Part shown: one piece after another, positions 1 through 64,000 of the stretch | Position numbering within the stretch: the first letter of the stretch is position 1 | Layout of the letters: the number at the start of each line of letters is the position of its first letter | Source of the DNA: Epiperipatus broadwayi | Taxonomy: Eukaryota > Animalia > Onychophora | DNA: 64,000 nt | Direction of reading: 5' to 3' | NCBI GenBank assembly: GCA_028023455.1 | Contig: JAQFVV010000007.1 | Span: forward strand, 434,001-498,000 | Translations under genes and position numbers: made by a program | Notes under the pieces: model-generated | Database searches by the model: none | Seen by the model: only the letters and a program-made list of their open reading frames with translations | What the model was told of the DNA's origin: nothing

Positions 1-999
1 TATTTGCATCAGTGTAGATCCTTCCTCATTACTGATAGTATAATCTACCATTTTAGTGTAACTATTATCTTGCATTTCCTTAAAACCCTTTGGTTCCATA
101 TTAACTAACTGTTTACCATTTCTGTTTATCATCTAATGCTTTTGTGCAGACTAAGTACATAAGTATTTATTTATCAGACTATAAATGAACACATGCCATA
201 GTGTATCACACTGTCCCTAACTGTTTTGCAGTTACCTTTAACTTCTTTTTTTTTTAATTTTTTTTTTTACAATCTACTTTTTAGTCTATGCCCTTTTTAC
301 AGCTTGACAACACTATTTTAGTTTTTTTTTTTCAAATAATAATTTATTTATTACCAGTCTCAGTTTATTGGGCAATTCACTATGTTTTTAAACTTGCATT
401 CAACACTTTGTATATGATTTTCTGTCAAAACACTTATTTAGAAGTGGCTCAAGTTTATAATGTTCATTCTTTTATTATTGGAAGTGCTAGTTGTTGGTAA
501 TAGTATAAGTTCATTAGGGTTTACTTTCATGGAAATATAAAATAGAATATAAGTTTACAAGTAAGACAATTTTTTGTGAACAGTAGTCCAATGGTTGGAC
601 CTCCCTTGATACTAAGGTATAGGTGAGATGTATGTTCACACTTTTAACATGTTTGGCACCATATGTAATAGTCTGGATATATGTGGTGGATTATGCACTA
701 TTGGGGTCTGCATCTGTCTACAGTTGGACCTAGAGTCTGTGGGTAGGTTACTGGAGATGTTGCAATGAAGTATATAACCAATGATTGCACCCATTATTAA
801 ATGACTATCTCTAAACCTATTTATTAAATCTAGACACAATTTATGTTAGTTCATTCATCCATCTCACATCCCTTTCTTTGGTTCTGTTATGTTCCAGTTA
901 TTGAACCCAGGAAAAATTCGCCTTTGACTCTCTTAACAGAAATGAACATATATATATATATATAATATTATAAATCGATATCTGTATTTTTTCAAAATA

Positions 1000-1576
1000 A
1001 TATATGCAAATTTATAAATAAATATTTAAAAATACAGTTTTTAAAAGCTTATAAAAAATATATGTATAACCGTCACTTAGGAGCACTTTCAACTAACTTG
1101 TAGCTTTGTCAATTATGACGTTTAAAATGTCAGCTTTCCCATAATTCTATAACGTCAACTTTCCCATAATTCTGTAATCTTAATGTACAAAACAAAATTT
1201 TAAAAATAATGATAATTTAGCAACTTCTGTCTTTTATGACCATAATAAATCATGTATATATGATTTCGATTTTAATTATAACAACGTAAAAATATTGGAA
1301 ACTGAAAGAAATAATAATAAAAGGAAAATTAAAGATGCAAAGTTGATATGTAAATACAAGCAACATTTGGTTAATAGGCAAGCAGCAAACATTAAGAACA
1401 CAGAATTATGGGAAAGTTGACATCATAGAATTATGGGAAAGCTGACATTTTAAGCGTGATAGTTGACACAAAGCTACAAGTTAGTTGAAAGCGCTCCTAA
1501 GTGACGGTTATACATATATTTTTATAAGCTTTTAAATACTGTATTTTTAAATATTTATTTATAAATTTGCATATAT
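1000..1576. repeat. Foldback insert: ~176-bp inverted arms (1000-1175 / 1400-1576), ~225-bp spacer, 35-bp tail on the left only
   Basis: atatatgcaaatttataaata...cataattctgt is the reverse complement of acagaattatg...tatttataaatttgcatatat with few mismatches; catatatatata occurs at 947-958 and 1570-1581. Confidence 0.9.
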
Positions 1577-1858
1577 ATATAACAACTTCTGCACTTTTTT
1601 ATAGGTTACAACTAGCATAAGTAGTATTCAATTTATTGTAGAACTATTATATGAGAGTAAAATGTGTCTGTGTGTATATTAAGGCTAATAGTTGTCTGTT
1701 GAATTCAAAATTGAATCGATAAATTAGAGACTGGAATAACACAAACAAATAGTTTAACATTTTTTAAACATATAAATTAAATTAAAATATTTTAAATATA
1801 ACAAAAAATGTAATTGGATGTGATATGAACCACTCACAAGATTATTGAAAATAAAAAA

Positions 1859-2170
1859 TGATTGAAAAATATTAATACTTCAAAATAACCATGATGCTGA
1901 CTATCTAAATTCAATATCCATTTTATATTTAGAATACCATAGTTGTTTCTCCTTGGATAAAGACACATCACTTAGTTAGGTACCCCCAAACTAAGGTATA
2001 AATCACTACTGTCATAGATATCTACGGCAATACCTTAGTTTGGGGATACCTAATTAAGTGATGTGTTTTTATCCAAGGAGAAACAACTATGGTACTCTAA
2101 ATATAAAATGGATATTGAATTTAGATAGTCAGCATCATGGTTATTTTGAAGTATTAATATTTTTCTATCA
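1859..2170. repeat. Long palindrome, 141-bp arms (1859-1999 / 2030-2170), 30-bp centre
   Basis: tgattgaaaaatattaatacttc...ctaaggtat pairs with ataccttag...gaagtattaatatttttctatca. Confidence 0.92.
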
Positions 2171-2203
2171 TATATATATATATATATATATATATTATCT
2201 AAT

Positions 2204-2234
<31 letters not shown>

Positions 2235-2239
2235 ATTAG

Positions 2240-2405
2240 GGCTGCAGAAAGGAGTTTGCTATTAACTGAAAGGAGACACTTTGATTCCTCTTGGAGGCCT
2301 TAAAAGAACTGAGCAGGGCAAATTCCTAATGTCCACTCCATACGTTCTGGTCATTGCAGCTGTTATTACTATGTGATTATTCATATAGTATACGAACATA
2401 GATGG
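2240..2405 (+). ncRNA. Decayed HDV-like self-cleaving ribozyme in the RTE 5' UTR
   Basis: P1 GGCTGCA 2240-2246 / TGCAGCT 2355-2361 (G-U at +1); P3-L3-P3' ACG-TTCTGGT-CAT 2342-2354; GT linker; P4 hairpin 2364-2392; J4/2 CGAA 2393-2396; P2 pairing imperfect. Confidence 0.65.
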
Positions 2406-2565
2406 GCTGCTCACCAACATGCATTAGCCAGCGTGGTGAGGTTATTGGCTTTTTACCTCTGAGTTTAAGATCAAGAAACACCATGGTCTTTCTTCTCAGT
2501 GCCTGATAAGGCAGAATGAATGTTTGTGTAAATGAAAAATATTTTTCCAATACATATATACAATT

Positions 2566-5523
2566 ATGACAGACAAAAATAAAGCATGGCCCTTATTCCC
2601 AGGAGGCTGTAAAGTCACCAACCAAGGCAGCGGCTGGTGGCCGAAGGCAGAGGGTGCTAAGAATCCCCTGATTGTGGAACCAGGCTGCCAGTTGATGACG
2701 AATTTTTATTTAGATACTTACAACTGCAGATCACTTTCAAGTGAAGGAAGATTGCAATAATTACAAGAAGAACTGTTTTATATTAAATGGGACATTATTG
2801 GACTTTGTGAAGTTAGAAGAAAAGGTGAAGAAACAATTGATTTAAAAAGTGGACATATACTCTATTATAAAGGCACAAATATTGGAAATACAAGTGGAGT
2901 AGGATTCATTATAAATAAAAAGTAGAAGAACAATATTGTGGAGATTGATAGTGTATCGGACAGAGTGGCAAGATTAGTTATACAACTTAATAGCAGATAC
3001 CAAATGCAGATAATTCAGGTTTATGCCCCAACAAATTCTCATAGTGATGAAGTAGTAGAAGATTTTTATATGGATGTACAAAAGGCTTTTGATCAGAGTA
3101 AACAACATTTTAAAATTGTTATCGGAGACTTTAATGCTAGAATTGGTAGAGAAATGAAAGATGAAATTGCTGTAGGTAATTTTGCTTATGGTAATAGAAA
3201 TGAGAGAAGACATAGACTTGTGGAGTTTGCAGAAAAAGAAAAACTTTATATTATGAATTCATTTTTTGAGAAAAATGTTAAAAGAAAATGGACATGGAAG
3301 CATCCAAATGGAGATACAGCAGAATCAGATTATATTTTGACTAACAGGAAATACATATTTCAAGATTGTAATGTTTTTAATAAATTGAACACAGGAAGTG
3401 ATCATCGATTAGTAAGGTGTAAGTTACGTGGTAATGTAAAACTAGAGAGACAAAAATTATTAAGAAAAACTATATTTACAGTTGATATTCCTAATCTTCA
3501 GAAACATTCTAATGAATTTAAATTAGAACTTACAAATAGGTTTCAAGTGTTAGGAGATTTTGAACACGATTCAGATTTGAATGAAATTAATATGAAAACA
3601 ACTGATACACTTTTAAAAACTGCAACAAAGATAGCTGGTAGAAAAAAGCAGCAATTGACTAATAAAATTTCTACTGAGACTAGAGAATTTTTGAAGAAAA
3701 GAAGAAATATGAAGATATACAAAAATGATGTATTAAAAAGAATTGAATATCTCGAATTTTGTAAAATGGTACGGAAAAGAGTTGAAAATGATATAAGAAA
3801 GTATAACTGTGAAATAGCAAGGAAAGCTGTAGAAGAAAATAAAAGTCTCAAGAATGTTAAACAACATTTTGGTATTGGTAGGAAATTTCTATCTGCAATA
3901 AGAAAAAAAGATGGAATTATTACTAAAAAGAGAGATGACATCATGAAATTGGTAGAAGATTTTTATCAAGAATTATATAGTAATAAAGAACAAGTACCTC
4001 CTATATCTATTACATCTTCCAAATTGCCCAGAATTTTAAATGAAGAAGTGAGACATGCAATTATATGTATGAAGAAAGGAAAGGCTACAGGAAATGATGG
4101 AATTATAATTGATATATTAAAAGAAGCAGGTGAAGAAATAGAAACAATTTTAGCAAAGTTATATACCAAATGTCTAAATGATAAAGATGTACTGGAAGAT
4201 TGGAAGAATGCAGTAATAATAGTAATATTTAAAAAAGATGATAAAGAAGATATTAGAAATTACAGACCTATCAGTCTTTTATCAGTTTTATATAAAATTT
4301 TTACCAAGATAATTATAACTCGTTTACAGAGAACTTTGGATTTCCACCAACCAAGAAAACAAGCTGGATTTAAAAGTGGTTTTAGTACAATAGATCATAT
4401 CCAGGTATTGAGGGAAGTCATAGAAAGTACAAATGAATATGAGTTGTCATTATGTTTTGGATTTGTAGATTATGAAAAAGCTTTCGATTCTATACACATT
4501 TCTTCAGTGATTAAAGCATTGGATCATCAAGGTATAGATCCAGTATATTGTCATATTTTAAAGAATATTTATAAAAATGCAACAGCAACAATTAGATTAC
4601 ATAATGATTCTGGAAAAATCAACATTGAGAAAGGTGTAAGACAAGGTGACTCCATATCTCCAAAACTTTTTACAGCAGTGCTGCAAGAAGTATTTTGTGG
4701 ATTAAAATGGGAAACTACAGGAGTGAAAGTAAATGGAGAGTATTTAAGTCATTTAGATTTCGCAGATGTTGTAGTTGTTTTTGCAAATAATGCTTCAGAG
4801 CTGCAGGAAATGTTGCAGGAGTTAGCAGATGAAAGTAAAAAAGTAGGACTAAAGATAAATGTTAAAAAGACTAAAGTAATGTTTAATCGATTTGCTCAAA
4901 ATATGAAAATAAAGATTGATTATGAAGAATTAGAAGAAGTTAACAGTTACAAATACCTTGGTCAGATTATTAATACAGATGGAAACATAATGGAGGAAAT
5001 TAATCATAGAATTAAACTTGGTTGGAGTGCTTTTGGTAGAAATAACTTGATACTAAAAGGAAATATGCCTATGTGTTTGAAAAGGATGGTTTTTAACAAA
5101 TGTGTTTTACCAGTTCTTACTTATGGATCTGAGACTTGGACACTTAATAGAAGAGCAATACAGAGACTTCAGACCACTCAAAGAAGTATGGAGAGATGTA
5201 TGTTGGGAGTAACAAGAAGAGATCAAAAATACAATGTATGTGTAAGACAACAAACAGGTGTTACTGACTTTATTGAAAAAATTAAAAGATTGAAATGGAG
5301 TTGGGCTGGACAAATTGCTAGAAGAGATGATAATAGATGGACAATTGAAATTTTAAACTGGATTCCAAGAGATTATAAAAGACCCAGAAAGAGACCACAT
5401 GTGAGATCGATGGATGTAATAAGAAAATGTGCAGGGGTGTTGTGGAGAAGAGAAGCTAAAGATCGGAGAAGATGGATTAAACTTGGAGAGACCTTCATCC
5501 TGCAGTGGATTGATAATGGTTAA
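2566..5523 (+). pseudogene. RTE ORF (AP endonuclease + reverse transcriptase), interrupted
   Basis: ORF-track 2566-2760 and 2938-5523 are one frame broken by TAA 2758-2760 and TAG 2923-2925; motifs [51 protein letters not shown]; catalytic FADD reads FADV. Confidence 0.93.
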
Positions 5524-6907
5524 TGATGTTGATGATGATGAAGATAATTAATCATTCATATTGAAAAGAGATATATAACTATTGTTAATCAACAAATAAA
5601 AACAACCTGAACTGTGTCCTGTATTGAGTATCTCTATTTAATTTGAGATAATAAATAAACATCTTACCTCCATTCATATGGATGTTCATATGTTAAGTCA
5701 AAAGAGGGGAAGGGTAGGCCTAAACTTTATTTACAAAAATATATAAAAAAATATATAATTAAACTTAACCATCCCCTTCTCTTTTCTTTCGACAATAATA
5801 ATGGAATCTCCCAAAGCACAAACTGTGAAGTTCATACCCCTGAGTAAGAAAACAAAACAACAATTTGAAAAAAAATAATTAAAAAAAATTTGCAATAACA
5901 ATCATATGATAAAATTCAGTGGTTGAATCCAAGTACATCAAATCATCCTGATAATAGTTCATGAGTTTTGGCATGAAAGCTTTGATACCAGAGTTCAAAT
6001 CTCCATATCATTTTTCTCTGGTGAAGGATTGTTCATGTAGCCATTTCTCCTTACATCATTTAGGACACAAGCATGTCAATTTTAACCTGTTTTGTTCTTT
6101 GTTTCTTTTGTGTACATCTTGGGTTGGGCAATAGACATCTTTTTGGGCATATTATCAAAATAGACAGTGAAAGTTTCACATAGTCATGTTACAAAAAAGA
6201 ATGATCAAACACTAGAGCATGACTGTTTACCTCATACACATTTTACAGTATCTTATACAATTGCTTGAGTTCATAGACTATGATCGAATATTCAATAGTT
6301 TGTTTTTGACATTAGATAAAATAGTCTTTAATTACTAGAAATATTTGTGTTTTTTCCTTCTATTGATGTTTGAAAATTCAAAGATTCTTCACTCACAATT
6401 CGAAAATAATTTTGTTAAGATGAAAATTTATTCGAATTTGTCTAACTTCACTTAGTAAACTATTGATTCTAAATTTGATGTGGTTTTATATTACTGCATT
6501 TGATCAATGAAAATTTTAACTTTGAACAATGTTCTCCATTTTCCAATATTTAAAATTTGTGTTCAGTTAATATTAGCTTTTTATAGCACAAGCATTATTT
6601 TCAAAAAGAAATGAATTTAAAAAGATATTTTTATATTGCTCTTGATTTCCATTTAATTAAAAAATAAAATAATAGATTTACGATTTTATTTTCATACTCA
6701 ATTTTCTACCAACTAAACTTGACATCGAGGTCATCTTTGAGTTTGCTTAGTTTCAGTTTGCATCTTGTAGTATTATTTGGTTTAAAACATACCACACAAT
6801 CTGTCTAAGTTTGTCTAATAGTGTATGTATAGATTATTTCCTTTTATTAGTTTACTATACTATTAATAAAAAAAAACTTATCATGATTTTCTTTTGTTCA
6901 AATGTTA

Positions 6908-6990
<83 letters not shown>

Positions 6991-7503
6991 TGCTCAAAAT
7001 AGTGGAATAACATCAGTGTGATTTGCATGAATTTAAGATGGGTTCAAATTGAAATATAAGCTAATCTTGGATGGTACAATTGAGTTGTAAGCTACCTTTA
7101 CAATATTTTTTTTTCAAATGTAGAATAAATTTAATAATGCATAATTAATATTAGTATCTTAAAATTATTAGTTTATAAATATTAAACTTAGATTTCATTA
7201 CTTACAAAGAATGGTTTTATGAATAATAGAGTATTTCTTTCACCAATTTCTTTCACCATACATCACTATTTCACTATTTCTAATATGAAAGGATTATTCC
7301 TATTAAACTTTTACTGGATAATTCAGGAAGATACAATAATTTATGTATCTTAGTTTATTTTTGTATCATCTCCAAATATATTGCCTATCAATATGATGAA
7401 TCTTTAATTTTTTATACAAAATATCAATTTCTTATTTATGCTTATATCATATAAATAATACAAACCTCTGTTAGATAATGAAAATTATTCTTCATGTGTA
7501 AAG

Positions 7504-7570
7504 TATGATAAACAGAGTAGCTAAAATTCAAAAAACATGTTTTTGAATTTTAGCTACTCTGTTTATCATA
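7504..7570. repeat. 67-bp near-perfect palindrome within a direct-repeat-flanked insert (7437-7585)
   Basis: tatgataaacagagtagctaaaattcaaaaaa-catg-tttttgaattttagctactctgtttatcata; tatgcttatatc at 7437-7448 and 7574-7585. Confidence 0.88.
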
Positions 7571-8809
7571 TTCTATGCTTATATCTGAATTTTTTTACTA
7601 AAATAGAAATAAATACATACATTAATCACAAATGTGGCAACATCATGCATTATAATGTGTCTTTGCTCTAGCTTTTGATACTTATTACAGAGTTGTTTTG
7701 GAATTCATCTTCAGAAGAATATTCTTCTGTCTCCTCATGTTTACAAAGAATTCTTTCATTTTACTCTGGCTTGGATTAACATTCACATAGGGATATTGTC
7801 TACCTGTGTTATGATTTCCATTCCTAATATTTATTTTATTTTGAAAAATAACTTATGCCTACCAGCAATAATAAGTATTTGATTAATGTACTCTGACTGA
7901 TTGTGTTAAATTTTCCTCACTCGTTGGTGTTCACACAGAGAATTCAGTTAGGGTCTTTAATTTCATAGCCTGGCTTCTAAAGAATGGTGTGTAGCTTCTT
8001 TTATTAAAATTTTATTTTTCTTGAGTTACTTGATGTCTGATGCCTTGTCAATCTTCTTTCCAAAAGCTCTCTGGAGTAAAAATAACAATTTAGAATGGAA
8101 TCTAATTGTCTCAAAGAACACTGACTCAGACTTTAATTTATACAATTTAATGTACATAATATATCATATTTTTTTCTAATTTACTATAACCTAACCATAG
8201 CTAATTAAGAATAAGTCCTTTCACTGTCTATATTCAGCAAAAATAATATACTAAAGGCAGAACTTGTACCTTTTTTACCATCACCCTCATTTAAGCCTGG
8301 AAGCCCTTAAGGAATTTAAAATAATAGCAAGATTGGGATGATCTATTATGGCATTAGTCTGTGTATTGACATTCAGGACTAGAGATTCTGGGAATAAGAC
8401 ATCTCCCACTGTTTTTTCTGCTCCTTCATTCTTGGGTCACAGTTGCCTTGAAGATGAGAAAGAAGAACATGGGTTACTTCACTCCTTGCTCCCAGTTTAT
8501 TTATTTAGCCCTTTTGTTTGCTGAAGTAATTAAGTTCACTGGGGAAAATTCAGGCTTGTCTCTGTAAATTTAATTAGTATTTTAACTCATACTAATTAAA
8601 TTTCCTCAATTATCTGATATTCATTTTTTCTTCCAAGAATAATTACTGTACACAATACATTTTACTTAATTTTTTATATTACAGTAGCTTGATTAATTTT
8701 ATAGCAGCTATTTAATTATTTATTCATTATATTCATATTCTCTCTGTAAATTAATTTCATAAATTATTAAAATACATAACTTATTATATTAAAATGCATA
8801 TTTTTCAAT

Positions 8810-9334
8810 AATCCTCCCCTTACTTCAGAAAACAGGTTACAATGCTTTACCATAATCTTGTAAAATTACACTTCTTTTATATTGGGGCCTGGATGATCTA
8901 TTTTTTCTGTTAATTCTGTGGGTACCTCATTATTTATACTTATTACTGTTTCAATTTCACTATATTCTGAATGCTGTTGTTTTTCTTGAATTTTTTGTAA
9001 GGTGCTATGTAAACAATTTCTTGTTTTCTGCAGATTTTGATTTCGTATCTGTTACTGAAACTTCTGTAAACTATAAATTTTGTATAACTCATTGGTGGAC
9101 ATGTTTTATATGTCTGTGATATTCTGTTACATTATGTATTTGAATGATTACTATTTGTTTTGTCTGTTTCTTGTGATTATATTTTAATCCATTTCTTTTT
9201 GATCAGATTGTACCCAAACTCTATCACCTATTTTATATATGTTGTCTTCACTATTGCACTAAAAGTGTTTGTTCATTTTTAGAAGTAACATTGATAGCTT
9301 TATATGCAATTTTCTGCTCATCAGCAATCCAATT

Positions 9335-9396
<62 letters not shown>

Positions 9397-9412
9397 AAAT
9401 ATATATAAAAAA

Positions 9413-9450
<38 letters not shown>

Positions 9451-12400
9451 TGTGTGTGTGTACCCATCACTGGAATAAAATGCTGATGTAGAATAGCATC
9501 ATATAAAGCTTGTTGCATGTTGATATTATTAGTTTTTCTAAGAGTATTTTTAATTTGTTGAATGACCTTCTCTGCTAGGCTTGATTCAGGATGGTATGGA
9601 GGTGCATAGATGTGTTTGATGTCTTTATTTTTGAAAAAATCCTTCATTTCTCAAACAGTGAATCCAGTGCCATTATCAGAAGCAATTATTTTTAGTAATC
9701 CATGACATAAAAAAAACTGCACTCAAACTGTGTATGACATGAAAAAACTGCACTCAAACTGTGCATTGTTTCACCAACACTTGTATTTTTCATGATGCTA
9801 TATTCACCTATCTAAAGTATGAATCTATGAGTGTAAGAAGTATTTTTTATTTATTGGACCTACATGGTCCATGTCAAATTGTAGACCATGTTGTGTACTC
9901 CTTAGCTTTTATACTCTTTAAAAATTGACATGATATGCATTTTTTAATGTCTTTCTCAAAGTCTATAGTTAATTTTGACCACCAGACATATTTATGTGCT
10001 AATGCTTTTGTCACACAACTCCTGGATCCTCTTACTGCAATAGTCATAGAACTTTTTCTTTACCTTCTGTGGTATTTTTACCCTAACCTCCATAACACAA
10101 ATACTTTTACTGACTGTGAACTTGTCAATATTTGGTGAAAAACAGGCACAAAGCATTGTGATTTCTTATATGGTCAGCCATTTATAATCCAGCCTATCAG
10201 CAGTTGGTATCATTTATTGGCCCTTGGGCATATTGCTACTGTATTGATATTTAGGATTTCTATCTATAAAACATCTATATAATTAGTATCTATCTCATTA
10301 CTCTGTGTTTCATCTTTGTCTGGATTTCTAGATAAAGCATAGACATGTGAAATTTCTTTTGCTTTTCTTATATTATAGCTGGTAGTTAAATGATGGCAAT
10401 ATATTTCTACATCATAACATACACTCAAATGGTCAGATGCTAACTTATTGTTTGCTATGTAAAAAGGTCTACCAAAACCAAGGCCTTTATTTTTCTGGCT
10501 GTAGTTTTTCTCAGCTTTAAAAAGGATCCTTGATACATATGCTATGGATCAGTCATTATTGTAATGTGGATAATACAAAATTGTACCCATACAGTATTCT
10601 GATGCACATGTTATTAAGCACCCTTTGAGATTATTATCAAAATGAAATAGCAGGGCTCTAGCTTACAGCTTTCTTGTATATTTTAAACAATCACATTTTT
10701 GATTTTCCTTTAATAACTCATATAGTGGTTTTGCTACTTTAGCCTTTCTTTAGTTCACATAAAAGCTTTCTTGTATATTTTAAACAATTGGCATTTGCGA
10801 TTTTTTTTTAATAACTCATACAGAGAATTTTACTATTTTAGCCTTACTTTGCAAAAAGGGTTCAAAGAAGTTTATTAATTCCAGAAAGGCTTGGAGCTCT
10901 TTAACATTTGTTGATTTAGCCATATTTTTTATGGCTATTACTTTTTCAGGTGATGGTTGCTTACTTTTGTTCAAGATTAAATATCCTATGAATACTAAAT
11001 ATTTTATATTTCACATGCTTTTCTGAGCACTTAATTTAAGTCTAAATGTCTGCAATTTCTCACATATTTGAAAGTTTTTGATGAAGCATATTTTATGAGT
11101 ATGTCTTATGTCATCAAAGTAAGATATTTCACCATCTAATCCCTGCAATAAAGCATTACTGTTTGCTTGAAATATATTTGGTGCATTAAAATATCACATG
11201 GTAGCCCATTGCATTTAGATAATCCCACAAGTGTTGTTAGCATTAATATTTCAACTGATTTGTCCATCACTGATATTTGGTGAAAAGTAGAATTAAGGTC
11301 CAGTTTTATGTGAAACATCTTGCATTCTGGCCAATGCCTCTCTCACATTAGGTAATGGATATGTCCCCTTATTTAAATATTTACTTGATGTTACCATATA
11401 ACCCCCTTATTTTTGTTTTTGACCATTAGATTTTGTTATTATGATTATAGGCATGGCCCAATTTGACATTTCTAACTGATGAATATATGTGCTTATTGTA
11501 AAATCCTGAATTTCTTCTCAAATTTTGTGTTCTGTGCAAATTGGACTTTTTACAGCTTACACAGTACCAGACATGCATTTTCAACTAACTCAATTTTCAT
11601 TGGGCCCATTGATATTATCCTCAATTCTTCACTGAATAAATTTGGATATTTATTTTGAATTTCTTACTTGAAAAAAAATTTTCAACACTATTAACTTGAC
11701 TTCCTATCATGTGGAACTATTCTAATTGGCACTTTTATTCACCCCAGTAATTTCAGCATATTTATACTCACATCTTGAGCATTAGCATCTGTTTTTCATT
11801 TTAATGTTAGTGTCAGCAACTAATAGTGCATTCCAATCTAACTTGGACATTATCAATATCCCTGTGCCATTATCTATCTCCACTCTAATTTCTTTTTTAC
11901 AAATTTTCAATTTCACCATGAATTGCTATGAAGATGAGTATTAAAGGGTTTACCTCCCCTATTTTTGTATCTGAGTTATCACTTAAATTTTCTACATATG
12001 CATGCTAAATTACTCTTACTTCCACATTTCAAATGTTTCCTGCTTCAACTTACAATTTTTTGCTCTATGACCTATTTTCCACAGCAGAAGCATTTAACTT
12101 TATTTAACTTTTTGTATTCAGAATTTCAAGGTTTAATACATTTTTTACCCTTCCTAAAAACTTGCATGTTAATATTATCTTCAGGTTTTGACTTAAAAGC
12201 ATGTCTGCTTTAAAATTAGCTTATAAACTATTCCTTTCTTGATAAAAATGTCATAAGTTAGATCAATCTCTGCTAACAGCTGTTGTCTGTGCCTGTTGTC
12301 AGACTTACTCTTGAGCATTTTCATGGCAAACTCCCAATACTTGCAATCTTTAGCTAGCTCTCTCAAGCAGAATTGTACTCTTTTATTGTTTTACTTTTAA
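8810..12400 (-). mobile_element. Decayed Ty3/Gypsy (Mag/K02A2.6-like) internal region
   Basis: Minus-strand remnants in gag-PR-RT-INT order: RELAKDCKY...QQLLAEIDLTY (~12230-12360), VEIDNGTGILIMS (~11845-11885), KLDLNSTFHQISV (11136-11318 ORF), YAPPYHPESS-LAEKVIQQIK (9321-9647 ORF); polypurine-like aagtaaggggagga near 8810-8825; resembles the element at 57391. Confidence 0.75.
9338..9460. repeat. Compound (TA)n / (TG)n microsatellite interrupting the Gypsy integrase remnant
   Basis: Seen directly. Confidence 0.95.
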
Positions 12401-13044
12401 ACTATTTTTGTTTAAGTGTAAGTAACCTATATGATGGGATGGTTGAGGGCAAGAATATTAACGTAATTAGTTTATTAATCCCACATATAGCTCATTAAGT
12501 GTGTTAGGAAGACTATAAAACTTATTATCTCAATATATTTCTTATCAGAAAACATGAGTGCTGTGATTTTTTACTTATTGACCTCTATTCCATTTAGTGT
12601 AAAAAAAATTGAATTTGAGTAAAGTACACTTGCCATTAGGCAGCATTACTCACATTAAACTTGACAATACAAATTTTCCCAAATGATGACATTTTTAATT
12701 CCTTCAATACTAGGTTTAAATATTTAAACTGTTAATTTTCTCTCTAAGCTAGGTTTGAGCTAAACAACTGTTCTAAGTTTTACTATGTCTTAGCTCACTA
12801 ATTCTCAGGATAAAAAGAACAATTTAGTATGGAATCTAATTTTTTGGAGTACACAAAGACTGCAGTGGCTCAGATTTAAATTATACAATTTAATATATAT
12901 ATAAGACATATTTTTCGGGTTCATCCGTGTTAAAAATTTTAAATAGTGATATTCCAACATTTCACTTATTATCCTCTATTCCATTTAGTGTAAATAAAAT
13001 TGAATTTGAGTAAAGTACACTTGCAATTAGACAGCATTACTGCT

Positions 13045-14093
13045 TTGATTAAACATTGACTTTTGAATACATATTTTGTATACAATGGACAGCATTACAG
13101 ACAAGTTTTGGTACTCCTATGGGCTCACCTATCTCAGGAGTAACAGCTGATTTATTCATGGAAAATATAAAAACTCGTGCTTTAGAATCATCATCTTTAA
13201 AACCTCTCATTTGGCTCAGATATATAGATGACACTTTTGTCATATGGCAACATGGAAAAAATAAATTAGATGATTTTTTTTTACATTTATAATGGAGACA
13301 GAGTCTGATGGAAAACTCCCTTTTCTTGATGTTCTAGTCACTAGAATACCAAATAGTTTATCTTTTTCGATTTACAGAAAAAATACACACACGGATAGAT
13401 ATTTACACTTCCATTCTCATCATCACCAGACTCAGATAGTTTCTGTAGCCAAAACTCTTTTAAATAGAGCAATTAACCTTTCAGACAATTAACATCTGAG
13501 AGAAGAAATAAATCATATTAAGTGTTTTATTAGCAAATAGTTATGATTATAAATTTATAAAAAAAGCCTTATTTCAAGCCCAAAATGGTCAAAATAGGAA
13601 ACAAAAATATGATAAATCAGCTATTAGGATTTGTGCTCTATATGTAAAAGGAACTACAGACACTATTGGACGTATATTAAAATGCTATAATATAGATACA
13701 TTATTTTCTACTCATCAAAAGATCAGCAATATAATAACCAAGCCTAAGGATTCTTTCTCACTTGAATCTCATGGTGTTTATCAAATCTCATGTAAAAATT
13801 GTAAAGCTTCTTACATAGGTATGAGTAATCATCGCATAAGTGTTAGGAGAGATGAGCATGCTAATGCAGTTAAACAACACTCATCATCATCAGCACTCTC
13901 ACTTCATACTATAGATTCAGGTCATAAAATTGATTTTTCTAGTACCAGGATCATATCCAGATGTGATAATCTCTACCAGTGCAAAATTAGAGAAGCCTTT
14001 GAGATACTTAAAAGGCCAGATTGTATCAATAAGCGAGATGATACATGTAAACTTCCTCCTATTTGGAAAGATTTTTTTAAAAAACATTTTTAA
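13045..14093 (+). pseudogene. PLE reverse transcriptase + GIY-YIG endonuclease remnant (frameshifted)
   Basis: FGTPMGSPISG, WLRYIDDTFVIW, LPFLDVLV, YRKNTHTDRYLHF-SHH, then GVYQISCKNC-ASYIG, RRDEH, IREAFEI, IN-RDD. Confidence 0.9.
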
Positions 14094-14187
14094 ATTTAAC
14101 ATTTTTGCTATTGGTGGAACTTTAACATTTATTCAAATCAGTGATTGTAGCACCTCTACAACCATCTTTCTATATTTTATCACCCAG

Positions 14188-14215
14188 TGGATGACTTGTG
14201 TGACGAAGTTGAAAC
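14188..14215 (+). ncRNA. Decayed minimal hammerhead motif in the PLE pLTR
   Basis: tggatga-cttgtgtgacgaagtt-gaaac: CUGANGA box with 2 changes, gactt/gaagtt stem II, GAAAC. Confidence 0.5.
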
Positions 14216-16620
14216 TTCAGAATATCACTATTTAAAATTTTTAACACGGATGTACCCGAAAAATATGTCTTTTATATATACAACCCGTGAAAATCTTCAT
14301 TTTCAATATATATATATTGTAATGGGCACATACTTATGTTACATTGTTTTTTTATTAGTAAACATGAAAAGAATAAAAGTTCACAAATAAAACTTCCTTT
14401 TTAAGAATTAAACATTGAAAATTAAAATTCTATACTAAACTTGTATCTATATAAAACTGCACAAATAAAAAAAATTATTAAAATAAAACTTTATTAAAAA
14501 TAGAAAAGGTATTGTAAAAGCAAGAACTTAAAAAAGATTTAGAGATAAAATATATATCTTTAAGTTTGAAAACAAATTAATTAATGTTATCGAAAAATGG
14601 AAATGATTATTTTAATTAGTCAATGTAAACTAGCCTTGGGCATTTAAATGTATAAGCAAAGGTCAGATAGGAGAGAAAAACAATGGAACCGGACCTCAGC
14701 AAAAAGACCATCACATCGATGACATAATGTCTATTGGATCCTTAAGTTAGGTGTAAAAGAAAAATTTGGAAATAAAAAAAGTTATTAAGAGATGACAGAT
14801 ATGTTTTAGTGCGGAGTGAAGGAGAAGGGATTGAAAGACGCACTTTCAATTTCTTCAGTTGTTCAAAAAATGAAACATTGTTTTCCAATATTGTGGACCA
14901 CAGGACATCAAGGCCCAGAAGAATACCATCAACTATAAATGACCAATGGTTAACTGCACACCGATCTCCTTATGACTTCGTGGGAATTAACACCTTCCAT
15001 TACAAAAAAATCAGAGACTACGGACATTTTTCAAAATCGTAAAAACTTTATATTCATTTGAAAACATTAAGAACTTTAAAATATAAACTTTCTCCATATT
15101 TAAAAAAAAAATAGAAATAGATTCCTATCTGACCAAACTAAATTATTTATTAATTAATTATAATTTTATTTGATGTATTTCTTTTTTGTAAAATCATTTC
15201 CATTTATTTTTTTTTTGTTCTTTAAGTTTTATTTATGATTTTTGTTTTGCGATAAATTAAATTATATAAATGTTAAACTTAAGTCAGACATGAATGGCTA
15301 TATAGATTTGTAAAGTTATATTAGGGGAGGGTAATCTTAGGTTATTTGTTTCGTAGTTGAATTGGGTCAATGGATTGGATATATTGGTGTAATTGGTAGA
15401 TGTAGTATGATGTTCGCTATGGGAAGAATCGCTTTATATGCCACACACTTCCTTTTTGGCCTATGGATTGCGATTCGTAAGTTGGCAAAATGACCGCAGT
15501 CCTTTCCTATGGAGTTTTTTTTATTGCTCTTCTTGTCAGATAGATGTAGTATTCCTATCTGACGAGAGGCAATTTCTTCTCTTAACCTTTTTGTGCTGCT
15601 GTATTTTGTATTACATTGAATGCATCAATATATCAGATGAATTGACGTTAGTTTGACTGCGAACTTTTGGCCTAAGGTTAAATAAGGATAAAATATTTTC
15701 TTGCAAATGCAAATCTATGTAGTCTATTCATACTCGACACTCTAAATAAAAATGCATTAAATTTAAGTTGGGTATGGAAGTTGCATGGATTCGTTATCGG
15801 TTAATTATGTTTTTGGTTTTCATATTCGATCAAAATATATAGACATTCGGTAAATAATGATACCTTATGGTGAGTATCTAAAATGTATTTATTTGGATGT
15901 CTTGTAAGTTATTGGTGTCACTGTGGTATCTTATGATGAATACCAGTGGGTTTCTTGTATTCCCTATGCAATTGATGGTATCAATGATTTTATAGTTTGA
16001 TCGTTTATGTTTATTTTGAAATGTTTTTGACTGTGTAATCTATGTAACCGATCTATACTCAACATTTTAAAAACACATTTTATAAATCCGTCTGTGCAAA
16101 CTTATAAAATTTAAAATGTAAATTTATAAAAATTAAAATGTAAATTAAAATCAAAGTTAAAAATGTAAATTAAATTTTAAAATGTAAACTGATACTAAAA
16201 TAATTTTAAATATTATATATGTGTATAAATAAATGTTTGTGTGTATAATTAATGGCAGTGGTTTATTTTATTCTTTTATATATATATATATATATCTTAG
16301 ATAGAAATATTATAAAATAAAAATCTCTGCTATTCCACTGAGCTAGTGACAATGGGCTAAAGACTGGAATCAAAATGTATAAATAAAAGGTAAAAAAAAT
16401 TTTTTTTGACTTACGTATCTGCCTACTTTATAAATTTTCTAGGTTCAAATGCCTAGTGGCGCCCTGTAGTTACAGATTACGTTAAGTGCTAGCTTCTCTG
16501 GATCGTTATAATATATATATCCTTTTTACTATTATTTTCCCTTATATGTTTTTATTGTAATTTGTATATTTGTGTATATGTGTATATTTATGTATATGTG
16601 TATATATATATTTTATAGTT

Positions 16621-16649
16621 CTGAAGAAGGTTGCAGGGGTAAACGAAAC
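16621..16649 (+). ncRNA. Hammerhead-like motif in a solitary PLE pLTR fragment
   Basis: ctgaaga-a-ggttgc-aggg-gtaaac-gaaac; stem II has one mismatch. Confidence 0.5.
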
Positions 16650-16904
16650 TGATGAGGTGGAGGGTGTTATGTAGGCATTGTACAAAAAATATTTTTTTTA
16701 TAAAAATTGTATTAATTAATTAAGACAATGCAAAAAAGGAAAAGATAAACTTAAATGTTATACAGTTATTAATCTTATATCCTCTCCTTTAATTTTCTTG
16801 CATTTCTTCATATATTCATATATATTACATTTTTATAATCTCATATACACTCTAATGCATTAGAGTGTATATTTAAAAAATTATAAAAAAGTAAGTTATA
16901 GAGT

Positions 16905-18155
16905 TATAATTAGATCATAATATTATAGGAAGATTAAAGGTAAAGTAATGATACTTGACATGTTGGTAAAATATTTAAAATGGGATAAAATACAAATTGT
17001 ATATTTTATTGATATATTTTAATATGAAAATGTTAAGAAGTATCTTAATATTTATAGAATCAAATATGGAATATTGTATATCCTAGTTGTAAATAATTTT
17101 AAAGTGAAGTGTAAGTTTTAAAAGTTTTGTTTATATTAATTTATTTTATTTTATTTTTATTAAATCTAAGACGTGTAAATTATTTTCAATTTTGTATTAC
17201 TACTGCAATAAATGTTAATGTTTATTTTTAAAATTAACAATGTTGAGAGTCTCTTTTCTTGTTTTCCAAGTCATTATTCACTGTCCTAACCACACATATA
17301 TTGTAATAATTAAAGATATTTGGTATTATGGCATATAATCTAAAATAAAACAATAAATAAGAAAAATATTATGATTGTTAAAGATATTTGATGTTGTATC
17401 CAAAATTTAAATTAATACATTTTTTTCTTCATCTTACTCAATGATCAAAATGAAGACTGATAACTAATATGCCATATAAGAATAAAAATGATTTGATTAC
17501 GATTAATAGTGATAGGTATTAATTAATAATTTTAATTAAGATTTTTATCAATTTGTAAGAAAATATAGTTAATTATTTTGAAATAGAAATATTGATTAGT
17601 ATATTTGTTTCTTAATTGTTTTAAATGTAGCTAGACGTAAGTAAAATTCCTCTTTACATTGGTTATGCAAATTAAAAAAACAATAATTGCCTGAGATATT
17701 GATTACGTTTAGGAATATTAATAAAGAAATGTAATGCAATTCATATTAATAATTAAATAAATATTATATGATGTTATAATTATATTTTACATAAGAAATT
17801 ATAATATTAAATATAATTTGCTTATTTTAATTGTGAGTCATGGGAATATCCTTGATATCTTATCTGAATAGTGTTTGGTAATATTTCTATACCATTGAGA
17901 GTATTCTTTTCATATATACTTAGTGTTAAAAGGGGTACATTACTGGATGATTAAAAATAAGTCTCATGATTATGGTGATTTTATTATTAGATAATGTATA
18001 ATTTTAATATAATATATTAGACATGAAAAGGGTAATATTTGTATTGTAAGAATTTATATAAAAAAGAAAATTTGTTAGTATGAGCCAAAAGTTAGTTATT
18101 GTTATTTACATCCACTGTATCATAGTAGTTGGAGGTGGTCATTGTTTGGTTAGAG
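16905..18155. repeat. Copy 1 of an old ~1.25-kb direct repeat (partner 19976-21548); possibly a highly decayed minus-strand LINE ORF2
   Basis: Colinear matches such as tagatcataatattataggaagattaaagg and catcttactcaatgatcaaaatgaagactgataacta; weak minus-strand PLIFL*YYDLI resembling PLLFLIYINDL (LINE identity uncertain). Confidence 0.8.
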
Positions 18156-19975
18156 TATAGTTTCTCTTTTTATAGTGCCCAACTGTGTAGGTCTTGGTTT
18201 TTTAATAGGTAATTGATGGTTATCATAGTAACCAATACTCTGATGACAAATATTACTTTATTTAATTCAAAGAGTTGAAGTAAACTTTTTGTGTTTAATA
18301 CTTTAGTATAGGAACTATAATTTTAGGATAGTATTAAGTTCTCATAATTATTTATTCATATGTTGTTATTTTTTAGATTTAGGTGTTTTAGAATTTTTGG
18401 ATAAAAAAGAAAAGAAAAATTAAAATTTGTGTTTGTTCTTTATTGTTATTGTATAATAAAAAAGAAATTATATCTATGAGAGTGTCATCAATGATAATCA
18501 AAATATTATGATTAAGATAAATTAATTGTTTAATATAACATATTAGTATTGAATTTTTATGCAAGGAATCAGGTAAAATAAATATGTGTAGTATTTACTA
18601 TGTGTAAGAAATTGAATATATTTATTATAATCTTAATATGAGTATAAAAGTATAAGTATAATTGATCCTTTTATAAGTTAGAGGTAACTGATATATTTAT
18701 GATAAATTATATCATTGACTATTTGTCTGCTTATTAATCTTTTTGGTATATTTAAAGGTATAAAAAGGTTAAGGATAAGTTTGGATATTATTTTGAAAAA
18801 TAATGAATAATATTGTATGTGATGTTAAGTATTTTATATAAAGTGTTAAATGTAAAGTAGTGGTACAGGAATGTAGATTCATTGGGAATCCTGTAGTGTT
18901 AGTGAAGTGTTGTTAAAGGTTAACTATAATACAGTATAAAGTAAGCTGGAATATTCATGATATACTGATAGTGACAAAAATCAGAAGCCAAGATAGATAG
19001 CACAAGAAAATTTGGCTTTAAGTTACACAATCCATGATATCATTATTTATTAGAAATTTTATAAGGTATTTATCATACACTTACTGTCATGAAAATTGCA
19101 TGGGTATATACATCATATTAAGAAATTGTAAATTTGAGCAATGATAATAACCAAACTTTCAATTGATGGTAAGATAAATCCATTCAATGCAACAAGGATG
19201 AAGCATAAAATGAATAGGATGCTAAAAGAATGTAAAACTAAAAATTTTATGATTGTTTTTAATATTAGAGATCAAAATACAGAGTGAATGTCTAAAGTAG
19301 AAGAGTTATGGTATTGAAAAGAGAAACCTGATAATTAATCATATTATTAGTATATATGTGGTTTATATTTCACAGCATGGCACCTCCACAGGGCACCGAT
19401 GCATTCTGGATGGCTCTTGGGTCATGTGAGGGGAGTGCCATGACTTGGGGAGAAAAATTGGGGGGCCTATTTTGTTGGTCTGGACTATGGCACGCTAAGT
19501 GGGGGGGGGGTCATGTGTTGCACAATCTCCAAGAAATGGCAAACATAAGTTGCATACACTTTGCATCTCTCGCACTAATACTTTTACTCCACAATTTATT
19601 TTGCACATAGCTTTGATAATTAAAATATTTCTTTGAAAGTACTCAGCTGAATAAACTCAATGGTCATTTGTTTATTTATTGTAGTTCATTTATTTCTTTA
19701 ACTGATGATTTTATTTGTGGGAAATATAAACTGCATATATACTACTCATTACAAACACACACACAAAGCGATTATTAATTACAATCATATTACTATAAGC
19801 AATATAGTACATTCAAATATCAGCCTTTAAAGCTAATTGTGCATCCGCTTTTGCGAGTGTTAATAATAATAAATGAATACTTTCTCTCCAATACAAGATA
19901 TAGTATTTATGCATCTTAATGAATATTTAAATAGTTAAATGTTTATTTTATAACAAATAACAAACACAGAAAGAA

Positions 19976-21548
19976 TATAATTAGATCATAATATTATAGG
20001 AAGATTAAAGGTTATTATAATATGAATAGCATGGTGAAATATTTAAAATGGGATAAAATACTAATTGTATATTTTATTGATATATTTTAATATGAAAATA
20101 GAGTCAAGTATTGAATATACTATATTGTAGCTCTAAATAATTTTAAAGCAAAAAATAAATTATTTATTTTATTCTAAGTATTTTGTTAATATTAGTTTTT
20201 AACGTTTTGTGTATTATGTTAAATATTTTTTTATTAAATCAAAGATATGTAAATTATTTTAAATTTTGTATTACAATTGTAATTATAAATTTATTTAAAC
20301 GCACGTTGATTACATAAGTAATATTCATTAAGGCTGTAGCCTCAAGCACATGTGTCTAAAATGCGATCATAGGGACCTCTACAGGTCTTAAACCACAAGC
20401 TTACTCTTTTCTTCCAAAGAGTAAGCTTGTGGTTTAAGACCTGTAGAGGTCCCTATGATCGCATTTTATATGCAAAAAAGAGTAAGCTTGTGGTTTAAGA
20501 CCTGTACAAGTCCCTACGATTGCATTTTATACGCATGTGCTTGAGGGTACAGCCTTAATGAATATTATTACAATTGTAATAAATGTTAATGTTTGATTTT
20601 AAAATTAACAAAGTGTTGAGAGTCTCTTTTTTTTTGTTTTCCAATTCATTAGTCATTATCCTAACCACACATATATTGTAATAATTAAAGATATTTGGTA
20701 CTATTGCACATAATTTTAAATAAAACAATAAATAAAAAAAATATTATTATTGTTAAAAATATTTTATGTATCCAAAATATTAATAAATACAATTTTTTCT
20801 TCATCTTACTCAATGATCAAAATGAAGACTGATAACTATTATGCCATATAAAAATAACAATGATTGGATTATGATTAATAGTTACAGATATTAGTTAATA
20901 ATTTTAATTTAGTTTTTAATCAGTTTGTAAGAAAATTTAATGAATTATTTTGGAAGAAAAAACTGATTAGTGCATTTGTTCTTAATTATTTTAAATGTAG
21001 CTAGATGTAAATAAAATTTCTCTTTACATTTAGTTATGTAAATTAAATTTAATCTAAAAAAAACAACTGCCTGGGATGTTGATTAAGTTTAGGAATATTA
21101 ATAAAGAAGTAAAATACAATTCATATTAATAATTAAATGAATAGTATATGGTGTTATAATTAAATTTTACATAAGAAATTTTAATATTAAATATAATTTG
21201 CTTACTTTAATTGTGAGTCATGGGAGTATCATAGATATCTTATCTGAGTAGTGTTGGGTGATATTCCTATGCCATTGTGGATATACTTTTGGTATATACT
21301 TAATGTTAAAAAGGAATACCTTACAGGATGATTAAATAACAACTCTAATGATTATAGTGATTTTATTGTTAGATAATTTATTAATCTTGCTATAATATAT
21401 TAGACATGAAATGAGTAATATTTTATATTGTAAGTATTTTATATAGAAGAAATAAAATTACTTTTGCAGATCTAGAAGTTAATTACTGTTATTTACATAC
21501 ATTATATCATAGTATTTGGAGGATGGTTGATTATCCAATTAGGGTACA
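19976..21548. repeat. Copy 2 of the ~1.25-kb direct repeat, carrying a ~297-bp palindromic insertion
   Basis: Colinear with 16905-18155 apart from the insert. Confidence 0.8.
20270..20580. mobile_element. Palindromic insertion with 14-bp TSD and 35-bp one-sided tail
   Basis: attacaattgtaat at 20270-20283 and 20567-20580; empty site visible in the paralogue near 17195-17220; inverted repeat 20319-20567 with a tandem duplication in the right arm. Confidence 0.88.
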
Positions 21549-24339
21549 ATATGTACATCTACAGATATATGATTCATTTCAAAATAAGTATTAAAATACT
21601 TTTAATTTATAAGTAATTGTTGTGTGTGTGCATGTGTGCATGAACAAAATCGATCAAATGTAAATTCAGTTTTACCTTTTGTTTATTTAGATAAGAATTG
21701 GCATTGCTAAGTGTAATGTATGTATGTAAGATATCCCAGGTATATAGAAAATCACATTTATGTTAACTTGATTCACAAACAAATTGTTAATTCCATAAAA
21801 TGGTTAAACTGGCATTAAAATGGCTATATCTGTTTTACTGAGTGTAAGATATTTTGTTTTACTTTCATTAAAAGTTATATTAAATCTTGTTTTTGTAAAA
21901 TACCTGGTATCATAAGAGTAAAAGTTTGTAGTTAAAGAATACTATCATAAGCTATCAGAAACTAATAAATAGGGTTAATTAGTAAAATGAAAATTCTAAT
22001 AAATTTAGATGACAGGATTATGTCATTATTGACAAAAACAAATATGAAAAACTTAAACTGGAAATCTTTTGTTTAAAATTTTATATAAATCTAATAAAAT
22101 GTATTATAAGAGTCTTAACACCAAATCTTTAAATCTATTGCAGCTAGAATCTATGTAGGATAAAATTCAAAGAAGAAGTAAAACCCAGCATTTACTCCAC
22201 TCATCAATCAGTTTGAATCAGAGTTCAAGCATGAAGTCACACAAAACTGTTGTTGTTAATAATAAGATTACTTGCTCACCAATTGTACCAAAATGCCTTT
22301 CTTTAGCAATATGAGAGAAGTAAAAAAACATATCTTACCTGAAACCTACTTAAAAGTCCAAAATAACCTGTTGTTAATCAGCACATTTCCTGTAATCATC
22401 ATTTTCTTGTCCTGTTAAATCATGATTGGGGTAGTATTTTATAAACCCCAATAAATAAATTTCTAAAAATGAATGAAAGAGAAAATGTTCCATAAACCAA
22501 AATGTGCTTAATAAAATCAGATTTGAAACATTACAAAAACAATATCTAAGCTTAGGACACTTAGTCTCCAAAGATACTGTGCAAAATGAACATAACTCTG
22601 TTTGGACTATCTGCCTAAACAAGCAAAGTAAATTGTCATTTGAACTTTTATCAAGAACTTTTCTATACTGAAAGGATATCCGTAACTTATTCACATTTTT
22701 TTTTAAAAATTTAATGTTAATTAGACCTGATTTTATAGGATATATGTATATATTGAACTATCTGTGATTTGACTTAAAATATGCTTTGTCATCTTTAAAA
22801 AAATATTGTCTTGATTTTATATATTAGTAAATGTTTATATAATCAAGTAATGTTTATCTTAATTTTGGAGTAAATATCGATACATCAGAAAAAAAAGTAA
22901 TATTTATGATTTATTTTTCTTTTCTTTTTTTTTAAAGTAATACAATAAGTAATTTATTGTATTGAACTTAATATATTTTTAATTATTACTTAATATATTA
23001 CTATAAAATTATTCATAAATTTAAAGACATTTTTTACAATAATGTTTTGTCTGTTTGCATATTTTAACAATGATAGGTTTAGGTAAATAAATGATAAATT
23101 AAATTTTCATATATGTGTGGATATAAATGTGTGTGCATATGTAGATTATTCTGGATATTTAAAATTTTATGTAATGTTATATTAATATTGCTATTAAAGA
23201 TATATTATTTGTAATAATCTTTTTTTAAACAAATGAATGTATTTTATTTTCTGATTAGTAATTTAATAAGAAATTAAAAATCATTGTTATTTTTATTTAA
23301 AAATATTTTACTTTTAAAATAAAATAAAAAACATTTTTTAAAAAAATGCTGTGTATTCAGATGATATTCAATTAAAGTGCAATAATCACTCAATAAGAAA
23401 TGAAATCAAGTTAGACTTTAGCTATTGTTTGTAGATCAATGTCATAAATGTTACATCACTTGAGAAATGATATAAAATATGATTTTAAGATCAGACTCTC
23501 TCTCTCTATATATATATATCACTTTAATGGTGTCCTGTATTTTTGCACTTTTTTTTTTAAAACATTATATTAAAACAGTTTAGTGTAAACAGCATGATAG
23601 GTCACATAGCAGTGAATAATGTTTTAATTTAAAAGACTTGATATGTATCAATTTTAACAACTGAAAAATGGAGTTCATTTAGGAGCTTTCTAGAAAAAGT
23701 TATTGAATGTTTTGGATCTTTTATATATAAATTAATGTATGTATACATCTGTCTGTTTATGTGCCAAGAAATAAATTATTTGTTATAGTTATAGGTCAAA
23801 TGAATAATGAATTTGATGAGTGTCCTTTTAATCATTTTAATAGAATAAAACAATACCTGTTACTCAATATCAACTACAATACAAATATTGCTCTGACCTA
23901 TTAAGGATTATTTGTTAAATGAAGTTTGGACATTTAAAAAAAAAAAAAAAACTTTTGGGAATTATTATATCTTTAAAATATCATTTTATGGTTTTTCTTC
24001 ATGTGAACTTAATAAAAAGTAACTTAAAGATTGTGGAACTCTTAGTGTATAAACATTGATTAGTATCTTATTCTGTTTGGTAAAACAGGTTGTATGCTTT
24101 ATTTATATAATTATTATTTTTTTATTATTTTTATTTTAAGGTCATTTAATGTATATATTATATAGGTGGATGTATAAATATATAATTAACAAAAAAGAAA
24201 CATTTAATACCTAACTCCTTAAATTTAAACAATTGTAATAAAATTTTATTTAATAACTTGTTTTTGTTCCCTTACAAATGATCATCAGTAAACAAACTAA
24301 AACTGATTAGCATATATGTTTTTGTATATTTTAATGTGT

Positions 24340-25625
24340 AGAAAAAAAGATGGAATTAGTACTAAAACAAAAGATGACATCATGAAATGGGTAGAAGACT
24401 TTTATCAAGAATTATATAGTAATAAAGAACAAGTACCTCCTAGATCTATCACATCTTCTGAATTGCCTAGAATTTTAAATGAAGAAGAGGTACATGCAAT
24501 TGAATGTATGAAGAAAGGAAAGGGTCCAGATAATGATGGAATTATAATTGATATATTAAAAGAAGCTGGTGAAGAAATATAAATTTTTTAGCAAAGTTAT
24601 ATACCAAATGTCTAAATGATAAAGATGTACCAGATGATTGGAAGAATGCAGTATTAATATTAATATTTTAAAAAGGTGATAAAGAAGATATTAGAAATTA
24701 CAGACCCATCAGTCTTTTATCAGTTTTATACAAAATTTTTACCAAGATAATTACATGTCTACAGAGAACATTGGATTTTCACTAACTAAGAGAACAAGCT
24801 GGATTTAAAAGTGATTATATTACAGTAGATCATATCCAGGTATTGAGAGAATTTATAGAAAGGACAAATAAATATGAGTTGCCATTATGCTTTGGATTTG
24901 TATATTATGAAAAGGCATTTGATTCTGTAAACATTTCTTCAGTGATTAAAGCATTGGATCATCAAGGTATAGATCCAGGATATTGTCATATTTTAAAGAA
25001 TATTTATAAAATGCAATAGCAACAATTAGATTACATAATGATATGAGGAAAGTCAACATTGAGAAGAGTGTAAGACAGGGTGACTCCATATCTTGAAAAC
25101 TATTTACAGCAGTGCTGCAAAAAGTATTTTGTGGATTGAAATAAGAAGCTAAAGGAATGAAAGTAAATGGAGATTATTTAAGGCTGTTAGATTTTGCAAT
25201 TGATGTAGTTGTTTTTTTTTCAAACAATGCTTTAGAGCTGCAGGAAATGTTTCAGGAGTTATAAGATGAAAGTAGAAATAAAGATAAATGTTAAAAAGAT
25301 TAAAGTAATGTTTAATGGATTTTCTCAAAATATGAAAATAACGATTGATTATGATGAGTTAGAAGAAGTTAACAGTTACAAATACCTTGGTCAGGTTATT
25401 AATACAGATAGAAACATAATGGATAAAATTAATTGTAGAATTAAACTTGGTTGGAGTGCTTTTGGTAGAAATAACTTGATACTAAAAGGAAATATGCCTA
25501 TGTGTTTGAAAAGAAAGGTTTTTAATAAATGTGTTTTACCAGTTCTTACTTATGAATCTGAGACTTGGTTACTTAATAGAAGAGCAATACAGAGACTTCA
25601 GACTACTCAAAGAAGTATGGAGAGA
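24340..25625 (+). mobile_element. Second RTE copy, truncated at both ends (equals ~3901-5196 of copy 1), frameshifted
   Basis: Colinear nucleotide and peptide identity with copy 1 (ORFs 24316-24582 and 25266-25634). Confidence 0.93.
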
Positions 25626-26805
25626 CGCAGGTGAGCTTCAAGTTCATTTAAGTTGATGAAGCCTCTCATCCTTTCTGGCATTATTATATCAGTCAGCACC
25701 AGTTATTAATATTTTACATTTCCCACTATTAATCTATAAGTCGTAATGCTATGAATTTATAAACAATCTTTCATTTATTTATATTTTATAAATTAGAAAT
25801 GTCATGTTAAAGCTTATTTAAGCTAAACACCTTCTCATTAAATAATCTTTAGATGCACTGAGAAATAACTTTCAGTAAACCCTACCAAAATCTAATAATG
25901 TAACCAAATGCACAAATAAATATTTTCTTCATTAATGAAAATTTGTTAAGGATGGTATAAATTTTGTAATTTATAATATACTTTTATTTGCCATTATGAT
26001 GAACTGTAATGAAACCGAATTACATTTATTTGAAATTCGTCAAGTCATTTATGTTTTTATTGAATAGATCACGGCGTTAAGAATAAAAGCCTTGTAAACA
26101 CGATATCTTTTATTAGCATATTAAGCCACATTGTTTTCACTATTTATTGATTTTATTCATATATGTGCCTGATATTCGCGTATTCGTTAATCATTAATCT
26201 ATGTTCCAATATGTCATTTATGGAATACGCAAATCACTACTGATAATTATGTGAAACCCAGATGGTATTAATTATGTGAAAATAGATTCACATTGTATTT
26301 ATTTATTGTATATTATGCATATTTGTTTACTCAAATTCTAACCAATTATTATTATTATAAATAAATTAACAGTTTAATAAGTTATTCTTTGGTTATTTTT
26401 TTGTTTCTTCCATGCATGCACATCGTTGATTGTATTGCATTATATATGATAGAGTCCACTGATTTTAAGCTAGTCTATGACATTTGTTAATGATTCATAG
26501 CTAAATAGTAATATAGTTATAAGGTAGCTTATCCTATTGGGGGATCTAAAGGTCAGGTTAACCAATTTGCCTATCGATCTTTTGTCACTCTGTTGTTACT
26601 CTGGGACAAGAATTAAATGGAATTTCATTTGTTATCATCAGAAATGTTGTTGGTAATGTTATAGATTTGAAAATAGGCAATAGGGCAGGGTTCATGACTA
26701 TTCCTGACTTATGTATGTTGCATATGATTGGACTCTAGGTAATTTTGCCTAGATGCTAGCTCATATTAGACGAACATATAATTCTGACTGGTACAATATA
26801 TACAT

Positions 26806-28615
26806 TGTGATGATCGCACATACTGTGATCATATATATATATTTAATATTAAGTCATATTAAATATTGTAGTTTTTTTTTAAAATATACAAATAAGTAGA
26901 AGAATTAAAACCAATGAAGAAAGGAATGTCTTTATTAATATAATGAGATAAAGAGAGCGAATGAAATTGAACAGGATTCTTATCTTTTACCCTCCAAAGT
27001 TCAGATTTTGAGAAAATAGAAGTATTAAAGATAGAAAATATCAGAATCATATGTTTAATTTAAGATTGAAAATGAAGAAAGGAAATATAAATAAAATGAG
27101 AACTTAAATGACTTAAAAAGCGATAACTGGGGACTTTTAAATAAAAATATAAATAAAATTTAGAATACGACAAAAGATAAAGATCTGTTCTTAAAATTAC
27201 ACATTTTGACAAAATGAAATCCATATGCGAATGTATGTATAAAGAGAGAAAGGTTTATTGCATGTTTAAATGGTAATAATTTTATTAAAAAAATAATTGA
27301 TAAATGAATATAAATCACGATGTTATAAAATCATATGAAATTAAAATAAATTGTCTATAAGTTATAGAAAACATTTTAAAGTTAGAGGTGTGAAAGAAAA
27401 CCTACTGACAAAAGATCAAGATAAGCAAAGAATTTGAAATAAAAATAAAAAATAATTAAAGACAGTTGATGTGGAGACTTCAGTGAAAGCACTTCTCTGA
27501 GAAGAAGTAGAGATTAGAACCTAGTGGGAAGCAGACCTTAAAGGAGAAAAAGGAAAGCTGAGTGAAAGACATGTTTGGAGCATACTGACAAACTGAATGA
27601 ATATGAAACTAATCTATAATGCAAGTGAAGCTTTAAGGCTGTGTGGCTAAGAGCCATCACCACAGTTGGTGGTCGATCCAAACCCACCATGCTCATATGG
27701 TCACCTTGCCATGAAACAACTGCCAGCATAGCACCTGTCTGATGATCTGCCTGCCATTCCATTAACACCCTAGTATTGTGAAGTCACTACATGTAGAAGA
27801 GGAGACTCCATAAACAAGTCACTATGTGTCAAAGAGGAGACCCCATAAACAAAAGCCAAACCGAAGAACAGCTGTCTCTACTAAAGAAGTGGAGGAATTC
27901 CACACGATGGTGAGCAGGACAATAGTTAGTATTGAAAAAGAAAGCAACCTAGGTAAAGTAAATAAAGATCAATATATAACCCATGTGCACATACTTTCCA
28001 CATTAAAAGCAATTGCAATTCCAAATGTTTAATGAGATAGACATTAATTAACCTCTTTAATAATACCTGGAATGAACGTCTATAAATGGATACTTTATTT
28101 CAAAAGATTAAAGACATTTATAGAATTTAACACATACACCTAATTGTAATATTATATTTAAATGATTTTATTGTATTTAAATATTTCATGTATTTTTTTT
28201 TTTGTTATTTTAGTATTATAGTAAATGTTTTATTAATTATTTTATCTGTATCATCTCGTTTCTTTGCCATTCCAATAGTTTACTATACCTGGAGGGTTTA
28301 CTTATAATTATTACTCCATTTGAGTACTAAGTAACATGTGAGGATAGTTGTACAATATTACTGATCACATTAAATTTATAATTTAACCAAGCGCTGTAAT
28401 TCTGAAATAATTACAGCTGTCGAGAAATGTTTGATCGGGAAAAATAACCTTGTGATAATATCCATATTTTCACAGGTTCAATAATGTATGCTTGCAATAA
28501 CGTTAGGTGGATGATTTGAACTTAAGGACACTTCTATATAATAGTAAATGGTCACATGCACCATGCATTTTATTTATTATATTTTATAGATTTTATTTCA
28601 CCTCATTCCATTACA
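26806..28615 (+). repeat. 5' LTR (TGTGA...TTACA)
   Basis: Colinear with 37609-39562; homology starts at tgtgatgatcgcacatactg and ends at cacctcattccattaca. Confidence 0.85.
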
Positions 28616-28618
28616 TTT

Positions 28619-28636
28619 TGGGGACCAGTCCAGGAT
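28619..28636 (+). promoter_or_regulatory. Primer-binding site, tRNA-Pro-like
   Basis: tggggaccagtccaggat matches the tRNA-Pro PBS TGGGGGCTCGTCCGGGAT at 14/18 and lies 3 nt after the LTR end. Confidence 0.65.
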
Positions 28637-28777
28637 ATAAGTTGCTGTGCAATTGGTAATCAAATGTTGAGTAAATTTTTTAAATAAAGTAAATATTAAA
28701 AAAAAAGAAATCTATCTAAAATTAGTTTTAATAACTCAGAGTGGTGAGGAGCGAAGATGAGGGGGGATAAACTTTTC

Positions 28778-31700
28778 GGTGCTGATATAATACGCGCTCG
28801 GCGGCCATTTTGAATTTGGAAACACCCAAAAACACTGCTGGACATGCAAGCAATAAATGTCATCGACTAGAAACACTCATTTTTCAAAAACGTAAAACGC
28901 CTGAGGCACTGCAATTAAAAAAGGTGGTGGGGAGGGACTACACTTAAAAAAATGGCGGGAAAACGTCACATTAAATAGCCTAAGGTGCTACTACCCAAAA
29001 AAAGGGCGGGAAAAAAAAAAGAAGTGAAAATTAAAAAATACTTTAAAATAAACCAAAAACGCTAATTTATATATATATAGTCATAATCAAACATTGCAAT
29101 ATTTACAAAAATCCGTTAAAATATAGCGATCACTAGAAAAATAATATAATGCTATAAATCAAACCTTACTTTAAAATAAACCAAAAACGCTAATTTATAT
29201 ATATATAGTCATAATCAAACATTGCAATATTTACAAAAATCCGTTAAAATATAGCGATCATTAGAAAAATAATAAATGCTATTTTAAAAATATCAGTCCG
29301 GTCTATCAACGCTATATGCTACATCAGTATTATAATTTAAAAAAACAATATTTAAAAACTATAATGCTATAAATCAAACATTGAGTTGTAACGTCACATT
29401 GAATAGCCAAAGGTTATACTATGGAAAAAAAAGGGCGGGAAAAGAAAAAGAGATGAAAATTAAAAAATACTTTAAAATAAACCAAAAACGCTAATTTATA
29501 TATATAGTCATAATCAAACATTGCAATATTTACAAAAATCCGTTAAAATATAGCCACCACTAGAAAAAATCAAACATTACTTTGAAATAAACCAAAAACG
29601 CCAATTTATATATATATAATCATAATCAAACATTACTTTAAAATAAACCAGAAAATGCTAATATATATAGTCATGATAATCAAATATTGCAATCGTAAAT
29701 CTCAAAAGATTAACCCTATGCTAAAGCATTTTTTTTTAAAAAAAAATCATAAATGGTATTTACAAAAACACGTTAAAATATAGCGATCATTAGAAAAATA
29801 ATAAATGCTATTTTAAAAATATCAGTCCGGTCTATCAACGCTATATACTAAATCAGTATTATAATTTTAAAAAACAATATTTAAAAACTATAATGCTATA
29901 AATCAAACATTGGGTTGTAGCGTCACATTGAATAGCCAAAGGTTATACTATGGAAAAAAAAGGGCGGGAAAAGAAAAAGAGATGAAAATTAAAAAATACT
30001 TTAAAATAAACCAAAAACGCTAATTTATATATATAGTCATAATCAAACATTGCAATATTTACAAAAATCCGTTAAAATATAGCCACCACTAGAAAAAATC
30101 AAACATTACTTTGAAATAAACCAAAAACGCCAATTTATATATATAATCATAATCAAACATTACTTTAAAATAAACCAGAAAATGCTAATATATATAGTCA
30201 TGATAATCAAATATTGCAATCGTAAATCTCAAAAGATTAACCCTATGTTAAAGCATTTTTTTTAAAAAAAAAAATCGTAAATGGTATTTACAAAAACACG
30301 TTAAAATATAGCGATCATTAGAAAAATAATAAATGCTATTTTAAAAATATCAGTCCGGTCTATCAACGCTATATGCTACATCAGTATTATAATTTAAAAA
30401 AACAATATTTAAAAACTATAATGCTATAAATCAAACATTGAGTTGTAACGTCACATTGAATAGTCAAAGGTTATACTATGGAAAAAAAGAGCGGGAAAAG
30501 AAAAAGAGATGAAAATTAACAAATATTTTAAAATAAACCAAAAACGCTAATTTATATATATATATAGTCATAATCAAACATTGCAATAGCATTTATTTAA
30601 ATAATTTTTTACTAATATTTTAATAATTTAAAAAAAATTACCAGCTCTCGATCGGATGGATGGTCGTCCGCTCAGGCTAAATTTGGTTCTTTCTAGATCT
30701 CTTCGTTACTGCAATACCACAAAACATCAAATTATACTTTTAAGATTTAGGTTTATTATTTTAAAGAAGACACCAGTAAAATTAATTTATTCAGGAAATA
30801 TCGCAGCTTGATATGGCCTCTTTCAAATTTATTTTTAAAACTGTCTACTTGGGTCGGTATGTATGACGTACGATAATTTCCAAGAATTATAGTTCGGGAT
30901 GGGGGCTTTGTCTTACTAAGATAAAAGAAAGTGTTAAGTTAGACTTTCAAATTTAAAAAAACAACAACTGTAAAACAGTTCTAATGGACTTTTATGCCTC
31001 AAGCCTAACTAGTCATGAAATGCAAAAGAGGGTTAAAATTTATTATAAAAAAATTGGGGTTTTGGTTATAATAAATTAATGATTTCAAAATATAATCGCA
31101 CTGTAACATATTATACATCACAACTTGTACTCATATATATATATATGTGCCGATACATGTATTACTTGTAAGATTTTAGTTTTAACACTTCTTATTGTCT
31201 CTAATTCTGTCTATCATTCCGTTTCACCTTCTATGTATCATAGTTGGCCTGTTTGTCAAATTCAAACCCATCCCAGACCACGTGTATAATCCTATAATAA
31301 TGTACTTTGATGTATAATAACGTATGTTTACGTGTATGTGCGCACATCTAATATATAAATAAATATATTTATATATTAGATGTGCGCACATATTATACAT
31401 CAAAATACATTATTATAAGATTATATACATAACGATGTTAGGCTTGAAGCATAAAAGTCCATTAGCTGGTTTACAGTTGTTTTTTTTTTTTTAAATTTGA
31501 AAGTTTAACTTAACACTTTCTTTTATCTTAATAAGACAAAGGCCCAATCCGAACTATAATTCTTGGAAATTATCTTACGTCATAGATACCTTGTGTCAGA
31601 CCCAAGTACACAGTTTTAAAAATAAATTTGAAAGAGGCCATATCAAGCTGCGATATTTCCTGAATAAATTAATTTTACTGGTGTCTTCTTTAAAATAATA

Positions 31701-34205
31701 AACCTAAATCTTAAAAGTATAATTTGATGTTTTGTGGTATTGCAGTAATGAAGAGATCTAGAAAGAACCAAATTTAGCCTGAGCGGACGACCATCCATCC
31801 GATCGAGAGCTGGTAATTTTTTTTAAATTATTAAAATATTAGTAAAAAATTATTTAAATAAATGCTATTGCAATGTTTGATTATGACTATATATATATAA
31901 ATTAGCGTTTTTGGTTTATTTTAAAGTATTTTTTAATTTTCATCTCTTTTTCTTTTCCCGCCCTTTTTTTTCCATAGTATAACCTTTGGCTATTCAATGT
32001 GACGCTACAACTCAATGTTTGATTTATAGCATTATAGTTTTTAAATATTGTTTTTTAAAATTATAATACTGATGTAGCATATAGCGTTGATAGACCGGAC
32101 TGATATTTTTAAAATAGCATTTATTATTTTTCTAATGATCGCTATATTTTAACGTGTTTTTGTAAATACCATTTACGATTTTTTTTTTTTAAAAAATGCT
32201 TTAACATAGGGTTAATCTTTTGAGATTTACGATTGCAATATTTGATTATCATGACTATATATATTAGCGTTTTCTGGTTTATTTTAAAGTAATGTTTGAT
32301 TATGATTATATATATAAATTGGCGTTTTTGGTTTATTTCAAAGTAATGTTTGATTTTTTCTAGTGGTGGCTATATTTTAACGGATTTTTGTAAATATTGC
32401 AATGTTTGATTATGACTATATATATAAATTAGCGTTTTTGGTTTATTTTAAAGTATTTTTTAATTTTCATCTCTTTTTCTTTTCCCGCCCTTTTTTTTCC
32501 ATAGTATAACCTTTGGCTATTCAATGTGTCGCTACAACTCAATGTTTGATTTATAGCATTATAGTTTTTAAATATTGTTTTTTAAAATTATAATACTGAT
32601 TTAGTATATAGCGTTGATAGACCGGACTGATATTTTTAAAATAGCATTTATTATTTTTCTAATGATCGCTATATTTTAGCGTGTTTTTGTAAATACCATT
32701 TACGATTTTTTTTTTTTAAAAAATGCTTTAACATAGGGTTAATCTTTTGAGATTTACGATTGCAATATTTGATTATCATGACTATATATATTAGCGTTTT
32801 CTGGTTTATTTTAAAGTAATGTTTGATTATGATTATATATATAAATTGGCGTTTTTGGTTTATTTCAAAGTAATGTTTGATTTTTTCTAGTGGTGGCTAT
32901 ATTTTAACGGATTTTTGTAAATATTGCAATGTTTGATTCTGACTATATATATAAATTAGCGTTTTTGGTTTATTTTAAAGTATTTTTTAATTTTCATCTC
33001 TTTTTCTTTTCCCGCCCTTTTTTTTCCATAGTATAACCTTTGGCTATTCAATGTGTCGCTACAACTCAATGTTTGATTTATAGCATTATAGTTTTTAAAT
33101 ATTGTTTTTTAAAATTATAATACTGATTTAGTATATAGCGTTGATAGACCGGACTGATATTTTTAAAATAGCATTTATTATTTTTCTAATGATCGCTATA
33201 TTTTAGCGTGTTTTTGTAAATACCATTTACGATTTTTTTTTTTTAAAAAATGCTTTAACATAGGGTTAATCTTTTGAGATTTACGATTGCAATATTTGAT
33301 TATCATGACTATATATATTAGCGTTTTCTGGTTTATTTTAAAGTAATGTTTGATTATGATTATATATATAAATTGGCATTTTTGGTTTATTTCAAAGTAA
33401 TGTTTGATTTTTTCTAGTGGTGACTATATTTTAACGGATTTTTGTAAATATTGCAATGTTTGATTATGACTATATATATAAATTAGCGTTTTTGGTTTAT
33501 TTTAAAGTATTTTTTAATTTTCATCTCTTTTTCTTTTCCCGCCCTTTTTTTTCCATAGTATAACCTTTGGCTATTCAATGTGACGTTACAACTCAATGTT
33601 TGATTTATAGCATTATAGTTTTTAAATATTGTTTTTTTAAATTATAATACTGGTGTAGCATATAGCATTGATAGACTGGACTGATATTTTTAAAATAGCA
33701 TTTATTATTTTTCTAATGATCGCTATATTTTAACGGATTTTTGTAAATATTGCAATGTTTGATTATGACTATATATATATATATAAATTAGCGTTTTTGG
33801 TTTATTTTAAAGTAAGGTTTGATTTATAGCATTATATTATTTTTCTAGTGATCGCTATATTCTAACGGATTTTTGTAAATATTGCAATGTTTGATTATGA
33901 CTATATATATATAAATTAGCGTTTTTGGTTTATTTTAAAGTATTTTTTAATTTTCACTTGTTTTTCTTTTCCCGCCTTTTTTTTTGGGTAGTAGCACCTT
34001 AGGCTATTTAATGTGACATTTTCCCACCATTTTTTTAAGTGTAGTCCCTCCCCACCACCTTTTTTAATTGCAGTGCCTCAGGCGTTTTACGTTTTTGAAA
34101 AATGAGTGTTTCTAGTCGATGACATTTATCGCTTGCATGTGCCAGCAGTGTTTTTGGGTGTTTCCAAATTCAAAATGGCCGCCGAGTGCGTACTATATCA
34201 GCACC
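28778..34205. mobile_element. 5.4-kb non-autonomous foldback DNA transposon (Merlin-consistent termini), arms 28778-31009 and 31437-34205
   Basis: Termini GGTGCTGATATA...TATATCAGCACC; exact 8-bp TSD aacttttc at 28770-28777 and 34206-34213; arms nearly identical; no ORF. Confidence 0.9.
28966..30590 (+). repeat. ~528-bp tandem units inside the left foldback arm (mirrored at ~31870-34015)
   Basis: gtcacattgaatag at 29393, 29922, 30450; reverse copies near 31995, 32522, 33049, 33576. Confidence 0.9.
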
Positions 34206-35248
34206 AACTTTTCTGCACTTTATAATACTTAATATATATGTATTTCTATGTCAAATATGTAGAAAGGGTAAATTTTAATATCCAGAAGTATTTTGAAGTT
34301 TGTTATGATGTATCTAAGTTTAAAAAAAAAGGAATTATTCAAATGTATAATTGTAGCGATCAAAGATAGATTATCTAGATGTAATTGCTGTAAATGAAAT
34401 ATAAAGTAGTTAAGTCAAATAGAATTAAGAAAGTTTTAGGAAGGTTTTATCTATAAATAATAAAGATAGTATAATGAAGTATGTCAGTTAAGTTGAAGAA
34501 AATATATATGTGTGTGTGTATGCCAGCGCGCGCACGTGTGTGTGATTCTAAAATAGTCGTGTATGTCAGTTAAGTTGAAGAAAAATATCTATATATATGA
34601 TTTAAAATAGTCATGATGGTAAATGATCGATAAATTACAGACAATGTGTGCAACAAAGTATATCTGGCAAGTTAAAGAAAATGTATACGTATTGTTTTAA
34701 AATAGTCATGGCGATAAAGTGATCGATAAATTACATAGTGTGTGTAATGAAGGATGTTAGTGAGTTAAATAAAATATATATGTGTATGATTTTTTTAAAA
34801 TAGCCATAACCATAAAGTGATCGAGAAATTATATAGTATTAGAAAATACATCAGAAACGCGTATTGTTTAAAATACAGTCAAAATAGAATAGATTTATAT
34901 ATATATATATCATTAACAGAGGAGAATACATATAGCATTTAAGTCGATTCAAGTTAGAATAAGAACACATATAAGTGTGTCATCTAGAGAAGTAGAGTAA
35001 GTAAGAGGTTATATACATAGTGGAATAGAGGGTAGTCATCAAAGTATAGCAGGCAGTTATATGAATCTAGGGCAGGTAGTAAAATGGTGAACCAGAGCAA
35101 GTATGTTTGGATTGGCTAGCATTCTAAAGGCCAATAATCATAAAATAAATAACCAAATAGCAAATTGCAATATAAAGGAATAAACGAAATAATCAGTAAA
35201 GAGAAATAAATATATCAAGAAGGGTTAATTAAAAATATATCTATATGC

Positions 35249-36589
35249 ATGAGGTCCCAAACTAAAATGGACAACCAAGTAAATGAATTGAGAGAAATGT
35301 ATAAAGATAAGGAGAGGGAGAAAATGGATATTACCCAAAAACGAGTGAAAGATAAAATAGACTTTAGCTAGCTGATGAGCATGCTCAGGCAAATGAGAGA
35401 GGAACAACAACAGTTCATGAATAAATGCCATGACAGAAAAGACAGAATGATGAAGGAATGGTGTGTGAAGATAGCAATGGACAATAACAAAAAAATTGCT
35501 GAAGCCATAGAAAAGATGAGGAGTAACTTCCTTGGGAAACCAGATGTAAAGGACACAGGGAATGGACAGGAAATGAAAATCAAGCTTGATGAACCAGAAA
35601 GCATAGGACTATATGAGTCTGATGAACTGGATAGGGCAGCAAGTGTAGATAGAAACTCAGCATATTTAGATCCAAGATTGGAAGTAATTCAGTCTGAAGT
35701 GGAAATGAGGAAGTTAGATAAAGGGGAAGAATTTGAAGTCATGAGATCAGAGAATAATAGGATGCTGATGAATATGCAGTTGGACATAAGGAAAGTAGTA
35801 AGAGTAGTAGAAAGGTTAGATTCAAAATTTGAAGAGAGTATTAGGAGGTCAGCCAATAACATCCCAAATACAAAAATAGAATGCATCAAACCAAATGACA
35901 CTGGAGGATCTACAGACATGGGCTATGGAAGTCACATAGATAATCTCATCAGGTTCCATCAGTTCATAAAGATATGAGTCTTCTCTGGACATCCAGGAGA
36001 GAGCTTTATGGAGCACCTGGGGAGCCTTGAAAGATACTTCAGGTTCAGCAGAATGAATGAGGAGGCAAAGATAGTGGTCACCTGTAGTCATTTGCAGGGC
36101 AAATCACAAATGTGGTGGGACTCACTGTTCCATAAGCCAGTGACATTCACAGAATATCATAAATCTTTGTTGGTCAGTTATTGGAGTGAGGAACTCCAAG
36201 AAAATATTTTGCACCAGACAACACAGAAGAAATGGAGACAATGAGAATCATTTATGACATTCTTTCACCATCAAGTGACAAAGTTATGTATGATGACATC
36301 TAATCCATTATCCAAGATGCAAATAATTTGGATAATTAGACATGGTTTTCCAAGAGATGTTGTACTGATACTGATAAGTACAGAGAGAAAGATAGTTGAT
36401 CGGATTGCTGAGTTGCTCAATGCATTGGATAGCACCAGGGATGACCAGAGGGATGAGGGATATAAATCTAGATCACCTTCCAAAGAACCACTAGTAATTA
36501 AAAATGGTTGGGATCCTAATAAAGGTCGATGGGAAGAAAATAGAAGAAATTTTCCAGAGAGGAAGATGGACAACATAGAGGTGAACTAA
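35249..36589 (+). pseudogene. Gypsy-type gag (coiled coil + capsid-like domain), one frame with three in-frame stops
   Basis: MRSQTKMDNQ start at 35249; ORF-track 35375, 36008 and 36254 are the same frame; FSGHPGESFMEHLGSLERYF...LQGKSQMWW...YW fits retrotransposon gag capsid. Confidence 0.78.
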
Positions 36590-37580
36590 ATGGAATCATC
36601 CATATAAAATGGACAGAGTATAAAGAGAGTACGGATCAGAATCCACATCCCAGAGCAAGCAGATATGAGTCCCACAGGATCAGACAACCTCCAGATAAAA
36701 CCTAATTACAAATATAAGGATTGGATGGATTTAATGGTACAATATTGGAAATGGACTGGATCAAGATTGATGAAAATGGACTCATAAAAAAAGTAAAATG
36801 AAAAAAAATAGAGTAATGATAATATAAGGAAATAATGAACCAGTAAATAAATGGCCAACTAGTTTAAAAGGAAATACTTCACCCAAATTGAGACCAACCA
36901 TCATTTAGAGAGAGTAGTCAATGAAATCATAGATAGAAGCAGGGGTATGTAGAGACAGACATATTAGTAGGGATCTTAGCAGTATATGGTAAGCCATTTC
37001 TGTTTATATGTTTGTGTGTGAATTTTTGCAGAGCACCAGATGTTGTTAGGTAAGAAAGATAGGGACAGAGAACCTCTTCTCATATAAAGACTCACTGGAT
37101 TGAAAATGCCAGTTAAATATTTAATAAATATTGAGAGTATTGGAAACATATTAAATTGTATGGGGAAAGAACCCTTATATAATGAGTTGACAGTAAAAAT
37201 TCTGAACTCATGAATGAGCTGGTTAAAAAATTCCAGTCATCAAACCCGCCTCAGTATAGTGATCAGAGTTGTCACTTAGAGAGCTATAAGTTTGAAATGT
37301 GGAGTATGAACAGGTTTAATTGAGCAGCAGAGATATCCTGTGGACTCGAACCTGTATATACAATCACAGGGCAGAAATCAACTCACATATCATTTGTATA
37401 ATTTAGATTAAAATGGTTTGGCAGTGCTGATGATTGATAGAAAGGAAAGTAATTGCATGGTCGCCTCTCTAAGAATATTCTCATTGTCACTTAAACAAGA
37501 TTAGGAGTACATGGCTGTGAGAGTGTCATGGTCACAATATTAAGAATTGAATGGCTTTCAATCCATTGATACTTTTTTTT

Positions 37581-37600
37581 AGAAAAAAAAAGAGAGGGAA
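37581..37600 (+). promoter_or_regulatory. Polypurine tract
   Basis: agaaaaaaaaagagagggaa, 8 nt upstream of the 3' LTR. Confidence 0.55.
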
Positions 37601-37608
37601 CAGTATAA

Positions 37609-39562
37609 TATGATTATTGCACATACTGCAATCACACATATACATTTAATATTAAGTAATATTAAAGATTGTAGTTTTTTTAATTATACAAATAAGTAAA
37701 AGAATTAAAACCAATGAAAAAAGGAATGCCTTAATTAATATAATGAGATAAAGAGAGGGAATAAAATAAAACAAGATTCTTATCTTTTACCCTCCAATGT
37801 TCAGATTTTGAGAAAATAAAAGTATTAAAGTTAGAAAATATCAGAATCATATATTTAGTTTAAGATTAAAAATGAAAAAAGGAAATATAAATAAAATGGG
37901 AACTCAAATGACTTAAAAAGTGATAATTGGGGAGTTTTAAATAAAAATATAAATAAAATTTAGAATAGGACAAAAGATAAAGATATGTTCTTAAAATTAC
38001 ACATTTTGACAAAATGAAATCCATATGCAAATGTAGGTATAAAGAGAGAAAGGTTTATTGCATGTTTAAATGAGAATAATTCAATTAAAAAAATAATTGA
38101 GAAATGAATGTAAAACACAATGTTATAAAATATATAATTGTTAATTAGAGAAGATATTAATTAGTATTAAAGTTTATCGGCTTAACGTTTTCGAGGATCC
38201 ATGCCTAGCTTATTTGAATATTTGTATTTGCATATTTTATTAAACATTTTATGAAGGCTATGAATATGAGGCATGGATGCTCAAAAACGTTAAGCTGATA
38301 AACTTTAATACTAATTAATATCTTCTCTAATTAACAATTATATATTTTACATATAGTGAGAAGTAAAGCTATATTTATTACAATGTTATAAAATGATATG
38401 AAATTAAAATAAATTGTGTATAAGTTATAGAAAACATTTTAAAGTTAGAAGTGTGAAAGAAAACCTACTGACAATAGATCAAGATAAGCAAATAATTTGA
38501 AATAAAAATAAAAAATAATTAAAGACAGTTGATGTGAACACTTCAGTGAGAGCACTGCTCTGAGAAGAAGTAGAGATTAGAACCTAGTGGGAAGCAGACA
38601 TTAAAGGGGAAAAAAGGATAGCTGAGTGAAGGACATTTTTGGAGCATACTGACAAACTGAATGAATATGAAACTAATCTATAATGCAAGTGAAGCTTCAA
38701 GGATGTGTGGCTAAGGGCCATTGCAGTCGCTGGTCGATCCAAACCCACCGTGCTCATATGGTCACCTCACCATGAAACAACTGCCAGTGTAGCACCTGTC
38801 TGATGATCTGACTGCCATGCCATTAACACCCTAGTATTGTGAAGTCACTATGTGTAGAAGAGGAGACCCCATAAACAAGTCATGATGTGTCAAAGAGGAG
38901 ACCCCGTAAACAAAAGCCAAAGCCGAAGAACAGCTATCTCTACTAAGGAAGTGGAGGAATTCCACATGATGGTCAGCAGGACAATAGTTAGCATCAAAGA
39001 AGAAGGAAACCTAGGTGATTCAAGGCATTTATAGGATTTAACACATACACCTAATTGTAATATTATATTTAAATGATTTTATTGTATGTAAATATTTCAT
39101 GTAATTTTTTTTCTTGTTATTTTAGTATTATAGTAAATGTTTCATTAATTATTTTATCTGTATCATCTCCTTTCTTCACCATTCCTATAGTTTAATGTAC
39201 CTGGAGGGTTTACTTATAATTATTACTCCATTTGAGTTACTAAGTAACATGTGAGGATTGTTGTACAGTATTACTGATCCCATTAAATTTATAATTTAAC
39301 CAAGAGCTGTAATTCTTTAATAATTACAGCAGTCGAGAGACGTTTGATCGGGAAAAAGAAACTTGTGGTAATATCTGTATTGTCACAGGTTCGATCATGT
39401 ATGGATATAATTTGTTTATGTCTACATGTTCTCTTTGCTTGTGGTAATAGAAGGTGGATGATTTAAATTTAAGAACACTTCTACATAATAGTAAATGGTC
39501 ACGCACACCACACATTTTATTTATTATATTTTATATATTTTATTCCACCTCATCCTGTTACA
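37609..39562 (+). repeat. 3' LTR (contains a 263-bp insert; lacks ~150 bp present in LTR1 near 27955-28110)
   Basis: Colinear with 26806-28615; ends cacctcatcctgttaca. Confidence 0.85.
38117..38394 (+). mobile_element. Short PLE-pLTR-like palindromic insertion with 15-bp TSD and 34-bp tail
   Basis: acaatgttataaaat at 38117-38131 and 38380-38394; empty site in LTR1 near 27317-27335; 77-bp arms 38130-38206 / 38269-38345; hammerhead fold 38256-38296. Confidence 0.85.
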
Positions 39563-39673
39563 ATATATTGTATTTTATTCTTTTTATGAAGAGAATCTAA
39601 AGTACTTTCGCAAAATGTTGTTAAAAGTATTAAATTGTTTTTTATTCAGAAAACCAAAAAGAAGCTCAAATCC

Positions 39674-39758
<85 letters not shown>

Positions 39759-42700
39759 AGCAGTATATTGAATAATAGCTATGCAGTAAAATGTTTTGTT
39801 ATATGTTAGTAAACTGTATATTTGAACATTTTCCCAAATGGAGTTTTGTTTCAGAAATTCTTAAGAGTTGATGGTGATTTTTATAAACAACAAATATTGG
39901 CCCATACTCATTTTTAAGGAATCATTTTAAAAATGTGACTATGCAAATCAACTATAAAATAATAGAGAGATATAACATTTAGTCTTTGAAGAAATGAAAC
40001 AACTGTTAATGAAAAAGAAATTATACAAAAATGATTCAACAGTTTTTTATGTGGATGCATGAAATATCTAGGAACTATAAAAAACAATTGTATACTTTAC
40101 TATGTAATTACCTATGTCACACTCTTTTTTAATAAAACTTAACCAGTTCTTTATTTCAAAAACACTTTTAAAATGCATAATAAATAAATAAATAGATAAA
40201 ATAAAGTGTAAAATAAGAAAACAAGAAATAATCACTTTTAAAATTATCTAACAACCATAATCATGAAGCACCCTTAAAAAATAGTACAAATTATAATGTT
40301 TTATACCATAATACTATTTAAAATAAAAACTGAATCAGTCCTATATAACTATAAAGTATGGTACATTGACCTATTCAGCTGTAAACATCAAAAAGTTTAA
40401 GCCATTGTAAATGACTTTAATAGATGAGCTGTCTATGTTGCAGATGACATAATAAAACATTTAAGATCAATTTACTGATCACCAACAAAAATAGCACATT
40501 CATTTTTGAAAAATCTTAGTTCTGTCTTTACAGCAGATTTTTGTATAATATAATATAATATTATAAGCACTTAAGTTTGTTTCTAAAATCCACAAGTCTT
40601 TTGATGGATTCCATGCACTGTATTATTTATCCATTGAAATAATCCAGTCATAGTTATTCATTCTGTCACTAAAAATAAAAACAAACTTATTGTGGAGTTA
40701 TGTTGTTAAAATCATCCAATGCTTAAGAGCTGCTGCTATTTTCTTTTTAATTATAATTCATTTTGTATCTCAAAGTTTTCTGATAATATAGAATATCTAT
40801 TATTTGGTAAAATTGCAGAAAATTCTTTGGTACTAACTTGTTCTGTTAACCACATTCCAAATATTGGAATAATAATGATCAATTAATTTAAATTGTGGCA
40901 TGAGCTGACTTGTGCATTTATAATCTGATAAAAATAGCTCACCATGATAAAAAAAATTATAATGATTCTTTTTTAAAAGTTATAACTTATCAGAATTAAT
41001 ATCTGATAAAACAATAATTCAAATTACCATTTAAAGAAGTAGTTGCTAAATGAGAAAAATTTATAGAAGTTTTTTTTTTTTTAAATTCTAATAATAAATT
41101 TGGAGAAAGCATGACCAATGTGCAAATAAAATATTGTATTAGAGCTAATAAAAAAAATGAACTGCTTAATCTGATGGACCAAAATCAGTTTCTTCATGAT
41201 TTAAAAGTGATAATAATTTAATAACTGAATATTACTGGTGAAGTGGTCAATCTGTAATTCAAATTGAGCTCCATTGTCTAACATATGACTAACCACCCAA
41301 CAGGGTTCAAACTTGTCATCTCATCCCATTTTTTTGCTTGATAATTTCATGTATGTTATATATTAATGTCAAAGGTGTACTTTCAAACACCAAATTAATA
41401 AAATAATTTTTGTTTTAATATCACTAAAATGAGAATTGCATATGTGCATTGATATATATATATGCATAGTGGGTGTGGATGTGTAACCTAGCATATTAAT
41501 ATTGTTATAAATATTTATTGTAATATACTTTATTATATTTAATTTTATTATTTTATGTATAAAATTCAAGAAAGATGATGCAATATGTTGAGAATGTTCT
41601 AGAAAGCCCTTAGAGAAATCAGGTTGAAGCAATCCATTAATCAGATTTGACAATATTGTTTTATTCATTAAGTAATTAAATTCTAGATTTAAAATCGTTA
41701 ATGGAAATGTTATTTCTTTCAGTTATCTGTTCAAATCTGTTTCTAAAAACTAGAAATAAATTTAAAAAGACTTTCAAGCCCTTATCAATTGGTTGCATCT
41801 TCTCCTAATGAAAGAAAAAAGAAAATCTTGTTTAATTTAATCATGTGAGGTAAGCCTACACTTGTATTGCCTCAGGTAAACTTGTAAAAAGCATTCTTGG
41901 AATAGTATGGCAGAGTATAAATGGGGCTAAAATTAATACAGTGGATCAATCATCTTTTTTTTCTAATCAAGTAGCTAACATACTCCATAACACTCAGAAT
42001 TTTGAAATAAAGATGTTCGAGTAGTAGAAATCAAGTCACCCTTTTCCGATGTTTCCCAAGATCAAACCCCTGCCAGAATGCCATTCAGCTACTCCAAATT
42101 GATGGACAGCCATAAATTATTTATGAAAGACTGAGCCCTGAAGAAAATATACCTGCCATCAGATAAATTAATTAGTGCCCATGGATTACAGTGATTGTCT
42201 CGTAAAAGCATGGTTACATTGGGTCATCAAACTTTTACAACATCGAAAGATAATCAATCATTGTTATCACCAAAGATTTTCTAATTGTCTAAATTAATGT
42301 ATAAACTTAATATTTAAATATGTAGTGTACTTTCACTTATACTTGCATTCTGATATAAGGGGAATGGTGTGATGCCATTGATCTGACTTATAAAGTAATC
42401 TCTGTTCACAATTCTCTATAAAATCTTATCTCATTTTGTATCTTTTCTTTTATGTATTTTCATTCCATACTTTGGTGCAATAAAATTATTAATAAAATTT
42501 ATTATTTCATAGTTTATATATTTATTTTAATTTGAATTAATATGCCAATAAAACTAAACCTCATGAGCATGTCTGCCATTATTAGTAACCCCCTCTCACC
42601 CCATTGGAGTTAGTAATAATTAATTCATTTCATTTTGTTATAAATGCACATGCTCACCAGGTTAAGTGGCACTTAAATAATATATCTGAATAAGGCAAAC

Positions 42701-45700
42701 TTACATATTTATTAGTAGAATGTAATGAACCTACCAGCTCAATTTTATATTGTGAGTTAATTGTTGATTTTTTTTAATGCTATCAAGTGATCTGTTGATT
42801 ATTATTTTGATGACCGCCATACTGACCTATAAAACGAATGTGGGATTTGTTATGTTATGATGGGGGGGAGGGTATATTTTAATCTACTTAGTATTTAATA
42901 TATATGTAAAATCAAGTGTAATGCAGGTTTAAAAATAATTTATTCCATTGTGTAACATATTAAAATATTATAGGCAATAACTATAGGAATGTCGTTAATG
43001 GCATCATTTAATGTCTGTGTTATTAGAATATGTTAGCTTTACCTAAATCAGGTTGCTTATTTATTATCTGGGTTGTCAGAAGTCCAAACCCAATTTATGA
43101 TCATAGTAATTCCAAGAAATAGATATATGAACTACCATGGATCTTTATTTAGTATATGGCATGCTCTGCCTTGGGATGATCCTGCTTGCCTGACCTTTCA
43201 CAGCATCCTGCCTGCTCTTTATTTAAAACAAACAACTATGAAATGAACAGAGGGTTGTTTTTGTGATTTCTTAATCATGTTGAATTGCTTTCTCAGATAG
43301 AAGAAGAGAATTAAACTATTATAGCTACCATTCATGCTAGTACCACTACTTCTTAAAAATTTAAATGTGTGCCTATATAATATCTTTACCACAATGCTGT
43401 GATAACTAAAAACTTGTGCTCTGTCTATTTACATGCCAATTTTGAAAGCTTAAACAATCTTGCTTGTTTTTTACTAGGTTTATTTATTTTTGTCTTTAAA
43501 TAAATGAATCCCACATGCGTTATTAAATCTTAATGTTTATTTTATGTGAGCTTATATCTGAGGATCAGATCAAGCTGACTTTGTAACATATTAAATTAAA
43601 CTACCCCTCTGATAGAAGATATGTATTATTATATTACTTACAGCATTGAACATGAATGCTATCAATATTATGAATGACTGTATGAGCATGACCCAAATAA
43701 TAAAATATAAATAATTAAGTGATGTTTCAATCAATGTATCCAGGCTGGTCATTAATTAGTTCTGTATATTTTGTAAAAATAGCATTACTACTGTTATATT
43801 GTGAAAGATTTACAAAGAAGCATTAGTATATTAAAACTGTACCAGAGATCTGTACTCATTTAAATTGATGTATTATATGCTAAAACTGACTGTATCCCAG
43901 CTTAATGTGTCTGTAACAACCAAACCTCTGAATTTAGACATTTTAAATGCAGATACATGGAAATCCACAAATATCACTTTTATATATGTAACCACTTCAT
44001 TGTATTATTAAAGTTTATTTCTCAACTTATCCATTCATTCGAATCATTATGTTATTCATTCCAGATTCAATAAATTACTTCTCTTTTAAATTAGGTTTTG
44101 ACAGATATGTTTTAACTCAGGTTCAAAATAATGATAAAATGATATGAATTGGACATTTATCCTTTTGTGTACATAACCATATTAGAAAATATTTATATAA
44201 CATATTCCTGTATCTTGTTGTGATGTCATAAATCTTATAGAGTTCTCTTGTTTTTCCACTGTGTCTTTAGGTCAGGATAAATAAAAGCCATCTGCTATCA
44301 TCAGAGATGTTGTTCATGATGTTGGATATTTGGAGGATGGGAAAATGGGGCAGAATCCATGAGTGCTTCTGATCTCGGGCATGAATGGGTTCAGGGTACT
44401 TTTGCCCAGACTCTAAATTTTGTTGAATGAGCATACACATCTGACTGGGTACACTGGTTAGACAAATCTGGATGGAAACAATATTTATCTGCAACTTGAT
44501 TTACAGAATTATTTTAATTTGAATTTGTCTAACAATTTAACCAAGTAAATAACATTTTTTTTTACACCATATAATTAATCCATAAAGTTTATACAACAAA
44601 TTTTATTTTTATACATTTCTTCATTACCAATAACTGTGAGTTATTGCAAGTTTCTTTTGGTGACTTATTGGCACATGGAGTGTAAAATGTATGTTCAAAA
44701 CAATTGTAGAACTAATCTAATGATATTTATAAACAACTGATAGTTTTATACTAAGATATTGAATAATTTGGTTTAAAAGAAATTTAAGGCATTTCTTTAA
44801 TTTATTTATGCTACTAACATAAAAATAGAGTAGGTTAAACTTTGCAAAGGTATGTGTATGTTTTTAAATAAAAAAAAATTAAAAAGTCAATATTAAGATA
44901 ATTAAAAGATTCAAAACACATTTCAGCAAGCGATAGAGACTATCTCATCTCAAGTCTGTTGAGCATCATAACTTAAACGTAATTATTTTTAAGGAAAATA
45001 ATCCAGATTATACGGGATACATTTTAAATATGAAAACAAGATTGAATAGTACAAAAATGCATAAAAAGCAAATTAAAATCTATAATTTCAGCTGATATCC
45101 AATTGGCTCCAGTTAAGACAGCTACAATTTAAGAAGCAATATGTCTGTCTAACAAAATTACTGCGTTGCTTTTTTTATAAATATTAAATTTATTTGACAT
45201 TTATTACACAAAAGTGTTACATAGTAACATCTGCCTAATAGTTGCTCCAAAAACCCAGTAACACATTAAAAGGAAAACTAAACAATATACATTTAAAGCA
45301 CTAAGAGAAGTACTCTTTATGGGTCATCTATTGGCTAACTGTAGATAAAATAATCATTATGAGCATCAATTATTCTCTTTATGAAATAGTAATTAAATTT
45401 TTTGCAAATAGTAAAATAAAATTCATATGTTTTATTGTCATTGGCCAAAAATTTACACTTGGATAGTAAAGAAAACATTTTTGTAATATATGCTTTCAGG
45501 ACGTTTCACTGTAATGGCTATATTTAAACACTCAAAATAAATTACAAATAGCTATTATCAATTAATTTAAAATGAAACATTGCCAGTTTATATTCATATA
45601 CATTTAAAAAATACTTTTAGAAAAAGAATTATACACAACAAAAACCTTTCTACACTTCTCTAGAAAAAAAGACAGAATGAGGAAAAATCCATCTCATGAA

Positions 45701-48700
45701 TCTAATAGATGTTAAAAATATTAAAAATAGCATAGCATATATTTACAAATCAGAATAAAGTTTGTAACTTGATGAAAATTAAATTATAAGTGGATGATCT
45801 TTCAAACAACCTAACCATTTCATATAATTTTGCAGATGTAATAAAAACAACTTTCCATAATTCAGGGAAATATAATGTCAAATTAAATTGCAATACCTCA
45901 TAATACAGATCAAAAAATCATTAAAGTTTTATGGCACAAACTTCTTAGTTTATATCCAGATGATATAGCTGTATTACATTTGAGATCACAATTTTTTTGT
46001 TTTATTCTTGAGCCATTTCTGTAACCATGAATAATTAATGAAGATGCTACATAGTTTTTAAATAGAATCTCATAGTGACTTCTGAATATTTTTTTTTACA
46101 ACAAGAAATACTGGTTTTTTTTTTACTATAGCCACACAGTATCACATTTGCCCATATTATTCACAATAATAACCTGCAATTTTAAAGCATAATTTAAATA
46201 ATAATTTGTCTGAATCTATAAATCGCTCATCACACCGCCTTGCAAGCAAGTAATTGATTGCAGACGGGTGTGGGTTCGTGTACCGGCTGATGCTATGACA
46301 TATATAAAAAAAATTATATATGTTAACAGAGTCTTTCTTTTGATATATATTAAAGCAATTCTTGGATTAATTTTTAAATCTTAGTTTCATTACTTAGAAG
46401 TATTGTTATCATGTTAACCAAAGCCATTAGCTTGAATAGCAAAATATTTGTAAAGTAATAGATGACTCCTAGTGGTTTTATTACAAAACTTAAACCTTCT
46501 ATCAATGAATATCTCCATTAATAAAATTAAATAATCTAATGGCTTGTTGCCTGGGAGTTCATAAAAAGTTTATGCACTGGAAATTTTAGAATTTTAGAAT
46601 CTATTACTGCATACAGGGACCATTCAATGATTACCTATATTTATAAAGATGACTGGTGACTGAAGAAAGATTAATATTACTAAATGAAAATTAAATATTT
46701 GAAAAGGACTTGAGCAATACTTTATTTTCATATAGTTATCATTGGTCACAATGTTATAAATACAGATTCTTCAAAAACTGAAAAAATGAAGTAATAGCTT
46801 GGACTAATTATCTCTTCAAAGTTGTTTACATTAAAAAGGAAGTAATGTAATATTAATTCAAAAATAAGAAACACTCTGGACATATAAACATTCAATGCCT
46901 ACATTGGTATGCTTGTGTAAACAAGCTCTTTCCAATGTCTAAAGTTCTCTGGTAGAACAATTGTTGAAACAATCAACATAGAAGTGATTGTGAACTTAAG
47001 ATATTTTCTAGAAGATTTAGTATTTAACCTGAGTCAATGAGGCTGTTGCTCATGTTCCTCACTTTGACAATAAAACAGAACTACAATGTTTAATCTGGCA
47101 CTTATGTTCACTCAGCACATGGAAACTTGAGTAATAACATGCAATTATACTTATAATATTTGTAAGTATTTTAAGTTACTATATATTTTTTTATTTTTAA
47201 TAGCTTATTCAATTGTTTTGGTGCTAGTTACATTTATTTCAGACTATTTATTGCTATTATCTGATTATTGCACTAGATGAATCAAATAATTTTTGTAACA
47301 ATATAATAATTACTACTAATTTTAAGATGAAATAAAACATAGCTACTGTCAGTTAAAATATATATACATATTAAATACTAATTATTTATATTTATAAAGC
47401 AAATTTTACATTGATATTATAACTTTAAAAGTGAGAATAGCTTTTCACTGTGCAATAATGAATTGTGATTTCAAAGCTCTATTTAAATTATGACAAATAA
47501 AATGAATGATTTATTTTCAGTATCATCAATAAAGTAAAATTAAGGAAAGCTGATTATTTTCATCTAAATGTGCGTTGACACATGAGCATGACCATTGTTC
47601 TTAGGTGTTGAAAGTTGTCTATTTCCATTTAAAGTTATATATGTACTAAAAATATACAATTGAATAAAAGATACTTTTTTTAAATTCATTAATAATTATC
47701 AATAACTTTTAAGAGTAAATTAATTATATTATTCCTTCTTTCATTTTTTTACCATTTTTTTTTCTTTTTGGTTTCTGGCTGTCTTAAATCAGATAGTTTA
47801 GGTTTGAGTCAGACTATGGTAGACCATTTTTTGGTCATCTCTCTGTGCTAGTCAAGGCAATAGAATTGCCCATTTGTGTAACTACATTTTCATTCATTAA
47901 TGATAGGATAGCATATCTGAGTAAATATTTTTGGTCTTTGATTTATAATTTTTTTTTGTTTTTTTTTTTCTTCATCTGCAGTTAGAATCCTAATACTTGT
48001 TTATAATTTCTGCTAAAATAATGATAATAGTGTTTTAGTAAAAGTATGTTCATCTGTCATTTTAATAATCTGAGTTTAAATTAAGTTTAGTAAAACTTAA
48101 AAATATTTCAAGTTTTGATCAGATTTAACATATTTTTAAGTGGTTAATCTTTAGCCATATTGATCAATAAATGAATATTTAACTATTCTTAGCTAAGGAA
48201 TAAAACAATTAAAAAAACTATTCACTATGTCTTATATAGAGTTCTATTAGAAAGACCGTTCTTTGCAATGTTTATGTAACATTTACATTACTTTTTTCAA
48301 CTGCAATTATAAAGTGTGATATCATGGCCATTTACATACATTTTTTTGAGGGCAGAATGCTATAGGTTTGAAAATGGTGAACTATATCGTTTTCAGTAGA
48401 GGGCAGTTCCCAAATTTTAATAATTTAATTTGGGGAGGGGATACTATGCAAATTTACTTTGGCAAGAATTAAAGGTGGGCAATAAATCATGTGTACCCAT
48501 TCCTTTGCCAGATCATTGATTGATTACTCATGCCAGCATTCTTTCTTAACATCACAGCATAGTTTAAATTATAAAATTAGCAGCAAAACCAACAATTTGA
48601 CTAATAACTTTCTTCTCACTAGAATATTTTCTTTACTATTCATTTACAAAATTAATTAATTACCTTTTTTGAAAATTGTAAATGTGTTTAATTCGATCTT

Positions 48701-48957
48701 TATATACACATTTATTTATTCCAGCGACTTTCATTACCATCGGACTAATACAAAGTAAATACCCTTTTTTTTATTTATAGTTATCTAAAATATAGTTTTA
48801 ATAGAGTATAAATCTAACTTTATTTTCGTTTTGTATGAGAGGTTAAACCAACTCTTTTAAACTTATTCACAGCTGGAGATTGCAACACATGATTGGAGAA
48901 AATGTAGATAAATGCTAATATATAAATATATGTATATTGTCCATACTAAACTTAATG

Positions 48958-49140
48958 TAATTACAAGGAACTTGAACACGAACTTTCAAGTTCCCTACAT
49001 CCATCCAATCAATCTTATACAACTGATACACAGGACCACATACATGTGCAAAAGATAAATGGTCATGTGTATCAGTTGTATAAAATAGATTGGATAGATG
49101 TAGGAAGCTTGAAAGGTCGAGTTCAAGTCCTTTATAATTA
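48958..49140. repeat. Older inverted repeat (~80-bp arms, ~85% identical, 22-bp loop) with a 30-bp left tail
   Basis: taattacaaggaacttgaac...ggacca versus tggtca...gttcaagtcctttataatta; tatataaat at 48919-48927 and 49139-49147. Confidence 0.8.
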
Positions 49141-49459
49141 TATAAATCATAAGTAGTTATATTTATTGATTTAATGTTTATAAACACTCACAAAAATTTA
49201 TTTTAATTTTGTATAATCTAATTTTTCTAATTAATGTTTATTGCATTATAATTATTTATTTAAATATTATAATTTAGTAAGATATTGTATATAAGCATGT
49301 GTGTGTTTAGGAGGTGAGGAAATTGCAAAGTTAGTTGTAATAGCAATTATAGAAAAAGAAATTCTCTAAGCTATTAGTAATTGACATGCATAGAGATGCA
49401 TAGAAATCTTGAAATCACATTTTATTCTTTAAAATAATGCAATAAATGTCAGACTTATT

Positions 49460-49590
49460 ATTACGTGTTGATCTTTAAATTCGCGCGATAAAATAGAAAT
49501 GCCATTTTTAGTTAATTAATCTTTATATTAATTAATCTTAATAATAAAAATATTAATTTTAAAAATCGATAATAGAAATTTTAAGACGGA
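49460..49590 (+). promoter_or_regulatory. Possible promoter / 5' region of the 49591 exon
   Basis: Local CpG retention (ttcgcgcgata) and DRE-like aatcgata near 49565; inference only. Confidence 0.3.
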
Positions 49591-49884
49591 ATGTCTTTAA
49601 CGAGGTCAGAAAGATCTCTTAGCCAGGCGGGTGGAAGAATTCAAGGGAGGCTATCTTCGATGAAGTTGAGCAGTACTGATGTACGATGTCCTATTCATGG
49701 AAGAGCTGGATCTAGTATGTCTCGTATATCTCAGAATGTTAGTTCTTTCTCCATTTCAGTTGATGTCACTTGTACATGTCGGGGTGCAGCAGCGCATCTT
49801 AAACTTCCAAAGCTGGATTTAATGAGAATGAGTGCCCATGTAAGAAGTTCGTGGAAGCAACGAAAAAATTTGGCTGGAAAAATT
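49591..49884 (+). CDS. Probable first coding exon (98 codons) of an unidentified host gene
   Basis: Open, GC-elevated, CpG-retaining frame MSLTRSERSLSQ...CPIHG...KNLAGKI ending at phase-0 donor att|gtacgt where composition switches to AT-rich; no TE motifs; product not recognised. Confidence 0.6.
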
Positions 49885-50371
49885 GTACGTATTTATATAT
49901 TAAATATTAATAAAAGTCTTTAATATTAGAATGACTTTATAAGATAAATTTTATTTATGAAAAAACTTTGATTGTTTTCTCATAGATGCACTTTTTTTAA
50001 GATTGATTAAAATATGGTTGTAGAAAAAAAGGATAAAATAAAAATGTTAAGGATGTAGCCTGCAAATAGAAAAGTGCTAGAATAAATTATGTTAAGAAGA
50101 TAATAAGTAAAGTAAAAACTATTGTCACTCAAGATAAAAAATCACATTATAGTAGTAATCTTTTTTCTAAACATTTCTACCCGCAATAGAGAAATACACA
50201 TATAAAATTGTTTTAAGAGAAGACAATCTTATTTGCACAAACCTGACTATATATACATATATTTATATGCTGTAATATTACTAGTAATAATTATCTCTGG
50301 TTACAGTACATGTTTCTTATGTTCTCATGAAACGTATTCTAATATTAGTCATTTGCTCTCCTCCCCCCCCC

Positions 50372-50436
<65 letters not shown>

Positions 50437-51753
50437 ATTGGACTAACCTACAACAAAAAAGATTTAAGAATAAATTGTTGATATTCTAATTTGTAAAGAT
50501 TACAACTTATTATACAATATATATATATAAAATTTAATCTTTGAAAATCTACTTGGAATAATAATCATATGGAGCAGAAATTATAGGATAGGTTTCTCTT
50601 TATAAAATAGAATTTAAACCTGTAGCTCAAAAATTTTTCACAAAAAAAGAGAAACATTATCAGACAAAAGGCTCTTCTCTCTGCATACATTTTATTACTA
50701 AATAGTAATAACTTCAGAGTTTCCTACGTCAAACATCTGTTAAAGCAATTCTTGCTTAAGTGATGGCTGAAAGTTCTATAGTCAGAAACGAGTCATAGGA
50801 TTCTGAAAGTGTTGATTGCATTGCAGTTTGTTGATCTTGAATTGCTTCCGTTCAACTATTTATAAAAAGTTGTAAGGGGAATTGATTTTATTGACTGATT
50901 TGTAAAATTGGAATTATATCCTTAATTCTGACAAAAATTAAAATAATATTTTCAAGATGAACTGTACATAGTTGATAGAATAAAAAAGTTTAATTACAAA
51001 AGAATTGAATTAATTAAAATTCTGACATAGATTGGTTGCGTTTGCTAGATAAGAGGCAATTAAAAGTGATAAGAATAGCAACAGTAAGAGAATTCAATAA
51101 TCACATTTGTGATATGAAATTCTAAGAAATCAAAAGAGTTATATTAAAATAAAGATGAAAAAAACGAATCTGATCCTCTTTAGTACCTGTAAAAAAATTG
51201 TATTTCTGATTATAAATGCAAAATTATTATATATATATATATGTAAAATAAATAAAATATCCATTAATTAAAAACAATATTGTAATTATAATTGAAATAA
51301 TATTTTTATTATATATATATATATTTAAAGGTACGTCACTTTTAATTAAATATTTATCCATACTTAAAATAATATGTACCATTCTCAGAATTTTAGTTTT
51401 AATGACATTAATGATGCATCAGATGCGTAACCTAAATTCTACTGATGAAAAATATTTCCTCTTTTTTTTTTACTTTTTTTATAGTAGGAGCAAACACTTT
51501 GGTCTTTGCATCTGTAATAAATTTATCTCATTATAGTTTCTCTTTTGCAATTACATTTTATCACTTGTATATTAATTAAATCAGTTTTTATTGCTTTATA
51601 AAAAATTATTAATATATTACAATGTATTCATCAAGTTAAACAAAAGAGTATATAAATAATAACAATAAAAATAATGCTAATCAATTAATGATTTCAGTAT
51701 TAATATTCAAGAATTTGAATAAAAGTCTTCAATCAGTATTCACATAGATTTTT

Positions 51754-53033
51754 TGGTTGTCGTCGATGAGCAACCATATCCCACTGGATGGCGCAGTTAT
51801 CACACTAAAACTATAAAATATGATCATTCATGGGCCATTAATTATAATCATTTTGATGTGTTTTTTGTAATGCAAAAATAAAAACAAACGAAAATCGTCT
51901 TTTTTAAATACTATTTAATTTTAAATATTATTTTTTATTAACGTATACAAATTAAATGATAATAATAAATGTAAAATAAAATAAACAAATTACAATTTGA
52001 TTCATCTTTTTTAGTTTTCTTTTTATTAGAAAAATCAATTTTCTATCGGAGATTTTTTTACTGGGGTTACGGCTTTTTTTTTTGTTGTTTACCGCTATTT
52101 TTTATTTCAAATAGAATGACAACTAAAAGTAAAAGTTGTTATGGTTAATTTTAGGGTTAGTTTTAGGGTTATCTTTAGGGTTAGTTTTAGGGTTAGTTTA
52201 GAGTTAGCTTTAGGGTTAGTTTAGGGTTAGTTTTAGGGTTAGATTTAGGGTTAGTTTTAGGGTTAGGTTTACGGTTAAAATAAAAAATATCAAAATCGTA
52301 TTTTTGTAAATATTTTTTTTTACTAACATCTATAAAATAAATGATAACAATAAATGTAAACTATATTCAACAAAGTATAACAGTAGTCGGAGAAAAGAAA
52401 GAAACTAAAACTTTTTTAAACAATGACAAATATATATATATATATAAAATGTTTATAATATATGCTTTTTATGACATCTAAAAAAACAGTGTACAATTAT
52501 ACTTTTCTTACTGGATATTTTTGTGTTAACGCTCTTTTATTTCAAAAGTATACACATGGTACAATCTTAAAATGTCTCATGGAAATGTTATGAACAGTAC
52601 GTTACTTGATGTGTTACCTAATTCCAATTCACTTTATACATATATCTCGTCAACATTTATTACTTATAACTTCAATACACTATGGTGTAAAAAATCTGTT
52701 AATTATTACTTTACAAAATCTGAACATTTCAATACTTTACAATAAAAAAAAACCAATGAAAATAACATTTCTATCCAATTCAAAAAAACACACCCTCTCC
52801 CCAAGCCGTAACCATTTTATAAACTGTGCGAATTGGGAAAATGTATTTGCTGCATAAACATACATGCTGTACTGCGACGCGACATAGCGTGCTGCAATCT
52901 GTAGTACAACAAAAAAGTTGTATTATAGAAAACGCGGGTTCGAATGTATCGGCTGCGGAAATGGCATTTTTATGTGTTTTAGTGCGAAAACAGCGCCATT
53001 CAGTGGGATATGGTGGCTCATCGACGACAAACA
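51754..53033. mobile_element. ~1.28-kb non-autonomous TIR element (family unassigned)
   Basis: ~41-bp terminal inverted repeats (ttgtcgtcgatgagcaaccatatcccactggatggcgc / gcgccattcagtgggatatggtggctcatcgacgacaa); internal IR ggttacggctt / aagccgtaacc; CpG-rich; attttt on both flanks. Confidence 0.7.
52143..52276 (+). repeat. Telomere-like minisatellite (TTAGGGTTAGTT)n, ~11 units
   Basis: Nine TTAGGG plus one TTAGAG at 11-12 bp spacing. Confidence 0.9.
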
Positions 53034-53499
53034 ATTTTTTTTTATTTAAGCAATATTTTATTTTCAGTAATAAGAATTTGTGCATAGAAATTAAATTTAT
53101 CAAATACTGTTTTGCTAAATTAAAATTAATTGCAAATAAATTATATATTTTTTAAAATTTTTCTACTGCTACTATTTTCTACCATTAAAATCATTTTTTT
53201 AAATAGTCCCTGTAATTTAATACAAATAACTTGTTTTCTTTATGTGATTTGATAAAATTACCTTTTTATTATATTTCCTTCTTTTATTGTCAGTATATTA
53301 TATTTTGAAATTTTTTCTTGTTATTTATATTATTATCCTATATCTATTATTAATTTTAAATATCAGATTATATATTTCATTTAAAAATTTTCAAACTATT
53401 TCAAAGCTTATATTTTTATTTTCAAAATAATCTATTTTATATTTTTATTCTATATATTTCTACATTTCTTGTTCCAATAATATTTACTTTAGTCTCTTT

Positions 53500-54400
53500 T
53501 GTAAGGTAAAACAAAAACTATATTCCTAAAATCAGGCAATACAACTTTGTGGATTAAATACTCCCAAAAAAATTCATTAGTTTTTTTTAAACTAACACAT
53601 CATTATTACATTTTAACAATTGGCCAGATATCTCATTAAGATCTGCAGACTTTATGATTTTATATTCATAAATTACATTTTTAATTTTATTAAACTGAAA
53701 ATATTTGCCTGATTCTAAATAAATATGTATTTTAATTATATAAAAATCATCATCACAATTCTTTTATCATTATTAAAAATTGAGCAAAAGTGTTCCTCCA
53801 CCTGTTCAAAATTCTATCATTATTATATAAAATAGGATCATGCATAGATTTAATAATATTAGATAATTTTTACATCCATGTGCTACTTTTAATGTGTCAA
53901 CAAATATCTGAAGTGACCTTGTTCACCAAATTACTATCTTCTAAGCTACTTTAATTTAGCAAACTTTTGTCTTTAAATTTCTATTGCTTATGAAGCCCCA
54001 CACATTCAATTTATTATTCTACTAAAATGCACAGATTTTCCAGAAGTATTGTAATTATTTTTAGAAAAACAGGCAAAATTATTTTTTAGTGATCCTATAA
54101 AATAAACTTTTAACTAACTACAACATACTCCTTAAGATAATTCCATATCTCAATAACATACCAATCTTAAAAATCCAAATTGCAAATGTTAGGTATTAAA
54201 TAGTTGTTGAAATTTAGCACAAATAATGCATGTTTCTGAAGATTATATAGGACCTATTTTGAATGTATTATACATTTTGTCTTGGAGCATACTAGTTAGT
54301 AATCTGTTCAACAATATATTTTGCTACATGCATTATTGTCCTTCAAAATTACAATATTTTTGTTATAGATTTAAAAGAATTAATTATTTGGTTTAAACTT
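53500..54400 (-). mobile_element. Possible decayed Tc1/mariner transposase relic
   Basis: Minus-strand LNVWG (53996-54009) followed by KSADLNEI (53629-53652), resembling VMVWG and SPDLNPIE in the expected order; many stops. Confidence 0.35.
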
Positions 54401-54798
54401 TTAGTTGGTATTATTTTTTAAAATGAACATATTGTACCAACAATTACTGCATATATTTGCAAATCATTTATTTATTTGAATTTATTAATATTCTGATTAA
54501 GACATTTAAAAATCGTAATAATTTAATTTTTAATGTTAATATAAAGTTTGTTTGAAAAAAATATTCAAATTACAGAAATTTTATAATAAACAAATATTAA
54601 TTAATAATTTTAAATAGTATTGATTAAATTGTAATAAGAAATTGCTTTAACCTGAAAATAGAAACTATGATTAATGAATAAAGAAAATATTGTAATATTT
54701 AATGTTTAGTAATCCATATTTTTAATCAAATGTTTTATATAATTCCCAGATAGAGATAGATTATTTTCATTGGATATATATATATATATATATATTTT

Positions 54799-54858
<60 letters not shown>

Positions 54859-55414
54859 GATAGATATCAAAACAGTTCCCAAAAAAGAATTTAATGTAAG
54901 TATTTATTATAGATTTAATTTTGCTAATTAGTTTTGTAATATTGATCTTTTATATGTTTGTGTACATATATAAATCTTTTTGTCATAATATGAATCATTA
55001 CTTTTTGTATGTGTGTGTGGGTGAGAGAGTTATATGATATGTTTGTTACAAAACAAGTAGTAATACAAGGTTAATTCGCAAATAATAATAAAACGCTAAT
55101 TTACAAGAATGATAATGTTAAAAACTTCTGCTTAGAAAAATAATGAGTAACATGAATGGACATAATGAATTAGCCAACTGTTTAAATGTTGGTATTAATT
55201 TTTATTTATTTTAATATATCTCATCTTTTTTTAATCATTTCTTTTCCTATTAAATTCATAAATTAATATTGAAAAAAATATTTTTTTACCATTTAATAAT
55301 TTGACTTTTTTCCTCGAAGTTTCTATATATTTTTTGTAAGTATAGTTGCCATTAACTTCTTGATATTGTAATTATATTTTGTGAGCTTTATTGCTTTAAT
55401 TTATTTATTTTTAC

Positions 55415-55466
<52 letters not shown>

Positions 55467-55471
55467 TGAAA

Positions 55472-55517
<46 letters not shown>

Positions 55518-56435
55518 TTTCATTAATGCTCTGTGGGTTTTAGTGCAATGATAAACTGATAAACTCAAAAACCAAAGTTTTTGAATAAAATATTAATCTG
55601 TCACTTCTAATGCTTGAATGTCACATGTCTTTCTGAACACTAATCCTTTGATCACTTTTTAGAGCTTAACTTAAAGAGATGCAGACTTTAAGCAATACAA
55701 TTTTTTTTTTAATTTTGCTTTTCTAAATTAATAATAGTATATTATTCTAGTCTAAAATGAAATTACTTTGTGCTTAGCACCAAAATTGAATTCATTTTAT
55801 CCTGAGAAAAGTATATTTTATGTTGAACAAATTATTTTTGTTAAATCAGATAGTTTGACTTGGTAATATTTAATTTCACAAATTTCTATTTAAAATTAAA
55901 TAATTTTAGTATTTTAGCAAATTGTTGATGTAGCAACATCAAACATTCTTTCCTTAAAACAAACTTTACTTTTAAAATGTCATTCTTCCATACTTTTCTG
56001 GTAATAAACTCATAAATAATAGTATTAACTCTATAAAGTATCCATTTTTAAAAGTCTTCACAATAAATATTTAACAAAAGATTTTTAATACACTCTGATA
56101 AAGATAGCAATGTAACAATGTTCTTTGTTAATTAAATTTTATATCAATTTACATCCTATTTATATCTAATTTTAATGATTTTTTTTATCTAAGACAAAAA
56201 TAATAATAGTATTGCAATTAAAAAACTTATTTTTAATTCTTGATAAGAATATCAACATTAATATTTACTTAACTTTATACTTCTATAAAGATTTTAATTA
56301 TGATGATGCTAATATTTAGCTGATAACATTAAAAAACTTAAAATTATTATTACTATAATAAAAATAATAATATTTGTAAATATCAAAGACATTGACAATT
56401 TCTATTTTTTAATCACCAAAAATGTTAATAACTTT

Positions 56436-56992
<557 letters not shown>

Positions 56993-57651
56993 ATAATAAT
57001 GTAACTGATAATATTAAAAATGAGGAGTTTTTATTAAATGAATTGAGATTCGGAATTTAGAATTTGAATTAAAAAGTAATAATGATAGAAAAATGGAGAA
57101 TACTTATAAGTATAATGAATGAGGTATTATTAGAAATGTACAAGATAAATATAGGGATTTATTATTTTTAAAAGGTAATAAACATCAAGTGTAATTATTT
57201 TAAATAAGAATGAATGATGTTTTTTTAGAAGATCAAAATAAACTTGGTAAGTTTAAAGATTATAATGTTTATAGGTTTTAAATATTCAGAAATAATAATA
57301 AATATAAAATATTATTTTTTAAAAGAAGAATGAGTAAGGAAATAATAAATATTATATGATTTAAAATTAAAAGAAATTTAGTTACTAATCTGTAATGTCA
57401 CCTGCCATTATTAATTAAGTTAAACAATCAAGAATGTGCAGTGTAGAACATTCTGTCTAATATAGAAGAGTTTTAGTTAGAAAACTGTCTTACACCATAC
57501 TTTATAGCTATGCATTTTATTTTGTGTTAAAGTTGTTAATAAATCTATTTTTTGTTACCAAATCTGTTGGAGAATTATATTAAGTTGACACTTACACGTC
57601 AAATTGGTGCAGTTGAACAGGATCTCTAAAAACAGTTTTTGGAATGAAAAA

Positions 57652-58311
57652 ATGGCTGCCATGATACAACTAAGAATAGGAGAATTCGATATTGAAAATC
57701 CCAGTAATTGGCCATTATATGTAAAACTGGTTGAAAAACACTTTTTGATAAACAGTGTTAAGCAAAATGACATTAAAATTGCCGCACTTCTAGGTTTTGC
57801 AGGAATCAAGGTTTTAGAAGTTGCTAACCAGTTATGTGAACTTGTTGAACCAGAAACTGTACAATACGATGATGTGGTTGAAAGATTAACTTTAGAGTTC
57901 TGCCCGCTACCATCGAAGCACATCACTAGACTACACTTTTGTTTACGATATCAAACAAAAAATGAAACCTTCAAGGAATATGATTTAGCCCTGCATGAAT
58001 TAGCTAAAAATTGTGTTTATGGTCAATATTTAGAAGAGGCACTCCTTGAACAGTTGCTACTCAGATTATACAACATTAAATTTTGTGGACAATTACTTGC
58101 GGACTCGAATATTACATATATAGAAGCCATTAAAAAGGGAATAGCCCATAAACTAGTAATAGAACAGGCAAAAGATTTTATGAATAATGTGTCACCTCAT
58201 ATATTTTATCATCCAATTCAGAAAAATGCTGAACAAGATGAGGATTGTAACTATAACCGTGTATGTTTCCACTGCAAAAAAAATGGACATGTTGAACACA
58301 ATTGTAAATAA
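57652..58311 (+). pseudogene. Gypsy gag with CCHC zinc knuckle
   Basis: MAAM...GEFD...NWPLY...LHELAKNC...CFHCKKNGHVEHNC, ending in a premature stop. Confidence 0.88.
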
Positions 58312-58421
58312 CTGTGTGAAACACGAGGAACCCTAGCGAGAGATTCTGGAAAAAAAACAACTAAAAAGATTGATACGAGATCAAAACACTGAAAAATTCA
58401 GAATCAGAATTTAAACAAACT

Positions 58422-61100
58422 GTGTGCATCGAAGGAAAACATTGTAAAATGGAAATTAATAGCAACTCCAGGGTTTCTTTCATGTCTCTAAAGGATTGGA
58501 AATCTATTTTTAAAAATAAGACTAAAAAAAAAATAGTGCATACTGAAGTTTGCGCAACAGATGTTAATGGAAATAAAGTCGAAATTATTGGAAAGGTTAT
58601 GGTCAAAGTCAGTTTGAACTCAAACAAAGGAGTTTTACCATTATATATATTACATAAAAATATAAAACCCTTAATGGGCAGAAACTGGTTCCATTCTTTG
58701 GGGATTAGGATTAATATGATAAAGAAAATAGATATCGGAAATGAAATGCAGATTAAATTCCCATCACTTTTCACTAAAAATTTAGGACAAATGAAAACAA
58801 AGCCAAAACAACTAGAGTTAAAAGAAAACGCAGTACCAGTAATTTGCAAGACTAGAAAAATACCATTTGCACAACACATTAAAGTTGAGGAAAACCTAAA
58901 TGACCTATTACAAGAAGGCATAATAAGCCCAATTGAAAACTCAGACTGGGCTACACCAATTGTGGTGGTAAACAAACCAGATGGTAAAATACGTATTTGC
59001 AGAGACTATTGAAAACTCAGACTGAGCTACACTAATTGTGGTGGTAAACAAACCAGATGGTAAAATACGTATTTGCAGAGACTATCATGGAACAATAAAC
59101 AAAAATATCTGCAAGAGTGTATACCCAGTTCCAAATACAAGAGAGGTCCTGGCCTGTTTAGAGAAGGCTTCACATTTTGCAAAACTCAACCTCCAGTCTG
59201 CATTTCATCAAATACCAGTAAGTGAAGAAACTGTGAGAATGTTAACAATAACCACTCACTTAGGATTATACAAATACAATCGACTTCCTTTTGGAATAAC
59301 TGTTGCTCCAAACTTTTTTCAAGTAAAGATGGATATCTTAGTTAAGGGTTTAGCAGGAATCATTCCATATTTTGACAACATCCTCATCACTGCAAACTCA
59401 GAAGAAGTCTTCAAGAATAAAGTCACTCAAATGTGTCAAAGATTGAAAGAATTTGGAGCAACTCTTAATATTAACAAATGTGTATGGAATACACAGAAAC
59501 TAAAATTTCTAGGCCACATTATATCCGAACAAGGAAAAATCCCAGCACCAGAGAAAACAAAAGCAGTATATAATGCTCCCAAACCTACAAACACCAAAGA
59601 ATTACAAGCATTTTTAGGGCTTATTAATTATTTTGACTCCTTTCTAAAGGGAAAAGCACATGTGGTCCAACCATTATTTGACCTTTTGAAGAAGAATCAA
59701 GTCTGGAAGTGAACATCAGAGCATGAAGATGCCTTTAAGAAGGTTAAATCTTTTTTGATGTCTGAGAAACTTTTAGTACACTATGATTATAAAGCAGATT
59801 TATGCCTGACAACAGATGCATTAGGTGTGGTGCTAAGTCACCCAATCCCAAGTGGTGAGAGATCTATAGCCTATGCTTCAAGGACCCTATCTAATGCTGA
59901 GAGAAACTACAGTCAGATAGATAAGGAGGCACTGGCAATGTTTTATGGAATTAAAAAGTTCCACCAGTATGTATATGGGCAAAAATTTGCCATAACTACA
60001 GACCACAAAACTTTGTTGGGAATATTCACTAAAGTAACCTCTATTCCAGATCACCTGAGTCCCCAAATGATATGCTGGATATCAATACTCTCAGGTTATG
60101 ACTATGATTTAAATTACAGAAGTGGGAAGTTGATCCAATATGCTGATGCACTGTCTAGACTGATGCTTCAGAATGAATCAGACCTACCATAGAAGTAAAC
60201 TATATCGACCAGTAGAAGAATAAAACAATGAACAGTAGAAGTGTATCAGACTGGACCAACAATGAAACAGCTTACCAAATTCTGAAGAACTGGATCAGGG
60301 AAGGCTGGCCTAACAAGAAACCAGATAATCTACCAATGTTTTTCTGGAATGTATGTATGCAATTGTCAATCTGCAAGGGATGTGTTCTAAATGATGATAG
60401 AGTAGTAATACCTTCACAAGGACAAAAACAGGTTCTAGAACTACTTCATAGTAGCCGTCCAGGAATAGTGCACACCAAAGCATTAGCCAAAAGTTATGTT
60501 TGGTGGCCAAGGTTAAATGAAGATTTAGAAACTTACACAAAAGAGTGTACTGATTGCCAAACAAACAGCAGACTGAACATAAAGGAATATAGCCAGTGGC
60601 CACCAGCTACAGGGGCCTGGAAATGTATACATATTGATCATTCTGGTCCTTTTATGAGACATATTTTTCTAGTTTTAGTCGATGCCTACTCACACTGGAT
60701 TGAGTATAGAATTGTTAAAAATACTGGGATGGATGAAACAATCAAGCAATTGACATCCATTTTTGCAACACAAGGATATCCAGAGATCTTAGTTTCAGAT
60801 AATGGTTCTGGTTTTTCTTCATCTAAATTTAAAAACTTCCTGATACACAGAGGTATCAGACATCTTCATACACCACCATACGACCCAGAAAGCAATGGCC
60901 TGGCTGAGAATGCAGTAAATCAACTTAAAGTTGCATTGAGAAAGCAAAAATCCATGAGGATGCTAGATGCTTAAAATCAGATTCTTTTACAACAACATTC
61001 TATTCCAACCGCTGCTAGCGGAAAGACTCCTGCCAAACTTTTTCTGAAAAGAAAGCTACAGACCAACTTAACTTTACTTTTACCCGAACCAACAAGAGAA
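58422..61100 (+). pseudogene. Gypsy pol (protease, RT, RNase H, integrase), broken by stops and frameshifts
   Basis: MEINSNS (catalytic D lost), WATPIVVVNKPDGKIRICRDY, KLNLQSAFHQI, YFDNILI, TTDALGVVLSH, ERNYSQIDKEALA, H..PGIV...WWP, HIDHSGPF, VSDNGSGF, PPYDPESNGLAENAV. Confidence 0.92.
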
Positions 61101-61109
61101 AATAATCAT

Positions 61110-63419
61110 AAAGTTTAAGTTTATAAAGAATAGAGATAATTAGTAGATTGTTAATAATAATGAAATAGATTATATATTTAGAAAAAAAATTTTCCTTGAA
61201 TGTATATATGTATAAAGTTAGGAATATACATGTATAATTTATATTTATTTTCTATTTATGTTGTACATTTTATATTAATTGTTTTATTTGGGCTTGATTA
61301 TTTATTTCAGTTTTTTTAATATATATATATTTTATGTTGTTTTTAGTCGTTTATTGTTTTAATTTTTTATGGGGTTATTATATAGTTATGTTTTTTATTT
61401 TATTTTGTACATTATATCATAGCTCTGAAGAAGACTGCAGGTCAGTCGAAATGTAGGTGTATGTATATGTACAAATAAAGAGTTTTGCTAAAAAGTGTTT
61501 GAAGCTGTTTGGATAAATTGTATTTAAAGAATGAATATAATAAAATAATGTTATTTTTATTAAATGAGGAGTGTTTTGAAAAAAATTAATAAAAATGAGA
61601 GCATGTCAATGGATAAAAGGATTAATAAAATAATAATAATGAATAAAAAAGGTTATATGGAAAAATCAGATATGTTTAAAATGTGCAAAAATTTATGGAT
61701 TACCTAATATTCATAAACAAGGAATTCCAATGGAACCAATTATTAGTAGTTGTAATATTTATTATGAAAATATTTTGAAATGGATTTGTAGTAATATTTT
61801 TTTAAAATATATAACATTATTTGAAAAAAATTGTGCCAATAATTCTACACAGTTTATTAGTCAATTAAGGAATTTTTTAGATAATAAAGCTTTTAAAAAA
61901 TTATTTTTTTTGTAAAATTAGATATAGTTAATATGTATACCAACATTGATCCAGAGGTTGCTATTAATAATATTATAGATTTATATATAAAAGACAAAGA
62001 GGTCAAATTAAAAATAGGTTTTCATTCATATGAGATATTAATGATTTGTTGTAGAGATCTTATTTTTAAATATAAGAATGATTTTTATAAACAAAAAGAG
62101 GATTTAAATATGGGTAATAGTCTAAGTGGTTTTTTTTGGCAGGAGTATATATGTATAATTTTGAATGACAATATTTTGTTGATAGTAAAAATAAACCAAT
62201 TTTTTATGTTATGTATGTCGATGATTATTTTATGGTTTTTAACAGTAATAAAAGAAAGGCAGATAATTTTTTGAAATACATTATTAATAAAGAGGAGAAA
62301 ATTAAATTTACTATGGAGAAGAAAATATTAATGTTATTAAATATATGGATGTTAAGATTATTAAAAAAAATGGTAATAATAATAGTTATTGTAGAAGCTT
62401 CTGTATATAAAAAAACATTCTTTATATTATTAAATAATTGTTTATCAGATATTGCTAAACATAGTAAAATAAATATTATTAATAATAAAATTCTTAGAGC
62501 AATTAAATTATGTTCAAATAATGATTTGTTTAAAAGTGAGATTAATATAATAAAGCATGAGTGATTTGTAAATGATTATTCTAGAGTTATTATTAAACAT
62601 TTATTTTCTAATAAAAATATTGATAAAATAAAGAAAAGAATAAGATTAAATAAGAATAAAAAAGAAAATTTATATTGGTTTCAATATATCCAAAGATTTT
62701 TTTTTTGTTAAAATTAGAAAATTATTTAAAATGATTAATAAGAAATATAATGTTTTTATTTATCCAGCTTATAAAAAAATAAAAAAAAAGTTTATTTTTT
62801 TTATTAATAATAATAGAGAATGTAATAATTTAGAGGTTATGAATTCAGTTCACATAATAAAATGTTTGAATTGTTTTAAAAAAAATATAGAGATATCATA
62901 TGTTGTGACTATAAAAAATAAATTGGAAACTAGATTAAAACAGTATTTAAGTGATAAAAATTTTGTTATTTACAATAATATGAATAAATTTAAACATAGA
63001 GATTTTGAAATAAAACCTTTAGAATGTATAAAGTAATACCATAAAAGAATGATGAAGGAAGGAATTTACATTAGTGAAGTTAAACCTGAATTAAATAGGA
63101 TGTTAATAGAAAAGAAAAAAGAAAATAATAGGCCTGTTAATTAAATATTTTAAGGTATTTTTTAATGGGTATGTAAATGTAAAAAATTTGATTAAGTTGA
63201 GATTGTTTGTAATAAAAAAAGGTGTTGAGGTAAAGAAAAATTTTAGTGTGTTTTAATACTTTTTGCATTTGTTTGAAAAATGTGATATTTGTTATTATAT
63301 ATTTGTATCTGTGTTTTTTATTACTTTTTAGTATTTCTTGAAAAAGACTATATAAAATAGTCAAAATGTTGGATATATTTAGTTTTAAAAAAATGTTTGA
63401 TGTATTCATTGACATATAT
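61110..63419 (+). mobile_element. Old, very AT-rich Penelope-like element (pLTR-ORF-pLTR)
   Basis: EPIISSCN, MYTNID, FKYKNDFYKQ...MGNSLSG, MYVDDYF, IKFTMEK, IKCLNC...ETRLKQY; hammerhead-like motifs at 61425-61455 and 63337-63370. Confidence 0.8.
61425..61455 (+). ncRNA. Best-preserved minimal hammerhead core in the window
   Basis: CTGAAGA-A-GACTG-caggt-CAGTC-GAAA-tgta: intact boxes and a perfect 5-bp stem II. Confidence 0.65.
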
Positions 63420-64000
63420 GGTAATTTATGAACTATTTTGAAAAGAAAAAATGGGTTGATGATATTTTGAATTCATTAACAACTTTAATATTAATAACCA
63501 AATTGCTTCTACACATGTCACTAATAATTTAAAATGTAATTTTCAAACCTGATATAAAATACTTTTGTTTATTTAATTTACACAAGAGAGAGATTCAATT
63601 ACACTCAGATGCTACAAATTTATATTTTTTCACTTATTTTGCAATAAAATCTCTAAAAAAATATTTCTTTATCAAATCACCATATATCAATTCTCAATAT
63701 TCCACAGATGAATTTATTGACTTTTTTAATTTTATTTTCTTCGCTTTCTGTGAAGAAATTTCTGATTCCTAAAGTTCAATAGTAATAAACCTTAGTCTAT
63801 CTCCAAATATGTGAACCAATTATATTTTCCTATTTGGTTATACATCAAATAATCAAATAAATCCTTCAAAGAAATTGCCACCATATTATGGTTTAAAAGT
63901 GTAATCTTTTATAGTAGGAACCATAATTTTAAAATTAATTTTTTTGAATTCAGACTCAAGCTGAAACTTATCAAAATTATTAATAATTTTTAAAGAGAGA

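What the first reader, a model, noticed from the sequence alone, without database searches (positions are those of the whole stretch)
947..63491. Recurring architecture of non-homologous palindromic insertions (direct repeat + inverted repeat + one-sided ~33-35 bp tail): candidate PLE-made MITE mimics
Seen: the layout recurs at least seven times, with DR and tail lengths of 12/35 (947-1581), 12/55 (7437-7585), 12/33 (12892-14316, an RT-bearing PLE), 14/35 (20270-20580), 15/34 (38117-38394), 9/30 (48919-49147) and ~13/58 (56427-63491, a degenerate PLE). One IR arm abuts or overlaps one DR; the other is separated from its DR by the unique tail. Two inserts have visible empty paralogous sites, so they are true insertions. 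Arms share no obvious homology between inserts, and true MITEs have symmetric ends. Established: PLEs often carry inverted pLTR segments, a short 3' tail (about 34-37 bp for D. virilis Penelope, from memory) and minimal hammerheads. Inference: the short inserts are ultra-truncated fold-back PLE products, or other RNAs handled by PLE RT, forming a hairpin class that TIR finders would mislabel as MITEs. They could yield hairpin RNA or cruciforms.
Basis: partly seen in the sequence, partly recalled or inferred. Interest (0 to 1): 0.82.

Follow-up and report, generated by a model that had tools for sequence, protein, structure and literature searches.

The report
Head-to-head Penelope-type retroposon insertions
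The recurring "hairpin plus one-sided tail" inserts are real insertions, but their layout is the published footprint of Penelope-like retrotransposons, made here both by coding Penelope copies and by short, very abundant non-coding repeats, so it is a known kind of mobile element.

Summary
The layout (long direct repeat, inverted repeat, unique tail on one side only) is real at five sites. It is weak at one site (48.9 kb, 9-bp AT-rich repeat) and has ambiguous ends at one (56-63 kb). Two inserts have empty paralogous sites in the window, and their tails belong to the insert. Two of the seven carry Penelope-like (PLE) coding remnants: 12.9-14.3 kb (RT plus GIY-YIG endonuclease) and 61.6-63.1 kb. 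The second lies next to an LTR-less Gypsy gag-pol block.

The short inserts are not one-off hairpins. Arm and tail of the 20.3-kb insert reach 100-1000 times the flank depth in public contigs. Ordinary copies of that family run straight on where this copy turns back. Words of the 38.1-kb insert occur in tiny runs of two species labels. No hammerhead was found.

The architecture matches the published PLE footprint: an inverted 5'-truncated copy, a 30-40 bp tail at one end, and a variable target duplication. Best reading: head-to-head double insertions made by PLE enzymes, partly on non-coding families in trans. This is a new member of a known kind, of modest interest. The scan found the same footprint before on other DNA of this genome.

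The parts
947..1581 (-). P1: 611-bp insert. TSD CATATATATATA (947-958 / 1570-1581, low complexity). Arms 1000-1186 and 1389-1576 (about 93%). Tail 959-999 on the left. The untailed right arm overlaps the TSD by 7 nt.
7437..7585 (-). P2: 125-bp insert. TSD TATGCTTATATC (exact, 12). Arms 7499-7534 / 7540-7575. Tail 7449-7498 (50 nt) on the left. The untailed arm overlaps the TSD by 2 nt.
12892..14316 (+). P3: 5'-truncated coding PLE. RT motifs (YIDD) at 13056-13492. GIY-YIG endonuclease with CxxC at 13560-14090. 3' arm 14210-14280 plus tail 14281-14304. Inverted 71-nt copy at 12894-12964. AT-rich 12-bp TSD.
20269..20580 (-). P4: 282-bp insert. 15-bp TSD TATTACAATTGTAAT. Tail 20284-20318. Inverted copy A 20319-20410. 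Sense partial copy B 20404/20416-20474. Sense copy C 20476-20567 (untailed, overlaps the TSD by 2 nt). The A/B junction lies at a 6-nt microhomology (CTCTTT). Member of a very high-copy family.
38117..38394 (+). P5: 248-bp insert. 15-bp TSD ACAATGTTATAAAAT. Arms 38126-38206 / 38269-38349 (96%). Tail 38350-38379 on the right. The untailed arm overlaps the TSD by 6 nt. Empty paralogous site near 27320. Its words are held by small runs of two species labels.
48919..49147 (-). P6: weak candidate. Arms 48952-49038 / 49060-49146 (85%). Only a 9-bp AT-rich direct repeat. Tail 24-32 nt on the left.
56390..63502 (+). P8: old composite. Inverted arm 56438-56986. Gypsy-type gag-pol block 57604-60974 without LTRs. 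Degenerate PLE RT-EN 61567-63099. 3' arm 63027-63419, then 25-57 nt of tail. Direct repeat ambiguous.
17160..17200 (.). Empty paralogous site for P4: target sequence present once, no tail.
   Evidence: joints
27305..27340 (.). Empty paralogous site for P5: target sequence present once, no tail.

Best explanation
Each site is one retrotransposition event of the Penelope-like (PLE) type. Two copies of the 3' end of one RNA family are laid down head-to-head between a staggered 12-15 bp target cut.

Both outer ends of the insert are therefore element 3' ends. One copy starts at the very 3' end of the RNA and so includes the 'tail'. The other starts about 24-50 nt further in and has no tail, and it is joined to the target through 2-7 nt of microhomology. 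The centre is where the two 5'-truncated cDNAs meet. In P4 this happens at a 6-nt microhomology inside a small hairpin of the element itself.

At two sites (P3, P8) the RNA was a coding PLE. At the short sites the RNA was a non-coding repeat, which for P4, and probably P5, belongs to an abundant family. It was presumably copied in trans by PLE RT/GIY-YIG enzymes.

Shown: the insertions, TSDs and empty sites; that the tail belongs to the insert; PLE coding remnants in P3 and P8; high copy number of P4; microhomology at the untailed end.

Inferred: that PLE enzymes made the short inserts, and that two templates or two start sites were used.
For: - Geometry and TSDs. Significance.
- Empty sites: and joints skipping 303-305 nt.
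- P3 is a PLE. It has GVYxIxCxxCxxxYIG...R..EH in the reading frame. Pfam GIY-YIG scores E=0.0046, below the family cut-off, and RVT_1 scores 2e-5. Atlas neighbours carry GIY-YIG + HTH_animal + RVT_1. A phmmer search gave 5448 hits, and the long ones carry RVT_1 upstream of the match.
- P8 holds PLE RT-EN at 61567-63099 (E down to 3e-21), with its 3' end in the right arm.
- P4: summed word depth is 1e5-4e5 across tail and arms against 350-2000 in the flanks. The variable loose ends among the best-supported ones shown lie at the tail end (20277/20280), and none was listed at the untailed position. Ordinary copies continue 5' at 20404 and continue 3' at 20474.
- P5: a share of 0.33 of its words is held in runs of only 75-98 million letters, including another species label.
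- Published footprint: an inverted 5'-truncated copy, a 30-40 bp tail often at one end only, and both target strands cleaved and extended, with the tail lying between two RT start sites. A 31-bp tail, TSDs of 8-10 bp, palindromes at the inverted junction and trans capture of unrelated sequences are described.
- Microhomology at the untailed end is 2, 2 and 6 nt in the three non-low-complexity cases. My own Fisher combination gives P of about 5e-4.
Against: - No PLE partner with a matching 3' end was found for any short family. Only the window could be compared.
- No hammerhead is present, whereas canonical C-terminal-EN PLEs usually carry one in the pLTR.
- Tail lengths of P2 (50-52) and P8 (up to 57) fall outside 30-40 nt.
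- TSDs of 12-15 bp are also typical of LINE-type target-primed reverse transcription, and an AP-endonuclease LINE is present in the window.
- Copy number was measured for P4 only, and indirectly for P5. P1, P2 and P6 are untested.
- In P4, copy C differs from B at 5 of 59 positions while A and B are identical over 53 nt. A single-template event does not explain this.
Confidence: 0.68

Rival explanations
1. These are LINE-driven SINE insertions. AP-endonuclease LINE enzymes copied short SINE RNAs, and twin priming or template switching produced the inverted duplicate.
For: TSDs of 12-15 bp and terminal microhomology fit LINE target-primed reverse transcription. A LINE ORF with Exo_endo_phos_2 + RVT_1 lies at 2938-5523. 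P4 is a short high-copy family.
Against: Classical twin priming (Ostertag and Kazazian 2001, from my own knowledge) inverts an upstream part of the same RNA, so it does not duplicate the 3' end. There are no A-rich or microsatellite 3' tails. The same asymmetric layout occurs on two coding PLEs in the window. All of the long-TSD palindromes are one-sided.
Confidence: 0.12
2. The palindromes formed after insertion. Simple retroposon copies were later turned into palindromes by fold-back repair or replication template switching at DNA level.
For: The P4 inner palindrome (53 nt, 100% identical, 6-nt loop) sits at an intrinsic mini-hairpin. Copy C is more diverged.
Against: A single intact TSD brackets the whole composite, and paralogs lack all of it. 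The recurrence of a flush untailed end joined by microhomology at the opposite TSD copy is not expected from local fold-back.
Confidence: 0.08
3. These are DNA transposons (MITE or foldback type) with asymmetric ends.
For: Terminal inverted repeats and a flanking duplication are present. A true foldback with an 8-bp TSD exists in the window.
Against: TSD length varies from 12 to 15 and is longer than the TSDs I know of for DNA transposon superfamilies (my own knowledge). One end carries 24-50 nt of unique sequence that is part of the multi-copy family. Ordinary P4-family copies are not inverted repeats (loose ends at 20404 and 20474).
Confidence: 0.05
4. The pattern is a chance coincidence of palindromes and AT-rich direct repeats.
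For: P1, P3 and P6 have low-complexity or short repeats. A 9-mer occurs by chance in 23% of trials.
Against: Exact 12-15-mers at P2, P4 and P5 occur by chance in 1.5-4% of trials each. Two have empty sites.
Confidence: 0.02

Closest known systems
[quoted passage not shown] 2013, PMC3846280; Craig et al. 2021, PMC8557442; Frangieh et al. 2024, PMC11167929)
   Same: Head-to-head inverted copies, a tail at one end only, a variable TSD, a palindrome or microhomology at the inverted junction, a preference for microsatellite-like targets (P1, P3), and PLE RT/GIY-YIG present in two of the seven.
   Different: Five inserts are non-coding and 125-611 bp long. No hammerhead and no direct pLTR were seen. 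TSDs are longer (12-15) than the 8-10 bp reported for A. vaga. Two tails exceed 40 nt.
Non-LTR (animal) retrozymes and non-autonomous PLE derivatives (10.64898/2026.07.22.740005; non-autonomous Chlamys elements in PMC8557442)
   Same: Short non-coding families thought to borrow PLE enzymes. Earlier follow-ups in this genome report hammerhead repeats with the same footprint.
   Different: There is no hammerhead core and no tandem monomer array here. Similarity to a PLE 3' end is not shown.
L1 twin priming (Ostertag and Kazazian 2001, from my own knowledge)
   Same: Both target strands prime cDNA, the cDNAs join at microhomology, and one TSD brackets an inverted structure.
   Different: Twin priming copies each part of the RNA once, giving an inversion. 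Here the same 3' segment is present twice, giving a palindrome, and there is no poly(A).
MITEs and foldback elements (for example the 28770-34213 foldback in this window)
   Same: Hairpin-forming inverted repeats with flanking duplications. TIR finders would call both.
   Different: True foldbacks have symmetric flush ends and a short TSD (8 bp in the one here). These inserts have one unique tail and TSDs of 12-15 bp.

Membership tests
Penelope-like element (autonomous) | PLE-type RT followed by a GIY-YIG endonuclease with a CxxC insertion | tested here: met
   P3: frame translation, Pfam (the GIY-YIG match at 17.7 bits is below Pfam's 22.6 cut-off), atlas, phmmer plus Pfam of hits. P8: tblastn at 61567-63099. 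Absent from P1, P2, P4, P5 and P6.
PLE insertion footprint | An adjacent inverted 5'-truncated copy forming terminal inverted repeats within one TSD | tested here: met
   empty sites
PLE insertion footprint | A 30-40 bp tail at one end only | tested here: met
   P1 34-41, P4 35-37, P5 30-36, P3 24-34, P6 24-32. P2 at 50-52 and P8 at up to 57 fall outside the range. The tail is part of the multi-copy family in P4.
PLE (canonical C-terminal EN clades) | Hammerhead ribozyme motif in the terminal repeat | tested here: not met
   Rfam at gathering score and at E<=10 on the whole window, and on P5 alone. Core-motif scans allowing one mismatch.
Non-autonomous PLE derivative | 3' end shared with an autonomous PLE of the same genome | tested here: inconclusive
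   No similarity to the P3 or P8 3' ends. The rest of the genome could not be searched, and the metagenome scans were blank.
Non-autonomous PLE derivative | A multi-copy family with defined ends | tested here: met
   P4: depth 100-1000 times the flanks, with loose ends at the tail end. P5: indirect. P1, P2 and P6 not tested.
Animal (non-LTR) retrozyme | Tandem monomers, each with a type I hammerhead | tested here: not met
MITE / foldback DNA transposon | Symmetric TIRs flush with a TSD of fixed short length | tested here: not met
   One-sided tails and TSDs of 12-15. Contrast with the 8-bp flush TSD of the 28770-34213 foldback.
L1-type twin priming | The inverted part derives from RNA upstream of the direct part, and there is a poly(A) end | tested here: not met
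   The arms duplicate the same segment, and there is no A-tail.

The most novel reading that the evidence does not exclude
This genome holds several unrelated, hammerhead-less, short non-coding families. At least one has thousands of contigs and a summed word depth 100-1000 times that of its flanks. These families would be mobilised in trans by Penelope-like enzymes. When they insert head-to-head, exactly one copy carries the tail in every one of the 5-6 cases seen, with no symmetric case. That would mean the two target strands use different RT start sites by rule rather than by chance. A Gypsy gag-pol RNA may have been captured in the same way in P8.
Probability: 0.3. Interest if true: 0.55.

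Novelty: new member of a known kind. Interest (0 to 1): 0.34.

Why it matters
Annotation: TIR-based tools will label these inserts as MITEs, and palindromes break short-read assemblies. Recognising the long TSD plus the one-sided tail assigns them to the right class.

Mechanism: natural head-to-head inserts with empty sites give base-level junctions for a retrotransposition pathway so far studied in vitro in one element (PMC11167929). These junctions include microhomology at the untailed end, a join at an intrinsic hairpin, and always one tail.

Biology: perfect or near-perfect hairpins of 36-190 nt inside other repeats are potential sources of hairpin RNA and of DNA fragility. Neither was tested here.

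Tried and rejected
1. Hammerhead ribozymes. Rfam at gathering score and at E<=10 on the whole window and on P5 alone, plus my own CUGANGA...GAAA scans allowing one mismatch, found nothing.

2. A conserved stem between tail and arm bracketing the junction. It looked promising by eye in P2, P4 and P5. The number of arm-tail pairs is no higher than with shuffled tails (P=0.34), and fold z-scores are unremarkable except for P4 and P6.

3. tRNA heads. ARAGORN found none in the window.

4. Shared sequence between inserts or tails. There is none beyond AT-rich noise.

5. My first reading that 56-63 kb is only a Gypsy element. It was corrected by tblastn with long PLE proteins.

6. Fetching other family copies. 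Two metagenome pattern scans were blank. The search for homologous proteins was blank because of its length filter. The search of earlier findings by sequence was blank.

7. Direct repeats for the 1858-2171 palindrome, also across the neighbouring LINE. None was found.
Full report
**Context.** The window is AT-rich (about 27% GC) animal DNA, and the species is coded in the run tables. It is full of mobile elements:
- an AP-endonuclease LINE at 2938-5523;
- Gypsy-type pol at 59-61 kb;
- a giant foldback at 28770-34213;
- segmental or LTR-like duplications.

**Observation.** I re-derived every claimed element with the repeat finder and my own scripts. Five sites show an exact direct repeat of 12-15 nt and an inverted repeat. 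One arm is flush with the repeat, in fact overlapping it by 2-10 nt. The other arm is separated from its repeat copy by unique sequence.
- P1, 947-1581: tail 34-41 nt.
- P2, 7437-7585: tail 50-52 nt.
- P3, 12892-14316: tail 24-34 nt.
- P4, 20269-20580: tail 35-37 nt.
- P5, 38117-38394: tail 30-36 nt.
- P6, 48919-49147: only a 9-bp AT-rich repeat.
- P8, 56.4-63.5 kb: arms about 85% identical, with two competing degenerate direct repeats.

Random placements with the same geometry give a repeat of 12 nt or more in 4% of trials, 15 nt or more in 1.5%, and 9 nt or more in 23%. An unbiased scan for palindromes with arms of 28 nt or more finds eight outside the giant foldback. Five have the long repeat plus a one-sided tail, one is P6, and two have no convincing repeat (1858-2171 and 51753-53034). 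None is symmetric with a long repeat.

The paralog of the P4 flank near 17.18 kb and the paralog of the P5 flank near 27.32 kb carry the target once, with neither arms nor tail. The tail therefore belongs to the insert and is not flank. The inserts share no sequence with each other.

**What the coding ones are.** P3 reads through RT motifs (…GSPISG…, YIDD, LPFLDVLV) and a GIY-YIG endonuclease with the CxxC insertion typical of Penelope-like elements (GVYQISCKNCKASYIG…RRDEH).
- Pfam gives weak RVT_1 and GIY-YIG matches.
- The protein atlas places the endonuclease ORF among clusters carrying GIY-YIG, HTH_animal and RVT_1.
- A full HMMER search gives 5448 relatives. The long ones have RVT_1 upstream of the matched C-terminus.

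The 3' end of the ORF-bearing strand is the tailed end. The 71-nt left arm is an inverted copy of the last 71 nt before the tail.

I first took P8 for a plain Gypsy element (RT, RNase H, integrase). tblastn with the long PLE proteins then showed a degenerate PLE RT-to-EN at 61567-63099 on the same strand (E down to 3e-21). Its end lies in the right arm. The addition is that an LTR-less Gypsy gag-pol block (57604-60974; no direct repeats) sits between the inverted arm and the PLE body. That block is either a nested fragment or a template-switch chimera. This is inference only.

**What the short ones are.** My single read-laying run went to P4 (contigs of three DNA runs of one sample and one RNA run, likeness 80%).
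- Summed word depth jumps from 350-2000 in the flanks to 1e5-4e5 across the tail and arms, and thousands of contigs were laid.
- Variable loose ends lie at 20277/20280, the outer end of the tail.
- At 20404, many contigs continue upstream with a shared motif where P4 turns into its inverted arm.
- At 20467/20474, many contigs continue with family sequence where copy B of P4 stops.
- Several contigs skip 303-305 nt exactly over the insert. These are empty paralogs of the flank, which is itself repeated.

Hence P4 is a head-to-head double insertion of a very abundant short repeat. The ordinary copies of that repeat are linear and include the tail.

For P5, a third of its sampled 31-mers are held by runs of only 75-98 million letters, including one under another species label. 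A single-copy locus would not show this, so P5 also belongs to an abundant family shared between species. This evidence is indirect. P1, P2 and P6 could not be tested.

**Fine structure.** The untailed arm overlaps the target repeat by 2, 2 and 6 nt in the three non-low-complexity cases. My own estimate of the combined chance is about 5e-4, which points to microhomology-guided joining or priming.

In P4 the inverted copy A and the sense copy B meet at CTCTTT. That is one half of a small hairpin (CTCTTT-TCTTCC-AAAGAG) which belongs to the family sequence. The literature likewise describes palindromes at inverted PLE junctions.

A and B are identical over 53 nt, whereas copy C differs from B at 5 of 59 positions. 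This suggests two different template molecules in one event, or later conversion within the tight hairpin. I cannot tell which.

Four of the six tails begin with C after TA. This is post hoc and may be partly definitional.

**Comparison with what is known.**
- Craig et al. [quoted passage not shown]
- Arkhipova et al. 2013 report a 31-bp tail on one inverted pLTR, TSDs of 8-10 bp, palindromes at junctions, and capture of unrelated sequences in trans.
- Frangieh et al. 2024 show in vitro that a PLE protein cleaves and extends both target strands, and starts reverse transcription at two sites whose spacing is the tail.
- Non-coding PLE dependants are also described, namely retrozymes and non-autonomous Chlamys elements.

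The layout here is therefore the known footprint. What differs is the absence of any hammerhead, longer TSDs, two over-long tails, and the fact that the short families have no demonstrated PLE partner.

**Earlier notes of this scan.** Notes on other pieces of the same genome report the same footprint on hammerhead- and tRNA-bearing repeats. Two follow-ups called it the ordinary PLE footprint. I agree. One note on this window claims a hammerhead fold in P5, and I could not reproduce it.

**Mechanism, with its status.**
- Shown: single-event insertions with staggered target duplication; both outer ends are element 3' ends; one carries the tail; microhomology at the untailed end.
- Inferred, about 0.68: PLE RT/GIY-YIG enzymes prime cDNA on both target strands, from the distal start site on one and the proximal start site on the other. 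The two 5'-truncated cDNAs join at microhomology or by self-priming. The short families are copied in trans.

That every head-to-head insert here has exactly one tail would be unlikely if each strand chose its start site freely. For six cases the chance would be about 0.016, on an assumed 50:50 choice. This hints at an intrinsic asymmetry.

Rivals, scored in the form, are LINE-driven SINE insertion with twin priming, later fold-back at DNA level, asymmetric DNA transposons, and chance for P6.

**Verdict.** The phenomenon is a known one, and the short inserts are members of abundant families rather than a new hairpin class. Novelty: new member of a known kind. Interest: modest.

Noticed in passing
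window 28770-34213: Giant foldback: arms of more than 1.8 kb at 97%, built of 527/54-bp tandem units, with an 8-bp TSD AACTTTTC flush on both sides. It is a true symmetric DNA-transposon-like element and a useful contrast to the one-sided inserts.
   Followed up: partly
window 56987-61566: Gypsy-type gag-pol block (RT, RNase H, integrase) with no LTRs. It lies between the inverted arm and the body of a degenerate PLE on the same strand, and may be a template-switch chimera or a nested fragment. It also holds a 76-bp tandem duplication at 58932-59083.
   Followed up: partly
window 26808-28606 and 37611-39553: Two 1.8-kb direct copies at about 91-92% identity bracket the foldback and a 200-aa ORF. 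They look like the LTRs of a large old element. P5 sits in the second copy only.
   Followed up: no
window 51753-53034: Palindrome with 59-nt GC-richer arms (90%). It encloses an interstitial telomere-like array (12-mer AGTTTTAGGGTT, about 12 copies, 52134-52277). A gapped direct repeat (TTTCAGTA..AAGAATTTG) lies 27-35 nt outside both arms, so it does not have the one-sided layout.
   Followed up: partly
window 1858-2171: 314-bp near-perfect hairpin (142-nt arms at 96%, 30-nt loop) abutting an (AT)n tract. No direct repeat was found, even across the neighbouring LINE.
   Followed up: partly
window 12569-12650: An 82-nt fragment, 93% identical to the first 80 nt of the P3 PLE body (12960-13041). 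It lies 240 bp outside the P3 target repeat in direct orientation. It could be a second fragment of the same family or part of a more complex insertion.
   Followed up: no
window 2240-6900 and 24340-25625: LINE with AP-endonuclease and RT (861-aa ORF), flanked by (AT)n tracts at 2171-2238 and 6910-6987. A 1.3-kb copy at 90% identity lies at 24.3 kb.
   Followed up: no
window 20416-20567: Within P4, copies A and B are identical over 53 nt, but copy C differs from B at 5 of 59 positions although one TSD brackets all three.
   Followed up: partly
arm/tail junctions of P2, P3, P4, P5: Four of six tails start with C directly after TA (TTA|CA, TTA|CT). This may mark the inner start site, but the test is post hoc.
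   Followed up: no
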